Source: Verrucomicrobiia bacterium (GTDB taxonomy: Bacteria; Verrucomicrobiota; Verrucomicrobiia; Palsa-1439). Taken from it: 64,000 nucleotides of DNA. A program made the translations under genes and the position numbers. A model generated the notes under the pieces. That model was not told where the DNA came from. It searched no databases and saw nothing but the letters and a program-made list of their open reading frames with translations. This document shows, piece after piece, positions 1 to 64,000 of the stretch; the first letter of the stretch is position 1; the number at the start of each line of letters is the position of its first letter. The stretch spans positions 10,215 to 74,214 of the forward strand of contig JBBISF010000004.1 in NCBI GenBank assembly GCA_037441425.1, in the 5' to 3' direction.

Positions 1-2
1 GC

Positions 3-353
3 ACCCAATGGGAGCCGACCGGTTTCCCCGACAAGTCCACCGCGGTGCCTTCCTCCCAGGACAAGCGGATGAATCTCTGCGCGTCGTTGCAGATTTATTT
101 CACCAACGTACCGGCGCAAGAGGTCGCGGCGCTCGGCGTGACGGCGGCCAACGCCCAGGCCCGGTTCGACGCGATCTCGGGTGCCCGGGATGCGGAGGCG
201 CTGAAAGATGAGGATCAGACCACCAGGAAGCAGGCGCGCCCTACCTTTGCTTCGTTCTCGGTGGTGAACTTCTTCCGGTTCGGCTGCGGCGCGCTGGGGC
301 TCGTGCTACGTAGCGGCCGACTTCGCAGAGTAGCAAGGCTCGCCCTCCAGTGA
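3..353 (+). CDS. C-terminal fragment of an unidentified protein entering from the left window edge (frame open from nt 3, stop at 351-353)
   Basis: Frame +3 has no stop from the edge to 353. It ends in a hydrophobic segment (FASFSVVNFFRFGCGALGLVL). No recognisable family. Confidence 0.2.
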   Translation, partial: TQWEPTGFPDKSTAVPSSQDKRMNLCASLQIYFTNVPAQEVAALGVTAANAQARFDAISGARDAEALKDEDQTTRKQARPTFASFSVVNFFRFGCGALGLVLRSGRLRRVARLALQ

Positions 354-367
354 CCACCTCCTGCCGG

Positions 368-1816
368 TCAATACGTCTTGCGCAGGTTGCTGGGGAGGAT
401 GTTCAGTTCGTTGCGGTACTTGGCCACGGTGCGGCGGGCGATGGGGATGCCGCGTTCTTTGAGGATGGCCACGATCTCCTGATCGGACATTGGCCGGGTG
501 GGGTCTTCGCGTTCGATGAGTTTGGCGATGGATTCTTTGACGCTGGTGTTGGACATCGCACCGCCGCCGGCGGTCTCGAAGCCGGGGGTGAAGAAGTATT
601 TCATCTCGAACAACCCCTGGGGCGTCTGCATGTATTTGTTGGCCACGGCGCGGCTGACGGTCGTTTCGTGGACGCCCACCACTTCCGCCACTTGGGCCAT
701 CGTCAGCGGTTTGAGATGGGCGATGCCTTTGTCGAGGAATTCGCGTTGCCGTTCGACGATGACTTTGGCGATGTTATGAATGGTTTGCTGGCGCTGGTGG
801 ATGCATTTGATGAGGAACTTGCCGGCGCGCACTTTGTCGCGGATGTAGTCGCGCGCGTCGGTGGCTTTGATCGGGTCCGCCATCAGTTCTTTGTAGGTGT
901 TGCTGATGCGGAGATGGGGAATCTGTTCGTCGTTGAGCAGGACGACGTACTCGCCGTTGACGCGCTGGATGACCACGTCGGCGGAAACGTATTGCTGTTG
1001 TTCGCTGCTGAACATCCGGCCCGGTTTGGGTTCGAGCGTGGAGACGAAATTGGCGAGGGCTTGAACTTCCGGGAGGCTGAGGTTGAGCACCCGGGCGATT
1101 TCGGGGTAGCGTTTCCGGCCGAGGTCTTCGAGGTGTTGGTTGACGAGAACGGATTCGACGGATTCCGCCTTGCCCAGCCGGTCGAGCTGGAGCAGCAGAC
1201 ATTCTTTGAGGTCGCGGGCACCGACGCCGACCGGGTGGAACGTCTGCACGACTTCGAGGACGTGCTGGAGTTTGTCCAGTGGCAACCCGGAACTGACCGC
1301 CATTTCCTCCAAAGGCGTGAGCAGATAGCCGTCGTCATTGATGCTGCCGATGATCAACTCGGCGATCTTGCGTTCGTCTTCCGGCAGGTTGGCGAAGGCG
1401 AGTTGTTCAAGCAGATGTTGCTGGAGGGATTTCTCGACGGTGATGGAATCGAAGAAATGCTGGCGTTGTTCCTCCTGATCGGGTGAGCGGCCGCGAAAGG
1501 AATTCGTTTGCGAGAAATACTCGCGCCATTCTTCGTCGAGTTTGGACAGGACCTCGAATTCCTGTTTGAAATCCGCTTCGTCCTTGCGATCCGCCTTCGC
1601 GGCGACCGGCTCGTCGCTGTCACCTTCGACTTCGACCTGCGGTTCATCCTTGGCGGATTCCTCGAGCAGGGGGTTCTGTTGGAGTTCTTCCCGGACCAGT
1701 GATTGCAGCTCCAAGGTGGAGACTTGCAGGAGATGCAGACTCTGCTGCAGTTGCGGCGCGAGAATCTGCTGCAACGATAGTTTCTGTACCTGATGTAATC
1801 CCGGTCCTTGTGCCAT
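368..1816 (-). CDS. rpoN: RNA polymerase sigma-54 factor
   Basis: 482 aa. N-terminal Gln/Leu-rich activator-interaction region (LAPQLQQSLHLLQVSTLELQ). C-terminal RpoN box ARRTVAKYR. Confidence 0.9.
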   Translation of the reverse strand: MAQGPGLHQVQKLSLQQILAPQLQQSLHLLQVSTLELQSLVREELQQNPLLEESAKDEPQVEVEGDSDEPVAAKADRKDEADFKQEFEVLSKLDEEWREYFSQTNSFRGRSPDQEEQRQHFFDSITVEKSLQQHLLEQLAFANLPEDERKIAELIIGSINDDGYLLTPLEEMAVSSGLPLDKLQHVLEVVQTFHPVGVGARDLKECLLLQLDRLGKAESVESVLVNQHLEDLGRKRYPEIARVLNLSLPEVQALANFVSTLEPKPGRMFSSEQQQYVSADVVIQRVNGEYVVLLNDEQIPHLRISNTYKELMADPIKATDARDYIRDKVRAGKFLIKCIHQRQQTIHNIAKVIVERQREFLDKGIAHLKPLTMAQVAEVVGVHETTVSRAVANKYMQTPQGLFEMKYFFTPGFETAGGGAMSNTSVKESIAKLIEREDPTRPMSDQEIVAILKERGIPIARRTVAKYRNELNILPSNLRKTY

Positions 1817-1876
1817 CGGCGGCCACTATAGCCGCAGTTGTGAACGAGATAAAGTGAAATCCTGTCCAACCTGCCG

Positions 1877-2761
1877 GTGAAGGTCTCGCGCCGAACATTT
1901 TTGCGGACGGCCGGCTGGGCCGGCTTGGGTTTGACGGCCGGCGGCCTCGTCGATGCGATGGTGATCGAGCCACACCGGCTGCAACTCAGTCGCCATAAAC
2001 TGTCGATTCCCGGTTTGCCGCGGGCGTGGGACGGTCTGCGCATCGTGCAACTCACCGACCTGCATTGCAGCCGGTTTGTCTCGCCCCAATTCATCGCCCA
2101 CGCCATCGAACTGGCCAACGCCTGCGCGCCGGACCTCGTGTTGTTTACCGGCGACTACATCACCTACAACAACCATTTCGGCCCGCCGGGCTGGCGGGTC
2201 ATCGGCAGTCGCGACGTGGTGGCGAAGTTTATGCGACAATGCGCCGCGGCGATGCGGAAGATTCGCGCCCGGTACGGCGTGTGGGCCAGCTTGGGGAATC
2301 ATGATGTTTGGTTCGATCCCGTCGTCGTGACACGGGAAATCGAAGCGGTCGGCATCCCGGTGGTGCGCAACGCCAACCAGTCCGTGCGCATCAACGGCGA
2401 AACCCTTCCGATTGTCGGCCTCGGCGATTTATGGACGGACGGCGTCTATCCCCATATTGCCTTTGCCGAGGTGGACGCGCCGTTTGCCATCGTCCTGATG
2501 CACAACCCGGACACGTTCGCGCATTGGTCGCGACCGGGCGCGCATCTGATTCTGGCCGGCCACACCCACGGCGGGCAGGTCAATTTGCCGCTCATCGGCC
2601 CGCCGATTGTGCCTTCGCAATACGGGGCGAAGTACGCGCAGGGGTTGTTCAAGCGCGGGGCGACCCAGATGTACGTGAATCGCGGCGTGGGCATGATCTT
2701 CCCGCCAGTCCGCTTCGACTGTCCGCCGGAAGTCGCGGTGTTCGAACTCCAATCTGCTTGA
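1877..2761 (+). CDS. Secreted (twin-arginine signal) calcineurin-like metallophosphoesterase
   Basis: GTG start. SRRTFLRTAGWAGLG is a TAT motif. Phosphoesterase motifs present: DLH, GDYITYNN, GNHDVW, GHTHGGQ. Confidence 0.7.
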   Translation: MKVSRRTFLRTAGWAGLGLTAGGLVDAMVIEPHRLQLSRHKLSIPGLPRAWDGLRIVQLTDLHCSRFVSPQFIAHAIELANACAPDLVLFTGDYITYNNHFGPPGWRVIGSRDVVAKFMRQCAAAMRKIRARYGVWASLGNHDVWFDPVVVTREIEAVGIPVVRNANQSVRINGETLPIVGLGDLWTDGVYPHIAFAEVDAPFAIVLMHNPDTFAHWSRPGAHLILAGHTHGGQVNLPLIGPPIVPSQYGAKYAQGLFKRGATQMYVNRGVGMIFPPVRFDCPPEVAVFELQSA

Positions 2762-2792
2762 GTCCGGTCGTCCTCGGAGTAAAATCCGCCGC

Positions 2793-3593
2793 GTGGGGGT
2801 ACAGGTCACCATTTTGGGGAGTGGCAGTGCCGGGAACTGCACGCTGATCGAATCCGATACCACGCGGCTGCTCGTGGATGCCGGGTTGAGTGCCCGGCAA
2901 ATCACCCAACGGTTGGCCGCCTGTGGCCGGAACGTTGAGCAGGTGGACGCCGTGCTGCTGACGCACGAACACCGCGATCACACCCGGGCGCTGGGCGTGT
3001 TGTGCAAGACCCGCACGCTTCCGGTCTACGCCAACCGGCTGACCGCCGAAGTCATCGCCGACGATCCGGACTGGAATGGGCGCGTGCACGTCTCGTGGCG
3101 GTTGTTCAATACCGGCACGCCGTTCGAGGTCGGCGATTTCGCGGTGGAATCGTTCAGCGTCCCGCACGACGCCTGCGATCCGGTGGGCTACGTTGTGCAC
3201 CATGCCGGTAGCGGCATGGCGGTGGGTGTGTTGACCGATCTTGGCCACGCCACCAAGTTGGTGACCGAACGGGTGCGCGCGACCGACCTGCTTGTGGTCG
3301 AAGCCAATCACGATTTGAAGATGCTGCAGGAAGATGCCGCCCGGCCGTGGGCCACGAAGCAACGCATCATGAGCCGGCATGGGCACCTCAGCAACGACGC
3401 GGCGGCGACGTTGACTGGTGAGATCGTCAGTGACCGGTTGCGGCATGTGTTCCTCGCGCACCTCAGCCGCGATTGTAACCGGCCTGAATTGGCCCAGCGA
3501 GTCGTGGCGGAAAAGCTCGGCAAGCTCGGCGCGCGGCATGTCCGGGTCGGCGTGTCGAGTCAGGACGCGCCGACACAAACGGTCACGCTTTGA
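2793..3593 (+). CDS. MBL-fold metallo-hydrolase (YycJ/PhnP-like)
   Basis: HEHRDHTRALG metal-binding motif of metallo-beta-lactamase fold. 266 aa. Confidence 0.7.
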   Translation: MGVQVTILGSGSAGNCTLIESDTTRLLVDAGLSARQITQRLAACGRNVEQVDAVLLTHEHRDHTRALGVLCKTRTLPVYANRLTAEVIADDPDWNGRVHVSWRLFNTGTPFEVGDFAVESFSVPHDACDPVGYVVHHAGSGMAVGVLTDLGHATKLVTERVRATDLLVVEANHDLKMLQEDAARPWATKQRIMSRHGHLSNDAAATLTGEIVSDRLRHVFLAHLSRDCNRPELAQRVVAEKLGKLGARHVRVGVSSQDAPTQTVTL

Positions 3594-3598
3594 TTGCC

Positions 3599-4714
3599 AT
3601 GATCATCGGCGTCCCGAAAGAGATTAAGAACCACGAGTACCGGGTGGGGTTGTTGCCGGTGCATTGCGAAGCGTTGCGCGAGGCCGGCCACACGGTGCTG
3701 GTGGAACGGCACGCGGGAGAGGGAAGTGGCGCGACGGACGCGGATTACCGGGAAGTCGGGGCGCGGTTGGTGAATTCCGCTCGAGAAGCCTACCGGCGCG
3801 CGGGCATGATCGTGAAAGTCAAAGAGCCGCAACTCGCGGAAATGCGCTTGGTTCATGCCGGGCAGATTATCTTTACCTATTTTCATTTTGCGGCGGAGCG
3901 CGAGTTGTTTCAGGCCGTCGTGCGGTCGCGGATCATCGCCATCGCGTACGAGACGATTCAGTTGCCGGATGGGACGCTGCCGTTGTTGACGCCGATGAGC
4001 GAGATTGCCGGGCGGATGGCGGTGCATGAAGGCGCGAAGTATCTGGAAGAACCGATGAAGGGGCGCGGACTGTTGTTGGCCGGCGTGCCGGGCGTGGCGC
4101 CCGCGAAGGTGGTGGTGCTCGGCGGCGGCGTGGTCGGCGCGAACGCGGCGAAGATGGCAGCCGGGTTGGGCGCGGACGTGTCGATCTTGGATGTGAGCCT
4201 GCCCCGGTTGCGTTATCTCGACGACGTGATGCCGAAGAATGTGAAGACGTTGATGAGCAACGCGCACAACATCCGTGAGCAGGTTCGGCAGGCGGATTTG
4301 TTGATCGGGGCGGTGTTGCGGCCGGGCGCGCGCGCGCCGCGGTTGGTGACGCGGAAGTTGGTGGGGCAGATGAAGCGCGGGGCGGTGATCGTGGACGTGG
4401 CGATTGATCAGGGCGGTTGCATCGAGACGTCACGCCCGACGACGCATGGCGATCCGACGTACGTGGTCGGCGGCGTGGTGCATTATTGCGTGACCAACAT
4501 GCCGGGCGCGGTGGCGCGCACGTCCACGTTGGCGTTGACGAATGCGACGTTTCCGTACGCACTGGAGATTGCCAACAAAGGTTACCGGCGGGCGGCGCAA
4601 GAGAATGCGGCGCTGGCACGGGGGTTCAACATCGTGAACGGCCAGATCGTGTATCCTGACCTGGCCGTTCAATACGACACACCACTCACGCCTCTATCAC
4701 GCGCGATTCAGTAG
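3599..4714 (+). CDS. ald: Alanine dehydrogenase
   Basis: MIIGVPKEIKNHEYRVGLLP N-terminus and Rossmann GGGVVG motif. ~371 aa from the ATG at 3599 (ORF track begins at an upstream TTG, 3590). Confidence 0.85.
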   Translation: MIIGVPKEIKNHEYRVGLLPVHCEALREAGHTVLVERHAGEGSGATDADYREVGARLVNSAREAYRRAGMIVKVKEPQLAEMRLVHAGQIIFTYFHFAAERELFQAVVRSRIIAIAYETIQLPDGTLPLLTPMSEIAGRMAVHEGAKYLEEPMKGRGLLLAGVPGVAPAKVVVLGGGVVGANAAKMAAGLGADVSILDVSLPRLRYLDDVMPKNVKTLMSNAHNIREQVRQADLLIGAVLRPGARAPRLVTRKLVGQMKRGAVIVDVAIDQGGCIETSRPTTHGDPTYVVGGVVHYCVTNMPGAVARTSTLALTNATFPYALEIANKGYRRAAQENAALARGFNIVNGQIVYPDLAVQYDTPLTPLSRAIQ

Positions 4715-5025
4715 CAGTAAAACGATCCGCCGCTGTAGTAGTACACGCGCGGGGGAGAGTAATAGCGGACGGGTGGCGGATTGTAGTAATACGCCGGCGG
4801 CGGGGCATAGTACGAATAAGAGAAGGCGAACGACGGGAAATACCAACCCCAATCGCCGCCCCAGTAGTCGTGTCCGCGGTACCCGTGATCGCCGTGCTGA
4901 TAATATCCGCGGTAATAACCGCCCCTGAATCCATGTCCGTCACGCGCCATCGCCACGGGTGACACCATCAATCCGCCCACCGTCACGACCGCGGCAATCG
5001 TCAAAACCTTCAACATCCGTTTCAT
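4708..5025 (-). CDS. Small secreted Tyr/Gly/Pro-rich low-complexity protein
   Basis: Signal peptide MKRMLKVLTIAAVVTVGGLMVSPVAMA, then a ~75-aa segment dominated by Y, G, P, R and W (YYRGYY, YYAPPPAYYYNPPP). Convergently overlaps ald by 7 nt. Confidence 0.5.
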   Translation of the reverse strand: MKRMLKVLTIAAVVTVGGLMVSPVAMARDGHGFRGGYYRGYYQHGDHGYRGHDYWGGDWGWYFPSFAFSYSYYAPPPAYYYNPPPVRYYSPPRVYYYSGGSFYCY

Positions 5026-5100
5026 TGTATACCTCCGCTATCAATCCCTCTGACGAACCCGCCGGAAATCTATTCAAAACGCGCCCGAACGCAACCTGGG

Positions 5101-6000
5101 TCACGTATGCTGGTGATGATGGAGATGGTCGGGGCAGTATTCTTCGTCGCCCTTGCAGTCGGTGCAGACCCGGAAATCCAGCGTGGGATCGTCGTGATCG
5201 GTCTTGCCGCAGACGGCGCACCGGTGAAAGGCGGTGGCGGCGTCTTCTTTTTGTCGGTCTTTGACCGCGCCGTAGAACGCGCGGCGGCGCCGGCCTCGTT
5301 GAAGGCGTTCCCGGATGGAAAACTGGTATGTGCCCGAGGCTTCGAACGCGAGCATCTGTTGTTCGCGCGAGGCTTCCCAGAAGATAAACAACGCCATGAA
5401 AATCAGCATGTACTGGCTGTTCAGGGCCGCCCACACCAGAGCGATGCCGGCAATGATGCGGCTGATCCAGACGGAGACCACTGTCGCCGTCTCGGCGCGC
5501 AGAAAATGCCACAGCGCATCCCGCAGGATGCGTCCCCCGTCCATGGGGAACGCGGGGATCAGATTAAAGAGCAAGAGCCGCAGGTTCCACCGCGAGAGTG
5601 AAGAACAAACGTCGAACATCGGCCCGGGCACGCCCGCCAGATTGCCGAGTAGATGCGTGAGGCCGGAGAAGATCAACCACAACACCAGTGTGACGAATGG
5701 TCCGGCAACTGTCGTGATCAAATGCGCGGTGGGATTGAAAGCCGGTCGCACGAACGCCAGCCCGCCCAGCGGCCAGAGCAAAATATCCGTGGCTTCACCG
5801 TCGCACCACCGGGCCGCGAGGGCGTGGCCAAATTCATGCAGGAGGATGCTGCCGAAAAACAGGAAGACGAATACGAGGCCGATCAGGAAATTGGAATACG
5901 CGGACGCCTCCCAGTAGGCGAAAATGAAGAAGGTGAAGTGGAGTCGGACCCGAATGTCCCAGTACGTGCCCACCGGAACGCCCATGTTGAAGAAATCCAT
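5101..6000 (-). CDS. M50-family (site-2 protease-like) membrane metalloprotease with C-terminal Cys-rich zinc-ribbon
   Basis: HEFGHAL zinc motif inside a TM helix, several TM segments. C-terminal CAVCGK...CTDCKGDEEYCPDHLHHHQH. Confidence 0.7.
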   Translation of the reverse strand: MDFFNMGVPVGTYWDIRVRLHFTFFIFAYWEASAYSNFLIGLVFVFLFFGSILLHEFGHALAARWCDGEATDILLWPLGGLAFVRPAFNPTAHLITTVAGPFVTLVLWLIFSGLTHLLGNLAGVPGPMFDVCSSLSRWNLRLLLFNLIPAFPMDGGRILRDALWHFLRAETATVVSVWISRIIAGIALVWAALNSQYMLIFMALFIFWEASREQQMLAFEASGTYQFSIRERLQRGRRRRAFYGAVKDRQKEDAATAFHRCAVCGKTDHDDPTLDFRVCTDCKGDEEYCPDHLHHHQHT

Positions 6001-6016
6001 CGAACTGATCCGGGGA

Positions 6017-6841
6017 CTAGCGTTTGGTTTTGCCCATTGCTTGGAGGGCGCGGAGCGGGAGAGTGCGGAGTTCTTCCATCTTGGCGGCGGCCACTTGCAT
6101 GACGCGATGGAAGCGGGCGGGCGTCATCAGGTCGGGCCGGCGTTGGGCGCGGCGAATGAGCAGTTCCATGCGCCGGGAATAACTTTCCAGTTGCCGGGCC
6201 ACCTGCTGGGTGGTTTTGTGCAGCAGTTCCAGTTGCCGGAAGGCATACAATTCCGTGCCCAACCCTTGCAGAAGTTGGTCAATGTCCTCGATGAAATCCG
6301 CGATGGTCTCACGGTCGAACGTGAAGAATCCCAAGCTGCGCGGGTTGTTGGCGCGCCGCGCGCCGGGCAGTTCCCGGCTGATGAACATGACCGGCGGCCG
6401 CTCGTCCCGCAACGCGATCCGGTAGGACAACAGCGGCGTGCCGGCAATCCGATGAAACCGCACGCCCGGCGGGAGCTTGGACATTTGCGCGGGCGGTTCG
6501 GGGGCCAGCACGCGGATGCCGTCCAGGCGCTGGGCCAGCCGCTGGAGTCGGTGAAGCGCGGCGCGGAGTTCGCCGTTGAATGTATAGCTCATGGTCAGTT
6601 CGCCACCGGGCCGCAACGTGGCCAGTTCCGCGACGGCATCGGCGAAGGCGTGGCCGGTGATTTCGTCGAAGATATAAAACGTGTCCGGTTGCAGTTCGTT
6701 GATCTTCACCCACACCAAATGCCGGTGTTCGGAAGTGAAGGCCTCCTGCAACAAGCGCACCCCGGCGGGCAGGCGGCGTTGCACCTCCCGCAACAGAACC
6801 TGTTGAGCGCGCATCGGTTTGATTGGCTTGGCTGCCGCCAT
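6017..6841 (-). CDS. Hypothetical protein
   Basis: 274-aa ORF, codon usage consistent with neighbours, same strand and 17 nt upstream of the M50 protease. No family recognised. Confidence 0.4.
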   Translation of the reverse strand: MAAAKPIKPMRAQQVLLREVQRRLPAGVRLLQEAFTSEHRHLVWVKINELQPDTFYIFDEITGHAFADAVAELATLRPGGELTMSYTFNGELRAALHRLQRLAQRLDGIRVLAPEPPAQMSKLPPGVRFHRIAGTPLLSYRIALRDERPPVMFISRELPGARRANNPRSLGFFTFDRETIADFIEDIDQLLQGLGTELYAFRQLELLHKTTQQVARQLESYSRRMELLIRRAQRRPDLMTPARFHRVMQVAAAKMEELRTLPLRALQAMGKTKR

Positions 6842-6958
6842 GATTTTCTCGCCGGCAATCGTTATAGCGGATTTCCCCCGGCGACGAAAGAAATAGTTTT
6901 GGCAGGCCGCCCCACCACGCCCCCGCGCATCATGATTCCGCTGCTGCGGTTGAGTTCG

Positions 6959-7402
6959 TCAGTTGGCGACGCGCACGGTGATGCCGACTTTGCCGCCGGT
7001 AAACATCTCGGCAAACGTTGTGGCCACGGGCCGCGGCTCGGTGCTCTTGTCAAACGGGTCCGGATAGCTGGCTTCGATGACGAAGTCCTTGCCGTCGGCT
7101 TTGATCCGGGCGCTGGCGGCGTCTTGGGTGACGATGAGGACGATCTGGTTGACCTGCACCACATCGCGGGAACTGGTGACCAGACCCTGCGGGGAACGGG
7201 TGATGTTGACGAGCAGTCGCATCTGGGGAATGCCGCGCACGACGGTGAAACTGTCGAGGATCACTTGGAAGTTGTAGGTGGCATCGTCGGTGGGCAACGC
7301 CGGTGGCGTGATGACCAACTGCACGGGTGGCGTTTTCAGCACCGCCCCCGCGTGGGTGGCGACAACCAGCAGCAGCGCGACTGCAACGGTCAAACGTTTC
7401 AT
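6959..7402 (-). CDS. Secreted hypothetical protein
   Basis: N-terminal signal peptide MKRLTVAVALLLVVATHAGA. 147 aa. Confidence 0.5.
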   Translation of the reverse strand: MKRLTVAVALLLVVATHAGAVLKTPPVQLVITPPALPTDDATYNFQVILDSFTVVRGIPQMRLLVNITRSPQGLVTSSRDVVQVNQIVLIVTQDAASARIKADGKDFVIEASYPDPFDKSTEPRPVATTFAEMFTGGKVGITVRVAN

Positions 7403-7532
7403 GACATAGTTCCTTCGCGGTCACAGTTAAGGACAGTCGGCGCGATCTGTCAACGCCGTTGAAATCTTGACGCGGGTGGCGGCGGTTCCATTCAAAAATA
7501 TTCTCGCTGTCTCCCGCCGCATCCGGTAAGCG

Positions 7533-9410
7533 TTGGCGAATTTTATGAAGACCACCGCGCGCGCGTGGCGCATCCGCGCCGTCCAACTTGATCTCGCCCG
7601 GCAACGCGAGACGTTGCCAGCCATCCGGCAATTCATCCGGTTTGCCCAAGATTGGAACTACAACACGCTGGTGCTCTACCTCGAAGGCGTGGTGCGGACG
7701 AAAAGCTTCCCTTACCGGCCCGCGAACCAGAGCTACACGCCGGATGAGATGTGCCGCATTGTCGCGATGGCGGGTGAGGCCGGACTGGAAGTGGTACCGT
7801 GCGTTTCCACGTTGGGACATGTGGAACACTTCACCCAATGCCGGCAACTGCATCACCTGCGGGAAGACGCCCGCCAAGCAGCGCACATGTTTTGTCCGTC
7901 TAACCCGGGTGTGTACGAGTTTCTCGAATGTTACCTCGGCGAAATCGCGGCTTTGTTTCCCAGCCGGAACTTCCACATTGGTTGCGACGAAGTGTGGGGA
8001 CTCGGTACCTGTCCAGCTTGCCGACAACGCGGGCTGGCCCGGGAAGATTTCCTGCTCGCCCACATTCAGCGGGTTCGGACGATCATGCAAACGCTCGGTA
8101 AACGCGTCTGGATTTGGGATGACATGTTGGAAAACGCTCCCGAGTCGAAACTGGCCGAATTGCCGCGCGACGTGTTGCTGTGCGCCTGGAACTACGGCGC
8201 GGAACAGATGGATTACGACGGTGTCCAAGGTCACTTCAACAATCTTGATCGTCGCGATTGGCTGGCGTTGTATGAGAAGTTGGGATTCGACGTGTTGATC
8301 TGTCCCTGGGGCCGGGAAATCGAAAACGCACTGGCCTATACCGAGATCGCCCGGCAACGCCACGTTCTCGGCGGGTTGCTCACGAACTGGGAACTCTCGA
8401 CCGGATTCCTGCCTTCGCTCCTACCGGGCACGGCGTTGGCCGGTGCCTTATGGTCGCAACCGCAACGCGATCCTGAACAAGTCCTGACCGCGACCTTGCA
8501 GCGTTTATTCCCCAGTTTGGACGCAACCGCTCGGGAGGCCGTCCGCGCGAGTCTGATCGGAGGGCTTTGGTGGGGAACGGCGGTGACAAACTCCCTGTGC
8601 GGGCGTCTCACCATGGAAGAAGGCCGGCAACTCCAGAATCTGATTGTCGTTGAGAAACTTCTCGCCGCCCAGTTACATTGCCGCCTCACCGGTTTGGAGC
8701 GAGACATCCTGGAGCAGTTGCACACGCAGGTGCGCCTGCAACTGCTGGCGGGCCGGCAACGCGCCACGCTACCGCGGCTGATTGATCCGCGCCTTCGACA
8801 ATTCGACCGCCGGGCGGTGCGGCGTCGCGCCACGGCGTGCGTACAGGAATGGCACGCGCTCGCGCGGCAAGGCGCCCAAGATTGGCGGCGCTACCGGCCG
8901 GGGATCCACCCTGACCACGCCGCAGCGTATTATCGGCAACAGGCGCGGCAATTGCAGGACTTTTTGCGGTCGGGAAGACCGCAAGCGATGTTGCAGGTCC
9001 GGCTATTTCTGTGGGATGCGTACTCCGCGCCGCGGCTCAAGATCGAACTGCGGGCGGCTGGAAAATGGAGTGCGGTCTACTGCGGCTGTTTCAAGCCAGT
9101 CGATCTTTCCAGCAAGCAATACATCCTTCAGGTGCCGGTAAGGAGGATTGATCGCCGACCCGACCGTGTCCGCTTCACGGTGTCCGGGTTTGGCGGGCAA
9201 GGGATCAGTTTCGCCGCGGTGCATTTCGCCGATGGTTCGCTGGTGCCGGCCGCCGTTAAACGCCAATGCGGGCAGGTGGTCAACCCCCGGGCCGTGCTCA
9301 AGGACGACTCCACCGTTTGTTACCTCGGTTCGCCGGATACCGTCCGTACGCTCCGGGAACACGGTGAAAGTGGGGAATCGTTGGTGGAATTGGCGTTGGC
9401 GAAGGTGTAG
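7533..9410 (+). CDS. Glycoside hydrolase family 20-like (beta-N-acetylhexosaminidase-like catalytic domain) protein
   Basis: FHIGCDEVW resembles the GH20 H-x-G-G-D-E catalytic motif. RVWIWDDML resembles the GH20 W-x-D motif. 625 aa. Confidence 0.5.
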   Translation: MANFMKTTARAWRIRAVQLDLARQRETLPAIRQFIRFAQDWNYNTLVLYLEGVVRTKSFPYRPANQSYTPDEMCRIVAMAGEAGLEVVPCVSTLGHVEHFTQCRQLHHLREDARQAAHMFCPSNPGVYEFLECYLGEIAALFPSRNFHIGCDEVWGLGTCPACRQRGLAREDFLLAHIQRVRTIMQTLGKRVWIWDDMLENAPESKLAELPRDVLLCAWNYGAEQMDYDGVQGHFNNLDRRDWLALYEKLGFDVLICPWGREIENALAYTEIARQRHVLGGLLTNWELSTGFLPSLLPGTALAGALWSQPQRDPEQVLTATLQRLFPSLDATAREAVRASLIGGLWWGTAVTNSLCGRLTMEEGRQLQNLIVVEKLLAAQLHCRLTGLERDILEQLHTQVRLQLLAGRQRATLPRLIDPRLRQFDRRAVRRRATACVQEWHALARQGAQDWRRYRPGIHPDHAAAYYRQQARQLQDFLRSGRPQAMLQVRLFLWDAYSAPRLKIELRAAGKWSAVYCGCFKPVDLSSKQYILQVPVRRIDRRPDRVRFTVSGFGGQGISFAAVHFADGSLVPAAVKRQCGQVVNPRAVLKDDSTVCYLGSPDTVRTLREHGESGESLVELALAKV

Positions 9411-9467
9411 CGGGCCGTCAAAATTCAGGTTGAAATCGTGGGGGAGTTCCGGTAGAAGACTCCCGCA

Positions 9468-9510
9468 CGAGGGCCGGGGGAGGCGAGTTGCTGCCCTCGC
9501 TTTTTTCGTC
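9468..9510 (+). terminator. Putative intrinsic terminator after the GH20-like gene
   Basis: 7-bp GC stem CGAGGGC...GCCCTCG followed by CTTTTTTCG. Confidence 0.4.
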
Positions 9511-9536
9511 TTGTGGTCAAAACTTGAGAAAGGTAT

Positions 9537-10505
9537 TTGGTTGTGTTGTCGAGTGAGTTAAAAATTTTGTCGGGCAATGCCAATCGCCCGCTCGCGCAAC
9601 GGATCGCCGACTCGGTCGGCGTCCGGCTGGGCGATGCGACGGTGACGGCCTTTCCCGATCAGGAGACATTCGTCAAGATCAACGAGAACATCCGTGGACG
9701 CGACGTGTTCATCGTGCAACCGACGAGTCCGCCGGCGAATCAGCATTTGATGGAGTTGCTGATCCTGATTGATGCCTGCCGGCGGGCGAGCGCGAACCGG
9801 ATCACGGCGGTGGTGCCGTTCTTCGGGTACGCCCGGCAGGATCGCAAAGACCAGCCGCGCGTGCCGATCACGGCCAAGCTGGTGGCCAATCTGATGGTCG
9901 CGGCGGGGGCCAACCGGTTGTTGACGATGGACCTGCACGCGCAACAGATCATGGGGTTCTTCGACATTCCCGTGGATCATTTGTACGCGGCCCCGGTGAT
10001 TTACCGGTACTTCAAGGACAAGCACCTGTCGGATCTGGTGGTGGTGTCGCCGGACGTGGGCGGCGTGAAAATGGTCAACGCATACGCCAACATGTTTCAC
10101 GCGCCGCTGGCCATTATCGCCAAGAAACGCAAGTCGGCCGACGATGTGGAAGTGCTGAACGTGGTCGGCGACGTGCGCGGCAAGAATGTGTTGGTGGTGG
10201 ACGATTTGACGGAGACGGCGGGCACATTGACGCGCGGGGCGGAAGTGTTGAAGAAGAAGGGCGCCAAGAAGGTGTTCGCCGCGGTCAGCCACGCGGTCCT
10301 CGGCGCGGCGGCGATGGATCGGCTGAAAAGCTCGGCTTTGGAAGAGTTGGTTTGCACGGATTCGGTGTTGCACGGCAAGATGAGCCGGTTCAAACTGGTG
10401 GAGTTGTCCATCGCCTCCCTGTTGGGCGAGGCGATCCAGCGGATTCATAATTCCGAATCGGTTTCCTCGTTGTTCGACATCAACGGGGCGCGCCCGGAAA
10501 GCTGA
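9537..10505 (+). CDS. prs: Ribose-phosphate pyrophosphokinase
   Basis: LKILSGNANRPLAQRIA, PFFGYARQDRK and the PRPP-binding loop are present. Exact start uncertain (TTG at 9537 or GTG at 9543). Confidence 0.9.
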   Translation: MVVLSSELKILSGNANRPLAQRIADSVGVRLGDATVTAFPDQETFVKINENIRGRDVFIVQPTSPPANQHLMELLILIDACRRASANRITAVVPFFGYARQDRKDQPRVPITAKLVANLMVAAGANRLLTMDLHAQQIMGFFDIPVDHLYAAPVIYRYFKDKHLSDLVVVSPDVGGVKMVNAYANMFHAPLAIIAKKRKSADDVEVLNVVGDVRGKNVLVVDDLTETAGTLTRGAEVLKKKGAKKVFAAVSHAVLGAAAMDRLKSSALEELVCTDSVLHGKMSRFKLVELSIASLLGEAIQRIHNSESVSSLFDINGARPES

Positions 10506-10531
10506 ACGATTTTTTATTTGGAGAACAAATC

Positions 10532-11353
10532 ATGGCGAAGCAAATGAAGTTAAAAGCGAATCTGCGCACCGAGTCCGGCAAGTCGCTGGTCAAACGGCTG
10601 CGCGCCAGCGGCGTGGTGCCGGCGGTCATTTACGGCCCGCACACCCAACCGGTGAGTGTGGGCGTCGGCGCCACGGAACTGGAAGACCTGTTGCATCATG
10701 CCAGCAGCGAGAACGTGCTGGTGGATTTGCAAATTGAGGAAGCCGGCCAAACCAAGAACCGATTGGCGCTGATTCAGGAAGTGCAACATCACCCGGTGAC
10801 CGACGCCGTGCTGCATGTGGATTTCCATGAATTGTCGGCGACCGAAAAATTCCGCACCGTCGTTCCCGTGCGCGCGCTGGGGGAACCGGAAGGCGTCAAA
10901 ACGGGCGGCGGTGTGTTGGAGTACGTCATGCGCGAATTGCACGTCGAATGTCTGCCGAAAGATTTGCCGGACATGGTGGAAGTCAACGTCGAAGCCCTGC
11001 AAATTGGCCAGTCCATTCACGTCCGCGACGTGAAACCGCCGGCGGGCGTGACGTTCCTCGATGATGCCGATCAACCGGTGTTCATCGTTGTCGCGCCGGT
11101 GGTGGAAGAAGAAGCCCCGGCCGAGGGAGCCGAATTGGCCGAGCCGGAAGTCATTGGCGCGAAGAAGGAAGAAGGTGAGGAAGGCGCCGAGGCCGAAGGC
11201 AAGAAAGGCGAAGCGAAACCGGCGGCTGCGGCCGGCAAGGCCGAAGCCGGCAAGCCCGCGGCTGGCGCGAAAGCCGAAGCGAAACCGGCGGCTGGCAAGG
11301 CGGCGGCCCCGGCCAAGCCCGCGGGCGGCGGCAAGCCCGAGGCGAAGAAGTAA
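10532..11353 (+). CDS. rplY: 50S ribosomal protein L25 / general stress protein Ctc with A/K/P/E-rich C-terminal extension
   Basis: MAKQMKLKANLRTESGKS...VIYG L25 N-terminus. ATG preceded by GGAGAA. ~90-aa low-complexity tail. Confidence 0.85.
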   Translation: MAKQMKLKANLRTESGKSLVKRLRASGVVPAVIYGPHTQPVSVGVGATELEDLLHHASSENVLVDLQIEEAGQTKNRLALIQEVQHHPVTDAVLHVDFHELSATEKFRTVVPVRALGEPEGVKTGGGVLEYVMRELHVECLPKDLPDMVEVNVEALQIGQSIHVRDVKPPAGVTFLDDADQPVFIVVAPVVEEEAPAEGAELAEPEVIGAKKEEGEEGAEAEGKKGEAKPAAAAGKAEAGKPAAGAKAEAKPAAGKAAAPAKPAGGGKPEAKK

Positions 11354-11368
11354 CCGGGCCAGGTTGTC

Positions 11369-11968
11369 GTGCCGGTTTGTCCCCAGTTGGTTGTGGGTCT
11401 CGGCAATCCCGGTCGGGAGTACGCCGGGACGCGGCACAACATCGGGTTCGAGGTTGTGGACCGGTTGGCGGAGAAGAGCGGTTGTTCTTTCAAACGGAAG
11501 TTGCGGTTCGCCGCGGATGTGGCGGAAGTGATGCGCCCGGCGGGCAAGATCATGTTCGCCAAGCCGCGAACGTTTATGAACCGGAGCGGTACAGCCGTGG
11601 CGGCGCTGGCGAAGTGGTTGAAGATTGCGCCGTCGGCGGTGCTGGTCGTCGTGGACGACGCGGATTTGCCGGCGGGCGAAATCCGTTTGCGTACCAGCGG
11701 CGGGAGTGGCGGCCACAACGGCCTGCAATCGGTGATCGAAGCGTTCGGCAATAGCGAAGAGTTTGCGCGATTGCGGGTGGGCATCGGTCGGAGCGGTCCA
11801 GTGGGAGCGGATATTACGGGCCATGTGTTGAGCCGGTTCGGCGCAGCCGAGCGGCCGGTCGTGGATGAAGCGGTGAAAAATGCCGTTGCGGCCATTGAAT
11901 GTTGTGTGGAGAATGGCTTGACGGCAGCGATGAATCAATTTAATCGGAAGAAGGAGAACAAAGTTTGA
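11369..11968 (+). CDS. pth: Peptidyl-tRNA hydrolase
   Basis: VVGLGNPGREYAGTRHNIGF motif. Confidence 0.85.
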   Translation: MPVCPQLVVGLGNPGREYAGTRHNIGFEVVDRLAEKSGCSFKRKLRFAADVAEVMRPAGKIMFAKPRTFMNRSGTAVAALAKWLKIAPSAVLVVVDDADLPAGEIRLRTSGGSGGHNGLQSVIEAFGNSEEFARLRVGIGRSGPVGADITGHVLSRFGAAERPVVDEAVKNAVAAIECCVENGLTAAMNQFNRKKENKV

Positions 11969-12321
11969 ACAAGTACGAAGGACTATTTATTTTGGACGGT
12001 ACGGCGTCGGAAGACGCGACCAAGGCGACAATCGACAAGATTCAGGCGGCGATCAAGCAGGCCAGCGGCACGGTGACCAACGTGCAGAAGATGGATCAAC
12101 GGCCGTTTGCCCGCTCCAGCGGCGGCCGGGACACCGGTTACTATGTGAACTTCATCTTCTCGTCGCCGGCCAAAACGATCGCGGAGCTGGACGCGAAGTT
12201 CCATTTGGAGACGGATCTCGTGCGGTGGCAGTTCACCAAGCACGAGGAAGTGGACGAGGAAATCGAAAAGAAGAGGCGCATCCGCCGGAAGAAAGCCGAA
12301 GAGGCCGCAGCCAAAGCATAG
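11965..12321 (+). CDS. rpsF: 30S ribosomal protein S6
   Basis: TTG start after AAGGAG. MNKYEGLFILDG. 4-nt overlap with pth. Confidence 0.85.
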   Translation: MNKYEGLFILDGTASEDATKATIDKIQAAIKQASGTVTNVQKMDQRPFARSSGGRDTGYYVNFIFSSPAKTIAELDAKFHLETDLVRWQFTKHEEVDEEIEKKRRIRRKKAEEAAAKA

Positions 12322-12327
12322 GCGCGC

Positions 12328-12804
12328 ATGGCGAATTTTAACAAAGTTTTGTTGATGGGTAATCTGACGCGCGACCCCGAGGTCCGCTACACGCCGAAGG
12401 GCACCGCGATCGCCACGATCACGTTGGCGGTCAACCGCGCGTGGAGCAGCGAGAGCGGTGAGAAGAAGGAAGAAGTGACGTTTGTGGACGTGGACGTGTG
12501 GGGGCGGCAGGCGGAGACCATTGGGCAGTACATGGCCAAAGGCCGTCCGTTGTTCATCGAGGGCCGGTTGAAATTGGATCAGTGGGATGACAAGGAAACC
12601 GGACAGAAACGCAGCCGGCTGAAGGTGGTTTGCGAGAACTTTCAGTTCATCGGCGCACCCAAGGGCGGCGGCGGCAGCAAAGAGGAGTTCAGCGACCAGC
12701 CGCCCGGCAAGCCTCAACGCGCGGCCCGTCCGGCCGCACCAGCCCCCGCGGCTGAACCGACGGATGACGCGCCGGCCGAGGGCGAAGACAACATTCCCTT
12801 TTAA
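12328..12804 (+). CDS. ssb: Single-stranded DNA-binding protein
   Basis: OB-fold N-terminus, Gly/Pro-rich linker, acidic C-terminal tip EDNIPF. Confidence 0.9.
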   Translation: MANFNKVLLMGNLTRDPEVRYTPKGTAIATITLAVNRAWSSESGEKKEEVTFVDVDVWGRQAETIGQYMAKGRPLFIEGRLKLDQWDDKETGQKRSRLKVVCENFQFIGAPKGGGGSKEEFSDQPPGKPQRAARPAAPAPAAEPTDDAPAEGEDNIPF

Positions 12805-12828
12805 CGCAGGAAGGAAACGATAAGAATT

Positions 12829-13086
12829 ATGCCGAGAAGGAATTCACCAAGTTCGACACGCGAACCCGGGATGCGCCGCAGCCGGCACGACGTGATCGTG
12901 AAGCGGGACTGCAAATTGTGCAAGGACGACATCGTCATTGATTACAAGCAGGCCGATTTGTTGAAAAAATTCATGACCGAGCGCGGCAAGATTCTGCCGC
13001 GGCGGATTTCGGGCAATTGCGCCTGGCATCAACGCGAACTGACCCGGGCGATCAAGCGCGCACGGGTGATGTTGCTGGTGCGGTAG
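12829..13086 (+). CDS. rpsR: 30S ribosomal protein S18
   Basis: Conserved S18 core [25 protein letters not shown]. Confidence 0.85.
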
Positions 13087-13102
13087 CGACGAGGAACGAT
13101 TT

Positions 13103-13657
13103 ATGGCAACTGAAGTGATTTTAACGGGCGAGGTCGAGAACCTCGGCGGACAGGGCGAGGCGGTTAAAGTGGCGGACGGCTACGCGCGGAATTTTCTGTT
13201 GCCGCGCGGCCTGGCGATCTTGGCGACGCCCGGCAACCTGAAGCGGATTGAGGCGTTGCGCAAGAGGCGCGAAGCGGAACTGGCGGCCAAACGCGAGGAG
13301 GCCCAGAAGTTGGCCGAGAAACTCGCGAAGATCGTTTGCACGATCAGCGTGCCAGTGGGCGCGGACGGCAAGTTGTTTGGCGCCGTGACCACGGCGGACA
13401 TTGCCGTGCAATTGAAGGCGCAAGGTGTGGAAGTGGATCGCAAGAAGGTGGTCTTGGAGCATCCGTTGCGGCAGATTGGTGAAACGGAAGTTGAAGTGAG
13501 GCTGCAACCGGAAGTGGTCGCCAAGATCAAGGTCAACGTGGTGGCCGGTGCGGCGGATACCAAGGCGCACACCGCAGCCCCGGCCGAAGCGGCCACCGCG
13601 CCGACGCGCCCGGCGACGCGGAAACCAAAGGACAAGGACAAAGCCAAAGCGAAGTAA
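13103..13657 (+). CDS. rplI: 50S ribosomal protein L9 with Ala/Pro/Lys-rich C-terminal extension
   Basis: MATEVILTGEVENLGGQGEAVKVADGYARNFLLPRGLA. Tail ...PATRKPKDKDKAKAK. Confidence 0.85.
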   Translation: MATEVILTGEVENLGGQGEAVKVADGYARNFLLPRGLAILATPGNLKRIEALRKRREAELAAKREEAQKLAEKLAKIVCTISVPVGADGKLFGAVTTADIAVQLKAQGVEVDRKKVVLEHPLRQIGETEVEVRLQPEVVAKIKVNVVAGAADTKAHTAAPAEAATAPTRPATRKPKDKDKAKAK

Positions 13658-13664
13658 ACGTTAA

Positions 13665-15179
13665 ATGGTGGGGAACGCAGTGCCAGCAACCAATTCTGTA
13701 CCGGTGGAAAACAGCATCCCGTCTAACGGCGGGAGCGTGCCCCGGACAGCCCGACGGTTGGGCGGGCCGGCCCGGCCGGGCGCGGCCCCGACGGCGTTGG
13801 CGATTGAGCGGATGTTGCCCAACAGTCTGGAAGCGGAGATCGCCGTGTTGGGAGCGATGCTGGTCAGTCCGCAGGAAATCGGGTCCCTCGTCCGCGAACG
13901 GCTCACCGACGAGCATTTTTACCACGCCAAGCATCAGGCCATTTTCCGCGAGATGTGCGGGATGCAGGACAAGTTGCACACGGTGGACTTGGTGACGTTG
14001 ACGCAGCGGCTGGCGGACAAGAACCTTCTCGAAGAAATCGGCGGCGGCGCCTATCTTTCGCAACTGATGATGAGCGTGCCGACGACGGCGCACACCGAGC
14101 ACTACGTTGAGATTCTCACGGACAAGTATCTGCTGCGCCGGTTGATTGGGACGGCGACGGACATTGTCGGGCGGGCGTTTGAAGATCAGGAAGACGTCCG
14201 GGAGTGGCTGGCCGAAGTCGAACAGCAAGTGTTCGATATTTCCGCCGAAAAGGCGGCGACGGGCGCGCGGGTCGTGAAAGACCTGATCAAGGACGCGATG
14301 GCCAGCATCGAGAAGTTGTACGACAACCGCGGGGCGCTGTCCGGGTTGGCCACGGGTTTCCGGGATTTGGATCGCATCACGTCGGGATTGCATCCGGCCA
14401 ACATGATCGTCATTGCGGCCCGGCCGTCGATGGGCAAGACGTCGTTGGCGATGAACATCGCGGAGAACGTGGCGATTGATCAGGGTAAGGCGGTGGGGGT
14501 GTTCAGTCTGGAAATGTCCGCGGAAGAACTCGTGAAACGAATGCTCTGCTCGCGGGCGAAGGTGAATCTCCGGTCGGTGAGCGACGGATTTTTGGGCGAG
14601 AAGGATTTTCATCCATTGACGGCGGCCGCGAGCCAGTTGATGAAAGCACCGCTCTACATTGACGATGTGGCCGGGTTGACGATTCAGCAGGTGCGCGCCC
14701 GGGCGCGGCGGATGAAACTGCAATACGGCATTCAGTTGGTGGTGATTGATTACTTGCAGTTGATGCGCGCGCCCTCCCGGCGGGCGGATCTGAGCCGGCA
14801 GGTGGAGATTTCCGATATTTCGTCCGGCATCAAGGGCTTGGCGAAAGAGTTGCAGATTCCGGTCATCGTGCTGAGCCAGTTGAACCGGCAGCCCGAGCAG
14901 CGCGAGGGTGGCAAACCGAAGTTGTCCGACCTCCGCGAGTCCGGCGCAATTGAGCAGGACGCCGATGTGGTGGGATTGCTCGTTCGCCCGGAGGTTTACG
15001 CGGACGAGGGCGACGAACGCGCGGCGGAGCGCGGCAAGGCCACGCTGATCATCGCGAAGCAACGCAATGGTCCAACGGGCGAAGTGCCGCTGACCTTTTT
15101 GCACGAATACACCAAGTTTGAAGACGCCGCCCGTGTCGAGGCGGGAGATGTTCCCGATTTTGAAGGGAGCGAGGCATGA
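13665..15179 (+). CDS. dnaB: Replicative DNA helicase DnaB
   Basis: LPNSLEAEIAVLGAML N-domain, Walker A AARPSMGKT, LQLM, QLNR motifs. The true start may be the ATG at 13812, which removes a 49-aa Pro/Ala-rich leader. Confidence 0.9.
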   Translation: MVGNAVPATNSVPVENSIPSNGGSVPRTARRLGGPARPGAAPTALAIERMLPNSLEAEIAVLGAMLVSPQEIGSLVRERLTDEHFYHAKHQAIFREMCGMQDKLHTVDLVTLTQRLADKNLLEEIGGGAYLSQLMMSVPTTAHTEHYVEILTDKYLLRRLIGTATDIVGRAFEDQEDVREWLAEVEQQVFDISAEKAATGARVVKDLIKDAMASIEKLYDNRGALSGLATGFRDLDRITSGLHPANMIVIAARPSMGKTSLAMNIAENVAIDQGKAVGVFSLEMSAEELVKRMLCSRAKVNLRSVSDGFLGEKDFHPLTAAASQLMKAPLYIDDVAGLTIQQVRARARRMKLQYGIQLVVIDYLQLMRAPSRRADLSRQVEISDISSGIKGLAKELQIPVIVLSQLNRQPEQREGGKPKLSDLRESGAIEQDADVVGLLVRPEVYADEGDERAAERGKATLIIAKQRNGPTGEVPLTFLHEYTKFEDAARVEAGDVPDFEGSEA

Positions 15180-17521
15180 GCGGCTGGCGGCGGATTGCCG
15201 GGCTGATCTGGTTGTTTCTATTACCTTGTGGGCTTTGGGCGCAGGACACCGCGCCCATCGTGCGCGAGATCGAGGTGCGTTTCGATGGACCGGCCACGGT
15301 AAACAAGGCCGTGGTGCTGGCCAACATTCAAACGGCTGTCGGTCGCCCCATCTCCGAGCAATTGATTCAGCAGGACGTGCGCGACCTGATTAATACCGGG
15401 TACTTCTTTGATGTGCGGGTGTCGCGGGAGACGGTGGCGAATGGGGTGAGCGTCATTTACGAAGTGACCGGCAAGGCGACGATCAAAGAGATGATCATCG
15501 AAGGGAACCAATACTTCAAGCAGGTGCGCGTGCAACGCGATCTGAAGCAGAAGGTTGGTGATATTTACGACGAGCGCAAGGCGCATGATGACGCCCAGAA
15601 GCTGGTCGAAACCTATCAAAAAGCGGGGTTCATGGATGCGAAAGTCGAGCCCGAAGCCAGCATTGATCGGGATACCGGCAAGGCGATTGTGCGGTTCAAG
15701 ATCACCGAAGGCCCGCGGGTGTTTCTCAAGCGGATTGTCTTCGACGGCGTGAAGGCGGTGCCGGTGAAGAAGCTGCTCAAGTTGATGAAGACCCGGCATC
15801 GATGGTGGGGTTCCTGGATGGCCGGCACCGGGGTGATCAAGAACGAGCAGTTGCAGGAGGATTTGGATTCGCTGCGGGATTACTACCGGTCGCAGGGGTA
15901 TCTGGACATGGCGATCAAGGGGACGCACATTGAGCGCGTCACGCCGAAGTGGATGATTCTGCACGTCTCCGTTTTTGAGGGGGTGCAGTATCGGGTTGGC
16001 ACGGTCACGATTGAAGGAAACAAACTGTTTCCGACGACGAGCCTGGAAAAACAGTTGAAGATGACGCACGATCACATCCTCACGCCGGCCGGGATGGAAG
16101 CGGACACGAAGGCGCTGCAGGATTACTACGGTGGCCGCGGCTACATTGACACCACAGTGCGGACCACGCGCACACCAAGCACGGAAGCCGGGCACATTGA
16201 TTTGACGTACTCCATTCACGAAGGCGAGTTGACGTACATTGAGAAGATTCAGATTCGGGGGAACACGAAGACCAAAGACAAGGTCATCCGCCGCGAGTTG
16301 GCGGTCGTGCCGGGACAGGTGTTCGACATGGTGCGCGTCGATAAAAGCGCGGAGCGGCTGCGGAATCTGGGGTACTTCTCCAAGGTGGAGACGACGCCGT
16401 ATCCCACGGACGTGCCGAACCGGAAAGATCTGGTGGTGACGGTGGAGGAGCAACGCACCGGCAGTGTCACGTTTGGCGCGGGCTTTAGCTCGGTGGACAG
16501 TTTGGTCGGGTTTGTCGAGGTCACGCAGGGCAACTTCGATCTGTTCAACTGGCCGAATTTCACCGGTGGCGGTCAGAAGCTGCGCATTCGCACACAGGTC
16601 GGGTTCAAACGGCAGGACTATATCCTGTCGTATACCGAGCCGTGGTTTATGGACCAGAAGTTGGCCTTGGGCGTGGATTTGTTCCATAACACCAGCAGCT
16701 ACTACAGCACCAAGTACAAAGAGCAACGTACGGGTGGCGATCTCCGCCTGGAAAAAGCATTGAGCGAATTCCTGCGGGGACAGGTCGAATACAGCATCCA
16801 GGATATTGGAGTGAACGTGGACAAGACAGCCTCGACCCAGTTGCGTATGGAAAACGGTTCGAAGATCCGCAGCGCTGTGGAAGTCAGTCTGACCTACGAC
16901 ACGCGCGACAGTGTGTTTCTGACAACGCGGGGCAACCGCACGGAACTGAGCGCGGAAGTGGCCGGCGGCGCTTTCGGCGGCGATGTGTCGGTGTATAAGC
17001 TCAATGCCAAGACGTCGTTCTTCTTCCCGCTGTTCAATGGGCACGTTCTGCAATTAATGGGCGCCACCGGTGTCGCCGAAGCCTATGGCGCCTCCAGCGT
17101 CGGCGATCAGCTGATCGTTGAACAAACCGACCTCTCCGTTTTTAAGCCGAACGGGGTGCCGATCTTTGACCGGTATTTCTTGGGCGGTCCGAACAGTCTG
17201 CGCGGGTTCGGTTACCAGGACGTCAGTCCGAAAGACGTCGATGGCGAATCGGTGGGGGGCAACACCTACGCCAACGGTACGGCGGAATACACGTTCCCGA
17301 TTGTGGAACGCATCCGGGGCGCGCTGTTTTTTGATGCGGGCAATGTGTGGCGGGATTCCTACCAATATGGACTGAAGGGTTTGAAGGCCGACGTTGGCAT
17401 CGGCGTCCGTTTAAACTTGCCGATTGGGCCGTTGCGATTGGATTATGGCTATCCGATTATGACGGATAAGACTTCCGGCCATAGCGGAAAAATTCAGTTT
17501 AGCGTTGGCTACCAGTTCTGA
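15176..17521 (+). CDS. bamA: Outer membrane protein assembly factor BamA
   Basis: Signal peptide, POTRA repeats, C-terminal beta-barrel ending ...GYQF. ATGA overlap with the dnaB stop. Confidence 0.9.
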   Translation: MSGWRRIAGLIWLFLLPCGLWAQDTAPIVREIEVRFDGPATVNKAVVLANIQTAVGRPISEQLIQQDVRDLINTGYFFDVRVSRETVANGVSVIYEVTGKATIKEMIIEGNQYFKQVRVQRDLKQKVGDIYDERKAHDDAQKLVETYQKAGFMDAKVEPEASIDRDTGKAIVRFKITEGPRVFLKRIVFDGVKAVPVKKLLKLMKTRHRWWGSWMAGTGVIKNEQLQEDLDSLRDYYRSQGYLDMAIKGTHIERVTPKWMILHVSVFEGVQYRVGTVTIEGNKLFPTTSLEKQLKMTHDHILTPAGMEADTKALQDYYGGRGYIDTTVRTTRTPSTEAGHIDLTYSIHEGELTYIEKIQIRGNTKTKDKVIRRELAVVPGQVFDMVRVDKSAERLRNLGYFSKVETTPYPTDVPNRKDLVVTVEEQRTGSVTFGAGFSSVDSLVGFVEVTQGNFDLFNWPNFTGGGQKLRIRTQVGFKRQDYILSYTEPWFMDQKLALGVDLFHNTSSYYSTKYKEQRTGGDLRLEKALSEFLRGQVEYSIQDIGVNVDKTASTQLRMENGSKIRSAVEVSLTYDTRDSVFLTTRGNRTELSAEVAGGAFGGDVSVYKLNAKTSFFFPLFNGHVLQLMGATGVAEAYGASSVGDQLIVEQTDLSVFKPNGVPIFDRYFLGGPNSLRGFGYQDVSPKDVDGESVGGNTYANGTAEYTFPIVERIRGALFFDAGNVWRDSYQYGLKGLKADVGIGVRLNLPIGPLRLDYGYPIMTDKTSGHSGKIQFSVGYQF

Positions 17522-17588
17522 TATAGTCAGCTATTAACAAGCGAAGACCAGAAACAAAGACCGAAACAAACACAAGGACATAACACTC

Positions 17589-18218
17589 ATGAATCGAACA
17601 AAACTCTATCTGAGCCTGATTGCCGGCATGGCGGGCCTCGTCGCGAGCAGCTTCGCCCAAACCGGTCGCATCGTCACGGCGGACATGCAAAAGATTTTTG
17701 ACACCTACTACAAGACGCCCATCGCCCGCGGTAAACTGGAAGAAACGCGCGACAGCTTCACCAAGGAGTTGCAGACCAAGCAGGACGCGCTGAAGAAGGC
17801 CGTGGACGAACTCAACAAGCTCAAGGAAGAACAGGATCGTCCCGAGTACACTCCCGAGGTGCGGGAACAGAAGAAAAAAGCCCTCAACGAGAAGCTGGCC
17901 GACTTGAACAACATGCAGCGTGACATGCAGGAGTACCAACGCAGCCACCAGCGCATCCTGGAAGAACAGAGCCTCCGCATGCGCCAAAGCATCCTCAAGG
18001 AAATTACCGACGTTGTCACCAAAGAAGCCAAGGATGCCGGCTACATGCTCGTGCTGGATAAATCCGGCAACACGTTGAACGGTCTGCCCAGTGTGGTCTA
18101 TTCCCAGGAACCGATGGACATCACGGCGGACATCATCAAGATTCTGAACAAGGACGCCCCGGCCACCCCAGCGGCCACGCCCGCTCCGGCTGCGCCCAAG
18201 CCTGAAGAAAAGAAATAA
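17589..18218 (+). CDS. skp: OmpH/Skp periplasmic chaperone
   Basis: Signal peptide, coiled-coil Lys/Glu-rich body. Sits in the usual bamA-skp-lpxD position. Confidence 0.8.
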   Translation: MNRTKLYLSLIAGMAGLVASSFAQTGRIVTADMQKIFDTYYKTPIARGKLEETRDSFTKELQTKQDALKKAVDELNKLKEEQDRPEYTPEVREQKKKALNEKLADLNNMQRDMQEYQRSHQRILEEQSLRMRQSILKEITDVVTKEAKDAGYMLVLDKSGNTLNGLPSVVYSQEPMDITADIIKILNKDAPATPAATPAPAAPKPEEKK

Positions 18219-18224
18219 GCGAGT

Positions 18225-19175
18225 GTGTCGCTTACTGCCCGTGACATTGCGGAGTTAATCGGCGGCCAACTCACCGGCAATCCCGGTGAGTTGGTTACCG
18301 GTGTCGCGGGAATTCGCGAAGCGCAGGCCGGCGATGTTACCTTCGTCGCCCAGCCCAAGTACTACCCGGCCGTACAAACGACGCGCGCGTCGGTGATCTT
18401 GGTTCCACTGGATGCCGCGCTGGAATCCCCGCAGACGCTCATCCGTGTGGAAAACCCCTCGGCGGCCTTCACCAAAGTTGTGGAACGCATCGTTCCGCCG
18501 CCAATCAAGTTTGCCCCCGGTATTCATCCGACGGCGGTGGTGGAAGCCGATGTTATTATCGGCGAGCGCACGCACATCGGTGCCGGTAGTTACATCGGGC
18601 ATGGCTGCCGGATCGGTAGCGACTGTCTGATCTATCCGCATGTCACGTTGCGGGAGCGCACGCAGGTGGGCGACCGGGTCATCTTGCATCCCGGCGTCGT
18701 GCTTGGCGCGGACGGTTTTGGTTTTGAAACCATCCGGGGTGAACATCAAAAAATTCCTCAAGTCGGCTTCGTGGCGATTGGCGATGACGTCGAGATTGGC
18801 GCCAACACCACCATTGATCGGGGTCGGTTTGGCAAGACCCGGATCGATCGGGGCACCAAGATCGACAACCTCGTGCAGATCGGCCACAACTGCGTCATCG
18901 GTGAACGCTGCGTGATCTGCGCGGGCACCGGCATCGCCGGCAGCGTCATCATCGGCAAGAACGTCACCATTGCCGGGCAAGTTGGCATCGCCGGCCACCT
19001 CACCATCGGCGATGGCGCGGTGCTCGGCGCGCAATGCGGCGTGGCGCAAGATGTTCCCGCCGGTGCCGTCGTTCTCGGCGCGCCGGCCGTGGATCACCGG
19101 CAATTCAAACGCGCCCACGTGGCCCTGCAACGCTTGCCGGACCTCCTTCCCAAACTGCGTAAACTGGACAAGTAG
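18225..19175 (+). CDS. lpxD: UDP-3-O-acylglucosamine N-acyltransferase
   Basis: N-terminal LpxD domain plus left-handed beta-helix hexapeptide repeats. Confidence 0.9.
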   Translation: MSLTARDIAELIGGQLTGNPGELVTGVAGIREAQAGDVTFVAQPKYYPAVQTTRASVILVPLDAALESPQTLIRVENPSAAFTKVVERIVPPPIKFAPGIHPTAVVEADVIIGERTHIGAGSYIGHGCRIGSDCLIYPHVTLRERTQVGDRVILHPGVVLGADGFGFETIRGEHQKIPQVGFVAIGDDVEIGANTTIDRGRFGKTRIDRGTKIDNLVQIGHNCVIGERCVICAGTGIAGSVIIGKNVTIAGQVGIAGHLTIGDGAVLGAQCGVAQDVPAGAVVLGAPAVDHRQFKRAHVALQRLPDLLPKLRKLDK

Positions 19176-19270
19176 CCGGTTGCGCCGCGCTGACCCACTG
19201 ACGTTGGTTTGTCACACTGCCGGCCAGGCAAGCTGACTCACTCTGTCGAATTTCGGCGGTTTTTGTCGTG

Positions 19271-19286
19271 CGGCACCGGTGGTGCT
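19271..19286 (+). promoter_or_regulatory. Possible sigma-54 -24/-12 element (cGGCAC-N5-gGTGCT) ~17 nt upstream of the clpB ATG
   Basis: GG-N10-GC spacing satisfied, 5/6 match at -24, partial match at -12. A TSS about 12 nt downstream of the -12 GC would leave a leader of only ~5-8 nt. Confidence 0.2.
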
Positions 19287-19302
19287 AAAGTAACGGAGAG
19301 TT

Positions 19303-21870
<2,568 letters not shown>

Positions 21871-21901
21871 ATAAGCGTTGTCGGGTCTGCGATCCCGCGC
21901 C

Positions 21902-22909
21902 CTATTTCTGGCCCGGTTTCCGCAAGATACGCTCGCCGCTGCCGGCTGCGGGCGGTTTACCCAAGACGCGATCTTTTTGTTGGCGTGGACCGGAGATGAG
22001 CTGTCGTTCGCCGGCAGCCGCAGGCGGCGCTTGTTTGATGGTTTGTTCGCCGGCGGGCGCGGGCGCAGTGGCAATCGGCTTGTCCTCGGCGACCGGTGCT
22101 GCTGGCTCGGGAACAGGCGCGGGTGGCGGCGGAGGCGGTGGGGCGACGACAACCGGTTCGGGCGCAGGTGGCGGTGGCGGCGGAGGCGGAGGAGGGGGCG
22201 GTGGTGGGGCGACGATGACAGGTGCCGGCGGTGGTGGTGGCGGTGCGACCGGTGCCGGTGGTGGAGTGGGCGCGGCAGGTGCCGGAGTTTCGTGTTTGAG
22301 GAGTTTCCGGAGCGCGCCGGTGGTGCGACTAATCGGACTGCTGGGCGGTGGCGGTTCGGCTCCGGGCAGGCGGACGAAGCTGCGTTTGACGGTCGGTTGT
22401 GGTGCGGCCGGGCGTTGCGCGATAGGCGCCGGCGCGACGGGTTTGGGTGCGCCCAAGCGGGGAATCGGGGGACGCACAGGCGCGGGTGGTTCGGGAGGTG
22501 GCGGCGGTGGAGGAACCTCTTGAGCGACCGGCGCGGGTTCGGGTGGCGGCGGCGCGACGGGAGTAACCGGTTGTGGAGCCGGGACGGCAACCGGCACTTG
22601 GGGTTGCGGTGGCGTTTGGACTTCGGGCAGATAGACCAGCATGAAGATGCCCATGTGAATCTGGTCACCGCTCTTCAGGGGATGAACCGTGATGGGGAGG
22701 CCGTTGACGAAGGTGCCGTTGGTGGCGTGCAGATCAACCAGCTTGTGCTCGTCGTCTTCGGTGACAATGATCGCGTGGTGCTTGGAGACGCTGCGGTCGT
22801 TGAGATGGATGGTGTTGTCGGGCGCGCGGCCAATGGAGCAGATGGTGCCGCTAAGATCGTGAGCGCGAGGTTGCGGCAGCCCCGCCAAAATGTGGAGTTT
22901 TGCCTTCAT
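21902..22909 (-). CDS. FHA-domain protein with long polyproline/PAPV-rich C-terminal tail
   Basis: N-terminal FHA fold (GRAPDNTIHLNDRSVSKHHAII...TNGTFVNG). ~220-aa Pro-rich tail including a run of 14 Pro. Start set at the ATG at 22909 (alternative 22924), because the longer ORF overlaps the tRNA-Gly. Confidence 0.7.
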   Translation of the reverse strand: MKAKLHILAGLPQPRAHDLSGTICSIGRAPDNTIHLNDRSVSKHHAIIVTEDDEHKLVDLHATNGTFVNGLPITVHPLKSGDQIHMGIFMLVYLPEVQTPPQPQVPVAVPAPQPVTPVAPPPPEPAPVAQEVPPPPPPPEPPAPVRPPIPRLGAPKPVAPAPIAQRPAAPQPTVKRSFVRLPGAEPPPPSSPISRTTGALRKLLKHETPAPAAPTPPPAPVAPPPPPPAPVIVAPPPPPPPPPPPPPPAPEPVVVAPPPPPPPAPVPEPAAPVAEDKPIATAPAPAGEQTIKQAPPAAAGERQLISGPRQQKDRVLGKPPAAGSGERILRKPGQK

Positions 22910-23403
22910 TTCGCATTCCACCATAACAACACCCCGGGATGCTTGCAAACTCAAAGCGGGTGATGAGTGGGCGCAGCTTGACGCTGCCACCATAATGGAG
23001 GTGGGAACGGTTTCCCACCCACGGCTCACGAACACCCCACCGTGGGAGGCCCATGGAACCATCTCGCTCACTGTGGGAATTGGAAGAGGAGGTGCTGGCA
23101 GGTGCGCCAGCGTGGTCTCGGCTGGGGCCGTCGGAAACCCAAACCGGCGCGCGGAAATCGAACAGGTTACGCTCCGCCTCCAAAAGTTTCTCGATTCGTT
23201 TCTCGACGCATCATTGACCGCAATGACTACACCGCCGAGAAGGCGAAATTGATGAGGCGGAAGAAGATATTGGAGGAACAAAAAGCCGCCTGCGCAGCAG
23301 GCCGGGCCGATTGGCTCGAACCTTGTCCTCGACTGTAAAAAAGCCCGTGGTTCTTGCGTGAAACCGTGGTCACTACTTCTCGAAAACTCGTCGAGTTGCG
23401 TGG

Positions 23404-23477
23404 TGGAGCGGGCGATGGGAATCGAACCCACCTCACCAGCTTGGAAGGCTGGCGCATTACCACTATGCTACGCCCGC
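23404..23477 (-). tRNA. tRNA-Gly (anticodon UCC)
   Basis: Manual fold: acceptor GCGGGCG/CGCCCGC, D arm GCAT/ATGC, anticodon stem CCAGC/GCTGG with loop CTTCCAA, T arm GTGGG-TTCGATT-CCCAT, discriminator U, encoded CCA. Confidence 0.8.
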
Positions 23478-23566
23478 ATCCTTGGCGCGACGTGCGCAAG
23501 CTACATCACGCCGCCCACAAGCGTCAAGACGGGAAACCGCTTGTGCCCGCGGTGTTCCGGTTGTAC

Positions 23567-25237
23567 ATGTTACGAGCAATGGCGATGCGCATGATCCGGT
23601 GTTGGCTTTTGTTCGGCCTGCTCGCGTGGGGCTTGACCGACGCGGTCCACGCCCAGACTTCCGGCACCGGGTTCGTCGTCAACGAACACGGCTACATCGT
23701 CACCTGCGCCCACGTCATCCGCAACGGGCGCAAAATCGAAGTCGTGCTCGGTGACCGGGTGTACGACGCCACCGTGGTGGAAGCGGATCAAATCTTCGAC
23801 CTCGCCCTGTTGCGCGTCAACGCCGATAACTTGATCCCGCTGCCGTTGATTGATTCCGACCGGGTAGAGGTCGGCGAAGAAGTGCGCGCGTTCGGATTTC
23901 CGTTGGCGACAATGCTGGGTGACAGCGTCAAGATCACGCGCGGCACAATTTCCGGCATTGAGACCAGAGACACGTACAAATACTTTCAGGTGGATGCCGT
24001 GCTCAATCCCGGCAACAGCGGCGGCCCGTTGGTGGACGACCGCGGCCAGGTCGTGGCCATCAACAACGCCAAGCTGAGCGGCCCGGCGGTCAGCGGCATT
24101 GGGTTGGCCGTGCCGATCAACTACATCAAGGATTTGTTGCGTCGGCAAGACGTGTCGTTTTCCACCGTGGCGGTGCCCCCGCGCATGGAAGGCCCCATGC
24201 TCGTGCGGAAAGTGTCGCCCTCGGTCGCGCTGATCAACGTCACGATGCGCGCGGCGGCGGTGAACACCGGCGCGCCAACCGCCACGCCGATTCCACCGCC
24301 CGAACCGCTGGAGTTGGTGCCGACGATGGCGAAGTATAACCGGCTGGTCTATAGCCTCGCGTTTGCGCCGGACGGCAAGGTGCTTGCCAGCGGCGCCGGT
24401 GACGGTTTGGTGGGCATCTGGGATGCCCATACCGGCGAACTGAAGCGGCCGCTCATCATTCACAAAGGCGCGGTTACTTCCGTTGCCTTTGCGAAGGACG
24501 GTCAATGGCTGGCCAGCGGCAGCTTGGACAAAACCATTCAACTCTGGGACGCCCACACCGGCGAATTGCGGCGCACAATGGCGTGGAACTCCGGTCCCGT
24601 GTACGCCATCGCCCCTTCGCCGGATGGAGAAACCTTGGCGGCGGCGACGGGGCGGCCGGGGGAAGCCGGTTTCATTCGACTCTGGGAAGTGAAGACCGGC
24701 AAGGTCCGCCGCAATCTCACTGGCCATCGCGCCGAAGTGACGGCGGTCGCGTATTCGCCCGACGGCAAGTTCCTCGCCAGCGCGAGCAAAGACAAAACCA
24801 TCCGCCTCTGGGACGGTGACACCGGCAAACTCCTGCGCATTCTCAAAGGACATTTCGACGAGGTGTATGCGCTTGCGTTTTCACCGGATGGCCGGTGGCT
24901 CGCCAGCGCCGGCAAGGATTACACGGTGCGACTTTGGGATCCCGAGACCGGCGGGAACAAACACACGTTCACCGGCCAACTCGATGAAGTGGATGCGGTC
25001 GCGTTCTCGCCCGATGGCAAAACGCTGGCCAGCGGCAGTCTCGACAACACGATCAAATTCTGGGATGTGGCCACCGGCAAATTAGAGCGCACACTCGACG
25101 GTCCGGGTGAAGGCGTGGTGGCGCTGGCGTATGCGCCCGACGGCAAGACACTCGCCGTTGCCGGCAAGAACAAGACGCTCAAGCTCTACGATCTCACGGC
25201 ACCGGCAGGGGAGGCGGCTGCCCAGCCGGCCCCTTAA
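23567..25237 (+). CDS. Secreted trypsin-like serine protease (S1C/HtrA-like) fused to a 7-bladed WD40 beta-propeller
   Basis: Signal peptide MRMIRCWLLFGLLAWGLTDAVHA. Catalytic triad context TCAHV...D...GNSGGPL. Seven WD repeats (GxVLASGxxDxTIxLWD). The ORF track starts at TTG 23354 inside the tRNA, so the start was moved to an in-frame ATG (23567/23579/23585). Confidence 0.8.
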   Translation: MLRAMAMRMIRCWLLFGLLAWGLTDAVHAQTSGTGFVVNEHGYIVTCAHVIRNGRKIEVVLGDRVYDATVVEADQIFDLALLRVNADNLIPLPLIDSDRVEVGEEVRAFGFPLATMLGDSVKITRGTISGIETRDTYKYFQVDAVLNPGNSGGPLVDDRGQVVAINNAKLSGPAVSGIGLAVPINYIKDLLRRQDVSFSTVAVPPRMEGPMLVRKVSPSVALINVTMRAAAVNTGAPTATPIPPPEPLELVPTMAKYNRLVYSLAFAPDGKVLASGAGDGLVGIWDAHTGELKRPLIIHKGAVTSVAFAKDGQWLASGSLDKTIQLWDAHTGELRRTMAWNSGPVYAIAPSPDGETLAAATGRPGEAGFIRLWEVKTGKVRRNLTGHRAEVTAVAYSPDGKFLASASKDKTIRLWDGDTGKLLRILKGHFDEVYALAFSPDGRWLASAGKDYTVRLWDPETGGNKHTFTGQLDEVDAVAFSPDGKTLASGSLDNTIKFWDVATGKLERTLDGPGEGVVALAYAPDGKTLAVAGKNKTLKLYDLTAPAGEAAAQPAP

Positions 25238-27728
25238 ATTTTTCCACGCCCAGTTGCCCCAGCGCCGTTGCCGCCGCAAAACGCACATCCCAAAATTCGT
25301 CGTGCAACACCGGTAGTAGCCGGGGGATTGCGCGCCGGTCACCGATTCGGCCCAGCGTTTGCGCGGCGCGGAGACGAATCAACTCCCGGTCATCGCGCAA
25401 GAAACGGATGGCAGGTCCGAAGGCGGCGTGGGCGCGCAGATGGCCCAGCGTGTAAAGCGCGGTGGTCTGGGTCTTCTCCCGGTGGAGCAGGGGCAGGATG
25501 ACCGGAATGGCGTTCGTGGCCGACTCAAATCGGGCGAGGAAATAACAGCACACCCGCGCCGCTTCGTCATCGGGCGCGTGACGAACACCGTCGATTAGTG
25601 CCGGGACCGCATTTGTTCCCAGGTAATCAATCAGCGCTTCCGCCTTCACCTGCACCATGACGTCGGGGCTGTCCATGCGTGTCAACCAGTAGGGAAGCAC
25701 TTCCAAGCCGCGGCGTTTCAATTCAGCCCACGCCTGATCGGCGTCGGCGTGATCGGAGATCGCGACGCGGATCAGGTGTTCGAGGGGATTGTGGACATCC
25801 ACGTGCCGGGTGTGAATGTGGACGCGCCCTTCCGAGCGTGATCCCCATAAGAGCAACGGCACCGGTCGCGCCGGGAAGGGCGCGCCCCCGTGCGGCGTTG
25901 CTTCCGTATCAATGCCGCAGCCATACCACGGTTTTACCCAGACGGTGTTGTTCGTCTGGCCTTGCGAGTACGTGTCTTGGCCGGCGAGGTCGAGCAGCAC
26001 GGCGATTGAACCGTATTCCCGTTTGTCGCCGTCTTGGCCAGCGGCTTGCGATTGTTTCGGGTCTTTGCCGATGTACACATCGTTACCGGCGTGATCGAGC
26101 AGCAGCGCGAAGGAGTTGTAGAGCGCCGCGCCTTGGGCCGTGGTGTCGCCTTCGTAATGGTCATTGCCGGCACGGTCAATCAGGATGCCCACCGAGTAGT
26201 CGTGGGCCGCGCCTTGGCAGATGTGACCGGCGGTGTAGGTGTCGTTGCCGCTCCAGTCAATCAGCGCGCCACTGCTGAGATGGATGCCGGCGCCCTGACA
26301 ATATTGATAGGCTTGATAGGTGTCATTTCCCGCCGCATCAAGAAGCAACCCAAGCGAATACCAGTAGCTGGCCCCTTGTCCGTACACGTCGGCGACGTAA
26401 TGATCGTCGCCCTGCAAATCGCACAAGATGCCGACGCCGCCGCCGGCAAACGGGCGCAGCCCATAGCCGAATCCTTGGGAGAGGGTGAACCTGTGCCCCG
26501 GCAACCACGGACACGGTTGGTTGCCGGTGGCGACGTACGAGTCGTTGCCCTCCACATCCAGCAATAACCCCACGCCACTCGTGCCGCCATATCCTTGCGA
26601 TTCCGCCGTTGCCCGGTAAGACGTATCGCCACCGCGCTGCCACAGAATGCCGGCGCCGAAAGTTGCCGCGCCTTGGGCATGTGTGTCCGCCACGAACTTG
26701 TCGCGCCCGCCGCCGTCCACCAGCATTCCGCAGCCGAAGAACCCGGCGCCCTGCGACAGATGTTTGGCTTCGTAAACGTCATCGCCACCGCAGTCTACCA
26801 GAATGCCGATGCCGAAAATACCGGCGCCTTGAGAGTAACTCTTGCGCGAGATGTATTGATCATTGCCGGCCAGATCGATGACGATCGAAATCGGTCGCCC
26901 TTCTAATCCATTCGCGCCGCCGGCGGAGTTCTCGTACACATCGTCGCCGCCGAGGTCGATGATCAGAAAGGCTTCCTCCTTGTACACGTTCCGGCCCACG
27001 CCACCGATGATGATCTTCCCGAGCGGGGTGTCAGTCGAGACCTCGAATTCTTCCGTGTAGTGATGCTGGCGCAGTTCCCGGACGGCTTCGTCCACGGCGC
27101 GCGTCAGTTCCGCGAACGCCTGAAAGAGGTGGGCGTGATTCAACCGGTTGCTGGCGGCGAGGATGAGATTGACCGGTTCGTCGTCTTGGAATTCCAGATT
27201 CTTGTCGCGCCGCAGGAGATCGGGATCAATGCCGGCCTTGTCGGCGTCGTCTTGGACAGTCTGGAGCAGGAAAGCTTCGAAGGCTGGTTTGTCGGGCTTC
27301 GGCAGGAGCGGCCGGACGCGGAGGGCGGCATCGTAGATCAATTGCACCGCGGAAGCGACACCCGGCGGAACAGCCGGCAGGTGTAACGGGTGGGTTGGCG
27401 GTTGCCAGTGCGGATGCGCGCCAGTCAACGCCGTGACGATGTCCGTGAGATTGGTGGCGCGGCTCAGCTTCGCGCGTACCTCGTCGGCAACGACCGACAG
27501 TGTGAGCGGTTCTTGCAGGGTCATGCGCACGACCGGCAGGATGAGGTTGGACTCGGCATTGGTTTTGGAAAAGGACAAATCGTGCGGCGTCATCTTCAAG
27601 GTGCGCAGCGCTTGTGCGAGATAGTACTCGTCGGTGGCGTCAAAGGCCGGCGGGATTTCACCGCCACGACATAGCGGGCACAGAGCTAGGAGTGCCGCGC
27701 CGAGGAGGAATAGTGGTCGTCGGTTCAT
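25194..27728 (-). CDS. Secreted 844-aa protein: ~12 tandem ~26-aa Gly/Asp-rich beta-solenoid-type repeats plus C-terminal PBS-lyase HEAT-like repeats
   Basis: Signal peptide MNRRPLFLLGAALLALCPLCRG. Repeats of consensus [LIV]-D-x-x-G-[ND]-D-x-Y-x(6)-Q-G-A-x(5)-G-[IL]-L. C-terminal AIPRLLPVLHD...VRxAAAxALGQLG HEAT units. Confidence 0.7.
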   Translation of the reverse strand: MNRRPLFLLGAALLALCPLCRGGEIPPAFDATDEYYLAQALRTLKMTPHDLSFSKTNAESNLILPVVRMTLQEPLTLSVVADEVRAKLSRATNLTDIVTALTGAHPHWQPPTHPLHLPAVPPGVASAVQLIYDAALRVRPLLPKPDKPAFEAFLLQTVQDDADKAGIDPDLLRRDKNLEFQDDEPVNLILAASNRLNHAHLFQAFAELTRAVDEAVRELRQHHYTEEFEVSTDTPLGKIIIGGVGRNVYKEEAFLIIDLGGDDVYENSAGGANGLEGRPISIVIDLAGNDQYISRKSYSQGAGIFGIGILVDCGGDDVYEAKHLSQGAGFFGCGMLVDGGGRDKFVADTHAQGAATFGAGILWQRGGDTSYRATAESQGYGGTSGVGLLLDVEGNDSYVATGNQPCPWLPGHRFTLSQGFGYGLRPFAGGGVGILCDLQGDDHYVADVYGQGASYWYSLGLLLDAAGNDTYQAYQYCQGAGIHLSSGALIDWSGNDTYTAGHICQGAAHDYSVGILIDRAGNDHYEGDTTAQGAALYNSFALLLDHAGNDVYIGKDPKQSQAAGQDGDKREYGSIAVLLDLAGQDTYSQGQTNNTVWVKPWYGCGIDTEATPHGGAPFPARPVPLLLWGSRSEGRVHIHTRHVDVHNPLEHLIRVAISDHADADQAWAELKRRGLEVLPYWLTRMDSPDVMVQVKAEALIDYLGTNAVPALIDGVRHAPDDEAARVCCYFLARFESATNAIPVILPLLHREKTQTTALYTLGHLRAHAAFGPAIRFLRDDRELIRLRAAQTLGRIGDRRAIPRLLPVLHDEFWDVRFAAATALGQLGVEKFKGPAGQPPPLPVP

Positions 27729-27803
27729 GGATCAGCGGTATTGGAATAACCGCGAAGCTCCCAAAAGCCAAGCCGCCAGCTTGTCGTTGATTTCGTCCAG
27801 TGA

Positions 27804-28685
27804 TCAACCGCCGGTTTCGAAGCCGGGGTAGAGCGTCATGCCGCCGTCAATGTAGATGTTGGTGCCGGTAATGTAATCAGCATAATCGCTCGCCAGCCAG
27901 ACGGCGGCTTGGCCAATGTCTTCCGGTTCGCCGATGCGTTTGTAGGGAACGAGCTTCATCAGGTTTTTGTAGGCTTCGGGAGTGTCCCAAGCGGCGGTGT
28001 TAATTGGGGTCCGGATCGCGCCGGGGCAGATGCTCAGGACGCGGATGCGGAACGGGGCGACTTCTTGGGCGATGCTTTTCATCATCATCATGACGCCGCC
28101 TTTCGAGGCCGCGTAGTTGACGTGGCCGGCCCACGGAATGACATCGTGCACCGAACTGATGCAGATGATCTTGCCGGCGGCGCAGGAGATTTCCTTCTTG
28201 ATGCCGCGGCGCTTGAACTCGCGTACCGCTTCGCGCGCACAGAGGAACTGGCCGGTCAGATTCGTGCCGATGACCTTGTTCCATTTGTCGAGGGTCATCT
28301 CCTCGAACCGGGAATCGCTTTGGAGGCCGGCGTTATTGATGAGAATATCAATCGTGCCAAATTCCTGGCACATCTTGGCGAACATCGCTTGCACCTCGGC
28401 TTCCTTGGAGACGTCGGCTTGATGCGCGTAGCACCGGCTCCCGCTCTGGCTGGCGGCGGCCACGACTTCATCTGCGGCAGCCGGGTTCGCGTAGTAGTTG
28501 ACCACCACGTCCGCGCCGGCTTCGCCGAGGGCGATGGCGACGGCTTTGCCGATGCCGCTGTTGGCGCCAGTGACCAGCGCTTTTTGGCCTTTGAGAATTT
28601 TGACGGTTGGGCAAGCCGGCAGGACGACGCTCGGCAACTGATCCATCTCCACATCGCGGACGAACTGACTCATGGTCGTAGCCAT
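27804..28685 (-). CDS. SDR-family NAD(P)-dependent oxidoreductase (glucose 1-dehydrogenase-like)
   Basis: TGANSGIGKA glycine-rich loop, NNAG, catalytic YAASK. Start at ATG 28685, preceded by AAGGAG. Confidence 0.8.
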   Translation of the reverse strand: MATTMSQFVRDVEMDQLPSVVLPACPTVKILKGQKALVTGANSGIGKAVAIALGEAGADVVVNYYANPAAADEVVAAASQSGSRCYAHQADVSKEAEVQAMFAKMCQEFGTIDILINNAGLQSDSRFEEMTLDKWNKVIGTNLTGQFLCAREAVREFKRRGIKKEISCAAGKIICISSVHDVIPWAGHVNYAASKGGVMMMMKSIAQEVAPFRIRVLSICPGAIRTPINTAAWDTPEAYKNLMKLVPYKRIGEPEDIGQAAVWLASDYADYITGTNIYIDGGMTLYPGFETGG

Positions 28686-28765
28686 GGATGATTTCTCCTT
28701 TTTAGTTAAGGGCTTGAGAAGCGTGACGACTCGCCGGACTTGGACAGCGCCAGGCTCCGGAAGGT

Positions 28766-29293
28766 TCACTGCGGGGGCGACGGCGTCTTTTCGAACGTCA
28801 ACGCCGCGGAGTTGATGCAGTAGCGCAGGCCGGTCGGTTGGGGGCCGTCGTCAAACACGTGCCCCAGATGCGCGCCGCACCGCCGACACAAGATTTCGGT
28901 GCGGTGCATGCCGAAGGAATTGTCGGGTCGGCGCTCGATGTTGTCCTCGGCTGCCGGCTGAAAGAAACTGGGCCAGCCCGTGCCGGATGCGAATTTGGCG
29001 GCGGATTTGAACAACACGGTTCCGCAACACACGCAGCGGTAAAGACCGTTCTCGTGGTTGTTCCAATAGCCGGACGAACACTGGCGTTCCGTCCCCGCCT
29101 GACGCGTGACCCGGTACTGTTCGGGGGTGAGTTGTTGGCGCCATTCGGCGTCGGTCTTGACGATCTTCTCCACGGTGACGACTCCTTTCCGGACACCGGC
29201 ATCGGTGAACTCAACGATTTTTACTTTCTGCGCGAATGAACCGGTCGTGCCCAGAAGGGCGCTCCCACAAATTAGTGCGAAGCAAATCTTCAT
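28766..29293 (-). CDS. msrB: Peptide methionine-R-sulfoxide reductase MsrB (secreted)
   Basis: SelR domain with CxxC...CxxC zinc site and the RYCINSAAL motif. Signal peptide. Confidence 0.85.
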
Positions 29294-29865
29294 TCCGTCA
29301 CCACATGGCAACTTGGCAAGTCATGCTTGTGGAAATAATCCTGATGATATTCTTCCGCCCGCCAAAATTGCTGCGCGGGCACAATCGCGGTGACGATGGG
29401 CCGGTGGAACTTGCCGGACTTGTCGAGGCGGTCTTTCACCGCGCGCGCGATCTTCTCCTGTTCCGGCGTGTGGTAGAAGATGACCGACCGGTATTGCGTG
29501 CCGACATCCGGGCCTTGCCGGTTGAGGGTCGTTGGGTTGTGAAGTTTGAAGAAGTACTCGACCACCTTTTCGTAGCTGACCACGGACGGATCGAACGTGA
29601 TCTGGCACACCTCGGCGTGTCCGGTGCGATCCGTGCACACCTGTTGGTACGTCGGATTCTTCAGATTCCCGCCCATGTAACCAACCACGGTCGAGGTGAC
29701 GCCCCGCAGTTGCTGAAACGCGGACTCCACGCCCCAGAAACAACCCGCGGCAAATGTCGCTTTTTCCATTGGAGGTTCTCCTTGCGCGCTAAACGCCGTC
29801 ACCGCGCCGACGCCGAGCAGGCAGCACCACGATCGCAATCTGTCAGCCATCGCGGTATGTGTCAT
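29290..29865 (-). CDS. msrA: Peptide methionine-S-sulfoxide reductase MsrA (secreted)
   Basis: GCFWG active-site motif. 4-nt overlap with msrB. Confidence 0.85.
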
Positions 29866-29920
29866 CCGGATTCCAGCGGTTGTCAAATGGCGACCGCGCA
29901 CTTGCGCGGGCGCCGCGGGA

Positions 29921-32692
29921 ATGGTATCGGTGAGCAGCGATGGGCCGGTTCTTCAGGCAATACACATGATCTCCGAACTTATACGTCTCAACGAAGACGC
30001 GCGGCGCGAGAAAAACTGGAAGCGGTGGGGACCGTACCTTGCGGAGCGCCAGTGGGGCACGGTGCGCGAAGATTATTCGGAGTGGGGGAATTGCTGGGAT
30101 TATTTTCCGCATGATCAGGCACGCAGTCGTGCTTACCGTTGGGGCGAAGATGGCTTGCTCGGCATCACCGACCGCGAATGCCGGCTGTGTTTGGCCCTCG
30201 CCTTGTGGAACGGCAAGGATCCGATTTTGAAGGAGCGGTTGTTTGGATTGACCGGCCCCGAAGGTAATCACGGCGAGGACGTGAAGGAGTGTTATTACTA
30301 CCTCGATTCAACGCCGACGCACTCCTACCTGAAGGCGCTCTACAAATATCCGCAGGCGGCCTACCCCTATACCCGGTTGGTGGACGAGAACCGCCGCCGG
30401 GGCCGGGGTGACCCGGAATTTGAACTGCTTGATACCGGGGTGTTCGACGACAACCGGTACTTCGATGTCGTTGCCGAATATGCCAAAGCCTCGCCTGATG
30501 ACATCTTGATGCGCATCACGGTCGCCAATCGCGGGGCGGCGAAGGCGACGATCCATTTATTGCCGACGTTGTGGTACCGGAACACGTGGGTGTGGGGCTG
30601 CAAGCACGAAGGCTGCTGGATCCGGCCGACGCTGGAACTGCAGAACGACGGCACGGTCGTTGGCAGCCATGTTGGTTTCGGCAAACATGTGTTTGTGGCG
30701 GACGGCGCGCCGCAGTGGTTGTTCACCGAAAACGAAACCAACACCCAAAAACTGTTCGGCACCGATAACTGGACGAAGTTCTCCAAAGACGCATTCCATG
30801 ACTACGTTATCGGCGGCAAGACCGCCGCGGTGAACCCCAAGCGGACCGGCACCAAGGTGGCGGCGTATTACCAGTTCGAGATACCCGCCGGGCAGGAAGT
30901 TGTTGTGAAGGCGCGCTTGTCGGCTGTAGCCGTGGGCGATGACCGCGGCGGATCGAAGGGGATGCCGCGCTCAGCGAGCGCGGCGACAGGTTTGGGCAAA
31001 GACTTCGACCAAATTTTCGCCGACCGGATCCGCGAAGCCGATGAGTTCTACGCGGCGAGACTGCCGGCCAACTTGAGCGCCGAGGAAAGGCGTGTCGCCC
31101 GGCAGGGCTATGCCGGGTTGCTCTGGTCGAAACAGTTTTATCACTACATCGTCCGTGACTGGCTCGACGGCGATCCGCAGCAACCACCGCCGCCGGAAAG
31201 TCGGAAGCATGGGCGCAACAGTGACTGGCCGCATCTCTACAACCGCGATGTGATTTCGATGCCGGACAAGTGGGAGTATCCGTGGTACGCCGCGTGGGAC
31301 TTGGCGTTCCACATGATCCCGTTCGCGAAGGTGGATCCGCAATTTGCCAAGGAGCAGCTCGTCCTCTTCCTGCGCGAGTGGTACCTGCACCCGAACGGGC
31401 AATTGCCGGCCTACGAGTTTGCGTTCGGCGACGTGAATCCGCCCGTCCACGCGTGGTCGTGCTGGCGCGTTTATAAGATGACCGCGCCACCAGGGAAGCG
31501 CGACCGGGAGTTTTTGTCGCGCACGTTTCAAAAGCTTATCATCAACTTCACCTGGTGGGTCAACCGCAAGGATGCCGGGGGCCGGAACATCTTCGGCGGC
31601 GGCTTTCTCGGTCTGGATAACATCGGCGTATTCGACCGCTCAAAGCCGTTGCCCACCGGCGGGCATCTGGAACAGGCGGACGGCACGGCGTGGATGGCGT
31701 TTTTCTGCAACACGATGCTCGCCATGGCGCTGGAATTGGCGCGCGACAATCCGGCCACGGAAGACATGGCTTCAAAATTCTTCGAGCATTTCGTGGCCAT
31801 CGCCGATGCGATCAACACGCTGGGCGGCACCGGCTTGTGGGACGAAGAAGACGGGTTTTACTACGACCAACTGCACGTGGACGGCCAGGTGATTCCGCTC
31901 CGGGTGCGGTCGCTGGTTGGGTTGCTGCCGTTGATTGCGGTGGAAGTGTTGGAGGAAGAGATCATCGCCAAGCTGCCCGGCTTTCGCAAACGGATGAACT
32001 GGTTTCTCGAACACCGGAAAGACCTCGCCCAGCACATCGCGTACATGGAAACCGAAGGCGCGGAGGCGCAACACGGTCACCGCTTGCTGGCCATTCCCTG
32101 CCGCGACCGACTGGAGCGCGTGTTGCGCTACCTGCTCGACGAAAACGAGTTTCTGTCACCGTATGGCATCCGCTCGGTTTCCAAGTATCACGCGCAACAT
32201 CCGTACGTCCTGCCGGTGAACGGCCAGGAATTTCGGGTGGACTACGAGCCGGGGGAATCCGCAACCGGCCTTTTCGGCGGCAACTCCAACTGGCGCGGCC
32301 CGATCTGGTTTCCGATCAACTACCTGCTCGTCGAAGCGCTGGAGCGCTACCATCATTTCTACGGCGATGCGCTGAAAACCGAATGCCCCACCGGTTCCGG
32401 CAATTGGCTGAACCTCCAACAGGTTGCTGATGAATTGCGTGCCCGGCTGGCGCGCATCTTCCTGCCGGATGCCCAAGGCCGTCGCCCCTGCCACGGCGAC
32501 GAACCCCGGTACGTCAGCGACCCATACTGGAAAGACCTCGCCTTGTTCTACGAGTACTTCCACGGCGAGACCGGTCGTGGCGTCGGGGCGAGCCACCAAA
32601 CCGGCTGGACCGCGCTCGCAACGCGTTGCATCGAGGACGCGGCAACGGCTGGCGATGCGCGAGCGGGATGCCGGCGATGTTATCCGTTTTGA
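29921..32692 (+). CDS. GH63-like (alpha/alpha)6-barrel glucosidase family protein
   Basis: 923 aa. WEYPWYAAWDLAFH and surrounding motifs are typical of GH63/MGH-like glucosidases. Confidence 0.5.
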   Translation: MVSVSSDGPVLQAIHMISELIRLNEDARREKNWKRWGPYLAERQWGTVREDYSEWGNCWDYFPHDQARSRAYRWGEDGLLGITDRECRLCLALALWNGKDPILKERLFGLTGPEGNHGEDVKECYYYLDSTPTHSYLKALYKYPQAAYPYTRLVDENRRRGRGDPEFELLDTGVFDDNRYFDVVAEYAKASPDDILMRITVANRGAAKATIHLLPTLWYRNTWVWGCKHEGCWIRPTLELQNDGTVVGSHVGFGKHVFVADGAPQWLFTENETNTQKLFGTDNWTKFSKDAFHDYVIGGKTAAVNPKRTGTKVAAYYQFEIPAGQEVVVKARLSAVAVGDDRGGSKGMPRSASAATGLGKDFDQIFADRIREADEFYAARLPANLSAEERRVARQGYAGLLWSKQFYHYIVRDWLDGDPQQPPPPESRKHGRNSDWPHLYNRDVISMPDKWEYPWYAAWDLAFHMIPFAKVDPQFAKEQLVLFLREWYLHPNGQLPAYEFAFGDVNPPVHAWSCWRVYKMTAPPGKRDREFLSRTFQKLIINFTWWVNRKDAGGRNIFGGGFLGLDNIGVFDRSKPLPTGGHLEQADGTAWMAFFCNTMLAMALELARDNPATEDMASKFFEHFVAIADAINTLGGTGLWDEEDGFYYDQLHVDGQVIPLRVRSLVGLLPLIAVEVLEEEIIAKLPGFRKRMNWFLEHRKDLAQHIAYMETEGAEAQHGHRLLAIPCRDRLERVLRYLLDENEFLSPYGIRSVSKYHAQHPYVLPVNGQEFRVDYEPGESATGLFGGNSNWRGPIWFPINYLLVEALERYHHFYGDALKTECPTGSGNWLNLQQVADELRARLARIFLPDAQGRRPCHGDEPRYVSDPYWKDLALFYEYFHGETGRGVGASHQTGWTALATRCIEDAATAGDARAGCRRCYPF

Positions 32693-32896
32693 CGGTGACA
32701 GGTGGAAGCGCATTGTGCGCGACTGACGGACTGGTCACGACTTGGAGAGAGACAACATGTTCGATGGCGAGCTTGATCTTACCGAAGGAAGTCTCCAGTT
32801 CCACGCGGTGTGACAGGACTCGGCCCTGTAGCCGATTCCCATTGAGAAACAGCAGGCTGCGCTGCATCGATGCAAGTCCGGGTTGGAGAACGATAG

Positions 32897-33835
32897 TTGC
32901 CGAATATGGGTGGATGGCGTATGCTGGCCGCCGTCTTGTTCGACATGGAAACCGCAGGACACTTTGCCAGCACCGCCGTCGCCACACCGCCGTTCGCCAA
33001 GCGAGCCATGCGCGCGATCTGGTCGGTGTTGCCGCGGTGTGCTCTCAGTTACAACTTGGGCAAGCTGGTGACCCGGACGTTACTCCGGCCATCCGCGACT
33101 ACATGGCCGGTGTTGGAACGATTTGGTGGGAAGTGCCCCATGGTGTTGGACCTCGGCAGCTTTGTCGCGAATGATCTTTATTGTCTGGATGATCATTATG
33201 AGGCGGTGACGCTCCGTTTGTGGCGCCGTTTGGCCCGACAATCCCGGACGATCCTCGATGTCGGCAGTCACATCGGGACTTTCGCGTTGGTTGCGGCTGC
33301 GGAAAACCAAGCGGCACGCATCATCGCCGTGGAAGCAACGAGTGGACACTTCACAAGTCTCCGGCACCATAGTGCCGCGTTTCCCAACGTCATTCCTGTG
33401 CAGGCTGCTATCGCCGACCGGGCGACGGAAATGTGGTTTTGCGCTGACGGAAGCAATGATGGTGGTGGCTATCTGAGTGTTGAACGCCCCCCGGGTGTCG
33501 AATGCCAGCCGGTTGCCACGCGCACGCTGGAGCAGCTTTGCGCCGAGTACGACATCGGCCAGTTGGATTTGATGAAGTTGGATGTGGAAGGGTTTGAGCA
33601 CAAGCTCTTGGCGGAGGACCGTGAATTTTGGCGTCGGCACGCCCCGACGCACCTGATTGTGGAGATCACCAGCGACCGCCGCAATTGTGGCCCGACGAAT
33701 GAATTGTTCCGCGCGATGGCGCGTCGTGGCTATCGCGCCCAGCGCGTTCAAGGATTGTATACGGTCCCATGGGGTAAGCCCGAGGCGCTGGCCAACTGGC
33801 ATTTTACGCGTGGGGAGGCGGCCAGCGCGCGTTGA
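32897..33835 (+). CDS. FkbM-family SAM-dependent methyltransferase
   Basis: ILDVGSHIGTFAL...LMKLDVEGFEHKLL matches the FkbM domain signature. Confidence 0.7.
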   Translation: MPNMGGWRMLAAVLFDMETAGHFASTAVATPPFAKRAMRAIWSVLPRCALSYNLGKLVTRTLLRPSATTWPVLERFGGKCPMVLDLGSFVANDLYCLDDHYEAVTLRLWRRLARQSRTILDVGSHIGTFALVAAAENQAARIIAVEATSGHFTSLRHHSAAFPNVIPVQAAIADRATEMWFCADGSNDGGGYLSVERPPGVECQPVATRTLEQLCAEYDIGQLDLMKLDVEGFEHKLLAEDREFWRRHAPTHLIVEITSDRRNCGPTNELFRAMARRGYRAQRVQGLYTVPWGKPEALANWHFTRGEAASAR

Positions 33836-34956
33836 TGCCAGAGCTACGGCCCAAGCGGATCATGGTGTTTTGTCTCTCGGGTTTGGGAGATGCCATCCTG
33901 GCGTCGGCGGCGCTGGCGGCGCTGGCCGCGCGTCCCGATCAGTTCCGCCTGACGCTCTTGACGATGTTTAGAAGTGTTAAGGAGTATCTGGACGACCAAC
34001 AGTTCACACCGGATGTTCGCTTGATCCAGTTTCTCGGAATGTCCAAGTGGAATATCTTCCACCATGCTTGGCCATTACGAAAAGAGCAGTTTGACGTCAG
34101 CGTGTTGCCATATGCAATGAACCGGCTGGGATATAATCTGATGAGTCGGGTCGTGGGGGCACGTTACCGGATCGGTTTCCGGTATCAACGGCAGTTCATC
34201 ATCAATGCCCCAGCGCTCAATCAGTGTGTAATTGATGAAGATCCGTCGTTGCACGCGGTGCAAGAGAACCTGCGTTGGGCATCGGTGCTCTGCAACACGG
34301 GAGTTGACGCGTTGCCGGATGAGTTTTCATACCGGATTCATCCGTCCGCAGTGACCGCTGCGGATGCGTATCTCAAGGAACATAAATTAGATCAGGCAGC
34401 GCCGCTTATCGGCATCCATGCCGCCTGCAATTCACTCAAGAACCAACACTGCCGCTGCTGGCCACCGATTCGTCTCGGCGAGTTCATCCGGCGGTTTCGC
34501 GAGCAAACGCCGGGGGCGCGCTTTATCTTGTTCGAGGGGCCAAGCGACCAACAGATGAACGAAGCCGTGGTCGTGGCTGCCGGTCCGGCATCAGGGGATA
34601 TTGTCGTCGCCAAGATGTTACCCCTGCGTTTGGTTGCGGCGCTCGTAAAGCGTTGTCACCTTTTTCTGAGCAACGATTCCGGTATGATGCACACGGCGGC
34701 GGCCTGTAAAGTGCCTTGTGCGTCCATCTTTGGGCCGACGAATCCAGCTTGGGTGCGGCCTTGGAAGACCCAGAACATTATCGTTAGCCGACAACTGCCG
34801 TGCAGCCCTTGTTTTTACTACTCCAGCCGGCCCTTGGTGTGTCCGGCTCACCTGGATTTTGCCTGTGTGCGTGACATCGCTGTGGACGACGTTCTCAACG
34901 CCGTCCAACAACTGCTCGCTCAAACTCATGTCCACGCAATCCCCGTCCAAACCTGA
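33832..34956 (+). CDS. Glycosyltransferase family 9 (heptosyltransferase-like)
   Basis: LSGLGDAIL...LFLSNDSGMMHTAAACKVPCASIFGPTNP are GT9 hallmarks. 4-nt overlap with the FkbM gene. Confidence 0.75.
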   Translation: MMPELRPKRIMVFCLSGLGDAILASAALAALAARPDQFRLTLLTMFRSVKEYLDDQQFTPDVRLIQFLGMSKWNIFHHAWPLRKEQFDVSVLPYAMNRLGYNLMSRVVGARYRIGFRYQRQFIINAPALNQCVIDEDPSLHAVQENLRWASVLCNTGVDALPDEFSYRIHPSAVTAADAYLKEHKLDQAAPLIGIHAACNSLKNQHCRCWPPIRLGEFIRRFREQTPGARFILFEGPSDQQMNEAVVVAAGPASGDIVVAKMLPLRLVAALVKRCHLFLSNDSGMMHTAAACKVPCASIFGPTNPAWVRPWKTQNIIVSRQLPCSPCFYYSSRPLVCPAHLDFACVRDIAVDDVLNAVQQLLAQTHVHAIPVQT

Positions 34957-37357
34957 GCTGCGTCAGGTCGGTCTTTGGATTACGCTGACAGCGGCGCTGG
35001 TGTATTGCGGGTGGCTGGGGTGGCACTGGTTGTCGCTGGGGTATAGCGACAAGGAACTGGCGGGATTTGTCTCCCGGGTCTGGGACATCCAACGGTCGCT
35101 GGCCGGGCATCACGGGCTGCCGTGGTGGACGCCGTGGTTCATGGGCGGAGCCAGCTACGGATTGGATTACTCCCATGGACTGTACCTGATTCCCTGGCTG
35201 CTGCTGGCGACGATGTTCAGCTTGCCGGTGGCGGGCAAGCTTTGCGCCTTGATCGCCATCTTTGCGGGAACGGTGGCGATGTACTGCTGCGCCCGGTATT
35301 TTCTTAAGAACGACTGGGCGGCAACTTTGGCGGCACTGGTGTTTCTGTTGCATCCCGAGCAAATCATCCGTGCCGCCGGGGTCGAGCAAATGACGGTCAT
35401 CATGTGCTTGCCGTTCATCCCGCTGACATGGTGGTGGTTCGCGCGGGTGCTGGATACCGGCAAACTGCGGGACTCGTTTTGGTGCAGTGTCAGCGCGGTC
35501 TGCCTGTTGGGAATGGACCACCAACAGGCGCTCATCCAGTACATGTTTCTGGCCTGCTATTTCGTTTATTGGCTTTGGAGCAATGGGGCTGTGCGACGGG
35601 TCTCAGCCATCCGGATGTGCGGACTCATCGCCATCTTCACCGTGGGCCTTGGCGCGTTCTTCATCGTCACCAGATTTGTGGAGTCGCATTACATCAAACA
35701 GTCTTACGATGAGCCGGTGACGGATTTGCAGCGCAATTACGCGTTCAAGAGTCTGTTGGCGCTGGTGGACCGGGATGGCACGATCACCCGGCAAGCCATC
35801 CGCGGCGCGGTCGATGCCGTCAACGCCCGCGGCGGTGTGCGCAGCCAAGCCGAATTGACCCAACTGCAACGGCTGGCTGGTCTCCAGATTGATTCGCCGG
35901 AGAAGTACGCGGGCCTCGTGTTGTTGGCGGTGTTGACGATCACGATGTTGTTCAACCGGGATCGGGTGAACCGCCGGTTATTCTGGTTTTTCGTGGGCAT
36001 GTTGTTGGTGACGGTGATGCTGGCCAGCGGACGCAGCAGTGTGTTCAGCGCCAACTGGCAAACCTGGCAGGCGCTCACGTCGCTCGCCGGGGTGCCGGGA
36101 TTGGTCACGCGCGCGATCTGGTTGGCGTTGCTGACGATGGCGACGTTTCTCGTATTGTTCATCCATCGCAAGCTCACGACCACCCGGAAACGCATCTTTG
36201 CCGGCGGGGCGTTGCTGGTGTTTCTCTTTCTGCCAGCGTTCCACATCCTCGCCGTCGTGCCGTTCTTCAAGGAGTGGCGCGCGCCGTTTGTGTTTTATGA
36301 TTTGCCGGCGGTATTCTTCGGCGCACTGCTGGCCGGGTTTTTCGTGACGGATGGATTGCCGTCTGCATCGCCGGCGAAAGTGGTGGCCGGTCTCGGGTTG
36401 TTGCTGGTGGTGGATTACTGGCCGTATCAGCAACCGATGAAAATCAATGACGTGCCCGGACACACGTTCCAAAACTTGCGCGCCACCTACACAGCACTGG
36501 CCGATGATCGGGACTGGGTTAAGACCTATGCATTTTCAGGACGACCATTCCATTTGCTCGGTCCCCGGTGGAGCGATAAACCACAGGTATCGGAGACGTT
36601 TGACAGCCAAGCGTACCCGCCCGGAATGGGGTTGCTCATCCCGAACATGGGTGGCGAATTATTCAATCTGGTCGGCGCGCGCTATGTCGTCTTCGACAAG
36701 ACCGATCCCGGCGGCAACGCTCAACTCGCCAGCCAATTGCGGCAAGCGGATCCGGTGGTGACCGAGAACGAAGATTTTGTCGTCTTTCGCAACGCCGGCG
36801 CGCGACCATATCTGACGGCGTACCTGCGCGCCTGCGCATACTTGGGCGATTTCCGGCAATCGTCGCGGCTAGCGCTTACCTTGTCGAACAAGGGCTGGCC
36901 ATTGGTGCAAATCAATTCGCCCCAAGAAGCCGCCAGTTACGAACGGGTGTACGCCCCGCCGGCCGAAGCGCTCCGGTTCAGCGGCATCCCGAATCTATAT
37001 GAACTCCATCCCGATTCGCTGCCGCTGTTGCCGGCAACGTCGAGTGAGCCAGTCACCCTGACCAGTGTCCAGTTGCGCCGGGAGAGCAATTACCGGATCC
37101 ACATGGAACTGACTGTGCTGAGTCCCTGCACCCTGGTCATTGCCGAGAGTTACTATCCTTTCTGGCAGGCGACGGTGGATGGGAAACCCTCCGCAGTGCT
37201 GCGGGTTAACTGCGGTTTGATGGGCCTGTCATTGCCGGCAGGACAGCACAGCATCGAGATGCTCTTTCGGCCGCCGCGCGCCTACGCGGTGGCGGCTGGG
37301 GTCAGTGTGCTGACATTGGTGGCGGGGTTGATCCTTTCACGGCGCGGATCTCCATAA
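34928..37357 (+). CDS. Large polytopic membrane protein, YfhO-like GT-C glycosyltransferase candidate (copy 1)
   Basis: ~810 aa. More than 12 N-terminal TM helices, ~300-aa extracytoplasmic domain, terminal TM helix. Start taken at ATG 34928, overlapping the GT9 end. Confidence 0.45.
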   Translation: MSTQSPSKPELRQVGLWITLTAALVYCGWLGWHWLSLGYSDKELAGFVSRVWDIQRSLAGHHGLPWWTPWFMGGASYGLDYSHGLYLIPWLLLATMFSLPVAGKLCALIAIFAGTVAMYCCARYFLKNDWAATLAALVFLLHPEQIIRAAGVEQMTVIMCLPFIPLTWWWFARVLDTGKLRDSFWCSVSAVCLLGMDHQQALIQYMFLACYFVYWLWSNGAVRRVSAIRMCGLIAIFTVGLGAFFIVTRFVESHYIKQSYDEPVTDLQRNYAFKSLLALVDRDGTITRQAIRGAVDAVNARGGVRSQAELTQLQRLAGLQIDSPEKYAGLVLLAVLTITMLFNRDRVNRRLFWFFVGMLLVTVMLASGRSSVFSANWQTWQALTSLAGVPGLVTRAIWLALLTMATFLVLFIHRKLTTTRKRIFAGGALLVFLFLPAFHILAVVPFFKEWRAPFVFYDLPAVFFGALLAGFFVTDGLPSASPAKVVAGLGLLLVVDYWPYQQPMKINDVPGHTFQNLRATYTALADDRDWVKTYAFSGRPFHLLGPRWSDKPQVSETFDSQAYPPGMGLLIPNMGGELFNLVGARYVVFDKTDPGGNAQLASQLRQADPVVTENEDFVVFRNAGARPYLTAYLRACAYLGDFRQSSRLALTLSNKGWPLVQINSPQEAASYERVYAPPAEALRFSGIPNLYELHPDSLPLLPATSSEPVTLTSVQLRRESNYRIHMELTVLSPCTLVIAESYYPFWQATVDGKPSAVLRVNCGLMGLSLPAGQHSIEMLFRPPRAYAVAAGVSVLTLVAGLILSRRGSP

Positions 37358-38243
37358 TCGCCCCGGCACCGGCGAGCCAACTCAACAGGGCGAGCAATAA
37401 ACCGGGAACGGCCAGCACGGCAGCAAGCAAGATCATCACAATGCCCGATGGAGTCCAGATGTGTTCACGATCAGCGCCGGACAGCCAGTGCTGCAACAAA
37501 TAAGGCGGGAAGCCCAGCCGGTTCAGCGCGCTCTGCACCCAGCCGAAGGGATCGTATTCCCAGCTCACGGTTCGCAGTGTTTCGGCCCGCAACCCGGCTC
37601 GTTCCAACGCGCCCCGCAACGCGTCCGGCGTGAAGTGGCCGAGATGCCGGGGGACATCGAGATGTTGCCAGTGTTGCCGGGAAAAACGGAACTGCCAACT
37701 CGCCAGATTCGGCACGCCAATCACCAACCGCCCGCCGGGCTTGAGCAGCCGGGCGCAGGCTGCCAAGCGTTCCCGCGGATCCGGCAGGTGTTCCAGGACT
37801 TGGTTCATCACGATTAGATCGAATTGTGGTTCGTCGCCTAGAGTGCCAAGTGCGCCCACCCGGACGTCCAACCCATGCTGGTCGCGCGCAAACGCGGCGC
37901 TTTCCTCCGTGCGCTCCAAGCCGGTGACCTGCCAACCGTGATCGCGCAGCGCGGCGAGCATCCAGCCGTGGCCGCAGCCGATTTCCAAAGCCTGGCCGGT
38001 ACCGCGTTCGCGCGTCCAAGCCCGGACACGCCGGCGGTGGATGAACCGAAAGAAACGCAGGATCAACGGATGATAGGCCCGGTAAGAGGCGGGGTAATAC
38101 GCATCAAGACTCGCGGGTGGCGGCCACACGAAAACAAATCCGCACGGCTGGCACCGGTGGAGGGCGAACGATTGACCGGTTACGTGATCGCGGGCATCGA
38201 GGAAATGCCCGGTCTCCTCCGCATGACAAAGCGGGCAGGTCAT
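37302..38243 (-). CDS. Class I SAM-dependent methyltransferase with N-terminal Cys4 zinc-ribbon
   Basis: CPLCHA...CQPCG ribbon, then LEIGCGHGW methyltransferase motif I. ATGA overlap with the upstream GT2. Confidence 0.7.
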   Translation of the reverse strand: MTCPLCHAEETGHFLDARDHVTGQSFALHRCQPCGFVFVWPPPASLDAYYPASYRAYHPLILRFFRFIHRRRVRAWTRERGTGQALEIGCGHGWMLAALRDHGWQVTGLERTEESAAFARDQHGLDVRVGALGTLGDEPQFDLIVMNQVLEHLPDPRERLAACARLLKPGGRLVIGVPNLASWQFRFSRQHWQHLDVPRHLGHFTPDALRGALERAGLRAETLRTVSWEYDPFGWVQSALNRLGFPPYLLQHWLSGADREHIWTPSGIVMILLAAVLAVPGLLLALLSWLAGAGAIMEIRAVKGSTPPPMSAH

Positions 38244-39151
38244 GGTCGCGGATGATTGTAGTGCGACAGTTTCCAATCCACCACGCTGAGCGGCCGGGCG
38301 ACCTGATCCTTGTAGGTCCGCGCCAGATAAATGCAAATGACCATCAGGAAGAACGCGACGTAGATAAAATCGAGCGCCACCAACCAGTGGAACTTGTCAT
38401 TGATGACCAACGCGATGTTCAGCGCGATCAGCAACGGGAACGCGTACACCGACAACCGCAGCGGGAACGTGGATGAGCTGAGGATGCCGGCCACGGCAAA
38501 GACGATGGCGCGCCAAAGATTGTAGTGGGTCTGGCCGATGATGCGTTTCTGCCGGGAGTAGGGGATGCCTTTGCGTTGGAACCCAACGTGGGCGACTTCG
38601 GTGCGCAGAAACGGGAACGTGGAATGGTTCGCCAAAATCGCGTCGCGCACCGGGGCGGAGACGAGAAAGAACTCCGCCATGTCGAGGACAATATCGCTGT
38701 CGGCGACCAGGCGGTTCAACCGGTAGAACGCCTTGCGCGCGAGTTGCCAGGGAAGCGGTTCAGGACGCTCGTCGCGCCGCCCATAGACGATGTCGTGGCC
38801 GGCTTCCCATTCGGCGATGAACTGGGGAATCATTTCCGGCGGGTCTTCGCAGTCCACGTCAATGATCGCCACCGCCGCGCCGCGCGCGTGGCGCAGACCG
38901 GTGGCGACGCTGGCTTCGTAGCCGAAATTGCGCGAGAGCGTCAGCACCTGCACCTGCGGGTTCTGCTCTCGGAGTTTGAGAATCGCCGACAACGTCCGGT
39001 CGGCGGAGCGGTTGTTGGTGAAGATCAACTCGAAGTCATACCGGTTGGCCAGCGGCGCGAGGGCCTTCTGCAACCGCTCATAAAACAACGGGATGGCTGT
39101 CTCTTCGTTGAACACCGGACAGACGATCGAAATCAACTGACGCTCGCTCAT
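38240..39151 (-). CDS. GtrB/ArnC-like GT2 polyprenol-phosphate glycosyltransferase (two C-terminal TM helices)
   Basis: ISIVCPVFNEE, DVDCEDPPE (DxD). Two TM helices at the C-terminus as in GtrB. ~304 aa. Confidence 0.75.
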   Translation of the reverse strand: MSERQLISIVCPVFNEETAIPLFYERLQKALAPLANRYDFELIFTNNRSADRTLSAILKLREQNPQVQVLTLSRNFGYEASVATGLRHARGAAVAIIDVDCEDPPEMIPQFIAEWEAGHDIVYGRRDERPEPLPWQLARKAFYRLNRLVADSDIVLDMAEFFLVSAPVRDAILANHSTFPFLRTEVAHVGFQRKGIPYSRQKRIIGQTHYNLWRAIVFAVAGILSSSTFPLRLSVYAFPLLIALNIALVINDKFHWLVALDFIYVAFFLMVICIYLARTYKDQVARPLSVVDWKLSHYNHPRP

Positions 39152-39930
39152 GATAGGTGTTGCCGCCACCAGTTTATCGTTTCGCGCAAGCCGGTGTCGA
39201 GATTGTAGCGAGGCCGCCAACCGGTGGCGAGCAACCGGGTGTTATCAGCCACGATAGGCAGCGGGTCGCCGGGAGCGTAGGGGCGCGCGCCAAACTTGAG
39301 CAGTTCCGGTCGTCCGATGATCGCGCCAATCTGACCGGCCAGCGCGCGGACGGTGATCGGCTGGCCGCTGCCGATGTTCACGGCCCCGGTGAGATTGCTT
39401 TCCGCGACGGCGACGATGGCCCGCGCAACATCCTCCACGTGCAAGAAGTCGCGGACCTGTTCGCCGGGGGTTAGTTCTGCCGGTTGGCCGCGCAGGAGTG
39501 ATTGAATGATGTACGGCACCAGCCGTCGCGGGTCTTCGCGCGGACCATATTGGTAGAACAACCGCGGCCAGGCAACTGGCGTGTCGAGTTGCTGGAGCTT
39601 CTCAAAGAGTTCCAGTTTGCATTGCGCGTAGAGCGTGGTGGATTCACGCTCGATACAGGTGCCAATGGCAACAAAACGTTGGGTGTTGACTTCCTGGGCC
39701 AAGCGAAGACTGGCGGTAACCCATTGCTGGTTCAGTGGTGAGTCGAGGTACTTACCGGGTTCGGCGTACCACGCGAGGTGAAGGCAGATATCGAACTGCG
39801 AACGCGGAAAACGGAAACCAGGCGAGAGCAGATCGCGGCCGAGGGTGGTCACTTCGTGACCGGCCTGTTCCAGTACAGCGGCGACGTGGAAACCGATAAA
39901 GCCGGTGGCGCCGGTGAGCAGGACTTTCAT
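39148..39930 (-). CDS. NAD(P)-dependent sugar epimerase/reductase (short RmlD-like 4-ketoreductase candidate)
   Basis: MKVLLTGATGFIGFHV Rossmann N-terminus. 260 aa. Coupled between the RmlC-like gene and the GT2 gene. Confidence 0.65.
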   Translation of the reverse strand: MKVLLTGATGFIGFHVAAVLEQAGHEVTTLGRDLLSPGFRFPRSQFDICLHLAWYAEPGKYLDSPLNQQWVTASLRLAQEVNTQRFVAIGTCIERESTTLYAQCKLELFEKLQQLDTPVAWPRLFYQYGPREDPRRLVPYIIQSLLRGQPAELTPGEQVRDFLHVEDVARAIVAVAESNLTGAVNIGSGQPITVRALAGQIGAIIGRPELLKFGARPYAPGDPLPIVADNTRLLATGWRPRYNLDTGLRETINWWRQHLS

Positions 39931-40436
39931 AGCAACGGCAGAGCTTGATCACGGGCAGAGACAGTCGGGTGGGGGATGGGCCACGGGATGGCCAGCTTGG
40001 GATCGTTCCAGCGGATGCCGCGCGCCAGTTCTGGGAAGTAGAAATTGGACATTTGGTAGAACACCTCGCAGTTGTCGGTGAGACATTGAAAACCATGCGC
40101 GTAGCCGGCCGGCGCGTAGAGTTGGCGGGGAGAATTGGCGGACAATTCAAACGCCTCCCATTTACCGGAGCGCACGTCCGCGATGACGTCCCAGATCGTG
40201 CCGGCAACGCAGCGGATCAGTTTGGTCTCGGGATGCGGCTCGGCTTGGAAGTGCAACCCGCGAATGGCGCCGCGCTGTTTGGTGAGCGTGGTGTTGCACT
40301 GCGGCCAATGGATGTTCAAGTTGTGCTCGGCGAATTCGCGTTCGCAATAGGTCCGGGCGAGGAAACCGCGTTCGTCAGCACGCGGTTCCAGATCAATCAG
40401 CCAGACACCCGGTAGTGACGTGGTGTGAAACTTCAT
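39927..40436 (-). CDS. dTDP/CDP-4-keto-6-deoxyhexose 3,5-epimerase (RmlC-like cupin)
   Basis: [30 protein letters not shown]...GLHFQ...HGF motifs. 169 aa. The ORF-track N-terminal extension is not credible (Arg/Pro-rich). Confidence 0.8.
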   Translation of the reverse strand: MKFHTTSLPGVWLIDLEPRADERGFLARTYCEREFAEHNLNIHWPQCNTTLTKQRGAIRGLHFQAEPHPETKLIRCVAGTIWDVIADVRSGKWEAFELSANSPRQLYAPAGYAHGFQCLTDNCEVFYQMSNFYFPELARGIRWNDPKLAIPWPIPHPTVSARDQALPLL

Positions 40437-41665
40437 ACAACCCGCGGCTCCGGAACGGGGATGATGAACTTGCCGCCGCGTTGTCGGTAGGCGGCTTGTT
40501 GCTGAAGAATCTCGTCGGCAAAGTTCCACGTGAGCAACAGGGTGTGGTCCGGCATCTGCGCCAACAACTGATCGGGGGCGAGGATGGGGATCCGGACACC
40601 CGGCATGTAACGGCCCTGTTTGTGTGGGCTGCGATCCACGACGAACTCGATGGTTTCGCGGCTGATGCCGCAGTAGTTGAGGAGCGTGCTGCCTTTGGCG
40701 GCGGCGCCGTAGGCGGCCAGCCGTTTGCCTTGGTGGCGGAGATCGGCGAGAAACCGGACGAGTTGGGCGCGGAGTTGTTCCACCCGGCGGGCGAAGTCGG
40801 CGAGGGAGTCCAGTCGGTTCACACGCCAAGCCGTTTCCTCGCGCAACAGGAGCGGGACGGATTCCCGGGTGCGTTGGTGGGATTCGCTGTGGACGAATTG
40901 GACGCGAAGTGAACCGCCGTGAATAGGGAGGCGTTCCACATCCAGCAGACGTAATCCGTGGCGCTGGGATAACCGGTCGAGCGCCGTCAGGGAGAAATAG
41001 CAGAGGTGTTCGTGGTAGATGGTGTCGAATTCAACGCGGTCAATGAGGTCTTTGAGGTAGGGAACTTCAAACTGGGCGACGCCTTCGTCTTTGAGCAGGA
41101 GCGCGACACCGCGCATGAGACCGTTGAGGTCGGCGACGTGGGCGAGCACGTTGTTGCCGATGATGACATCGGCCTGCCGGCGTTCGTTGCGCAGCTTGCG
41201 GGCGAGCGGTTCGCCAAAGAATTCGGCCAGGGTGGGGACGCCGCGTTCGGTCGCGACTTGGGCGATGTTGGTGGCCGGCTCAATGCCGAGCACGGGGATA
41301 CCGGCCGCGACAAAATTCTTCAGCAAGTAGCCGTCGTTGCTGGCGATTTCGATGACGAGGCTTTGAGGAGTCAGTTGCCGGGTGGCGATGAGTTTGGCGG
41401 CGCTGTCTTGGGCGTGCGCCAACATGGCGGCGGACGTGGAGGAGAAATAGAGGTATTCGCGAAACAGGATTTCCGGCGGCACGATCTCGGTGATTTGGAC
41501 AAGCGTGCAGTCGGGGCAAAACGCGAGGTCGAGAGGATAAACCGGCTCCGGGCGCGTCAGTTGGGCGGGGGTGAGATAGGAATTGGCGAGCGGCGTTTTG
41601 CCGAGTGACAGAACAACTTGTAGATTCTGTTTGCCGCAGGAACGACAGGTGTGACCGGTGGTCAT
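40433..41665 (-). CDS. NDP-hexose C-methyltransferase (TylC3-like: zinc-ribbon + class I MTase + C-methyltransferase C-terminal domain)
   Basis: CRSCG...CPDC zinc-binding N-domain, SAM-binding core, ~410 aa. ATGA overlaps on both sides. Confidence 0.7.
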
Positions 41666-42642
41666 GCGGTCGTCCCCAAGAACTGCCGGTACCAATCAAT
41701 CGTGCGCCGCAATCCGTCGTCGAGGGTGAACAATGGTTTCCAGTCGAGCACCCGGCGCGCCTTCGCCGCGCTGAGGTATTGCTGGCGGATTTCATGGATC
41801 GCTTCGTTGCGAACCTCCGGCTGAAGCGGGGAATTCATCAGGCCGAGGATGCGTTTCACGAGGTCCAGCACGGTGATCTGGATTTCGTTGGAGAAGTTGA
41901 ATGCCTGGCCGCGGAGCTTCGGGTTCTCGCCCAATTGTTCGGCCAACAACATATAGGCCGCCGCGCCGTCCTCGATGTAGAAGTAGTCGCGCACGAACTG
42001 ACCATCGGAGCGGATGAGGGGGCGTTCGCCGCGCAACACCGAGCGGATGGTGCCGGGTACAATGCGGTTCCAATTGAGATCGCCGCCGCCGAAGAAGTTC
42101 CCGCAGCGTGTGACGGCTACCGGCAAGTTGTAGGTAACGGCGTACGCCTGGGCGATGAGATCGCTGCAGGACTTGCTCACGTCGTAGGGATGCCGGCCTT
42201 GCAACGGCGTGTTCTCATCGTAGGGAAGTTTTTCCTGATCGCCATACGCTTTGTCGGATGACGCAAGCACGATCTGTTGGACGGTCGGGCTGCGCCGGCA
42301 AGCCTCCAGCAGCGACCATGTGCCGCCGATGTTGGTTTCAAAGGTGGAGACCGGATTGCGGTTGGCAATGGTGACGATTGTCTGCGCCGCGAGATGGATG
42401 ACCGTGGCGATTTCATATTCGCCAAGGATGCGTTCCAACAAGGTCTGATCCGTGATGTCGCCCCGGACGGTTTTCACTTGGTGAATGAGACCGGAGCGGA
42501 CGAGTTCGCTCTGCGGCACCCAGTCCCGGACGAGACAGACGACATCGGCACCGGCTTTCTGGAGGCGCGGTACGAGCCAACTCCCGACGAGACCGGTGGC
42601 ACCGGTGACAAACGTAGGACGATCACGCCAGAAGTTGTTCAT
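41662..42642 (-). CDS. rfbG: CDP-glucose 4,6-dehydratase
   Basis: [23 protein letters not shown] is a characteristic RfbG N-terminus. SDR-extended fold with YDVSK catalytic motif. Confidence 0.8.
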
Positions 42643-42645
42643 GGT

Positions 42646-43416
42646 TCAGCTCCACACCTTCCACGGGGCTTGGCTGCTTTGCCAGAGTGATTCGAGCGTC
42701 CGGGTGTCGCGCAACGTGTCCATGCACTGCCAGAAGTCATTGTGCCGGTAGGCGACGAGTTGCCGGTCGGCAGCCAATTTTTCCAACGGCTCGCGTTCAA
42801 AGACGGTCTGATCGCCGGCAATGTAGTCGAGCACTTGGGGTTCGAGGACGAAGTAACCACCGTTGATCCAGCCTTCGCCGATCTGCGGTTTTTCGGTGAA
42901 CTCTTTGACGAAATCGCCGTCGAATGTCAGCCCGCCAAACCGGGCGGGTGGCCGGACGGCGGTAATGGTCGCAAGTTTGCCGTGGCGACGATGGAATTCG
43001 AATAACCGGCGGAGATCAACGTTGGTCACGCCGTCGCCATAGGTCATGAGGAACGTTTCCTTACCGAGCAAACCGGCGAGACATTTGAGGCGGCCACCGG
43101 TTTGGGTTTGGTCGCCGGTATCCAGCAGGTGCACGAGCCAGTCTTCGCGTTCCTGAGCGTGCGTTTCCACGCGGCCTTTGCCGAGGTGGACAGTGAGATT
43201 ACTCTCCAGTTGATAGGACTCAATAAAGTAGCGTTTGATATGTTCGCCCTTATAGCCGAGCGCGAGAGCAAACTCTTTGAATCCGTGGTGGGCGTAGCTT
43301 TTCATGATATGCCACAGGATCGGCCGACCGCCGATCTCCACCATGGGTTTGGGTTTGATTTCGGTCTGTTCGGCCAAGCGCGTACCCAACCCACCGCATA
43401 GAATGACGACCTTCAT
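42646..43416 (-). CDS. rfbF: Glucose-1-phosphate cytidylyltransferase
   Basis: MKVVILCGGLGTRL...KPKPMVEIGGRPILWHIM. ~257 aa from ATG 43416. Confidence 0.85.
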   Translation of the reverse strand: MKVVILCGGLGTRLAEQTEIKPKPMVEIGGRPILWHIMKSYAHHGFKEFALALGYKGEHIKRYFIESYQLESNLTVHLGKGRVETHAQEREDWLVHLLDTGDQTQTGGRLKCLAGLLGKETFLMTYGDGVTNVDLRRLFEFHRRHGKLATITAVRPPARFGGLTFDGDFVKEFTEKPQIGEGWINGGYFVLEPQVLDYIAGDQTVFEREPLEKLAADRQLVAYRHNDFWQCMDTLRDTRTLESLWQSSQAPWKVWS

Positions 43417-43560
43417 TGGCAAATTAAGAAAGCCGGAGGCGCGGCGTCTTTGTTGATGTGGGTGCCACAACGAAGTTGGTAACCAGTTCTCACGGTTTTG
43501 CCAGCAGGTTTCTAGCATTCGGCTGGCGCTCGGTCAAGAATGGGACGCTTTACGATTTAA

Positions 43561-43651
43561 TTTTGATGTAGGGACAATGCTCTGCATCAAAATCTCTGTT
43601 TGTGATGTCCCGCGTCGACCAAGGTTTGGAGGTTTGACGCGCGTTGGTCGA
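43561..43651. promoter_or_regulatory. Two 8-bp inverted repeats plus a GTTTGGAG triple direct repeat in the divergent rfbF/lipoprotein control region
   Basis: TTTTGATG-N16-CATCAAAA and TCGACCAA-N21-TTGGTCGA. The region is lower in GC than the flanks. Confidence 0.25.
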
Positions 43652-43806
43652 GTTTGGAGCCTTTTTTGTAATTCTCCTCTGAACAGGTTCCAGGTAACGA
43701 GGTCAAGTCAAGGAAGGATCTGCCGATTTGTCTTTACAGGCACCGAGGGAGGATTTATCGGTCGGCCCGGTGGAGAGCCGTAATCCAACCCAGAGGAACA
43801 ATCATC

Positions 43807-44307
43807 ATGACTAATGGCTCTAAAGTTTTTAATTGTGTCTGCATCCTGTCACTGAGCCTAGCATTGACTGGATGTCAGACAATCCGTAGCCCCGGCACAG
43901 CAAGCCAGTTTGCGGACAGCGTTAGGGAGACTCCCGTAGACGTGGTACGGGCCCATCTGTTGGCGATGCACGATCCGACGGTGTTTGAGTCGCTCGCCGC
44001 GCCGGTGGTGGGCATCTCAGGCGGTGAAGGTGCGGATCGTATTTGGTATCGCAACGCCGAGTTTACGGTCCGGCAACGTCAGGAAAATCCCGCGCCGCCG
44101 CACCGAGTGATCGACTTGCAGACACACTTCCTTGATAAGGCGCTGGCTGCCGTCATCGCGAGGTATACCACGGCGGATCGTTCGGTGACCTGTCGGGCTA
44201 TCTATACGCTCTCGCGTGAAAGTGGCGAATGGCGAATCGTGTCCCTTGTGTTTGAGACGCAGCTCACTCAGTTCCTCCACCGGGACCAATGCCGCGCGCG
44301 CGATTAA
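43807..44307 (+). CDS. Lipoprotein, hypothetical
   Basis: ATG after GAGGAACAATC. Lipobox LALTGC. Confidence 0.5.
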   Translation: MTNGSKVFNCVCILSLSLALTGCQTIRSPGTASQFADSVRETPVDVVRAHLLAMHDPTVFESLAAPVVGISGGEGADRIWYRNAEFTVRQRQENPAPPHRVIDLQTHFLDKALAAVIARYTTADRSVTCRAIYTLSRESGEWRIVSLVFETQLTQFLHRDQCRARD

Positions 44308-44428
44308 TGCCTTGGGATGGGGCTGGGGAGACAGGAGGATTTCTATAGGGCCAAAACAAACAAAACTACCCGGCGAATTAGGGCGCTTTGCGGTTGAATT
44401 TTGAACGAAGGGCAACTAACTTGCGCGC

Positions 44429-45097
44429 GTGTCCAGCATCCTCACAACAGCAACTTTGCAGGTGCGGGTCCTTGAGGTGCGCCCGCTGACCGAAGCGACC
44501 TATGTGCTGCGATTGGAACGGCAGGGTGTGGCGTTTCGGGCCGGGCAATCCATCACGCTGGGTGTCAGCCGGATGCGAGTCAATCGCGAATACACAATTT
44601 ATTCGGGGGAACAGGACGATTACATCGACGTGCTGATCCGAGAGATTCAAGGCGGCACGGTTTCAGTAGCCTTACGCCGCTGTCCCCCGGGTGAACTGCT
44701 GGAGTGCAACGGCCCGTTCGGTTCATTTGTCATTCCAGAGCCATCAGATCGGTTGCGAAAATACCTTTTTATCGCTTCCGGCACTGGCATTGCCCCATAC
44801 CATTCAATGGTCCGGACCCATCCTGAGCTTGATTACCGGATCATCCACGGGATTCGCAATGCGCGGGAACAGTATGACCTTGCGGACTACGACCATGCCC
44901 GTTATGTCGCTTGTGTGACCGGTGAACCCGGTGGCGATTTTTCCGGGCGCGTCACCGCCTATCTCCACCAACACCCGGTCGATCCCGGCAGCCACTGCTA
45001 TTTGTGCGGCAACGGTCGCATGTTGACGGCCGGCTACGAACTGCTCCGCGAACAAGGCGTGCCCAGCGACCAGATTCATCTGGAGGCGTTTTTCTGA
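44429..45097 (+). CDS. Ferredoxin-NADP reductase-like FAD/NAD(P)-binding oxidoreductase
   Basis: REYTIYS (RxYS FAD motif), FIASGTGIAP NAD(P) motif. 222 aa. GTG start. Confidence 0.65.
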   Translation: MSSILTTATLQVRVLEVRPLTEATYVLRLERQGVAFRAGQSITLGVSRMRVNREYTIYSGEQDDYIDVLIREIQGGTVSVALRRCPPGELLECNGPFGSFVIPEPSDRLRKYLFIASGTGIAPYHSMVRTHPELDYRIIHGIRNAREQYDLADYDHARYVACVTGEPGGDFSGRVTAYLHQHPVDPGSHCYLCGNGRMLTAGYELLREQGVPSDQIHLEAFF

Positions 45098-46653
45098 TGC
45101 GCGTGGCCATTTCGTATCCGCCGATAGTTAACGAGCTGGGCCAGAAGGCCATGGTCTCGCAGAACCGCAACGTCCAGTATTTCAAGACGCCGACGTATCT
45201 GTTGCCGGTGGTGCATGCGCAAGCGGCCACCTGGTTGCGTGATCTCGGTCACGAGGTGTACTGGGACGACGGCAATGCTCAATTGAAAACCTTTGCGCAG
45301 TGGTACCGCGATTTGCTGGCATGGCAACCGGACCTAGTGGTGTTCGAGAGCACAACCCCGGTCATGAAGTTTTACTGGCGGCTGATCCAGCGGCTCAAAC
45401 AAGACCGACCGGATATCATGATCGTTATGACCGGCTATCACTCGATGCGGATGCCGTTCGAGACGATGAACAAGTGTCCTGTGGACATTGTCTTGCGCAG
45501 TAATCACGTCGATTTCGTGCTCAGCAAATTGGTGCCGTTTATTACCACGCACCCGGACTGGCGCACCACCTGCGCTCTTGAAGGATTGTTTATTCGCACG
45601 GCCAACGGTGAGCAACGGCAGACCGGCAGTTTCAAGCAGATTGAGCCGCTCGACAATTCGCCTGATGTGGATCGTGACCTGGTCCAATGGCAGCGGTACG
45701 CGTACGAGAACGGCAATTTTCTGCGAACGCCCGGCACCTACGCCACGAGCGTTGTCCGCGATTGCACATTCGGTAAGTGCACCTTCTGCCGCTATAACGG
45801 TCCTGATCTTACGTTTTCGATGCGATCGGTCCAGCGCAGTCTCGACGAATACCAGCGACTCATCGAGCAATACGGCGTCCGCGAAATCTTTGATGATTCT
45901 GGCGTGTGGTACCGCGGCAAGGAAGCCCGCGAGTTTTGCGAGGGACTCATCGCCCGCGGGCTGCACCGAAAGGGTTGCTACTTCGGCCTGAACACACGGT
46001 TTGCCTACCTCGATGAGGAAACCATCCAGCTCATGGGCCAGGCGAATTTCCGGTTCGTGTTGCTTGGCTTGGAAGCGTGCGACGACGAGACGCTCAGCCG
46101 GTTGAACAAGGGGTATCAAGTTGTGGACGTTGAACAGAATCTGCGCTGGTTCACCAAGTACGGTCTGCATCCGCACCTGACCGTCATGGTCGGTTACTAT
46201 TGGCAGACGCAGCAACAACTGGATCAGACCGTCCAGACGGTCCGGCAATTTATGTTCCAGGGCCTCGCGCGGACGCTCCAAGTCACCATCTGTACCCCGC
46301 TGGATTTCACCCCTTACCACCAAGAATGCTTGGACCAGGGCGTTCTGCTCACGGACGACTACGACGACTTCGACATGAGCAAAGTCATCGTGAAAACGCC
46401 GATCCCACACGAGCGGCATTACGAGGCCATCCGTCAGATGTACGGGATTGCCTTTCATCCGAAATTTCTCGCACGGCAAATTGCTTTCCTTGCCTCAGGT
46501 CGCATTCGGGATTGGGAATTCTTGTTCACTTACGGTTGGCGAGCTTTACGCCGCGTGCGCCAACACATCTTCAACTTGACTCAGGCCCGCCAACTTCAAA
46601 AACCGGCCAGCGGTGATGCTCACCACGCCGACGAACCCGCGTTGAACTCGTGA
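45097..46653 (+). CDS. B12-binding (class B) radical SAM protein
   Basis: N-terminal cobalamin-binding-like domain. Cys cluster CTFGKCTFC (Cx4Cx2C variant). ~518 aa. TGATG overlap with the reductase gene. Confidence 0.7.
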   Translation: MRVAISYPPIVNELGQKAMVSQNRNVQYFKTPTYLLPVVHAQAATWLRDLGHEVYWDDGNAQLKTFAQWYRDLLAWQPDLVVFESTTPVMKFYWRLIQRLKQDRPDIMIVMTGYHSMRMPFETMNKCPVDIVLRSNHVDFVLSKLVPFITTHPDWRTTCALEGLFIRTANGEQRQTGSFKQIEPLDNSPDVDRDLVQWQRYAYENGNFLRTPGTYATSVVRDCTFGKCTFCRYNGPDLTFSMRSVQRSLDEYQRLIEQYGVREIFDDSGVWYRGKEAREFCEGLIARGLHRKGCYFGLNTRFAYLDEETIQLMGQANFRFVLLGLEACDDETLSRLNKGYQVVDVEQNLRWFTKYGLHPHLTVMVGYYWQTQQQLDQTVQTVRQFMFQGLARTLQVTICTPLDFTPYHQECLDQGVLLTDDYDDFDMSKVIVKTPIPHERHYEAIRQMYGIAFHPKFLARQIAFLASGRIRDWEFLFTYGWRALRRVRQHIFNLTQARQLQKPASGDAHHADEPALNS

Positions 46654-47663
46654 CGTCGTCCGGGGCATCCATCCTCATCGCCCTGCCGGCCGCGACGCGC
46701 TATTTGGACGAGTCCCTCGCCGCGCTCGAGCGCCAGACGGTTCGCGATTTTGAAGTCATCCTCTTGCCGGACGCGCCTTCGGGTCGGTCGTGGCCCGCGT
46801 GGTGCCGGGAAGTCCCCACCGGTCGGCGGCGCCCGGCCGAAAAACGCAATCGGGGTATCGCGGAAGCGCACGGGGCCATCATTGCGTTTCTCGATGACGA
46901 CGCGTGGCCGGTTGACCGGTGGCTGGAAGCGGCGCTGCCGCACTTCAATGATCCCGGCGTTGTCGGCGTCGGTGGTCCCGGCGCGACGCCGGCGCATGAT
47001 CCCTTCTGGGCACAACTCAGCGGGCGGGTATATGAAAATGTACTGGTTTCAGGTGGATACCGGTGTCGGTACCGGGCCGGCTCGGCGCGGGACGTGGACG
47101 ATTGGCCAAGCTGCAATTTCTTTGTGCGCACGGCAGTCGTCCGGCGGCTCCACGGTTTCCGCACCGACTATTGGCCCGGCGAAGACACCTACCTGTGTTT
47201 GGAACTGACGCAGACCCTCCGCCGGCGCATCGTCTATGAACCGCAGGCGCTGGTTTATCATCACCGGCGGGCGCTGTTTCTGCCGCATCTCCGGCAGATC
47301 GGCCGGTACGGACTGCATCGCGGCTATTTTGCCCGGCATTTTCCCAGTACCTCGCGGCGACTGAGTTACCTGATGCCTTCGCTATTGGTGTTGGGATTGG
47401 CGGGGGGCGCACTCGGCAGCGCGTTCCTGCCGGGGCTGCGCGGGCCCTATGTTACCGGGGTGGGATGTTACCTGTTGGCCACACTGGGCGCGGCGGTCTC
47501 GTCACGCCCGCACGTTTGGCTCTTCACCTGGTTCGGCATCATGGCGACGCATGTGGTGTACGGCGTGCGGTTCCTGATGGGGTATTTCTCCACCCGACTG
47601 CCCGGCAGCGTGCAGCGATTTGATCACCCATCAGAAGACGACCCGAATTTCGACCGTAAATAG
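46650..47663 (+). CDS. GT2-family glycosyltransferase with C-terminal membrane anchor
   Basis: ILLPD, FLDDDAWP (DxD), C-terminal TM helices. GTGA overlap with the radical SAM gene. Confidence 0.7.
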   Translation: MTSSGASILIALPAATRYLDESLAALERQTVRDFEVILLPDAPSGRSWPAWCREVPTGRRRPAEKRNRGIAEAHGAIIAFLDDDAWPVDRWLEAALPHFNDPGVVGVGGPGATPAHDPFWAQLSGRVYENVLVSGGYRCRYRAGSARDVDDWPSCNFFVRTAVVRRLHGFRTDYWPGEDTYLCLELTQTLRRRIVYEPQALVYHHRRALFLPHLRQIGRYGLHRGYFARHFPSTSRRLSYLMPSLLVLGLAGGALGSAFLPGLRGPYVTGVGCYLLATLGAAVSSRPHVWLFTWFGIMATHVVYGVRFLMGYFSTRLPGSVQRFDHPSEDDPNFDRK

Positions 47664-48457
47664 ACTATGCCGACGGCGAACCGCAGGCAGTACAACGCCA
47701 GCACGTGGATTGGACGGGAGAGGAAACGCTTCCATTTTCCCTGTTCGAGAAACACTCCAAAGTAACGGTACCAAAGCCCAAATTGTTTCTTAGTAATCGC
47801 GTCGCGCCCCCACTTGGTAAAGTACGTCGCGAAGTTCTGCGCGTAGTAAGCTTTCTTGCGGATGTACCGGCGAAAATCAAACTTGCCTTCGTTGTGCAGT
47901 AGATGTGTGTCGGCCAACGCAAATCGCCCCCTTACAGCCAGTCGCCGGTCGAGATCCCAGTCTTCCGGCCCACACAGGTTGGGGTCATAACCGCCGATCT
48001 CAACGAATGTTGCCCGGTGGATGAAGCGCACGGCGTCAATCGGCGTCGTGTTATAAAACGACCGTTCAAAATTCTGCACGCTGATCCAGAAGCTTGTGCC
48101 CACGATCTTTTCCGGGATGAACGCGGCGATTACATCCGGTACCGCCACGACGGCTAGGCATGCGCGTACTAGCGTTGGCGCAACCATCATGTCGGCGTCG
48201 AGAAACAGCAGAAACTCCCCGGTGGCTTGTGCCGCGCCAAAATTGCGCTGCGCCGAGCGTTCGGGACCGATCTGATAGAAGCGAACACCATATTTGCTAG
48301 CGACGGCAGACGTGTCGTCGGTGGAGAAGTTGTCCACGACGATGATTTCCAGTTGTTCCTGTGGGTAATCCAGAGCGCGAACTGCGGCGAGGCAGTCGTC
48401 GAGAAACCGTCCCGCATTGCGCGTGGGAACAATGATGCCAACCCGCGGTTCAGCCAT
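47624..48457 (-). CDS. GT2-family glycosyltransferase
   Basis: VGIIVPTRNAGRFL, VVDNFSTDDT, LFLDADMM motifs. Confidence 0.7.
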   Translation of the reverse strand: MAEPRVGIIVPTRNAGRFLDDCLAAVRALDYPQEQLEIIVVDNFSTDDTSAVASKYGVRFYQIGPERSAQRNFGAAQATGEFLLFLDADMMVAPTLVRACLAVVAVPDVIAAFIPEKIVGTSFWISVQNFERSFYNTTPIDAVRFIHRATFVEIGGYDPNLCGPEDWDLDRRLAVRGRFALADTHLLHNEGKFDFRRYIRKKAYYAQNFATYFTKWGRDAITKKQFGLWYRYFGVFLEQGKWKRFLSRPIHVLALYCLRFAVGIVYLRSKFGSSSDG

Positions 48458-48484
48458 GAACACAGCGAATACAATCCCGAGGCC

Positions 48485-49732
48485 ATGCTGGCAATCATTT
48501 TATCGCATGGCCTTGGTCGGCCTGCTCTGGTACAAAGTTTATCTATGCACAAAGAGGGGGCGCAGAGCTTGCAAGAAGTGCGTGTGGTGATAGTGCTGCA
48601 CTACTACGCCACGGGGCCCGGTCAGGAACTACATGGGTGGCTGGTTGGAAAGCGAATCGCCGAAGCAGCGCTGTTGGAACACCCGTTCCCTTATTCCGAT
48701 CGCTCGTTCGCCCGTTGGGAGCGCTGCTCTCCTGACGGCAAGCTCGCCGGGCAAAATTTTCCGAGGTGGGTTCGACCCATGTTTCTGCGCTACACGTTGG
48801 ATTTTATCCGCACGCTGCGTCTGGTTCTGCGCGCCGGCGTCCGGTATGACTATTATGTTGGAAATGGTGCGTTTAACACTGCACCCGGTATCATTCTGCG
48901 GTGGCTCGGCAAAGTTCACCACGTGGTTCTCTACACGATTGACTACGCGCCTCAGGCGGGTGGCAATCGCCTCTACGAAATGGCGTACCGGTGGATCGAT
49001 CGTTTTTGTTGCCGGCGAGCGGATGTGATTTGGAATCTATCGCCGCGGATGCAAGAGGCCCGACAGAGAGACGGTTTGCAGGTGCGATTCTGTGCACCGG
49101 TAGTGATCGTGCCCCACGGTACCCATGCGACAGCACTGGCCTGTCTATTGCCTGGAAACCCTGACCCGTTGCGGGTTGCTTTCATGGGGCACGTACAAGA
49201 GAAGTCCGGTTTGCAACTTTTCCTCGAAGTCATGCCGGAGTTAGCGCAGGAACTTCCCGGGTTACGGCTCGAGGTGTTTGGTGATGGCCCTTATCTGCCC
49301 CGATTGCGTGAGCAGGTGATCATGCGAGGGCTCACTTCGTCCGTTGCCTTTCATGGGTTTATTCCAGACCACGTCGAATTGGAACGTCAATTGGCACGTT
49401 GTGGGGTGGGGTTGGCGCTCTACCATCCCGAGACGGCCGGGTTTTCTTGGTTGGCTGATCCCGGTAAACCGAAGGTTTACCTCGCTTGCGGATTGCCGGT
49501 CATCATCACGAATGTTCCGTCCGTTGCCGAGGAAATCGAGCGTCGCAAAGCCGGGATCTCGATCCGGTTCGATGTTGCCGAGCTGCGAATGGCCCTGCAT
49601 GCCGCGATCTGCAACCACGGTATGTACCGAGCCAACGCTTTGGCGATGGCCAAGGAATTCAATTGGGACTGCGTCTTTGATCGAGCCTGGCAGGAGACGC
49701 AGGCACTAGTCAAACGGGAGCAGGAACGATGA
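48485..49732 (+). CDS. GT4-family glycosyltransferase
   Basis: C-terminal Glycos_transf_1-like region (E-x7-E context, GLPVIITNV). Start ATG 48485 after GAGG; alternative 48548. Confidence 0.7.
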   Translation: MLAIILSHGLGRPALVQSLSMHKEGAQSLQEVRVVIVLHYYATGPGQELHGWLVGKRIAEAALLEHPFPYSDRSFARWERCSPDGKLAGQNFPRWVRPMFLRYTLDFIRTLRLVLRAGVRYDYYVGNGAFNTAPGIILRWLGKVHHVVLYTIDYAPQAGGNRLYEMAYRWIDRFCCRRADVIWNLSPRMQEARQRDGLQVRFCAPVVIVPHGTHATALACLLPGNPDPLRVAFMGHVQEKSGLQLFLEVMPELAQELPGLRLEVFGDGPYLPRLREQVIMRGLTSSVAFHGFIPDHVELERQLARCGVGLALYHPETAGFSWLADPGKPKVYLACGLPVIITNVPSVAEEIERRKAGISIRFDVAELRMALHAAICNHGMYRANALAMAKEFNWDCVFDRAWQETQALVKREQER

Positions 49733-50526
49733 AACGAATTGCCCGCTGCTTCGCATTACAAGTTAACGGTTTGTTGCCGTTTCTCTATCCGTTGTGCCAT
49801 GTGGTTCGACGGGGTAATTGGTTCCGTGGCGTGTATCGTTACGGTCGTGACTATCGGCGTTACCGGATGGCAGAGCGCTCCGGCGACCCATTTCCGTTAC
49901 GTTTTTTCAATACCTACCCGCAACTATTTGACCGGTTTGAGCCGGCGGGCAATGTTCCGCGCCACTATTTCCTGCAGGATCTGTGGGCTGCGCAAAAAGT
50001 ATTTGCGTCGCGCGTGCCGGTTCATTACGACATTGGTAGCCGGGTGGATGGCTTTATTGGGCATTGCGCGATATTTTGTCAGGTGGTCATGCTCGACATC
50101 CGTCCCCTCGCACTCAAAGTTCCCAACGTCGAGTTCCATCACGCCGACGCCACGGACATGAGTGATATTCCGAACGGAAGTATTCCTTCGTTGTCTTCGT
50201 TGCATGCCGTCGAACACTTCGGTTTGGGTCGGTACTGCGACCTGGTGGAGCCGGGAGCGCATGAAAAGGCGCTGCGGGAGATGATGAGGGTGTTAGCTCC
50301 AGGCGGTAACCTGTATTTGTCGGTTCCTGTCGGGCGGCAACGTCTGGAGTTTAACGCACATCGGGTATTTGATCCGGTTGGGATTCTCGAACTCTTGCCC
50401 AGCCTGAACCTGCAAGAGTTTTCGGTGATCGATGACGCCGGTGTATTGCGAGAGAACGTGCGGCCCGCAGAATACCGACAAGCCGGATACGCTTGTGGCT
50501 TGTTCTGGTTCTGCAAGTCTGTGTAA
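49729..50526 (+). CDS. SAM-dependent methyltransferase (DUF268-like)
   Basis: SLSSLHAVEHFGLGRY motif. ATGA overlap with the GT4 gene. Confidence 0.55.
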   Translation: MKRIARCFALQVNGLLPFLYPLCHVVRRGNWFRGVYRYGRDYRRYRMAERSGDPFPLRFFNTYPQLFDRFEPAGNVPRHYFLQDLWAAQKVFASRVPVHYDIGSRVDGFIGHCAIFCQVVMLDIRPLALKVPNVEFHHADATDMSDIPNGSIPSLSSLHAVEHFGLGRYCDLVEPGAHEKALREMMRVLAPGGNLYLSVPVGRQRLEFNAHRVFDPVGILELLPSLNLQEFSVIDDAGVLRENVRPAEYRQAGYACGLFWFCKSV

Positions 50527-50537
50527 GTTGCGAATAA

Positions 50538-51377
50538 TTGATGAACCGGACCGATTTCTTTGCCAGCGCCGAAGCCGTGATTCGAGAGACGATTGCTACA
50601 GTCAGTACTGTATACGGCAAATCGGGAAGCCACATTGATATTAGTTCTCCATCCTACCGGCGGCCGATCTTGGAGAGAATTTGGCGCGTGCTGTACGCAA
50701 ACGCGTGGCGCCCAGATGTAGGAAAACTCACGGTTCTTGATATAGGGGTGGGCAAGGGATGGAGTTCGTACTTGCTGGCTGCGCATTGCCGTCGGGTATT
50801 GGCATGTGATCTCTCCACTACCATTTCCGAGCAGATGGAATTGAATGACCAACCGCAGTGGCAACGCCTTCTCTGGAAGCACTTTGTTGCTGGTCGTCCA
50901 AATTTGGCTTACGTTTTTTTCGACGGGACAGCTTTGCCGGTGACGACCGAGTCAGTGGATCTCGCCGTTGCGGTGGCAGTCTTCGAGCATGTCGGCAACA
51001 ATACACTCGACCACACCGCCCGACGTGCTTGGTTGCGAGAGGTATCTCGCGTGCTCAAACCCGGCGGGCGGCTACTGATTGTCGCGTGTCCCAACCGTCA
51101 TTCCTATGCCGAAGCTCTCGCCCGCCTGCTGGGGTTGCCGCATCATACCAAGACGTTTTCCGGCAACGAAATGCGAATGCTCATCGAAGAGGCCGGGTTG
51201 GCAATCGAGGAGATTCAGTTTACCCACCCGTTTATTGATTTCTATCCGCTTCGCCTGATGCAACGACTGTGGTCGGTGTGCTACGGCTGTGGGATTCGCT
51301 TTGTTGAACCAGTTCTTGGGGTGCTACCGCTTCGCTACGTGTGGCATCACCATTGCGTAATTGCAGTTCGCAAGTGA
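50538..51377 (+). CDS. Class I SAM-dependent methyltransferase
   Basis: VLDIGVGKGW motif I, LKPGGRLLI motif. Confidence 0.65.
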   Translation: MMNRTDFFASAEAVIRETIATVSTVYGKSGSHIDISSPSYRRPILERIWRVLYANAWRPDVGKLTVLDIGVGKGWSSYLLAAHCRRVLACDLSTTISEQMELNDQPQWQRLLWKHFVAGRPNLAYVFFDGTALPVTTESVDLAVAVAVFEHVGNNTLDHTARRAWLREVSRVLKPGGRLLIVACPNRHSYAEALARLLGLPHHTKTFSGNEMRMLIEEAGLAIEEIQFTHPFIDFYPLRLMQRLWSVCYGCGIRFVEPVLGVLPLRYVWHHHCVIAVRK

Positions 51378-51387
51378 CGACAGCCGG

Positions 51388-53835
51388 TCAGGCGGACCGT
51401 CGCTTGTCGGCTACGGCTTGTAGCCCAGCAACACCAACGATGACCGATGCGAAACCGAGCGCAACCAAGTGGATGTAGATTGCCGTGGCTGGGCTTTGGT
51501 AACGAACCACTACTTCAGAGTGTCCGGCGGGAACAGGGACCGCATAAAGAATCAGGTCGGCGCGCACGGGCGCGACCGGGTGTCCGTTGACCGCTGCGTG
51601 CCAGTTTGCGTCGTAGCGGTCGTTGATCAATAGATAACCGGGCGTGGGGGCTTCGACCGCGGCTTCGATCCGGTTACCGGAGTAGCGTTGCAGATGAACG
51701 GTTCCCACCGCGTTGCCGGTCCCGCTCGGGGCGGTTGGGTGGTCGAGTAACAGCGTGCGGCGCGGGTCCCAATCGGCGGACGCTAGTCGGCGACTCAGTT
51801 CAGACTGATTATCGAAAACTTCGATTCCCGGCACAAATGTCGCCTTGGACAGGTAGTTCTTCAGAGTCACCACCGCGTGGGTCGCCTGCCAGGTATCGGT
51901 AACAGCGATCACCGTCAGGTCGTCTAATTTCGTGCCTTGCGCCTGGAAGAGCGCCACGCCGGTGATGTTGGTCTGCAATTCGGTCACGCGCTGAAGCTGG
52001 CTTAAGCCGGCAGCCGGTAGTGCCAGATACTTGACGCCGGCCAGTTGCCAGAGACGGATCGGATTGCTCTCCAACGCACTGAAGAACGCGAGGTAGTTGT
52101 CGGGCATTCGCGACGAGGCGGGAATATCAAGGGATGCAATCCGGTAGTACGGAAACACCGCGCTCAGGTAGTAGTGCAACAGACCATCTTGCGCGAGGAG
52201 TTTGACGCGCGCCGGTTCTGGATCGGCGCGGAGGGTTTCGATCAGCGGGTTGCTCCGGTACGCCGCGCGGAAGTTGAACGGTTCCAGATAGTGCGTGTGC
52301 ACCCAAAACATCTGGGCGACAACCAAGCCCGCCAACACGGGAATGCGGGCTGACGGTTTCGCCGCCACAAACCAGAGCAGCCCCACGACCGCCACAGTCA
52401 CCCCGGCGGCAAGACGGACAACACCCAGCGCGGCGGCAATTTCCGCCCGGCTATACCCTTGCGGCGCCAGCGTCTGCGGCAACCACGAATCCGCTCCCAG
52501 TGCCGCCAACAACACCAGGCCCGCCGCCGCGCTGACACCGGTCAGCAACCAGCGCCACCGTTGATTGGGTGAACCGTCCAGCCACATCTGCACACCATAG
52601 GCCGCCAGCACGGTCAGACAAAATCCGCCCGGCACCATGAATTTCAGCGGATTGCGCCACGTACCCATGTACGGGAGTTTGTAGAACAACCAGTAGAATG
52701 GCGCATACCGACCCAGCGCCAACAGGTAGCAGATGACCAAAGCCACGGTGAAGAACCGACCGTAGAACCGGCTATCGGTGTCGAGTAACTCCTCTGTGGT
52801 TGCATCCTTTTGGGCGGGCCGATTTCTGCGCCATAGCATCCACGCCCCGGCCAAGGCGAACACCAAAGCCACGGTGCCGAAGCTGTTGGCACTGATGGAA
52901 AAATTGCGGAATCCTTGATGGTCTTGCGCCCAGCCGGCTTGTCGGCCAATCCGTCCCCAGTACGGCCCATCCGGATCACCGCTGCGCCAGCCGAAAAAGC
53001 CGGGCACGAGATAATCCAAAGTCTCCGCGAACGGCAGACTCCACTGCGTCGCCCAATTCCAATGCTCTTGAGGGTTATCGCTGGCCACCTGTTTGACGCC
53101 GGTGATTTGCGTTTCAAGCATCGTTTGGAGCGTCGGCAACGCCACCAGTGCTGACATTCCGATAACCGCCAGCAACCGGCCGCCAAGCATCAGACTTTCC
53201 CGTCGCTCCCGCCGTAGCGCACGACCGATACCGGCCAGGAACAACGCGCCGACCAGCAAGGCCACCAACATTCCATGGTCGGGCTGGAGACAGATGTTCA
53301 TCCCTAAAATTGCGCCACAGACAATCGCCGCCCACCAATTCCGACTACGGATCGCCCGCAGCGCGGCACCGACGGCCAACGGCATCAGAACTAGCAGCGC
53401 CATGGGGCCAAAATGACCTGAGTAGATATTGCTAAGCAACGGTCCCTGCCACCCGTAGATCAACCCGCCGATGACGGCTGCCGGGCGCGCCAGTTTCAAT
53501 TCGCGCAACAGCCAATAGGCCGTCCCGACAGCCAGTGCGCCGCAGAGCGGATAAAATAGCGTGAAAAACCACCACACCGGCAAGTGCGCGAGGAGTGAAG
53601 TCGGCGTCAACGGTACCGGCAAATTCGGAAACCCGAGCCAATAATCATAACTCATGAACCCTTGCGGCGGGAACTGAAACCGCATCGCGCGATAGCTGCC
53701 CGGTGTGACGTCATTGGTCAGCGGAACGAATTGGCCGCCGGAGAAAAAGTAGCAGAGCCACAACTGCAACAGAAGCGTTCCGCCAGCAGCCAGTAACAGC
53801 CAGCGATTATTATGTTGCCCAACCGGTTTCTTCAC
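51388..53835 (-). CDS. Large polytopic membrane protein, YfhO-like GT-C glycosyltransferase candidate (copy 2)
   Basis: 815 aa. Many N-terminal TM helices, large soluble domain, terminal TM. 4-nt overlap with the upstream GT2. Confidence 0.45.
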   Translation of the reverse strand: MKKPVGQHNNRWLLLAAGGTLLLQLWLCYFFSGGQFVPLTNDVTPGSYRAMRFQFPPQGFMSYDYWLGFPNLPVPLTPTSLLAHLPVWWFFTLFYPLCGALAVGTAYWLLRELKLARPAAVIGGLIYGWQGPLLSNIYSGHFGPMALLVLMPLAVGAALRAIRSRNWWAAIVCGAILGMNICLQPDHGMLVALLVGALFLAGIGRALRRERRESLMLGGRLLAVIGMSALVALPTLQTMLETQITGVKQVASDNPQEHWNWATQWSLPFAETLDYLVPGFFGWRSGDPDGPYWGRIGRQAGWAQDHQGFRNFSISANSFGTVALVFALAGAWMLWRRNRPAQKDATTEELLDTDSRFYGRFFTVALVICYLLALGRYAPFYWLFYKLPYMGTWRNPLKFMVPGGFCLTVLAAYGVQMWLDGSPNQRWRWLLTGVSAAAGLVLLAALGADSWLPQTLAPQGYSRAEIAAALGVVRLAAGVTVAVVGLLWFVAAKPSARIPVLAGLVVAQMFWVHTHYLEPFNFRAAYRSNPLIETLRADPEPARVKLLAQDGLLHYYLSAVFPYYRIASLDIPASSRMPDNYLAFFSALESNPIRLWQLAGVKYLALPAAGLSQLQRVTELQTNITGVALFQAQGTKLDDLTVIAVTDTWQATHAVVTLKNYLSKATFVPGIEVFDNQSELSRRLASADWDPRRTLLLDHPTAPSGTGNAVGTVHLQRYSGNRIEAAVEAPTPGYLLINDRYDANWHAAVNGHPVAPVRADLILYAVPVPAGHSEVVVRYQSPATAIYIHLVALGFASVIVGVAGLQAVADKRRSA

Positions 53836-54545
53836 TTGTTAACCTCGCTCCGTCGAACCGCGCGCCACGTGCGCCAGGTGTCGCGGAAAATCTCGGCAAT
53901 CGCGCGCCAGCCCACGGCGCTGCCAAATTTCATCGTGTGATTGACCACCACCGGCGCCTCGGCCATGCGGGCGCCCAGTTTCACCAAGTGGACCAGCAAT
54001 TCAAGATCGAAGGCAAAGCCGGTCAGCTTGGTGTTGGCCAGCGCTTCGGTCAATAGTTCGCGCCGGACCAGTTTCAGACCCGTCTGCGTGTCGCGGACCG
54101 GCAACCCGAACAGACATTTCACCAGCCGGTAGTAGCCCCAACTGTATAGCCGCCGCAGCGCGGGATACTCGACGTTGCTGTCCGGGTGCATCTTGCTGCC
54201 GATGACGGCGTCGGCGTTGTGGGTTTTCTGCAGAATCAGGAACAACTCGATTTGCTCCGGTGGCAGGTCTAAGTCGGCGTCGAGAAAGATCACAAACTCG
54301 CCCCGCGCGGCGCGGGTGCCCTGGCGCAACGCCTCGCCCTTGCCGGCGTGCGGCAGATGCAGCACCCGGACTTCGGGAAGCTCGGCCGCCGCCGCGTCCA
54401 GCGCGGCCGGTGCGTCGTCCGTGCTGCCGTCGTCCACCGCCAGAATCTCAAATGGCCCCAAGGGACGTAACACGCCGGCCGTGTGCCGGAGATTCACCAA
54501 CACGTTCGGGCCTTCATTATAGACGGGCATGACGACGGACAACAT
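53832..54545 (-). CDS. GT2 polyprenol-phosphate sugar synthase (DPM1/CsbB-like, soluble)
   Basis: LSVVMPVYNEG, AVDDGSTDD, IFLDADLD motifs. 237 aa. Confidence 0.75.
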   Translation of the reverse strand: MLSVVMPVYNEGPNVLVNLRHTAGVLRPLGPFEILAVDDGSTDDAPAALDAAAAELPEVRVLHLPHAGKGEALRQGTRAARGEFVIFLDADLDLPPEQIELFLILQKTHNADAVIGSKMHPDSNVEYPALRRLYSWGYYRLVKCLFGLPVRDTQTGLKLVRRELLTEALANTKLTGFAFDLELLVHLVKLGARMAEAPVVVNHTMKFGSAVGWRAIAEIFRDTWRTWRAVRRSEVNK

Positions 54546-54558
54546 GGCTGTACCTATT

Positions 54559-55815
54559 CTATGAACCAGTCTTGACGGTTGCTGTCAACTGCCGCGTTGA
54601 ACGGGTCAACAAAGCCAACCCCGCCAACAGAGTCACTGCGCCGCAACCCCCAAGCTGGATCAGCCGCACTAATTCCGTGGCGGTTCCGCCGTACCACATC
54701 AGGACGCTGCTGTAGATGATCGCAAGCACGCCATAGCCGAGGCTCAACCCCAACCGGCGCGAGGCCAGCGCGTACGCGCCGGCGGCTTGCAGCAGTCCGA
54801 TGCCGAACATGGCCCGCGCAAATGCCGGCAACAACGCCGTCACCGGCTCTTCCACGCGTCCCAGCAACAGCCGGCACAGGAACGCATCGCTGTGTATCAC
54901 CGCCACCGCGCCCACCGCCAGCAGGCCCACGTAGAGCAACAACAACAGTTGCGCCGTCCGATCAGTGCGTTGTCGACCGGAACGCGCCGTGAACCAGACC
55001 ACCAGAACGGGGCTTGCCAGATACACCACCGCGCGACCGAACAACCCGGCCGCGCTGTACACGCCCAGCGCCGGCCCGTCCAAATGACGTTGCGCAATCA
55101 GCAGGTCCGATTGGAGGAACAGGAACTGCCCGCCCACGACCGCGAAGGCCGCCACCAGGAACAACAGAAACTCCCGTTCCATAACCGGCTGGATTGAGCC
55201 GGACAACCGGACCTGACCCCCATCGCGGCGCAACACCAAGCCCACCGCCAAAAGACTGCCCAGCAGCGAAGCCACGATGCCGCTTTCCGCCCGGGGCCAA
55301 ACCGCCACGATGCTGACGCCCAGCAAACGCATGGCGACGTTGGCCAGGCCCAGCCCGGCCAGAAAAGTGAATTGCCCCAGGCCCGCGCACCAGGCATTCA
55401 TCAAGCCGCCCCAGATTCCGGCCAAGGCCATCGCCAAAACCAACCCGGCCACCGTCACGCGTGGCACCTGAAAGAACCGCGCGGCCGGGTAGAGCACCAC
55501 CAACGCGAGCAGTGACACCACCACCGTGACGCGCAGCAAAAACGCGGCGCTGGCGGTCTTCAATTCGGCAACCCGCGGTTGGTCATCCACCGCTTGATGC
55601 CGGGCCAGATAATGGGTCACGGCCTGATTGGCGGCGGCCATCCCCAGCGACAACATGGCGGCCAGACTGAGCGCGGCGTTGAGGTACCCGAATTCGGCGA
55701 GCGGCAACAGGCGGCCCATCAACGCCTGAAACACATAATTGCCAAGCGCGCCCAACAAACTGGCCGCCGTCAGCACCGCGCTGCTGCGCCACCAGAATCG
55801 TTGTTCCCCAGCCAT
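54559..55815 (-). CDS. MOP-superfamily (Wzx-like) polysaccharide/lipid-linked oligosaccharide flippase
   Basis: ~12 TM helices throughout. Start taken at M46 (55815) of the track ORF. Confidence 0.65.
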   Translation of the reverse strand: MAGEQRFWWRSSAVLTAASLLGALGNYVFQALMGRLLPLAEFGYLNAALSLAAMLSLGMAAANQAVTHYLARHQAVDDQPRVAELKTASAAFLLRVTVVVSLLALVVLYPAARFFQVPRVTVAGLVLAMALAGIWGGLMNAWCAGLGQFTFLAGLGLANVAMRLLGVSIVAVWPRAESGIVASLLGSLLAVGLVLRRDGGQVRLSGSIQPVMEREFLLFLVAAFAVVGGQFLFLQSDLLIAQRHLDGPALGVYSAAGLFGRAVVYLASPVLVVWFTARSGRQRTDRTAQLLLLLYVGLLAVGAVAVIHSDAFLCRLLLGRVEEPVTALLPAFARAMFGIGLLQAAGAYALASRRLGLSLGYGVLAIIYSSVLMWYGGTATELVRLIQLGGCGAVTLLAGLALLTRSTRQLTATVKTGS

Positions 55816-55882
55816 ATCGGCCTGACTGTGTAAGCCAAAACCATTGCCGCCGCCAGAGTTTTCGTGTACAAGCTGGCCCACC

Positions 55883-57112
55883 ATGAAAATTGTTGTGGCG
55901 TACTCCGGCGGGTTGGATACCTCGGTCATTTTGCGATGGTTGAAGGACACCTATCAATGTGAAGTCGTCGCGTTTTGCGCCGACATCGGGCAGGAAGAAG
56001 AACTGACCGGCCTCGATAAGAAAGCGTTGGCCACCGGCGCGAGCCGGTTCTTTGCGCTCAACCTCGTGGAGGAATTCGCCCGCGATTTCATTTTCCCGAT
56101 GATCCAAGCCGGCGCGATCTACGAGAGCCAATACTTCCTCGGCACGAGCATTGCCCGCCCGCTCATCGCCAAGGCGCAGGTCGAGATCGCCCGGAAAGAG
56201 AAAGCGGACACCGTGGCGCACGGCGCCACCGGCAAGGGCAACGACCAATGCCGGTTCGAGTTGACCTATGCCGCGCTCGCGCCCGATCTCAAGATCATTG
56301 CGCCGTGGCGCTTGCCGGAATATCACAACCGCTTCAAGGGCCGGGCGGAGATGCTCGCGTATTGTCAGGAGCAGGGGATCAAGGTGGAAGCTAGCGCCAA
56401 GAAGCCGTACTCGATGGACCGCAATCTTCTGCACATTTCGTTTGAGTCCGGCATCCTCGAAGATCCGTGGAGCGAACCGCCAAAAGACATGTTCAAGCTC
56501 AGCGTGTCGCCCGAAGACGCCCCGAACCAACCGGAGTACGTCGAACTCGATTTCGAGTCTGGCATTTGCGTCGCCGTCAACGGCAAGAAACTCTCGCCCG
56601 GCAACGTCATGCGGATGTTGAATAAGCTCGGCGGCAAACACGGCATCGGCCGGGTGGACCTCGTCGAGAACCGGTTCGTGGGCATGAAAAGCCGGGGTGT
56701 GTACGAAACACCCGGCGGCACGATCCTGCATTTTGCCCACCGTCAGATGGAAACGCTGACGATGGACCGGGAAGTCATGCACCTGCGCGACTCGCTCATC
56801 CCGAAATACAGCGAACTGGTGTACTACGGCTTCTGGTTCAGTCCGGAACGGGAAGCGTTGCAGGCCCTCGTCACCGAGAGCCAGAAGAATGTCACCGGCA
56901 CCGTTCGCCTCAAGCTCTACAAAGGCAACGTCGTCACCGCCGGCCGCAAATCGCCGGTCTCGCTCTACAACCCGTACGTCGCCACGATGGAAGCCGACAA
57001 AGGCGCGTTCGATCAGACCGACGCCACCGGCTTCATCCGCCTCAACGCCCTCCGGTTGCGGACCCGCGCGGGCGTCTTGAAGTCGGGCAAAAAGACGCAG
57101 CCCTCCGCCTGA
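55883..57112 (+). CDS. argG: Argininosuccinate synthase
   Basis: [18 protein letters not shown]-PPase motif. Confidence 0.9.
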
Positions 57113-57490
57113 CCGGGTTCGGAATCGAGTATCTTCGGCGGAATTTCCGGCCGGGGATGCCAGCCTGCACTTTTCTCACCCGTGAGACGGGAACTCTGCC
57201 ATTCTGCATGGCATGAAGATGATTGAGCTGCGCCTGCAAACCATCCGGGGCGCGCAATTTCTGGAGACGCTCGGCCGGCTCAGCTTTCTCCCCGTGCCAA
57301 GTCCTCAGCCTGAAATGCCCGTGCCGGAAGGGCGGCCGGAGTGATGAACCACCCCGCGCCGTCATCCCCGTCTGGGTCGGCACCAAGCCTGCCGGCAATG
57401 ATCCCGTCGGCCAGTACACCAAGCTTGCCGGCTGCGATCCGCTGGCGAGCCTCACCGTCGAACCGCAGACATGATCCTCACGCACGCGGA

Positions 57491-57538
57491 CGGAACGGTG
57501 CCCCGTTCCGCTCCGGAGCGGAATCGGTCACGATTCCG
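57491..57538. other. Three consecutive GC-rich palindromes (two 8-bp-stem hairpins flanking GCTCCGGAGC)
   Basis: CGGAACGG-tgcc-CCGTTCCG; GCTCCGGAGC; CGGAATCG-gtca-CGATTCCG. No U-tract on either strand. Confidence 0.4.
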
Positions 57539-57718
57539 TTGGTCGTCGGTAAAGCTCTGTGCCCTCACCGCGCCGCGTCTTTGCTTCTGTCTTTACATCT
57601 GGCTTCGCGCGCGTGATGCTACGACACGGAAGATTGGCCTGCAATGAAGTGTGCGCCGGTAAGCTCGAATCGCGCCGTCCGGAATAGGCTGCAAAAACGC
57701 AGTTCACCATAAGGCTAG

Positions 57719-58147
57719 GTGATGATGCTGAAATTCCTGTCAGGGCTTAGCATGATAGTAGCAGTCTTCCTTGTGTTCAGTTCGTTCGCTGCTGCACAAA
57801 ACGCAGTCCCGCCTGCGGATCTATCAGCAATTTCAGATTTCTTTCGTAAGTATGTTTCGATAATCAACGCCGGTGATACGAACGCTTACTTACGGCTTGT
57901 ACATCCGAAGTATCTGGCGTGCAGGACGGCTAAGACAGGACCCTTTTACAGGCATTGGTTGAATTCAGAATTCAAATACCGGATTCCACCCGATTATACT
58001 GTGCACACGGAAATTATAGCCAATTGGACAGGGGGGGCGGACTTGCCGATATATTTGAGTTTCCGGTTCCGCCGACGCATTTTGTCAGTTTTGGTTTTCG
58101 GACCAAAGAGGTCTCACTGGGTGCGTGCCGGTACGTCATCTGCGTGA
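57719..58147 (+). CDS. Secreted hypothetical protein in low-GC islet; reading frame shifts at an internal G7 tract (alternative C-terminus to 58227)
   Basis: Signal peptide MMMLKFLSGLSMIVAVFLVFSSFAAAQ. GC ~48% against ~62% genome-wide. See repeat at 58031-58037. Confidence 0.45.
   Translation: MMMLKFLSGLSMIVAVFLVFSSFAAAQNAVPPADLSAISDFFRKYVSIINAGDTNAYLRLVHPKYLACRTAKTGPFYRHWLNSEFKYRIPPDYTVHTEIIANWTGGADLPIYLSFRFRRRILSVLVFGPKRSHWVRAGTSSA
58031..58037 (+). repeat. Homopolymeric G7 tract inside the CDS
   Basis: Directly visible run of 7 G. Confidence 0.6.
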
Positions 58148-58438
58148 CCAACACTGTGTTTCTTGTCATTCCATGTCCGAAGCCTCGGATCGTCGAGTAC
58201 TACCGCAAGCTAGAGACACGTCCTTGAAGGCCACATGCAAGAAATCACTTCGCTTCAGCGAACGGCGATCCGCGCGTTCGCTGGGTGTTCGCGTTCTGCT
58301 CCCACATCGCGTCTCCATAATCCTCGGCCGTTTCGCTAACTTGCTGTCTGCTGCTCCTATCCGGCGTGAGCGGCCAGCACGTCCGGCTTTACAGGCGGGG
58401 CGGGGCGCGCGAATCTGCCGGTAGGAGAAGGAGCAGCA

Positions 58439-59047
58439 GTGGCGCATACATTCGGCAGCAGTATGAAACGCTGGCACAAGGCCGTCTTCTTGATTCTCGG
58501 TATTGTGCTACTGTTTCGGCTCGGACAGTTCGCTTGGGTTAAAGCAACGCCGAGGTTGACACCGAGCCAACAAAGGTACATCGCGTTGCCCTGCGGTTAC
58601 TGGCTGTCCATCTTCCCGAAGAATGGGAGTCTGTATACAATCTGCGGAGTCACGCTGTGGGTATCTGCACCGGGCTGTTATGTCGCATTGATTGGGCCGA
58701 ATTGTTTTCGTGACCAGGCGCTCATCGGATGTGTCGCCTTGGCTTTCGCGGGGCTGACTCCTCTCGTCGGCTGGCGTCGAAAATCGTGGAAGCTATTGGG
58801 GATTGGACTGGGGCTTTCGGCCGCGTATGGTTGGTATTTCCGACCATGGCGGGTATTTGAGAGAATCATGTTGAACCCCAGTGCACCTTCTGAATCGCTG
58901 TCCCGATTTTATCGGGAGGCGTTGCCCTGGATTTGGTGTATGCGGTGCGTTGTGGTGGCTTGGATGGTCGCGCTCTTATTGACCGTTTTGGTGGTTTCAA
59001 GGCGGTACTGGCAACATCCAGCCAGCGCTTGGCTACGCCCCCGATGA
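58439..59047 (+). CDS. Hypothetical membrane protein (4 predicted TM helices) in low-GC islet
   Basis: Hydrophobic helices at AVFLILGIVLLFRLGQFAW, LIGCVALAFAGLTPLVGW, LLGIGLGLSAAYGWYF and VVVAWMVALLLTVLVV. Confidence 0.4.
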   Translation: MAHTFGSSMKRWHKAVFLILGIVLLFRLGQFAWVKATPRLTPSQQRYIALPCGYWLSIFPKNGSLYTICGVTLWVSAPGCYVALIGPNCFRDQALIGCVALAFAGLTPLVGWRRKSWKLLGIGLGLSAAYGWYFRPWRVFERIMLNPSAPSESLSRFYREALPWIWCMRCVVVAWMVALLLTVLVVSRRYWQHPASAWLRPR

Positions 59048-59057
59048 GGCGGTCGGG

Positions 59058-59204
59058 TTGATCTTTGTCGGTGGTCTTGAGGCTCTTGCGAATCTGCTTG
59101 CCGTCACGCTTGAATAAGGCATAGTACACGCCCGATGTTTCGGATCAATACAGGTTTTTCCCGACGTGATGCAGGGCGTGATTTACGATTGGCGTCGTTT
59201 TCAT
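59058..59204 (-). pseudogene. Decayed tyrosine-integrase N-terminal (arm DNA-binding) remnant with in-frame TGA
   Basis: Minus-strand translation MKTTPIVNHALHHVGKNLY*SETSGVYYALFKRDGKQIRKSLKTTDKDQ matches the phage-integrase N-terminal pattern LPxNLY...GVYYxRxRxxGKxxRxSLGTxDKxxA. Similarity is lost after ~45 aa. Confidence 0.45.
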
Positions 59205-59297
59205 GCCTTGTATCACACAGGGTGACAACTTGGGGTCATAAGTGCAAAATTGCAGTTTGTACGGAAACGGAGTTTGACCGCATAAACATTGATTGAT

Positions 59298-59373
59298 GAG
59301 CCGGTAGCTCAGTTGGTAGAGCAACGGCCTTTTAAGCCGTGGGTCGTGGGTTCGAATCCCACCCGGCTCACCA
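59298..59373 (+). tRNA. tRNA-Lys (anticodon UUU)
   Basis: GAGCCGG acceptor, anticodon loop CTTTTAA, TTCGAAT T-loop, encoded CCA. Confidence 0.85.
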
Positions 59374-59539
59374 ATCTTTTCCCGCCGCGTTCAGCGGTCG
59401 AAGAATTCCCGGGCCCGTTGAAAGTCGGCCGGGATTTCAGGGGCGGCGACGCTGAGTCGCCTCAGACCGGCGTGTTCGCTCTGTTGACTTTTTGGCAAAT
59501 CTTCCGCTAGGTTCGTGACCATCCGTGGGATGCGCGATG

Positions 59540-59626
59540 GCCCGGGTGGCGGAACGGCAGACGCATCGGACTTAAAATCCGAAGGTGGGTTAAACCACCG
59601 TGGGGGTTCGAATCCCCCCCCGGGCA
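59540..59626 (+). tRNA. tRNA-Leu (anticodon UAA)
   Basis: GCCCGGG acceptor, anticodon loop CTTAAAA, long variable arm, GGGGG-TTCGAAT-CCCCC T arm, no encoded CCA. Confidence 0.85.
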
Positions 59627-59706
59627 CTTCGGCTGGGGCAGGGGCGTCCTGCGGTTTTCTGCCTTTCCATTTGTCAGGGCCGGGTGCTTGCTTTATTTTG
59701 GTCGTC

Positions 59707-60552
59707 ATGCGCCGTGTGTGGGATCAATCCAGTTTGGCCGGGTCAATCCGGGCGTGGTTCAGCCGTTTCCGTTCGGTCACGCAATTCCTGTTGGTGGCGA
59801 ACTGCGCCGTGTTCATCGTCCAACTGCTGTTCCGGTTTGCCAACAGCGGATGGTTTGACGAGACCTTTTCCTTGAGCGGCGCGGGCTTGCGGCACGGGTT
59901 TGTCTGGCAGCCGGTGACGTACATGTTTTTGCACGGCGGCGTGCTGCACATCCTGATCAACATGCTCGTGTTGTGGTTCATTGGTCGGGAGGTGGAGTTC
60001 TTCATTGGCGCGAAACATTACATGCGGCTGTATTTCCTCGGCGGAATTGCCGGGGCGGCGCTCTGGCTGGCATTCAACTGGCACGAGGGCGCGGTCCTGG
60101 GCGCGTCGGCCGCGATATTGGGGTGTGTCATTGCGTTCGCGACGTTGTTCCCGGAACGGGAGATCACCTTTCTGCTGTGGTTCATCATCCCGATTTCGAT
60201 CAAGGCCAAGTATCTGGCGTGGATTTGCGTGGCGCTCGACGTGGTGCCGCTGCTCGAACACGAGCCGGGGAACGTGGCGCATCTGGCGCATCTGGGCGGG
60301 GCGCTGCTGGGATACGTTTACGTGAAACAACTCGGCTACGGGCCGCCGCCGTTTTGGATGCGGTGGGTGGGGGCGCTCGAGGGCGGGTTGCGCCCGCGCC
60401 GGTCGGAGAACGTTTCGGCGGCGGAGTATATCCGGGAGCAGGTGGATCCGATCCTCGACAAGATCAGCCGGGAAGGGATGCAGAGTTTGACGCGGGAAGA
60501 ACGAGCCATCCTGGATCGGGCGCGCGATTTGATGGAGAAGAAGAAGCGGTGA
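59707..60552 (+). CDS. Rhomboid-family intramembrane serine protease
   Basis: 6 TM core. GASAAILG (GxSG) and AHLGGALLG (catalytic His) motifs. Start moved to ATG 59707 because the track ORF overlaps tRNA-Leu. Confidence 0.75.
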   Translation: MRRVWDQSSLAGSIRAWFSRFRSVTQFLLVANCAVFIVQLLFRFANSGWFDETFSLSGAGLRHGFVWQPVTYMFLHGGVLHILINMLVLWFIGREVEFFIGAKHYMRLYFLGGIAGAALWLAFNWHEGAVLGASAAILGCVIAFATLFPEREITFLLWFIIPISIKAKYLAWICVALDVVPLLEHEPGNVAHLAHLGGALLGYVYVKQLGYGPPPFWMRWVGALEGGLRPRRSENVSAAEYIREQVDPILDKISREGMQSLTREERAILDRARDLMEKKKR

Positions 60553-60587
60553 CCCGGCGAAAAAGAACCCAGACGGTCGCGACAGGA

Positions 60588-63512
60588 ATGTCGCTCCTAC
60601 GACAACCCGGCCTGTCGAAGGCGAGTGCGGAAAAGCTTTTGCGAAATCTCGGTTTCCGCGAGCCGGCCCGGATGCGGGGGGCAATCGGGCGGCTACATGC
60701 GGATGAAATTCAGCGGCGCAGTCTGCGCCGGATCTTCCGGCATCTGCTCGACGCTTGCACCCAGTCAGCCGACCCGGACCGCGCGCTGGTGAACTTCGAG
60801 CGGCTGGTGGCGGCGTTGCCCAACGCGAACATGTTGTATCACTACCTGCACGAGGTGCCGGAAACGCTGGATTTGCTGGTGACGATCTTCGCGCATTCGC
60901 AGGCGCTGGCGGACACGTTGACGCGGGACGCGAAGTTTTTCCATTTTTTGATCTCCCCGGAAATGCTGGCCCAGCCGCGGGAGAAAGGCTGGCTCGATGC
61001 GGAGTTGGCGCGGCTGGTGGCGGGATTGCGGACGCCGACACAGCGGTACGACGCGGTCCGGCGGTTCCGGCGGCGGGAGACGTTGCGGATCGGGGCGCGC
61101 GATCTGGTGGGCCGGGCCACGGTGGCGGAGACGACCCGGGAATTGTCGAACCTCGCGGATGTATGTTTGCAGGCGGTATTTGAGGTTGCGACGGAGAAAC
61201 TAGGGAAGGAGTTCAAGGTTGAACCGGCCGCCGGGTTCGCGGTGATCGGGATGGGGAAACTGGGCGGGCAGGAGTTGAACTACTCGTCGGACGTGGACGT
61301 GATTTTCGTGTACGACGAGGAAGGCGAGTTCAATCCCCGGCTGAGCTATCATGAGTTCTACACGAAACTGGCGGAGGAAATCATCCACGCGGTCGCGGCG
61401 CCGAGCGAGCAGGGGAACATCTTCCGGATTGATTTGCGGTTGCGGCCGGAAGGCAAGAGCGGGCCGTTGGCGCGGTCGCTGGAGAGTTGCGAGAATTATT
61501 ACGCCGAGCACGGTGAGACGTGGGAACGGATGGCGTTGATCAAGGCGCGGTGCGTGGCCGGCGACGCGACGGTGGGGGAGAGTTTCATCCGGATGGTGCA
61601 GCCGTTCATTTACCGGCGGCATACGGGCGAGAACATCATCCGCCAGATGGCGGCACTGAAACAGCGGATCGAACAGGAAATTGTCCGCGACGCACGGCTC
61701 ACCCGGCATGTGAAGCTGGGGATTGGCGGGATCCGCGAGATTGAGTTCATCGTGCAGGCATTTCAGGTGTTGCGCGGCGCGGCGGTGCCGGCGTTGCGGG
61801 AACGCGGCACATTGCGGGCGCTGGAACGGTTGGTGGCGGCGAAGGTGTTGACCGCCGCGGAGGCCCGGCGGTTGGCGGACGCCTACCGGTTTCTGCGGAA
61901 CGTAGAGCACCGGTTGCAGATGGAGATGGAGTTGCAGACGCACACCATCCCGGATGAGGCACAGGCGTTGTACCGGTTGGCGCGCAGTTTGGGGTTCGAG
62001 TCGGTCGAACAATTTCAGGCGGCGCAGCAACAGCACACCGCGGCGGTCCGGCAGATTTACGCGGGCGTGTTGGCCCACGCCGAGACGAGCGCCGCGCCGA
62101 TGCCGGAAGTGACGATTGCGTCGGCGGGATTTGCCGACCCGGTGGCCGCGACGAAGATTCTGGAGAGTTTGGAAAACGGGCCGGGGTTTGTGCATGTGTC
62201 GGCGCGCACGAAGGAATCGTTCCGGCGGTTGTGGCCGACGGTGTTGGCGGTGTGCGGGCGGTTGGCCAACCCGGATGCGGCGTTGGTGAGTTTCGAGAAG
62301 TTCGTGACGGCGTACGGTTCCCGCGGGCTGCTGTATGAGTTGCTGCTGGGAACGCCGAAGTTGCCGGAGATGTTGTTGCGGTTGGGCGACGCGAGCCGGT
62401 TTTTGGCGGAGACGCTGGCGCACCGGCCGGAGTTGTTCGATGAGATTTGCCGGGGCGCGACGCTCAGCGAGCCGAAGAACCGGGAGCGCATGGCGGCGGA
62501 GTTGCAGAGCGTGGTTGGGACACCGGCCGACGCGGCGCGAGTGTGGAAACGCGGGGAGTTGTTGCGGATCGGGATCGAAGACGTGATGGGGTTGGTGGAC
62601 GTCGAACGCGTGCATCAGGAGATGACGCAAGTGGCGGAAGTGTGTCTGGAGTTTGCGGTGGGGAAACAGAAGAAGGGGTTCGCGATCATCGGCCTGGGCA
62701 AGTTCGGCGGACAGGAACTGGGGTACGGCGCGGACCTGGATGTGTTGTTTGTGAGCCGGCAGGACGGGCCGGCGGCGATCAAATTGGCGGCCGAGGTGAT
62801 GGCCTTCATGGAACGTTCGACGGCGGTGGGGACATTGTTCAAGGTTGATCCCCGCCTGCGACCGGATGGGGAGAAAGGGCCGTTGGCGGGTTCGCTGGCG
62901 GCGCATCGGGAGTATTACCGGCAACGGGCACAGTTGTGGGAACGACAGGCGTTGACGAAGGCGCGGTTCGTGGCGGGGGACGAGCGGTTGGGGCGGGAGT
63001 TTATGGAGATGGCGCGCGGTTATGTGTACGGTCAGCCACTGAATCCGGCGGAATGGGAGCAGATCCGGCACATGCGGCGGCGGATTGAGATGGAGCGGGG
63101 TGATCCACAGCACCGGGAATTTGAATTTAAGACGGGGCCGGGCGGGCTGATTGATGTGGAATTTCTGGTGCAGGCCTTGCAGTTGCAGCAGGGGACACGC
63201 TATCAGCAGTTGCAGACGGCGCACACGCTGGCCGCGCTCAATCGGCTCACCGCCCTGAGCGTTTTGGACGACGAGCAGAGTTATCAGTTGCGGCGCGGGT
63301 ATCTGTTTTTGCGGCGTGTGGAATCGGTGTTGCGCCGGGTGGAGAATACGAGCGTGTCGAAAATTTCCAGTGAGCCGCGCGAACAGGAGGTCTTGGCCAA
63401 ACGATTGGGATATATGAACGCAAAGGAGTTTTTGGGAGTCTATCAGCAGATGACGCAACAGATTCGTGCGGTTTACACAGCCATGATGGATCGTTCCGGG
63501 GAGGATGCGTGA
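60588..63512 (+). CDS. glnE: Bifunctional glutamine synthetase adenylyltransferase/adenylyl-removing enzyme
   Basis: Two nucleotidyltransferase modules (GMGKLGGQELNYSSDVDV and GLGKFGGQELGYGADLDV) with GlnE linker regions. ~974 aa from ATG 60588. Confidence 0.85.
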   Translation: MSLLRQPGLSKASAEKLLRNLGFREPARMRGAIGRLHADEIQRRSLRRIFRHLLDACTQSADPDRALVNFERLVAALPNANMLYHYLHEVPETLDLLVTIFAHSQALADTLTRDAKFFHFLISPEMLAQPREKGWLDAELARLVAGLRTPTQRYDAVRRFRRRETLRIGARDLVGRATVAETTRELSNLADVCLQAVFEVATEKLGKEFKVEPAAGFAVIGMGKLGGQELNYSSDVDVIFVYDEEGEFNPRLSYHEFYTKLAEEIIHAVAAPSEQGNIFRIDLRLRPEGKSGPLARSLESCENYYAEHGETWERMALIKARCVAGDATVGESFIRMVQPFIYRRHTGENIIRQMAALKQRIEQEIVRDARLTRHVKLGIGGIREIEFIVQAFQVLRGAAVPALRERGTLRALERLVAAKVLTAAEARRLADAYRFLRNVEHRLQMEMELQTHTIPDEAQALYRLARSLGFESVEQFQAAQQQHTAAVRQIYAGVLAHAETSAAPMPEVTIASAGFADPVAATKILESLENGPGFVHVSARTKESFRRLWPTVLAVCGRLANPDAALVSFEKFVTAYGSRGLLYELLLGTPKLPEMLLRLGDASRFLAETLAHRPELFDEICRGATLSEPKNRERMAAELQSVVGTPADAARVWKRGELLRIGIEDVMGLVDVERVHQEMTQVAEVCLEFAVGKQKKGFAIIGLGKFGGQELGYGADLDVLFVSRQDGPAAIKLAAEVMAFMERSTAVGTLFKVDPRLRPDGEKGPLAGSLAAHREYYRQRAQLWERQALTKARFVAGDERLGREFMEMARGYVYGQPLNPAEWEQIRHMRRRIEMERGDPQHREFEFKTGPGGLIDVEFLVQALQLQQGTRYQQLQTAHTLAALNRLTALSVLDDEQSYQLRRGYLFLRRVESVLRRVENTSVSKISSEPREQEVLAKRLGYMNAKEFLGVYQQMTQQIRAVYTAMMDRSGEDA

Positions 63513-63928
63513 GTCCGCCACCCGCGCCGGGTCGGAAACTGCGGGTCATCGTGGTGGATGACCAGCCGGCTGTGTGTGAAGTCGTGGCGGATTGCGTCAA
63601 ATACGCCGGCCATGACGTCGTCGCCACGGCGCGCGACGGCCTCGAAGCCGTGGCGGGCGCGCAGCAGCACCGGCCCGAACTGGTCATCATGGATGTGGTG
63701 ATGCCGCAGTTGGACGGCGTGGCGGCGATGGAAGCCATCTTGAAAGCCGGCACGGCGCGGTGGGTGGTGTTGATGTCGGGGGAATACCGGTCGCACGGAT
63801 ATACAAAGGCCGGGATGACCCAGCGCGGCGCGACGGCGTTCCTGGAAAAACCATTTGATGTGTCGCAGTTGTTCTCGCTCCTGGATGATTTAGCGGGTCA
63901 AACCGGCCCGGCCCCGGCGGCGTCATGA
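63509..63928 (+). CDS. Single-domain response regulator receiver (CheY-like)
   Basis: VVDD acidic pocket, phospho-acceptor Asp in VIMDVVMP, conserved K in FLEKPF. GTGA overlap with the glnE stop. Confidence 0.7.
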   Translation: MSPPPAPGRKLRVIVVDDQPAVCEVVADCVKYAGHDVVATARDGLEAVAGAQQHRPELVIMDVVMPQLDGVAAMEAILKAGTARWVVLMSGEYRSHGYTKAGMTQRGATAFLEKPFDVSQLFSLLDDLAGQTGPAPAAS

Positions 63929-64000
63929 TCCAGGGTTCCGACGCGCGTTTTTGTCGTGCGCTCCGTGGGTGGGGCTGGTAGTATTCTCCGTTGAAGGTAA

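Follow-up and report, generated by a model that had tools for sequence, protein, structure and literature searches.

The minus-strand gene at 25194..27728 of the window, a 64,000-nucleotide stretch of DNA from a Verrucomicrobiia bacterium, encodes an 844-aa protein whose central beta-solenoid belongs to a large bacterial family that spans many phyla and has neither database annotation nor a solved relative. Since solenoid and HEAT repeats are encoded elsewhere by adjacent separate genes, the protein is, judged from sequence, a fusion of a conserved pair. We consider it somewhat probable that Ca2+ staples the coils of this protein, which would act in the envelope through a ligand-binding or catalytic site, with HEAT as partner.

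Gene, modules and repeat

The reading frame starts with ATG and is exactly the one given by an earlier sequence-only reading of this DNA. A gene call made independently on a public contig reproduces both the 844-aa product and its 44-nt overlap with the convergent gene. From N- to C-terminus the protein consists of a Sec-type signal peptide, a helical N-domain, the solenoid, a linker predicted to be disordered, and HEAT repeats of the PBS type (Table 1). Signal peptides were judged by a hand heuristic based on the pattern of n-, h- and c-regions. In the target, a positive n-region with RR precedes the hydrophobic h-region PLFLLGAALLAL and a c-region, C-R-G before GE, with small residues at -1/-3. 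Similar N-termini occur in orthologues (LRA before ETPPALD, AAA before ELPP), and among 148 representatives from many phyla 122 have one; by this pattern the protein is predicted to be exported, as had been claimed earlier, and the route to be of Sec type. The N-domain carries a motif near its start, A-L-x-x-L-x-M-x-x-x-D-L-x-F-x-K, that is kept across phyla, and its occupancy in the representatives is about 0.8-0.9; it has no relative in Pfam or PDB.

Table 1. Features of the target gene and its neighbours (window positions)
Feature	Position	Strand	Evidence
Signal peptide, Sec-type, aa 1-22, MNRRPLFLLGAALLALCPLCRG before GE	27663..27728	-	heuristic, by hand
N-terminal all-helical domain, aa ~30-220	27069..27641	-	AF2 helices H31-220
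Beta-solenoid, 13 coils of ~27 aa, aa 229-608	25905..27044	-	periodicity, AF2
Coil 7 insertion loop, aa 401-431, Q418-G-F-G-Y-G-x-R425-P-x-A-G-G-G	26436..26528	-	conservation
Coils 8-11, polar/aromatic patch Y455, W456, Y476, H483, H509, D510, N538	26115..26384	-	conservation
Coil 12 insertion loop, aa 556-573, G564-x-x-G-x-x-R570-E-Y-G-S	26010..26063	-	conservation
Linker, poorly conserved, predicted disordered, aa 609-647	25788..25904	-	pLDDT, occupancy
PBS-lyase-type HEAT domain, aa 648-827, shorter than family norm	25248..25787	-	Pfam, PDB, AF2
Non-homologous 17-aa tail (VEKFKGPAGQPPPLPVP) and stop	25194..25247	-	family homology ends at aa ~827
SDR, glucose-1-dehydrogenase-like, upstream	27804..28769, probable start 28685	-	adh_short_C2 E=1.6e-63
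msrB	28766..29311	-	SelR E=3e-52; signal-peptide-like N-terminus
msrA	29290..29901	-	PMSR E=3e-67; signal-peptide-like N-terminus
Convergent exported trypsin-like protease, 7-bladed WD40	23354..25237	+	Trypsin_2 E=5e-32, WD40 E=9e-75

The full AF2 model (pLDDT 79.6, pTM 0.79) places helices at 30-220, strands at 229-600 and HEAT helices at 648-825, and the solenoid modelled alone reaches pLDDT 75.6. The central region is modelled as a beta-solenoid with a strand-turn-strand pattern, which bears out the fold guessed from the letters. BLOSUM autocorrelation of aa 239-610, compared with 500 shuffles, is greatest at lag 27 (z=10.8), with further peaks at lag 54 (z=5.6) and lag 26 (z=5.1). The repeat and the count of about 12 proposed by the sequence-only reading hold, with 12 to 13 coils, and its period of 26 is corrected to 27. 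Of the 13 coils (aa 240-608), 12 contain the anchor L-[ILV]-D-x-x-G-[ND]-D-x-Y, mostly together with a Q-G corner. Coil spacings are 27/27/26/26/27 and then four times 27, two coils bear insertions (46 and 36 aa), and the composition is rich in G (18%), A (9.9%) and D (9.1%). No tandem repeat was found at the DNA level under the coils, which indicates that they are ancient.

A multi-phylum family with a conserved patch

Counted as clusters at 50% identity, the solenoid family has 3866 representatives at E<=1e-3, and the stricter cutoff of E<=1e-30 leaves 1884. It extends over more than 10 phyla and was found in Verrucomicrobiota, Kiritimatiellae, Planctomycetota, Latescibacterota, WOR-3 and Ignavibacteria, as well as in Calditrichota, Zixibacteria, Thermoanaerobaculia, Thermotogota and Caldipriscus. 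Coil number is nearly fixed (median 12, IQR 11-12) and alignment occupancy is >=0.9 over aa 241-600. Pooled over 12 coils of 150 sequences, the turn consensus is D 0.93, G 0.99, [ND] 0.74, D 0.98 and Y 0.95, and that of the Q-G corner Q 0.77 and G 0.89. The motif is lost from coils 4-5 in 45 of 51 close Verrucomicrobial orthologues; some of the sites are therefore dispensable, a point against Ca2+ stapling.

The repeat had been described as unassignable to a known family, and it remained so: the solenoid matched nothing in Pfam, NCBIfam or PADLOC even at E<=10, nothing among PDB sequences with two profiles, and nothing in PDB by Foldseek at E<=1e-3. The HemolysinCabind model (PF00353) was not matched, nor in the Pfam search were NosD, PbH1 and SBBP, the families put forward earlier as candidates; Peptidase_M10_C gave a marginal match (E=0.09) in one of 14 sequences.

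Conservation is concentrated in a near-invariant patch formed by R425, Y455, W456, Y476, H483, H509, D510, N538 and R570. These residues are 86-99% conserved across phyla, and those on coils 8-11 are 100% conserved in Verrucomicrobial orthologues. W456, H483 and D510 occupy one shared repeat position on successive coils in the sequence register. In the coil 7 loop Q418, G419, G423, R425, G430 and G431 are 97-99% conserved (149 representatives), and the loop is probably flexible because its pLDDT is low; in the coil 12 loop, where pLDDT is also low, G564 and R570 are at least 87-91% conserved. A Cys pair specific to Verrucomicrobia, C477/C504, lies in register on adjacent coils and would be compatible with a periplasmic disulfide.

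The Gly/Asp/Ala-rich composition of the region, in a genome whose GC content is about 61%, is what a low-complexity or compositional artefact, or a frame that is no real gene, might look like. This explanation is refuted by homologues that number in the thousands, run full length and are conserved position by position, by the confident AF2 fold, by the strength of the periodicity and by the concurring gene call, and we give it practically no weight.

The HEAT partner and the 3' end

The C-terminal 180 aa score above Pfam thresholds (HEAT_2 E=3e-15, 56.7 bits against a cutoff of 27.7; HEAT_PBS E=5e-8) and match alphaRep/HEAT entries in PDB, with about 28-30% identity to alphaRep, so the HEAT tail reported earlier as fused to the solenoid is genuine. 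It resembles the PBS-lyase-type HEAT proteins CpcE/F, NblB, MTH187 and the alphaRep designs; what sets it apart is its predicted export and its coupling to a beta-solenoid. The target is not a bilin lyase, as its NCBIfam equivalog scores lie far under the cutoffs (NblB 35.6 against 300; CpcE 19.9 against 330).

In distant phyla solenoid and HEAT are encoded by separate genes, which lie next to or overlap each other in at least 12 loci, and both products have signal-peptide-like N-termini by the same heuristic. An exported HEAT module had been called odd; it is no one-off, with an adjacent signal-peptide-bearing partner gene in many phyla. The gene boundary of the split relatives falls at the position of the linker, which has pLDDT <50 at aa 600-633 and alignment occupancy of 0.2-0.5.

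Relatives extend a median of 70 residues beyond aa ~827, and no remnant of the missing ~70 HEAT residues was found in the window. The sequence comparison indicates that a 3' truncation took ~70 aa of HEAT from the target. The 3' end of the protease-WD40 gene abuts the truncation point, and positions 25194-25237 are antisense to it. The 44-nt overlap noted in the sequence-only reading is real in both sets of gene calls, and it is a product of this truncation rather than a designed feature.

Fold likeness, function and genomic neighbourhood

The best Foldseek match of the solenoid model is 3P4G, a Ca2+-dependent beta-helical antifreeze protein (prob 0.92, TM 0.38/0.48, E=0.12), followed by RTX block V. 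The 3P4G domain, region IV of the Marinomonas primoryensis adhesin MpAFP/MpIBP, has 13 RTX-like 19-aa repeats in a Ca2+-bound right-handed beta-helix containing the peptide IDAGTGNDEIY, and its folding depends on Ca2+ (PMC3492233). The target resembles it in having one G-N-D turn per coil on one solenoid edge (LLDAAGNDTY in the target), in its 12-13 coils and in a predicted extracytoplasmic location; Ca2+-dependent folding, known for 3P4G, would be shared. The coils, however, have 27 aa rather than 19, there is no detectable sequence homology, TM is below 0.5, and a Sec-exported protein of 600-900 aa contrasts with a 1.5-MDa T1SS adhesin. The target lacks the Thr/Asx ice-binding ladder, and 3P4G lacks the Q-G corner, the His/Asp patch and the HEAT partner. 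RTX beta-rolls (PF00353; adenylate cyclase toxin block V, serralysin C-terminal domain), which are also weak Foldseek matches, share a G-x-D-x-[hydrophobic/aromatic] turn after a Gly-rich stretch and acidic residues stacked between coils, and folding only after export into a Ca2+ compartment would fit the target too. They differ in the nonapeptide GGxGxDxUx, which gives each 18-aa coil two Ca2+ turns against one turn in each 27-aa coil of the target, in a C-terminal T1SS signal against an N-terminal Sec signal, and in the first Gly, which is Asp in the target turn. The likeness to Ca2+ solenoids in general, based on a short turn motif and the Foldseek E-value, and to the 3P4G fold in particular, based on a model, is a weak one.

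The protein might instead be non-catalytic and have a structural or adhesive role, as a rigid, Ca2+-stiffened rod of the periplasm or surface; it would keep envelope layers apart, anchor them or attach to a surface, with HEAT as protein-protein anchor. In favour are the adhesin domain as nearest fold, the fixed length of the solenoid, a HEAT partner of the kind typical of scaffolds and the failure to find a conserved enzymatic neighbourhood; RTX adhesins and the ice-binding domain of MpAFP offer parallels. Adhesin repeats, however, usually vary in copy number and have no coil-specific invariant His, Asp, Arg or Trp, whereas the target combines a fixed coil number with a localised patch 86-99% conserved across phyla; a ladder like that of an ice-binding site, a T1SS-type C-terminus and an anchoring domain are all absent. 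We regard a mere rod as possible but rather doubtful.

A periplasmic metalloprotein or metallochaperone, with H483, H509 and D510 binding a transition metal for catalysis or delivery, appears unlikely. These residues, near-invariant on neighbouring coils, could form a 2-His-1-carboxylate set, the protein is predicted to be exported, and Verrucomicrobia add in-register Cys beside the Gln corner; there is a loose analogy with NosD (beta-helix) or gamma-carbonic anhydrase, with the acidic turns as extra cation sites. Yet NosD and Beta_helix models were unmatched, gamma-carbonic anhydrase and SufD were Foldseek noise (prob <=0.02), and metal-trafficking genes were absent near every locus examined.

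Under the reading we prefer, the Ca2+-stapled envelope protein, three modules would act after Sec export: the helical N-domain, a fixed-length solenoid of ~12 coils and the PBS-type HEAT domain. One RTX-like turn (D-x-x-G-[ND]-D-x-Y) per 27-residue coil, once stacked, would align 24 near-invariant carboxylates, and the most likely reason for such a row is a column of ~12 Ca2+ on the turns that staples the coils together. The chain may stay unfolded in the low-Ca2+ cytoplasm, pass through the Sec channel and fold in the periplasm. The Gln-Gly corner would form a second structural ladder, and on coils 7-12 the two flexible loops and the near-invariant patch may make up a ligand-binding or catalytic site, whose ligand would most plausibly be a polymer that is exported or belongs to the envelope, for instance a glycan. 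HEAT, fused to the solenoid here and carried by the neighbouring gene in other lineages, is an obligate partner and probably serves as a scaffold or docking arm.

A similar arrangement is seen in right-handed beta-helix proteins of envelope and exopolysaccharide systems (pectate-lyase-like/CASH: AlgG, NosD, PbH1), periplasmic solenoids with coils of 22-27 aa whose functional residues sit on a few coils in the middle, with loops on either side. AlgG acts together with the alpha-solenoid protein AlgK, a pairing that parallels solenoid and HEAT in the target. The Beta_helix, NosD, Pectate_lyase and PbH1 models were nevertheless unmatched even at E<=10, pectate lyases and polygalacturonase gave Foldseek noise only, and the D-x-x-G-x-D-x-Y and Q-G signatures are foreign to these families.

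The sequence-only reading had placed the target at the end of an msrA-msrB-SDR operon and given it a periplasmic or surface role in oxidative-damage repair or binding, here taken as acting on Met-oxidised proteins. All four genes are on the minus strand and either overlap or are separated by short gaps (75 nt between SDR and target), a layout compatible with co-transcription, and MsrA and MsrB have signal-peptide-like N-termini. One relative (L004) has the order MsrA-MsrB-small Moco oxidoreductase-target, and a Moco (Oxidored_molyb) gene lies directly upstream in nine relatives. Against this, among 80 related loci MsrB is nearby in three and MsrA adjacent in one, an SDR orthologue is beside the target relative in none, and distant-phylum loci showed no Msr linkage. 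The SDR, called as 293 aa (27804..28685), has no signal peptide at its inspected N-terminus, and the conserved residues are unlike Msr or thioredoxin chemistry, Cys being lineage-specific. Immediate neighbours differ even among close relatives (upstream: IOR-like, Moco, Zn-ADH and others), and the protease-WD40 gene is beside the target relatives in none of the 80 loci. The operon context is not kept, and a repair role looks quite improbable.

Besides HEAT, the only cross-phylum conserved neighbour is a cytoplasmic RNase_H_2-like gene with HDOD in FCB lineages, which is uninformative on glycans. The mixed character of the neighbourhoods and the ubiquity of GT2 genes speak against a glycan ligand. 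GT2 genes occur in five distant loci, a flippase and, with DUF6259, a sugar-binding protein were also met, and close relatives have GH63/GH13 nearby, a gene content that hints faintly at a glycan-related context.

Repeat architecture and predicted fold

The gene begins with ATG and, as the sequence-only reading described, encodes a protein of 844 aa. That reading also proposed a regular 26-residue repeat; the regularity held, and the period is 27, as BLOSUM autocorrelation over aa 239-610 peaked at lags of 27 (z=10.8), 54 (z=5.6) and 26 (z=5.1) relative to 500 shuffles. By reading, the solenoid comprises 13 coils, the first of which is degenerate while the remaining 12 show the anchor [LIV]-[LIV]-D-x-x-G-[ND]-D-x-Y. 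In most coils a Q-G-A-G corner lies about 9 residues past the anchor, and the following anchor is preceded by a G-x-L run. Nine coils measure 26-27 aa, and insertions bring coil 7 to 46 aa and coil 12 to 36 aa. The repeat region consists of 18% Gly, 9.9% Ala and 9.1% Asp. No tandem repeat was found in the gene at the DNA level, and the coils are therefore ancient and diverged. No second copy of the gene was found within the window.

AlphaFold2 (AF2) bore out the early guess of a beta-solenoid, both in a model of the whole protein (52-sequence alignment, mean pLDDT 79.6, pTM 0.79) and in a model of the solenoid only (aa 225-612, pLDDT 75.6, pTM 0.78). The N-terminus, MNRRPLFLLGAALLALCPLCRG followed by GE at a signal-peptidase I site, has the n/h/c organization of a Sec signal peptide, and the N-termini of orthologues are of the same kind, ending in LRA before ETPPALD or in AAA before ELPP. 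A Sec-type signal peptide is thus predicted, by a reasoned heuristic, from the n/h/c pattern and the orthologues. A lipoprotein was rejected, as there is no lipobox and the L-A-L-C sequence has Leu at -1.

Coordinates of the solenoid-HEAT protein, its predicted domains and the neighboring features in the window
Feature	Position	Strand	Basis or remark
Solenoid-HEAT gene	25194-27728	-	
N-domain helices	aa 30-220		AF2
Solenoid, unbroken strand-turn-strand	aa 229-600		AF2
Disordered linker	aa 600-645		AF2, pLDDT <50
HEAT helices	aa 648-825		AF2
FHA-domain protein	21902-23431	-	FHA E=1.4e-18
Protease-WD40 gene	23354-25237	+	mechanical TTG start at 23354
tRNA-Gly(TCC)	23404-23477		
MsrB and MsrA	28766-29901	-	
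GH63/MGH1-like glycoside hydrolase	29921-32692	+	divergent from msrA

The solenoid family and its exported HEAT partner

More than 100 full-length relatives, at 52-63% identity, are found in Verrucomicrobiia MAGs, and their sole annotations there are "HEAT repeat protein" or "hypothetical". Searched exhaustively with HMMER, aa 24-640 retrieved 3866 cluster representatives (50% identity) at E<=1e-3, of which 1884 remain at E<=1e-30; many of these proteins are 600-660 aa long, too short to hold a HEAT tail. A scan of species-representative genomes yielded 80 loci from Verrucomicrobiota, Kiritimatiellae, Planctomycetota, Latescibacterota, WOR-3, Ignavibacteria, Calditrichota, Zixibacteria, Thermoanaerobaculia, Thermotogota and Caldipriscus. 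Stand-alone solenoid members lack precomputed Pfam domains, and each is annotated as "hypothetical protein". We define the family by about 12 coils with the D-x-x-G-x-D-x-Y turn and Q-G corner, a conserved patch, and a HEAT partner that is either fused or encoded by the next gene. Every defining feature is present in the window protein, which fits this two-module family. The domain occurs in about 3900 clusters from more than 10 bacterial phyla, many of them uncultured, and the label "HEAT repeat protein" is misleading; a definition built on the 27-aa coil, the turn and corner, the fixed 12 coils, the invariant patch around His/His/Asp and the obligate exported HEAT partner would open the way to a new family entry and to accurate annotation.

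The C-terminal tail is a member of HEAT_2/HEAT_PBS and the sole part of the protein that belongs to a known family. Pfam scores lie above the gathering threshold for HEAT_2 (E=3e-15, 56.7 bits, cutoff 27.7), HEAT (E=2.5e-8, 33.9 bits, cutoff 23.5) and HEAT_PBS (E=5e-8, 33.0 bits, cutoff 20.9), which, together with the helices modelled by AF2, confirms the tail recognized at first sight. Foldseek aligned it with alphaRep at TMt 0.6-0.7. A bilin lyase or NblB was considered and rejected, since the NCBIfam equivalogs scored far below cutoff (NblB 35.6 vs 300, CpeY 21.5 vs 600, CpcE 19.9 vs 330).

A split arrangement occurs in WOR-3, Calditrichota, Zixibacteria, Thermoanaerobaculia and unclassified lineages, at no fewer than 12 distant loci: a solenoid gene encoding about 550-665 aa has, next to it on the downstream side and in the same orientation, a gene encoding 270-380 aa, and the two frequently overlap by a few bases. 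The second product clusters with the tail of the window protein and is a HEAT_2/HEAT_PBS protein (E=3e-29), in agreement with independent gene calls carrying Pfam labels. Both products of the split pairs have signal-peptide-like N-terminal segments, as do 122 of 148 family representatives. In the window protein, therefore, the two members of a conserved, exported pair are fused into one, and the disordered linker at aa 609-647 marks the fusion junction. The fusion of HEAT repeats to a secreted protein had been noted as odd; the fusion is real, and the oddity disappears, as an exported HEAT protein is a trait of the family. Such fusion and fission provide a ready-made test of interaction between the two modules.

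In an alignment of 149 multi-phylum representatives, aa 241-600 are occupied at 0.9 or more, and the tail (aa 640-844) is present in about 40%. Pooling 12 coils from 150 sequences gave a turn of L 0.72, [ILV], D 0.93, x, x, G 0.99, [ND] 0.74, D 0.98, x, Y 0.95 and a corner of Q 0.77, G 0.89, with a median of 12 turn motifs per protein (IQR 11-12). The solenoid is thus a single integrated domain of fixed length rather than an expandable repeat array. Superimposed on the repeat are coil-specific, near-invariant residues, namely R425, Y455, W456, Y476, H483, H509, D510, N538 and R570, which are kept at 86-99% across phyla and at 100% in the Verrucomicrobial orthologues. R425 sits in the conserved loop of coil 7 and R570 in that of coil 12; in the register of the repeat, W456 (coil 8), H483 (coil 9) and D510 (coil 10) are positional equivalents. 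The fixed coil number, the two conserved flexible loops and this His/His/Asp/Tyr/Trp/Arg/Asn patch on coils 7-12 suggest a putative binding or catalytic site.

Cys 406, 436, 477 and 504 are invariant in Verrucomicrobia alone, and C477 and C504, in register on adjacent coils, are compatible with a disulfide in an oxidizing compartment. The acidic turn of coils 4 and 5 (aa 310-345, nt ~26694-26801) has been lost in 45 of 51 close Verrucomicrobial orthologues, with A-x-x-S-x-C and T-x-x-G-x-Q as replacements; the window protein and a few others retain the ancestral, pan-phylum D-x-x-G-x-D. This loss is a natural experiment on how many of the putative Ca2+ sites are dispensable.

Known solenoid classes and a proposed mechanism

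The repeat, which the sequence-only reading could not assign to a known family, stayed unassigned in profile, PDB sequence and fold searches. Pfam and NCBIfam matched the whole protein through C-terminal HEAT models only, leaving the solenoid unmatched, and Pfam at E<=10 on 14 trimmed solenoids gave isolated noise, with SBBP (0.028) and Peptidase_M10_C (0.09) matched by one sequence apiece. The solenoid likewise went unmatched when PDB sequences were searched with the protein alone, with a narrow profile (A2) and with a multi-phylum profile built from 41 sequences (A3); the matches obtained were to HEAT/alphaRep proteins or were noise on the helical N-domain. Foldseek with the whole model was swamped by HEAT and alphaRep/ARM matches to the tail, which is why the solenoid-only model was built. 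That model found 0 matches in the PDB at E<=1e-3. Its top match was a weak one to 3P4G, the Ca2+-dependent, beta-helical antifreeze region IV of the Marinomonas primoryensis adhesin MpAFP (E=0.12, prob 0.92, TM 0.38/0.48, 15% identity), followed at noise level by TPS domains, SufD, curli CsgA and RTX block V. No relevant literature on a solenoid-plus-HEAT family was found. PADLOC returned nothing for the protein beyond a generic HEAT match, and a role as a defense-system component was rejected on that basis.

NosD, PbH1 and SBBP, which had been put forward as candidate families, did not match. The Beta_helix (PF13229), NosD (PF05048), PbH1/CASH and pectate lyase profiles found nothing even at E<=10, and pectate lyase and polygalacturonase appeared in Foldseek at prob <=0.03. 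An SBBP beta-propeller (PF06739) was rejected, as it matched just the one sequence of 14 and the AF2 fold is a solenoid with no propeller.

The turn resembles those of the RTX nonapeptide (GGxGxDxUx) and of MpAFP. RTX repeats (HemolysinCabind, PF00353), however, have a period of 9 and a coil of 18, in contrast to the period of 27 here, and RTX proteins carry an uncleaved C-terminal type I secretion signal, whereas the window protein has an N-terminal Sec-type signal peptide and a C-terminal HEAT tail. PF00353 did not match the window protein at E<=0.1 or the 14 solenoid sequences at E<=10, and the two solenoid profiles retrieved no RTX proteins from the PDB. MpAFP region IV has been described as thirteen 19-aa RTX-like repeats forming a Ca2+-bound right-handed beta-helix, with the peptide IDAGTGNDEIY (PMC3492233). 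Its 19-residue coil bears a Thr/Asx ice-binding ladder (xGTGND), while the coil of the window protein is 27 aa long and the residue ahead of the invariant Gly, Thr in the MpAFP turn motif (PMC3492233), is G/A/S/E in the family. An ice-binding protein was rejected, as the window protein has no Thr ladder. Membership in the RTX or MpAFP class thus failed because of the wrong period, the lack of a profile match and the different secretion route. We regard the family as a widespread, unannotated beta-solenoid, set apart by its 27-aa coil and by an exported HEAT partner that is obligate.

The likeness of the turns, taken with the only fold match (3P4G, weak), underlies the Ca2+ reading. Every one of the 12 stacked turns has an invariant Gly, two near-invariant Asp and, in most cases, an Asn/Asp, which would place 24 carboxylates in line. 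An array of this kind should be stable only with bound cations, and for this reason we propose one Ca2+ per coil along one edge of the solenoid, with folding finished after Sec export and with the Q-G corner and the post-turn Tyr probably acting as internal ladders. From the invariant D/G/D turn and a weak fold similarity we infer that the turns may hold Ca2+ and that folding may depend on it. By analogy, the protein would resemble the Ca2+-stapled solenoids (RTX beta-rolls and MpAFP region IV) in its proposed working. If it is Ca2+-stapled, it would represent a third such solenoid architecture, besides the RTX beta-roll and the MpAFP helix, and the first to use the Sec pathway.

By analogy with periplasmic beta-helix enzymes that have alpha-solenoid partners, the most plausible ligand would be an envelope glycan. 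We consider it likely that the protein is an exported Ca2+-type solenoid with an obligate HEAT partner, and a glycan-directed binding or enzymatic role is a tentative suggestion that we would not favor at present; the structural and functional readings taken jointly stand at slightly better than even. A bolder proposal, and a rather unlikely one, is that the protein is the first representative of an undescribed class of beta-solenoid enzymes that are Sec-exported and Ca2+-stapled, have a His-His-Asp/Tyr/Arg active site and act on an envelope polymer together with a periplasmic HEAT subunit dedicated to them. If true, PVC, FCB and several deep-branching phyla would share a conserved envelope machine of two components that is wholly unannotated. 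The family merits definition and a structure.

Genomic neighborhood and the 3' end of the gene

In the window, msrA, msrB, an SDR gene and the solenoid-HEAT gene are co-directional, with a gap of 75 nt between the last two, and an operon with a role in oxidative repair had been suggested. When all window neighbors were compared with the 80 loci by tblastn, alongside unbiased clustering of flanking ORFs, MsrB was found nearby in 3 of 80 and MsrA adjacent in 1 of 80, and neither an SDR orthologue nor the protease-WD40 gene was found in any (0/80 each). The linkage is not conserved and the neighbors vary, so the oxidative-repair reading is unsupported and the tempting link to methionine-sulfoxide repair is removed for this window. 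A promoter and terminator scan of 24900-30300 was uninformative.

Among 40 Verrucomicrobial loci the upstream gene varies between an IOR-like TPP enzyme, a small Oxidored_molyb protein (9 loci) and a Zn-dependent glucose dehydrogenase, and an EamA transporter and a GH13 amylase occur downstream. The GH63 gene is upstream in 11 loci (70-79% identity). The GH63, GH13, EamA, IOR-like and Moco neighbors reflect synteny of close relatives only. In Ignavibacteria, Calditrichota and Zixibacteria (FCB) the order solenoid, HEAT, RNase_H_2 (PF13482), HDOD-HD recurs at five loci (L050, L053, L073, L082 and L083), with overlapping stop and start codons in places. RNase_H_2 and HDOD have no signal peptides there, and as a functional lead they were rejected, being conserved in FCB yet cytoplasmic. 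GT2 glycosyltransferases lie nearby in 5 distant loci, a polysaccharide flippase in one, and a sugar-binding protein with DUF6259 in two Latescibacterota loci, giving the neighborhood a weak glycan flavor.

The 44-nt overlap with the convergent protease-WD40 gene, reported earlier, is present and appears identically, with the same gene call, in a public contig. Family homology extends as far as aa ~827 (nt ~25250), which is 13 nt away from where the convergent gene ends (25237). Relatives run on by a median of 70 residues, roughly two further HEAT repeats; the window protein instead closes with 17 unrelated residues, antisense over the 3' end of its neighbor (25194-25250), and no remnant of the missing HEAT tail was found in the window. 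The protease-WD40 gene fills the interval between tRNA-Gly and the truncation point, which suggests a local insertion or rearrangement beside the tRNA. Because homology stops at the convergent-gene boundary and the neighbor is absent from all related loci, the best account of the overlap is that a local rearrangement trimmed the 3' end and produced it incidentally.

The convergent gene encodes an exported trypsin-like protease (HtrA-type catalytic domain) joined to a 7-blade WD40 propeller. Its mechanical start overlaps tRNA-Gly, and the true start is probably near MRMIRCWLLFGLLAWGLTDAVHA, followed by Q, at about aa 78. PADLOC gave it generic matches to protease and WD40 only. MsrB and MsrA have signal-peptide-like N-termini, with predicted cleavage before Q and QGE respectively, which implies that both methionine sulfoxide reductases are located in the periplasm; the adjacent ORFs that were examined included no obvious Trx or DsbD-like partner to supply reductant. 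The Oxidored_molyb protein (sulfite-oxidase family, ~212 aa) lies directly upstream on the same strand at loci L002, L003, L004, L006, L008, L010, L018, L038 and L040. At L004 (6292-7953) it comes after MsrA-MsrB, the position held by the SDR in the window, an arrangement that suggests a sulfoxide-reductase-themed cluster. The FHA-domain protein of the window has a very long Pro-rich C-terminal region, and because of its composition the DNA contains long spurious ORFs in several other frames.

Follow-up and report, generated by a model that had tools for sequence, protein, structure and literature searches.

The 23-kb glycan gene cluster of an uncultured Verrucomicrobiota bacterium, known from a MAG, probably encodes two multi-component transmembrane glycosylation systems, one GtrB/YfhO-like and one GacI/GacK/GacL-like, that decorate a cell-envelope glycan. 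The combination of a lipid-linked-sugar synthase with a membrane transferase, found here twice, is of a known general type, and the sugar handled by one of the two systems seems to be an unusual one with a methyl branch. The cluster lies in a window of 64 kb, the whole stretch of DNA that was analysed, and is flanked by a GH63/MGH1-like gene (29921–32692) and argG (55883–57112). Every gene that the initial annotation had listed between 32897 and 55950 was recovered in its place with Pfam and NCBIfam profiles. Position 55950 itself is the limit of the longest open reading frame; the Wzx-like gene more likely starts at 55815 (orthologues of 409 aa).

The cluster had been proposed to form one unit. 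The synteny comparison with related genomes that had been suggested to check this was conducted, and it instead splits the locus into a conserved module and a strain-variable island. The GT9–GT-C A operon, with or without FkbM, is conserved across Verrucomicrobiae together with a convergent 6-deoxyhexose operon. The island spans 43.5–55.8 kb and is inserted before argG; GC content drops at 43–45 kb and 48–51 kb relative to the flanks. A three-gene sugar operon is followed by argG at once in locus L097 and after ~1.8 kb in locus L144.

The plus-strand operon of the conserved module (32897–37357) opens with an FkbM-family SAM methyltransferase (32897–33835; PF05050 E 2e-15; TIGR01444 69.9 bits, above cut-off), which overlaps the following gene by 4 bp. 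Its orthologues (380–386 bits) adjoin GT-C A in loci L093 and L110. The second gene encodes a heptosyltransferase-like glycosyltransferase of family GT9 (33832–34956; PF01075 E 9e-24). Its top NCBIfam matches are LPS heptosyltransferases III and II at 68 and 63 bits, both under their cut-offs. Of the 41 informative metagenome loci, 24 have a GT9 gene upstream of the GT-C A orthologue. GT-C A (34928–37357, 809 aa) is a YfhO-superfamily membrane glycosyltransferase and is 100% identical to P0067. Nine hydrophobic segments, one of them C-terminal, appear in the protein, with an invariant D44 and an LPWWTP motif after TM1. The match to Pfam YfhO (28.1 bits, slightly under the GA of 28.5) is confined to the C-terminus, where weak NCBIfam matches to PgfM1 and PgfM2 also occur. 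Homologues from Verrucomicrobiae (~50% identity) carry precomputed PF09586 and often also PF10131.

Seven genes on the minus strand (43416 to 37302) form the convergent operon. The first encodes a glucose-1-phosphate cytidylyltransferase (42646–43416; TIGR02623 368.8 bits over the full length, above the cut-off of 300). The CDP-glucose 4,6-dehydratase-like SDR that follows (41662–42642) has its best match to TIGR02622 at 214 bits, under the cut-off of 278, and scores 176 bits against dTDP-glucose dehydratase. The third product is an NDP-hexose 3-C-methyltransferase (40433–41665; PF08421 and PF08484) with full-length matches to PDB entries 4RV9 (D-mycarose 3-C-methyltransferase, E 9e-100), 5T64, and 3NDI (TcaB9). 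It is a full-length homologue of the 3-C-methyltransferases of actinomycete dTDP-sugar pathways, whose solved members use dTDP-sugars in the making of antibiotics. An RmlC-like NDP-4-keto-6-deoxyhexose 3,5-epimerase (39927–40436; PF00908 E 3e-53; TIGR01221 147 bits, cut-off 155.8) and a short SDR (39148–39930; PF01370/PF16363), a putative NDP-4-keto-sugar reductase, come next. In 30 of 44 informative loci, an orthologue of the short SDR (280–340 bits) converges on GT-C A.

The operon had been described as ending in a GtrB-like GT2. This gene (38240–39148) is the sixth, and its product is a genuine GtrB homologue of the GtrB/PgfS/ArnC type of polyisoprenyl-phosphate glycosyltransferases. Synechocystis GtrB (5EKP) is matched over residues 6–291 with E 5e-42, and ArnC is second with E 2e-20. 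The best NCBIfam match is PgfS at 163 bits, for which the equivalog cut-off is 500. Two TM segments are located at the C-terminus. The family is abundant at 60–76% identity, under source names of polyisoprenyl-phosphate or dolichol-P-mannosyl transferase. The final gene (37302–38243; PF13489 E 8e-28), whose start shares 4 bp with the end of the GT2 gene, encodes a class I SAM methyltransferase with an N-terminal Cys4 motif and a single strong C-terminal TM segment as anchor.

At the level of protein families, enzymes are present for CDP-glucose, its 4-keto-6-deoxy derivative, and 3-C-methylation. The set of cytidylyltransferase, 4,6-dehydratase, 3-C-methyltransferase, 3,5-epimerase, reductase, and extra methyltransferase would fit a CDP-6-deoxy-3-C-methyl-(O-methyl)-L-hexose, for which CDP-vinelose of Azotobacter vinelandii may be a parallel. 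We infer the donors, the methylation step, and the acceptor of both systems as follows. In the first system, CDP-glucose would be made, converted to the 4-keto-6-deoxy sugar, methylated at C3, epimerised, and reduced. The GtrB-type GT2 would load the branched 6-deoxyhexose onto polyprenol phosphate, and the membrane-anchored methyltransferase may O-methylate it while it is bound either to the nucleotide or to the lipid. Once flipped, the sugar would be passed by GT-C A to an acceptor on the periplasmic side. Since no GtrA-type flippase was found for this system, the Wzx-like protein may be shared or the flippase may be encoded elsewhere. The use of a CDP-sugar by a GtrB homologue is suggested only by the operon context and would be without precedent; the characterised GtrB-type enzymes considered here use UDP-sugars (PMC11127046).

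The association of these genes recurs in relatives. An operon with the same seven genes, from cytidylyltransferase to methyltransferase, converges on GT9-(SDR)-GT-C A in L163, and a GT2-RmlC-SDR set converges on GT-C A in L166. The pair of GtrB-like GT2 and methyltransferase is found again in L163, L164, and L165; it is flanked by DUF2079 membrane proteins in L164 and accompanies C-methyl-sugar genes and a PMT_2 GT-C beside argG in L165. In L160 and L161, distant GT-C A homologues are preceded, at a distance of 4 bp, by a GtrB-like GT2.

The island begins with a gene missing from the earlier gene list, which encodes a predicted lipoprotein of 166 aa (43807–44307, plus strand; lipobox LTGC) with no Pfam match even at E 10. 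Its part in a glycosylation system is uncertain. An FNR-type flavin reductase (44429–45097, plus strand; PF00970 and PF00175, with BenC/MmoC-type reductase matches) is probably the electron donor for the adjoining B12-binding radical SAM enzyme (45097–46653, plus strand; PF04055 and PF02310). The latter, a putative methyltransferase or rearrangase, is BchE/HpnJ/HpnR-like with every score far under cut-off, and no solved relative was found in the structure search. In locus L080, a GT2 and a B-like GT-C again accompany its orthologue (370 bits). A GT2 with a hydrophobic C-terminal region (46650–47663, plus strand; PF00535/PF13632; MftF-like, 94 bits) overlaps the radical SAM gene by 4 bp, and in 9 of 80 genome loci a B-family GT-C is followed within 1.5 kb by a similar GT2. 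A GT2 of the soluble type follows on the minus strand (47624–48463; PF00535 E 1e-21); in many B-family loci, a homologue directly follows the Wzx-like gene. The plus strand then carries a GT4 glycosyltransferase with an uncertain start codon (48545–49732; PF13692/PF00534), a SAM methyltransferase (49729–50526; DUF268/Methyltransf_11, PF03269, PF08241), and a class I SAM methyltransferase (50538–51377; PF08241 E 2e-15). In all, the island carries two GT2 and one GT4 cytoplasmic glycosyltransferases and three or four more methylating enzymes, the FNR/B12-radical-SAM pair among them.

The second system is encoded on the minus strand at 51388–55815. GT-C B (51388–53835, 815 aa) is a divergent YfhO-superfamily membrane glycosyltransferase with full-length profile homology to PF09586 proteins. 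The alignment of GT-C A with the GT-C B family by hhalign gave a probability of 99.7 and E 1.3e-25 over 623 columns, and an invariant Asp after TM1 is common to both families. The two proteins match Pfam YfhO solely at the C-terminus. Profile comparison, together with the predicted model of GT-C B, places both of these >800-aa membrane proteins in the YfhO/GT-C superfamily, as first annotated, and not among transporters. The neighbouring gene encodes a soluble GT2 of 237 aa without a TM segment (53832–54545; PF00535 E 7e-29). All of its NCBIfam matches are weak: EpsD is best, followed by ArnC, PgaC, AglJ, PpgS, and Dol-P-hexose transferase. Among solved structures, ArnC (best) and DPMS catalytic domains are matched with generic GT-A similarity. 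The DPM-like GT2 of the initial annotation is generically of the GT-A type, and its candidate role as a polyprenol-P-sugar synthase rests on the 4-bp overlap with GT-C B. This pair is retained at 69–72% identity in L001–L005, and a DPM-like GT2 adjoins GT-C B in close relatives only (2 of 80 genome loci).

The third component (54559–55815) is a Wzx-type flippase of the MOP superfamily for lipid-linked sugars. The protein itself has no Pfam match; among 40 homologues, PF01943 appears in 17, PF13440 in 12, MatE in 4, and MurJ in 1, and orthologues at 52–54% identity bear PF01943. The earlier call holds at the level of the fold: in the AF2 model (pLDDT 94.4), the top Foldseek match is the WzxE lipid III flippase 9G9P (TM 0.70/0.72). 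In this system the soluble GT2 would make the polyprenol-P-sugar, the Wzx-type protein would flip it, and GT-C B would transfer the sugar.

The logic of donor synthase, flippase, and GT-C has direct precedents, among them variants that use a soluble GT-A and a flippase of the Wzx or MATE type (PMC8035078, PMC11127046). Described systems include CsbB/GtcA/YfhO and GacI/J/K/L, the latter with a soluble GT-A, a Wzx-type flippase, and a GT-C (PMC8035078). Like CsbB/GtcA/YfhO and GtrA/GtrB/GtrC (PMC8035078), the locus has adjacent genes for a GtrB-type GT2 anchored in the membrane by two C-terminal TM helices and for a YfhO-superfamily GT-C that combines a TM bundle with a large extracytoplasmic domain and a TM helix at the C-terminus. 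It differs in that no small GtrA/GtcA-type flippase was seen at the locus, the GT-Cs match Pfam YfhO at the C-terminus only, its host is a diderm PVC bacterium, and the GT2 lies within a CDP-6-deoxy-3-C-methylhexose operon, followed by a membrane-anchored methyltransferase. The second system groups a soluble GT-A synthase, a Wzx-type flippase, and a GT-C as does the Gac system, which adds the GlcNAc side chain of the Streptococcus pyogenes group A carbohydrate (PMC8035078). GacL is a PMT_2-type GT-C, whereas GT-C B is YfhO-like, and no small GacJ-like membrane partner was identified at this locus.

In Citrobacter youngae, a MATE flippase of the MOP superfamily likewise replaces GtrA, a periplasmic GT-C (GT136) with an extra extracytoplasmic domain acts on an undecaprenyl-P-sugar, and the lipid-linked sugar is modified before export, by an epimerase there and possibly by a methyltransferase here (PMC11127046). 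There, in contrast to the present locus, a UbiA-like synthase (PPPRS) rather than a GT2 forms the donor from PRPP, and pentofuranoses are added to a defined O antigen. In ArnC/ArnT, the sugar that a GT2 has linked to polyprenol-P is added by a GT-C to lipid A or core in the periplasm; an LPS acceptor is what we infer here. Among solved homologues, ArnC ranks second for the operon GT2 and first for the 237-aa GT2, and ArnT is among the fold matches. The GT-C family is YfhO-like here and PMT_2/ArnT-like there, and the locus holds no Ara4N or GalA biosynthesis genes. Rhizobium RgtE/RgtA-D also modify lipid A or the LPS core with a GT2-made polyprenol-P-sugar and periplasmic GT-Cs.

No Wzy, Wzy_C (WaaL), Wzz, or phosphoglycosyltransferase domain was found in the ORFs tested across the whole 64-kb window, in which a few ORFs lack any Pfam match. 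The claimed absence of Wzy, Wzz, and WaaL is thus borne out within the window, which covers 64 kb of a 75.9-kb contig; a Wzy, a WaaL, or an initiating transferase may be encoded elsewhere in the genome. This absence, that of an initiating transferase, and the conserved GT9 coupling make the LPS core or a lipooligosaccharide the best guess for the acceptor; the link to LPS is weak because the GT9 scores fall under the heptosyltransferase cut-offs. A protein or another polymer is possible. The YfhO/GT-C identity and the absence of Wzy, Wzz, and WaaL agree with the earlier proposal of decoration rather than polymerisation or ligation. They do not separate a monosaccharide decorator from an en bloc transferase, since the predicted model of GT-C B matches STT3/PglB and AglB as well as ArnT/AftD.

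It is unlikely, though worth weighing, that the island's cytoplasmic GT2/GT4 glycosyltransferases, together with its methyltransferases, assemble a methylated oligosaccharide on undecaprenyl-PP, which the Wzx-like protein flips and on which GT-C B acts as an oligosaccharyltransferase, ligase, or polymerase (a functional analogue of PglB/PglL/WaaL/Wzy). Such a role would account for the missing Wzy and WaaL. Wzx proteins classically flip PP-linked oligosaccharides, and WzxE, the best Foldseek match for the flippase, moves a PP-linked trisaccharide. The stretch between the two GT-C systems carries several Leloir glycosyltransferases and methyltransferases, and distant GT-C B homologues occur with Wzx-like and soluble GT2/GT4 genes and no adjoining DPM-like GT2 in 16 of 80 genome loci. 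Against this, the window contains no initiating phosphoglycosyltransferase, the 237-aa GT2 overlaps GT-C B and is kept with it in close relatives, and no WWDxG-type OST motif was seen on reading the GT-C B sequence. Moreover, the donors of characterised YfhO-family enzymes are polyprenol-P-monosaccharides (PMC8035078; bioRxiv 10.1101/2024.05.05.592596), and Wzx- or MATE-type flippases have already been proposed for P-linked monosaccharides (PMC8035078, PMC11127046).

Protein O-glycosylation, in which one or both GT-Cs modify Ser/Thr-rich stretches of proteins in the periplasm or outer membrane, as streptococcal PgfS/PgfM1 and GtrB/PgtC2 do, is rather improbable. YfhO-family enzymes have been shown to glycosylate proteins, and the PgfS match of the operon GT2 and the PgfM1/PgfM2 similarity of GT-C A point in this direction; in Streptococcus mutans, PgfM1/M2 are YfhO-domain GT-Cs (PMC5856776; bioRxiv 10.1101/2024.05.05.592596). 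The scores here are far under the equivalog cut-offs, GtrB and ArnC are comparable matches, and most loci couple GT-C A to deoxysugar genes and GT9, an LPS-core-type family. Adhesin genes are absent, no candidate acceptor protein is encoded at the locus, and the S. mutans sugar is GalNAc, which an epimerase helps to make.

An accidental gathering of unrelated glycan pathways in a recombination-prone island, in which the GT2/GT-C pairs are not functional pairs, would fit the great variation among relatives between the conserved module and argG, the uneven GC content (0.55–0.57 at 43–45 kb and 48–51 kb vs 0.60–0.63 in the flanks), and the Akkermansia GT-C B homologue, an orphan amid housekeeping genes, but is very improbable: start/stop codon overlaps join the genes inside each module, five independent contexts combine a GtrB-like GT2 with deoxysugar genes and a large membrane protein, of the GT-C type or another, and the order argG-Wzx-GT2-GT-C B is constant in L001–L005 while the downstream sugar genes differ.

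The genes located between the GH63/MGH1-like gene (29921-32692) and argG (55883-57112) were identified from the ORF listing together with Pfam and NCBIfam matches, and the glycan-related content given in the initial annotation was upheld. On the forward strand, an FkbM methyltransferase (32897-33835), a GT9 (33832-34956), and the large membrane protein GT-C A (34928-37357) follow one another with overlapping stop and start codons. Convergent to A is a tightly packed operon of seven genes on the reverse strand (43416 to 37302) in the order cytidylyltransferase, dehydratase-like SDR, 3-C-methyltransferase, RmlC-like epimerase, short SDR, GT2, and class I methyltransferase. The last gene, previously taken to be the GT2, is this methyltransferase, which carries a C-terminal TM helix. 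Beyond the operon are a predicted lipoprotein of 166 aa with the lipobox LTGC (43807-44307) and a trio of FNR-like, B12-radical-SAM, and GT2 genes (44429-47663). Next comes a GT2 located on the strand opposite to that of the trio, followed by a GT4 and two methyltransferases. The second large membrane protein, GT-C B (51388-53835), is encoded on the reverse strand, as are a 237-aa GT2 (53832-54545) that overlaps it by 4 bp and, beyond this, a 418-aa multi-TM protein (54559-55815). The remaining genes of the window have housekeeping functions (rpoN, prs, L25, pth, L9, dnaB, bamA, skp, lpxD, clpB, and glnE). The source organism is known solely from a metagenome-assembled contig. The best-supported reading of these genes is that the locus encodes two putative multi-component transmembrane glycosylation systems.

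Matches of the two large membrane proteins to the Pfam YfhO family (PF09586) are confined to the last ~70 residues. Protein B scores 34.2 bits (GA 28.5) and covers only profile positions 756-827 of 835, and A scores 28.1-28.2 bits, just under the same GA of 28.5. Protein A, which is 100% identical to P0067 in the database, is part of a large family conserved at ~50% identity, in which most homologues have a precomputed PF09586 match and often PF10131 too. The relatives of B are few, with 66 matches and top identities of 72, 66, and 49%. Full-length homology to recognised YfhO family members was obtained using hhalign, which aligned the B-family profile with 18 PF09586-matching proteins at a probability of 100 (E 5.3e-66, 724 columns) and the A-family profile with the B-family profile at a probability of 99.7 (E 1.3e-25, 623 columns). 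The conserved acidic residue of the first extracytoplasmic loop in GT-C enzymes is present in both proteins: D42 is invariant after TM1 of B (27 sequences) and lines up with the Asp conserved among the PF09586 proteins, and D44 is invariant after TM1 of A, together with an LPWWTP motif (23 sequences). In each protein a large extracytoplasmic domain is followed by a C-terminal TM helix.

Profile searches of the A and B families against PDB sequences gave no match. The AlphaFold2 model of B, built from a 27-sequence alignment, has a pLDDT of 91.3 and a pTM of 0.91. When this model was compared with the PDB using Foldseek, ranks 1-29 were all GT-C enzymes (AftD, STT3, PglB, AftA, ArnT, EmbA/EmbB, and PMTs), and the best-placed transporter was found with a probability of 0.21. 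The modeled core of B can be superimposed on solved GT-C enzymes, which places B in the GT-C_A class. A transporter identity for the large membrane proteins, the outcome that might have overturned the YfhO/GT-C call, is therefore rejected by the profile alignments, the fold of the B model, and the shared Asp after TM1. These homologies identify A and B as YfhO-superfamily GT-C glycosyltransferases that are distantly paralogous to each other. Among species-representative genomes the B family occurs in Verrucomicrobiota, and its more remote members come from Kiritimatiellae, Lentisphaerae, and Akkermansia. The window is accordingly assigned to a Verrucomicrobiota MAG, as are its nearest relatives. 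A B homologue of 33% identity is encoded in an Akkermansia muciniphila MAG (L007, 9926-12508), where no glycan genes were found nearby; its neighbours are a purN-type formyltransferase, tuf, nusG, and uvrD.

The GT2 of the seven-gene operon (38240-39148) was aligned with Synechocystis GtrB (5EKP) at an E of 5e-42, residues 6-291 against 28-327, and the next matches are ArnC and DPMS. Two C-terminal TM segments are predicted at 232-250 and 255-273. By homology, this enzyme is a clear member of the GtrB type. The glucose-1-phosphate cytidylyltransferase matches TIGR02623 with 368.8 bits (cut-off 300.25), and the dehydratase-like SDR has TIGR02622 as its best match at 214.5 bits, under the cut-off of 278.45. 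Over its full length, the C-methyltransferase is homologous to the D-mycarose 3-C-methyltransferase 4RV9 (E 9e-100) and also to the sugar 3-C-methyltransferase 5T64 and TcaB9. Because a 3-C-methyltransferase is encoded together with a cytidylyltransferase, a dehydratase, an RmlC-like epimerase, and a reductase, the predicted product of the operon should be CDP-6-deoxy-3-C-methyl-L-hexose, which could be O-methylated by the terminal methyltransferase. The composition is like that for CDP-vinelose in Azotobacter, a resemblance taken as a lead only; the literature search returned no paper on vinelose.

The initial annotation had proposed two GT2/GT-C pairs, and the pairing is sustained for system 1 (the GtrB-like GT2 and A) by the recurrence of its cassette. 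At the homologous locus L163, the genes NT-DH-CMT-RmlC-SDR-GtrB-like GT2-methyltransferase (NT, nucleotidyltransferase; DH, 4,6-dehydratase; CMT, C-methyltransferase) are convergent to GT9-SDR-GT-C A, and the GT2 is 76% identical. At L166, GT2-RmlC-SDR is convergent to GT-C A. At L165, GT2-MT-NT-CMT-RmlC-MT-SDR (MT, methyltransferase) is divergent from a PMT_2 GT-C beside argG, and at L164, GT2-MT-SDR has a DUF2079 membrane protein on either side, and CMT and RmlC genes are nearby. A distant A homologue at L160/L161 has a GtrB-like GT2 4 bp upstream. Comparative gene order thus gives good evidence that the GtrB-like/methyltransferase/deoxysugar cassette is recurrently associated with a large polytopic membrane protein, in most cases of the GT-C type, as donor synthase to transferase, with an exchangeable partner. 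The DUF2079 proteins of L164 (8494-9912 and 12821-14320) may represent a further GT-C-like family of acceptor-side transferases.

For system 2, the pairing is supported by the 4-bp overlap of the 237-aa GT2 with B and by its conservation, which is limited to close relatives. Of 80 genome loci that encode more distant homologues of B, just 2 have a DPM-like GT2 immediately upstream, 16 contain a Wzx-like gene, and 9 have an MftF-like GT2 no more than 1.5 kb downstream. The 237-aa GT2 is soluble and has generic GT-A similarity only, its weak top matches including EpsD, ArnC, AglJ, PpgS, and Dol-P-hexose transferases; a role as polyprenol-P-sugar synthase is inferred from gene context. The adjoining 418-aa protein has no Pfam match even at an E of 10. 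Among 40 of its homologues, 17 match Polysacc_synt, 12 Polysacc_synt_3, 4 MatE, and 1 MurJ, and none matches a Wzy-type family. The model of this protein has a pLDDT of 94.4 and is nearest to the lipid III flippase WzxE (TM 0.70/0.72), followed by MATE and MurJ structures, and orthologues at 52-54% identity contain PF01943. These homologue families, the model fold, and the orthologues confirm, at the level of fold, the earlier assignment as a Wzx-like flippase. This Wzx-fold protein adjoins system 2. System 1 appears to be without a flippase of its own, since none of the ORFs tested in the window is GtrA-like.

In the synteny comparison, the locus, which had been described as a single unit, was resolved into a widely conserved module around A and a variable stretch on the side of argG. 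The module was examined in 58 metagenome loci with a strong A match. A GT9 is located upstream of A in 24 of 41 informative loci, with a GT4 in its place in 10, and a short-SDR orthologue (280-340 bits) is convergent downstream of A in 30 of 44, usually with a 4,6-dehydratase and a nucleotidyltransferase upstream of it. At L097, a three-gene sugar operon is directly followed by argG, and at L144 argG appears ~1.8 kb after the sugar operon; on this ground, the stretch at 43.5-55.8 kb is classed as an insertion or variable island. The GC content drops to 0.55-0.57 in two parts of it (43-45 kb and 48-51 kb), compared with 0.60-0.63 in the flanks. The 166-aa lipoprotein, for which no Pfam match was obtained even at E <= 10, is encoded where the conserved module meets this island; at L167, a DUF4440/SnoaL_2 protein is encoded close to a GtrB-like GT2.

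Loci L001-L005 all keep the gene order argG, Wzx, GT2 (234 aa), GT-C B; in them B is 48-66% identical, and the genes past B are entirely different in each. In L084/L086, from a relative with 68% identity, a 235-aa GT2 and a PMT_2-type GT-C make up the module next to argG, a position at which GT-C cassettes seem to be interchangeable. The PMT_2-type (ArnT-like) GT-C of L084/L086 and its GT2 (12697-15182) replace Wzx-GT2-YfhO-like B beside argG, as does a PMT_2 GT-C alone at L165 (6214-7815). Within the island, the B12-radical-SAM and GT2 genes have overlapping codons (45097-47663), as do those of L080 (4488-6817), which is from an unrelated MAG and in which a B-like GT-C follows the rSAM-GT2 genes. 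This recurrence suggests that rSAM-GT2 may be a functional pair. The trio was also considered as a hopanoid system of the HpnJ/HpnI type and rejected, with scores of 95 for HpnJ (cut-off 578) and 58 for HpnR (cut-off 650); its GT2 matched none of the glycosyltransferase models linked to hopanoids and has an MftF-like top match.

On the two-system reading, system 1 follows the GtrB/CsbB and YfhO design. System 2 follows that of a soluble GT-A, a Wzx-type flippase, and a GT-C, as proposed for GacI/J-GacK-GacL (PMC8035078). A MOP-family flippase is likewise part of the Citrobacter pentofuranose system, in which the undecaprenyl-P-linked sugar is modified prior to export (PMC11127046). The underlying glycan would be assembled and modified in the cytoplasm by Leloir glycosyltransferases (GT9, two GT2, and GT4) and by methylating enzymes (FkbM, the 3-C-methyltransferase, three class I methyltransferases, and possibly the B12-radical-SAM protein). 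The main rival to monosaccharide transfer is that B and the Wzx-like protein transfer a PP-linked oligosaccharide en bloc. The fold does not separate the two, since STT3 and PglB fit the B model as well as AftD and ArnT do. An ordinary Wzx/Wzy O-antigen or capsule cluster is disfavored by the gene content of the window, where the Wzx-like protein is the sole component. As had been claimed for Wzy, Wzz, and WaaL, the ORFs tested across the 64-kb window gave no match to a Wzy, Wzy_C/WaaL, or Wzz family, nor to a phosphoglycosyltransferase family, with zero matches to PF04932, PF14296, PF02706, PF02397, and PF00953. This negative result applies to ORFs other than 5924-7462, 11983-12717, 21878-22963, and 29236-30114 (244-512 aa), which are without a Pfam match and lie outside the glycan locus.

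The LPS core or LOS is our preferred guess for the acceptor because the host is diderm, with BamA and LpxD encoded in the window, because the coupling of a GT9 to A extends across the class, and because the window shows neither an initiating transferase nor Wzy, Wzz, or WaaL. The GT9 match is at the family level only: the best heptosyltransferase models give 68.5 bits (against a cut-off of 170) and 62.9 bits (against 134.6), and the gene does not qualify as an equivalog of the LPS inner-core heptosyltransferases WaaC/WaaF/WaaQ. Proteins too are glycosylated by YfhO-type enzymes. A more specific and rather improbable scheme is that the GtrB-type enzyme would use the CDP-6-deoxy-3-C-methyl-L-hexose to form a polyprenol-P sugar, that the adjacent anchored methyltransferase would O-methylate it at the lipid stage, and that the GT9-coupled A would transfer it, on the periplasmic side, to the LPS core. 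UDP-sugars are the substrates of those GtrB-type enzymes that PMC11127046 cites. If the scheme were true as a whole, it would provide the first CDP-dependent polyprenol-P glycosyltransferase and the first lipid-linked branched-sugar donor, in an LPS decoration system that is lineage-wide in Verrucomicrobiae, has an exchangeable GT-C partner (YfhO-like, PMT_2, or DUF2079), and adjoins a hypervariable island.

The logic of a lipid-linked monosaccharide donor, a flippase, and a GT-C is already well known, including the variant with Wzx and a soluble GT, and the gain is thus an extension and not a new principle. New are the Verrucomicrobiae setting, the conserved GT9-YfhO-like module with its adjoining hypervariable island, and the predicted placement of a GtrB-type synthase and a membrane-anchored methyltransferase inside a CDP/3-C-methyl-6-deoxyhexose operon, for which no description was found in the literature. 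A literature search on Verrucomicrobia LPS and O-antigen returned nothing on loci of this kind, and to our knowledge the envelope glycans of this group are almost unstudied. The widely conserved module of GT9, YfhO-like GT-C, and 6-deoxyhexose genes could mark the Verrucomicrobial outer-membrane glycan as a lineage signature, and the hypervariable island from the module to argG resembles a serotype locus in its behaviour. The route through a lipid-linked donor and a GT-C may reach nucleotide-CDP, C-methyl-branched, and O-methylated deoxysugars. The apparent swapping of YfhO-like, PMT_2, and DUF2079 proteins at one GtrB-like/methyltransferase cassette is relevant to the division of donor and acceptor specificity within GT-C systems.

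Elsewhere in the window, a 627-aa ORF on the forward strand (23354-25237) contains a trypsin-like peptidase fused to a WD40 beta-propeller. The 5' end of this ORF is overlapped by tRNA-Gly(tcc) on the reverse strand (23404-23477), and the annotated start is therefore probably too far upstream. The stretch at 57100-59300, covering ~2 kb past argG, has a lower GC content of 0.57 and contains only short ORFs without Pfam matches. The genes for tRNA-Lys (59298-59373) and tRNA-Leu (59540-59627) are located between this stretch and glnE.

Follow-up and report, generated by a model that had tools for sequence, protein, structure and literature searches.

Clustered methyltransferase genes in a probably mosaic envelope-glycan island of a Verrucomicrobiia bacterium

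Gene content and extent of the island

The window analyzed here is a 64,000-nucleotide stretch of DNA from a Verrucomicrobiia bacterium, in which an earlier note had singled out positions 32,897-51,377 for an unusual density of methylating enzymes. Intact in this span are one gene for a B12-type radical SAM enzyme and five for SAM methyltransferases (FkbM, zinc-ribbon, 3-C-, DUF268-like and class I). The island itself ends at ∼55,815, ∼4.5 kb past the flagged end, which adds YfhO2, GT2c and a flippase-like protein. In order along the window, the genes are:

32897..33835, +, FkbM-family SAM methyltransferase (PF05050, 57.8 bits, cutoff 22.7; TIGR01444, 69.9 bits, cutoff 37.7)
33835..34956, +, GT9-family (heptosyltransferase-like) glycosyltransferase (PF01075, 84.5 bits)
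34928..37357, +, YfhO1, YfhO-like polytopic membrane protein, putative GT-C (PF09586, 28.1 bits at the C terminus, cutoff 28.5)
37302..38243, -, ZnMT, zinc-ribbon class I methyltransferase (Methyltransf_23, E = 8e-28)
38240..39151, -, GtrB/ArnC/CsbB-like GT2, putative polyprenyl-phosphate sugar synthase (PF00535, 89.5 bits)
39148..39930, -, short SDR, putative NDP-4-keto-sugar 4-reductase (PF01370, 82.6 bits)
39927..40436, -, RmlC-like 3,5-epimerase (PF00908, 180 bits; TIGR01221, 139.6 bits, cutoff 155.8)
40433..41665, -, NDP-hexose 3-C-methyltransferase of the TylC3/TcaB9/KijD1/MtmC type (PF08421, PF13489, PF08484)
41662..42642, -, CDP-glucose 4,6-dehydratase-like SDR (best match TIGR02622, 214.5 bits, cutoff 278)
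42646..43416, -, glucose-1-phosphate cytidylyltransferase, RfbF (TIGR02623, 369.4 bits, equivalog cutoff 300)
43807..44307, +, small hypothetical lipoprotein (LTGC lipobox, read from the sequence)
44429..45097, +, FNR/Fre-like flavin reductase without Fe-S domain (PF00970, PF00175)
45097..46653, +, B12-type radical SAM enzyme (Radical_SAM, 47.6 bits; B12-binding, 29.7 bits, Pfam cutoff 32.1)
46650..47663, +, GT2a, membrane-associated GT2 (PF00535/PF13632)
47624..48463, -, GT2b (PF00535, 77.6 bits)
48485..49732, +, GT4-family glycosyltransferase (PF13692/PF00534; start uncertain, 48485 or 48545)
49729..50526, +, DUF268-like SAM methyltransferase (PF03269, 40.7 bits, cutoff 25, partial; Methyltransf_11)
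50541..51377, +, orphan class I SAM methyltransferase (Methyltransf_11, E = 2e-15)
51388..53835, -, YfhO2, second YfhO-like putative GT-C, past the flagged span (PF09586, 34.2 bits, cutoff 28.5)
53832..54545, -, GT2c, soluble DPM1/AglJ-like GT2 (PF00535, 101 bits)
54559..55815, -, membrane protein, possible MOP/Wzx-like flippase (∼10 hydrophobic segments)

All six flagged genes are uninterrupted open reading frames at these coordinates (pseudogenes, which the earlier note had named as grounds for doubt, 0/6), and the glycine motifs for SAM binding are visible in the translations of all five class I-type enzymes. With their Pfam and NCBIfam matches, the six genes are present and intact where that note had placed them, and its description of a glycan locus is upheld by a complete CDP-sugar pathway and seven glycosyltransferases (GT9, four GT2, GT4 and one more, a YfhO-type GT-C), two of which lie past the flagged end. 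The claim of unusual density stood in part. Methyltransferases account for 5 of the 18 genes in the span as against none of ∼29 annotated genes elsewhere in the window (Fisher p = 0.0056), whereas in related loci the load of methyltransferase and radical SAM genes is comparable to that of the island or higher, and since relatives commonly have glycan loci with several methyltransferases, the density is not exceptional. The six genes are spread over both strands and at least five transcription units, and do not form one operon. The host is taken to have an outer membrane because BamA-Skp-LpxD is encoded at 15.2-19.2 kb of the window.

At the left end, the FkbM gene (alternative starts at 32906, 32921 and 32945) overlaps the start of the GT9 gene by 4 nt. 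An FkbM ortholog with 70% identity occupies the equivalent position in the related locus L078, and FkbM is missing from the cassette-only loci L037 and L043 (the C-methyltransferase cassette is described below). The GT9 protein scores under the cutoffs of the heptosyltransferase II and III models; its orthologs adjoin YfhO in L043 (57% identity) and L078 (64%), and in L037 a Glyco_transf_9 gene adjoins YfhO. The YfhO1 orthologs in these loci (49-52% identity) have precomputed YfhO matches that are weak in L037, faint in L043 and unmarked in L078. Both YfhO proteins of the island, each with at least nine hydrophobic segments, are putative GT-C transferases on the basis of their topology and their weak C-terminal Pfam matches, giving two such enzymes in ∼23 kb.

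The predicted branched-sugar cassette and its zinc-ribbon methyltransferase

The minus-strand genes between 37.3 and 43.5 kb (Module 1) include a cassette whose enzymes together would produce CDP-6-deoxy-3-C-methyl-L-hexose, as judged from their sequence matches. At its center, the 3-C-methyltransferase aligns end to end with the D-mycarose 3-C-methyltransferase structure 4rv9 (E = 5.7e-100), with full-length matches to 4rv9, 5t64 and 3ndi at E = 6e-100 to 7e-82, and it keeps the FDTIYHEHL motif; its three-domain architecture and Y-x-E-H motif are those of TylC3, TcaB9, KijD1 and MtmC. At least one C-methylation, as the earlier note had proposed, is therefore firmly predicted. The RmlC-like enzyme would be limited to 5-epimerase action because C3 is quaternary by then. 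The 4-reductase keeps its YxxxK motif, but three in-frame deletions leave it ∼43 residues short of its orthologs, and it is possibly impaired. The GtrB-like GT2 has two C-terminal hydrophobic helices and scores highest in NCBIfam with PgfS (163 bits) and ArnC (80 bits), each under cutoff; the dehydratase-like and RmlC-like proteins likewise score under the equivalog cutoffs. The small lipoprotein beyond the cassette has no Pfam match.

The second zinc-ribbon enzyme, ZnMT, is tied to the C-methyltransferase cassette in 5/6 contexts examined. The cysteines of its CxxC...CxxC motif (C3/C6/C31/C34) and an HLDVPRHLxHF motif are kept in homologs, and its AF2 model (pLDDT 88.5) has as its best 17 Foldseek PDB matches only sugar C3-methyltransferases (MtmC, KijD1, TcaB9). 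It is 28% identical to the core of the 3-C-methyltransferase, with a His that aligns with the H225 position of TcaB9. By fold, ZnMT shares the zinc ribbon and methyltransferase core of TylC3-type enzymes but lacks their C-terminal PF08484 domain, in place of which it has a hydrophobic membrane helix. It probably adds another methyl group to the branched deoxysugar. Homology to small-molecule methyltransferases, the other ground for doubt named beforehand, was not what we found for the two zinc-ribbon enzymes, both of which are structurally closest to sugar C3-methyltransferases.

CDP-vinelose of Azotobacter vinelandii, described in the 1960s, is CDP-6-deoxy-3-C-methyl-2-O-methyl-L-talose. As a lead only, we take this to be the class of product predicted for a cytidylyltransferase, dehydratase, 3-C-methyltransferase, epimerase, reductase and second methyltransferase; we know of no gene cluster for vinelose. 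A pathway to virenose (6-deoxy-3-C-methyl-gulose) has been proposed for the LPS of Coxiella burnetii (PMC3539893), likewise an envelope glycan of a Gram-negative bacterium with a 6-deoxyhexose branched at C3, for which a 4,6-dehydratase, a TylC3-type C-methyltransferase, an epimerase and a reductase would be used. Virenose is proposed to derive from GDP-mannose or dTDP-glucose and to enter a conventional O-antigen (PMC3539893), whereas the genes of the window point to a CDP-glucose start, a dedicated second methyltransferase and delivery through polyprenyl phosphate and YfhO.

The radical SAM enzyme and the genes downstream

The flavin reductase and radical SAM genes share 1 nt where the stop codon of the first meets the start of the second, and they adjoin in 17/22 related loci, although in some genomes the pair also lies away from glycan genes. 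Frequent neighbors are GT2a, GT2b, GtrB-like, GT2c-like, YfhO/PMT and unk463-like proteins, GT2a being the most frequent glycosyltransferase partner. The nearest characterized relatives of the radical SAM enzyme, AprD4 (a diol dehydratase), HpnJ (ring contraction, on bacteriohopanetetrol glucosamine) and BchE, are non-methylases, and of the cobalamin-type enzymes that act on sugars GenK, GenD1 and MoeK5 are C-methylases (PMC9204698). AprD4, HpnJ, GenK, GenD1 and MoeK5 share with the window enzyme a Rossmann domain and radical SAM barrel, as well as a GT2 partner and a place in sugar pathways, but the window enzyme differs in its Cx4Cx2C cluster motif, invariant in the family, in the dedicated, translationally coupled reductase and in its high conservation across many phyla (67-86% identity; >1400 homologs).

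The earlier note had counted this enzyme as a sixth potential methylase, and that assignment is not supported. The protein falls under the cutoff of every NCBIfam model, BchE and HpnJ being the best, and its best PDB match by both sequence profile (E = 7.5e-10) and fold (TM 0.63/0.71) is AprD4, all non-methylases, so that it may be no methylase. We tentatively entertain a reaction like that of AprD4 (dehydration or deoxygenation) or of HpnJ (ring rearrangement), the substrate being a sugar bound to a nucleotide or to polyprenyl that GT2a would later transfer or would already have made. The partnership with GT2a or GT2c, which persists even in a branch at 36% identity, argues for such a role, as does the very strong conservation of the family, which suggests a small, universal substrate; HpnJ, too, acts after a GT2 (HpnI) on a lipid-linked sugar. 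Against it, identity to AprD4 is just ∼16% (and at most ∼16% to any sugar-acting cobalamin radical SAM enzyme), AprD4 pairs with an SDR and not a flavin reductase, and no product-specific downstream enzyme was found. It is also possible, if somewhat doubtful, that the enzyme, as GenK, GenD1 and MoeK5 do, uses cobalamin to methylate an unactivated carbon of a sugar, with the Fre-like reductase restoring cob(I)alamin and the Fe-S cluster in its reduced form, which would preserve the count of six methylation enzymes. Consistent with this are the N-terminal Rossmann domain, the near-threshold B12-binding match, the PF02310 matches of many homologs, the fold similarity to the methylases TsrM, MgmA, CysS and TokK (TM ∼0.6), and the variable tails of related loci, in which B12 radical SAM paralogs are found together with class I methyltransferases. 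Most characterized cobalamin radical SAM enzymes are moreover methylases, several of them acting on sugars (PMC9204698). Every methylase model nevertheless scores far under its cutoff, and the chemistries are not separable by fold.

GT2a homologs (37-73% identity, sometimes fused to a second GT2) occur in 9/22 related loci and in L078 and L041, and the inverted position of GT2b is repeated in the latter two at 64-72% identity. The DUF268-like methyltransferase has full-length homologs at 42-56% identity; its relatives, found in 29 metagenome loci (28/29 within that range), sit in polysaccharide loci beside GT2, Wzx, FkbM methyltransferase and CDP-sugar genes. For the class I methyltransferase at 50541..51377, which the earlier note had also counted as a glycan methylase, there is no independent link to glycans; four homologs were found, of which the nearest (44% identity) adjoins another methyltransferase and β-oxidation genes. 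GT2c has weak NCBIfam matches to ArnC, AglJ, PpgS and a Dol-P hexose transferase, and GT2c-like genes flank a distant branch of the radical SAM family. The membrane protein at 54559..55815 has no Pfam or NCBIfam match; it aligns collinearly, though weakly (17 bits), with a Polysacc_synt protein of L002, which suggests a possible MOP/Wzx-like flippase, and in L003, L013 and L029 its relatives adjoin radical SAM, GT2 or YfhO genes.

Modular organization and proposed mechanism

Locus L078 is collinear with the island for FkbM, GT9, YfhO1 (49%), FNR (77%), the radical SAM gene (86%), GT2a (73%) and GT2b (72%), but lacks the 7.1 kb at 37,329-44,444 of the window that hold the C-methyl-hexose cassette, the polyprenyl-phosphate GT2, ZnMT and the small lipoprotein. 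Since FkbM-GT9-YfhO1 and FNR-rSAM-GT2a-GT2b are contiguous there, Module 1 is a segment inserted here or deleted in the relative. The cassette is also found by itself in other phyla. Its GT-C neighbor is YfhO in L037 and L043 and PMT_2 in L039 (a Chloroflexi MAG) and L077. In L041 and L042, FNR-rSAM-GT2a-(GT2b)-GT4 is kept and the tail differs, comprising one class I methyltransferase, two B12 radical SAM enzymes and one SPASM radical SAM enzyme. The six genes thus sit in a patchwork of separable sugar-decoration modules and not in one pathway, and we consider the ∼23 kb from 32.9 to 55.8 kb, of which the flagged span is the larger part, to be probably a mosaic envelope-glycan island.

The modules would share a common logic, in which a GT2 attaches a sugar made in the cytoplasm to polyprenyl phosphate, the sugar crosses the membrane, and a YfhO-type GT-C transfers it on the outer side. 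In Module 1, the cassette product would receive a second methyl group from the membrane-anchored ZnMT, the GtrB-like GT2 would put the branched sugar onto polyprenyl phosphate, and YfhO1 would pass it to a periplasmic acceptor, possibly a structure that the neighboring GT9 builds and FkbM methylates. Module 2, comprising the FNR-radical SAM pair, GT2a, GT2b and GT4, a tailoring tail of variable content (here the DUF268-like and class I methyltransferases), and the flippase-like, GT2c and YfhO2 genes in convergent orientation, would build or decorate a second lipid-linked sugar or oligosaccharide, with a radical modification fed by electrons from the coupled reductase. The acceptors and the order of steps are those that we infer from gene context.

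Methylation of a single heavily O- and C-methylated glycan by all six enzymes, as the earlier note envisaged, appears unlikely. The six genes do lie within 18.5 kb, interleaved with glycosyltransferases and significantly enriched in the window, and because parts of the backbone and of Module 2 are contiguous in L078 some modules may cooperate; but the number of transcription units, their distribution over both strands, the separate occurrence of the modules in other genomes, the two GT-C enzymes and the at least two candidate lipid-sugar synthases all argue otherwise, the radical SAM enzyme may be no methylase, and the class I methyltransferase has no glycan-linked relatives. Two of the six genes are tied to sugar methylation, one firmly and one probably, both for one rare branched sugar; O-methylations by the FkbM and DUF268-like enzymes are plausible. 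A secondary-metabolite (antibiotic-type) pathway is very improbable as the destination of the deoxysugar and C-methyltransferase genes. Their closest solved C-methyltransferase homologs all come from actinomycete natural-product pathways, but TylC3-type enzymes use dTDP and serve antibiotics, whereas the island genes point to CDP and to an envelope glycan via a lipid carrier and GT-C; no PKS, NRPS or aglycone gene was found among the island genes scanned, and in the loci examined the cassette always comes with a GT2 of the polyprenyl-phosphate type and a membrane transferase of the GT-C type.

The parallel that the earlier note drew with mycobacterial GPL and MGLP (to which MMP may be added) captures the clustering of several SAM methyltransferases with glycosyltransferases, leading to methylated sugars, but is otherwise analogy only. 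Those systems are known for O-methylation only, on lipopeptide-linked or cytoplasmic polysaccharides that are made with Leloir glycosyltransferases and acyltransferases. The island, in contrast, has predicted C-methylation and a polyprenyl-phosphate and GT-C architecture, and its genes, scanned against Pfam and NCBIfam, gave no NRPS, acyltransferase or other GPL/MGLP hallmark. Closer in design are the established three-component GT2/flippase/GT-C systems (PMC5836110, PMC8035078, PMC11127046), such as GtrA/B/C, ArnC/ArnT, CsbB/GtcA/YfhO, Pgf and PPPRS/MATE/GT136 (PMC5836110, PMC8035078, PMC11127046, PMC12041528), with which the island has in common a GT2 polyprenyl-phosphate synthase with C-terminal helices, a polytopic GT-C (YfhO/PMT_2) and a possible MOP-type flippase. 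It differs from them in that no GtrA-type flippase was found, in its outer-membrane host and two YfhO paralogs, in a predicted methyl-branched deoxyhexose donor for which the island has a dedicated biosynthetic operon, and in the membrane-anchored methyltransferase embedded among these genes.

Gene content of the island and its methyltransferase density

We listed the open reading frames of the ~23-kb glycan region (the island, window ~32.9-55.8 kb), translated them, scanned them against Pfam and NCBIfam and then refined their starts. A GH63-like hydrolase lies to the left of the island and argG to its right; the island contains the following genes.

Genes of the island (window coordinates, strand, assignment)
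32897-33835, plus: FkbM methyltransferase (PF05050, 57.8 bits against a cutoff of 22.7; TIGR01444, 69.9 against 37.7)
33835-34956, plus: GT9
34928-37357, plus: YfhO1, a YfhO-like membrane protein (PF09586)
43416 down to 37302, minus: operon of, in that order, glucose-1-phosphate cytidylyltransferase, CDP-glucose 4,6-dehydratase-like SDR, C-MT, RmlC-like epimerase, short SDR reductase, GtrB/ArnC-like GT2 and ZnMT
43807-44307, plus: small lipoprotein
44429-45097, plus: FNR/Fre-like flavin reductase
45097-46653, plus: B12-type radical SAM enzyme, its start sharing 1 nt with the reductase stop
46650-47663, plus: GT2a
47624-48463, minus: GT2b
about 48485-49732, plus: GT4
49729-50526, plus: DUF268-like methyltransferase
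50541-51377, plus: class I methyltransferase
51388-53835, minus: YfhO2, a second YfhO-like protein, past the end of the flagged span (32897-51377)
53832-54545, minus: GT2c, a soluble DPM1/AglJ-like GT2, past the flagged end
54559-55815, minus: 418-residue membrane protein with ~10 hydrophobic segments, past the flagged end

At E <= 10 Pfam gave no match for either the lipoprotein or the 418-residue membrane protein, and an Rfam scan returned three tRNAs only, with neither a cobalamin nor a SAM riboswitch near the locus. The earlier note had counted six methylation enzymes in this span and taken them as six potential steps at an unusual density. All six genes are indeed present, each as an uninterrupted open reading frame, and SAM-binding glycine motifs are recognizable in the translations of all five class I-type enzymes. 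The description of two of them as zinc-ribbon enzymes was right: the 3-C-methyltransferase (C-MT, 40433-41665, minus strand) carries PF08421, and the zinc-ribbon class I enzyme (ZnMT, 37302-38243, minus strand) has a conserved CxxC...CxxC. Of the six steps, however, five are backed by SAM methyltransferase genes, whereas the radical SAM step is the least secure, that enzyme falling in no characterized methylase subfamily. Nor do the genes constitute one operon, since they fall into at least five transcription units across both strands.

Methyltransferase domains are found in 5 of the 18 genes of the span but in none of about 29 other annotated genes of the window (Fisher p = 0.0056); if methyltransferases are assumed to make up 1.5-3% of the genes in the genome, p for the enrichment is 6e-6 to 1.5e-4. 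The density therefore stands out from the rest of the window, but it is ordinary for its class, because methyltransferase clusters are not rare in the glycan loci of related environmental lineages. The likeness drawn to the mycobacterial GPL and MGLP glycans holds as a functional analogy only: by Pfam, the island genes include no NRPS or lipopeptide core, no acyltransferases and no TylF/Rmt-type O-methyltransferases.

The G+C content of window 42000-52000 is mostly 0.565-0.572 (0.600 at 46-48 kb), compared with about 0.60-0.63 in most flanks, as would fit surface-glycan genes that evolve fast or are exchanged horizontally. Directly upstream of the island lies a GH63/MGH1-like glycoside hydrolase of 923 residues (29921-32692). 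Further upstream, a cluster at 15176-19175 encodes Skp/OmpH, LpxD and a BamA with five POTRA domains and Omp85, showing that an outer membrane containing lipid A is present in the host. A trypsin-like protease that continues into a WD40 propeller of several blades (23354-25237) adjoins a protein of 844 residues whose C-terminus carries HEAT repeats (25194-27728), both architectures being common in the Planctomycetes-Verrucomicrobia-Chlamydiae group.

A portable cassette predicted to make a branched deoxyhexose

The C-MT has the three-domain architecture of PF08421 (91.3 bits), PF13489 (60.6 bits) and PF08484 (200.5 bits), each exceeding its cutoff, and aligns over its full length with 4rv9 (E = 5.7e-100, residues 15-420), as well as with other solved sugar 3-C-methyltransferases (5t64, E = 7.5e-89; TcaB9, 3ndi, E = 7e-82). 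It retains the active-site stretch FDTIYHEHL, that is, the Y-x-E-H motif formed in TcaB9 by Y222, E224 and H225, which PDB entries list as mutated positions. From its sequence, C-MT is predicted to be active as an NDP-hexose 3-C-methyltransferase of the TylC3/TcaB9 family. The cytidylyltransferase scores 369.4 bits against TIGR02623 (cutoff 300.25), making it an RfbF equivalog, and the dehydratase-like SDR matches TIGR02622 (CDP-glucose 4,6-dehydratase) best, at 214.5 bits, under the cutoff of 278.45.

We infer the order of steps from the established logic of L-mycarose and virenose biosynthesis (PMC3539893). The operon would make CDP-glucose and then CDP-4-keto-6-deoxyglucose, which C-MT would methylate at C3; 5-epimerization followed by 4-reduction would then yield CDP-6-deoxy-3-C-methyl-L-hexose, the epimerase acting at C5 because C3 is quaternary once methylated. 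The activity of the putative 4-reductase (39148-39930, minus strand) is uncertain, since at 260 residues it is ~43 residues shorter than its orthologs (about 303), in-frame deletions having removed about 20, 14 and 4 residues at three places; the catalytic YxxxK is kept, and one deletion falls between it and the conserved Thr. The short form is the same in two sources, NCBI and Logan. The predicted product class presumably agrees with the CDP-vinelose of Azotobacter; a search of the accessible literature on vinelose, Azotobacter and 6-deoxy-3-C-methyl sugars gave nothing. A secondary-metabolite origin of the deoxysugar genes was rejected, as the island genes scanned include no PKS or NRPS gene and the cassette comes with a GT-C partner in every case.

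The second zinc-ribbon enzyme, ZnMT, belongs to a distinct family of ~310 residues with invariant motifs that include HLDVPRHLxHF and a conserved C-terminal hydrophobic helix. By sequence, its nearest characterized relatives, at sub-threshold scores, are generic enzymes of which UbiG and BioC are examples. Its AlphaFold model (pLDDT 88.5) places it elsewhere, the top 17 PDB matches all being the sugar C3-methyltransferases MtmC, KijD1 and TcaB9. Compared with the C-MT core of the window, ZnMT is 28% identical and aligns a histidine with the H225 position of TcaB9; this histidine alone is retained from the Y-x-E-H motif, which is replaced by HLDVPRH, and a Pfam scan found no C-terminal PF08484 domain. 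In fold, its zinc ribbon and methyltransferase core are nearest to the 3-C-methyltransferase family, yet it has neither PF08484 nor the motif, which makes ZnMT sugar-methyltransferase-like but not a member. On the strength of the model, ZnMT is predicted to work as a sugar methyltransferase outside the NDP-hexose 3-C-methyltransferase family.

ZnMT shares a cassette with C-MT in five of the six contexts examined, namely the window and four related loci (L037, L043, L077 and L039, the last from a Chloroflexi MAG); the sixth, a Nitrospinota copy (L076), is solitary. Each of the five cassettes also has a cytidylyltransferase-type NTP transferase, a dehydratase, a reductase and an adjacent GT-C enzyme, which is YfhO in the window, L037 and L043 and PMT_2 in L039 and L077. 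A polyprenyl-phosphate-type GT2 lies inside the cassette in four of the five, and in L037 there is a GT2 a few kilobases upstream. This recurrence argues for a portable unit, which, from the genes that travel together, is predicted to make a branched sugar, methylate it again, load it onto a lipid and transfer it outside the membrane.

Mosaic structure and proposed assembly of the glycan

Comparison across loci separates the island into modules that also occur apart from one another. A related locus, L078, is collinear with the window through FkbM (70% identity), GT9 (64%), YfhO, the flavin reductase (77%), the radical SAM enzyme (86%), GT2a (73%) and GT2b (72%), preceded by an SLT-domain protein that has no window match. 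Missing at L078 6203-6285 is window 37,329-44,444, a 7.1-kb segment that takes in the lipoprotein gene and all of the C-methyl sugar operon. A search for direct and inverted repeats at the edges of this segment gave only short chance-like matches, and neither a mobile-element signature nor mobile-element genes were found. Conversely, L037 and L043 have the cassette beside YfhO and GT9 and no radical SAM module within 10 kb. Two further loci, L041 and L042 (radical SAM identity 79%), keep the reductase-radical SAM-GT2a-(GT2b)-GT4 order, and in place of the DUF268-like and class I methyltransferases their tail has another GT4, a different class I methyltransferase, two additional B12 radical SAM enzymes and one SPASM radical SAM enzyme. 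The high methyltransferase count of the window thus has three sources: the backbone contributes FkbM, an inserted cassette C-MT and ZnMT, and a variable tailoring tail the DUF268-like and class I enzymes.

The FkbM methyltransferase is translationally coupled to GT9, conserved in L078 and absent from the cassette-only loci. A PDB sequence search gave no match for it or for the DUF268-like enzyme, and one marginal match for the class I enzyme. Relatives of the DUF268-like methyltransferase occur in 29 metagenome loci (28 at 42-56% identity), where the annotated neighbors include GT2s, a Wzx flippase, FkbM methyltransferases and CDP-sugar genes with a DegT-type enzyme, and one locus (L061) has three methyltransferases consecutively; these neighbors support a glycan role, and we found no characterized DUF268 member. 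Among about 5.8 billion clusters the class I methyltransferase has four homologs only. Of those with genomic context, the nearest (44% identity; L074, 9110-10783) has as neighbors another methyltransferase and a beta-oxidation cluster (acyl-CoA ligase, thiolase, ECH and ACAD) rather than glycan genes, and the assignment of the window enzyme to sugars comes only from position.

The remaining island genes are suggestive of a GT2/flippase/GT-C arrangement, as established for the GtrABC, ArnC/ArnT, CsbB/GtcA/YfhO, Pgf and pentofuranose systems (PMC5836110, PMC8035078, PMC11127046, PMC12041528). The GtrB/ArnC-like GT2 has two C-terminal hydrophobic helices and scores 163 bits against PgfS (cutoff 500) and 80 against ArnC (cutoff 529). 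YfhO1 and YfhO2 match PF09586 at 28.1 (cutoff 28.5) and 34.2 bits, in the C-terminal region only, and each has at least nine hydrophobic segments. No GtrA-family flippase was found in the island; the 418-residue membrane protein aligns collinearly with a Polysacc_synt protein, but at 17 bits only. Family membership, gene order and linkage across genomes are observed, and the picture built on them is that two or more such routes probably operate. One would deliver the doubly methylated branched deoxyhexose. The other would deliver a sugar or short oligosaccharide made by GT2c, GT2a, GT2b and GT4; the radical SAM enzyme would modify it, the DUF268-like and possibly also the class I enzyme would methylate it, the MOP-like protein would flip it and YfhO2 would carry out the transfer. 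The conserved GT9 neighbor and the BamA-Skp-LpxD cluster make the LPS core a reasonable guess as acceptor, and, by analogy with Pgf, protein O-glycosylation would be just as possible.

The 418-residue protein belongs to a family of ~420-residue membrane proteins with ~10 hydrophobic segments and no Pfam match that is also seen in other loci (L003 19266-20552, L013 16225-17478 and L029 6449-7720), recurring beside radical SAM, GT2 or YfhO genes and showing a weak collinear alignment to a Wzx-type protein.

The flavin reductase-radical SAM pair

More than 1400 proteins make up the radical SAM family, 67-86% identical under at least 8 phylum-level labels, which include Verrucomicrobia, Kiritimatiellae, Lentisphaerae, Nitrospinae, Gamma- and Betaproteobacteria (among them the cultivated Polynucleobacter wuianus), Leptonemataceae, Lambdaproteobacteria, Glassbacteria, an "archaeon" MAG and Spirochaetes. 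The neighboring genes are far less conserved (37-77%). In 17 of 22 loci the flavin reductase adjoins the radical SAM gene, and the glycosyltransferase partners across these loci are GT2a in nine and GT2b and a GtrB-like GT2 in six each. YfhO/PMT GT-C enzymes recur nearby too, as do proteins related to the 418-residue membrane protein, and in a few genomes the pair sits beside unrelated genes. A distant branch at 34-37% identity, from candidate-phyla-radiation bacteria and Gammaproteobacteria, has GT2c-like and GT2a-like neighbors but no reductase.

The earlier note had counted this enzyme among the methylases. Its radical SAM core scores 47.6 bits against PF04055 with C223, C228 and C231 invariant in a variant spacing (Cx4Cx2C), and the N-terminus reaches 29.7 bits against PF02310, under the cutoff of 32.1, with a Rossmann-like domain in the model. 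That methylation is its reaction is possible but somewhat doubtful. The AlphaFold model (pLDDT 74, pTM 0.79) matches the cobalamin enzymes TsrM, MgmA, CysS, OxsB and TokK. According to a review (PMC9204698), GenK, GenD1 and MoeK5 methylate sugars, and HpnJ, BchE and OxsB are non-methylases, so that the fold marks the enzyme as class B-like without marking it as a methylase. In the NCBIfam scan the methylase models (HpnR, PhpK, GenK-like, RiPP C-methyltransferase and MgmA) give 18-58 bits against cutoffs of 282-700, and the enzyme was not placed in any characterized methylase subfamily. No model at all reaches its cutoff, the top ones being BchE (107 bits against 481) and HpnJ (95 against 578).

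A non-methylating sugar modification has a reasonable chance of being the true reaction, if still short of an even one. The best fold match, ahead of the cobalamin enzymes, is AprD4 (TM 0.63/0.71), a diol dehydratase of the radical SAM class whose substrate is an aminoglycoside sugar. AprD4 is also the top PDB match of the family profile (E = 7.5e-10); it has the same Rossmann-like domain and is not known to use cobalamin. We found no curated family or solved structure that covers the protein.

It is conceivable, though unlikely, that the translationally coupled reductase-radical SAM pair with its GT2 partners constitutes an unrecognized, very widespread system for radical C-methylation or deoxygenation, at an unactivated carbon, of a polyprenyl-phosphate- or nucleotide-linked sugar. 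Were it true, the window and its portable cassette would encode a doubly branched, polymethylated envelope glycan that is chemically undescribed, and the cassette would supply the missing genetics for vinelose-type sugars. A literature search for a described radical SAM/ferredoxin reductase/glycosyltransferase module was empty. From the literature search and general knowledge, three elements appear to be undescribed: the cassette of CDP-3-C-methyl-deoxyhexose genes, ZnMT, GT2 and GT-C; ZnMT itself, a truncated, membrane-anchored relative of sugar C-methyltransferases; and the reductase-radical SAM pair. These findings do not amount to a new category of biology, the logic of a tailored sugar, a lipid carrier and periplasmic transfer being already established. 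Methyl-branched and O-methylated sugars alter how hydrophobic and how antigenic a bacterial surface is and how phages or grazers recognize it, and to our knowledge almost nothing is known of such sugars in uncultured aquatic and soil lineages. The general observation of many methyltransferases resolves into three testable units, namely the portable cassette, ZnMT and the reductase-radical SAM pair, the last of which is open to genetic study in the cultivable P. wuianus.

A Fom3-like radical SAM enzyme was rejected as a general explanation, as Pfam and NCBIfam show no PEP mutase in the island and most related loci have no sign of phosphonate genes. In P. wuianus (L002, GCA_018881935.1, 8585-16076) the reductase/radical SAM/GT2a module adjoins a CDP-alcohol phosphatidyltransferase gene and, on its other side, genes for a Fom1-like cytidylyltransferase-PEP mutase fusion, a phosphonopyruvate decarboxylase-like protein and an Fe-ADH; the locus is described by the scan as carrying Fom1/Fom2/FomC-like genes. 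This content suggests that the glycan of P. wuianus may be decorated with phosphonate and that the radical SAM enzyme may act there in a Fom3-like way. Up to two extra B12-type radical SAM paralogs (21-26% identity) are found in Nitrospinaceae/Nitrospinales MAGs (L008, L010, L011 and L012) and in L041 and L042; several of these loci also carry class I methyltransferases, and L041 and L042 a SPASM radical SAM enzyme, which points to radical tailoring of glycans being widespread in these lineages.
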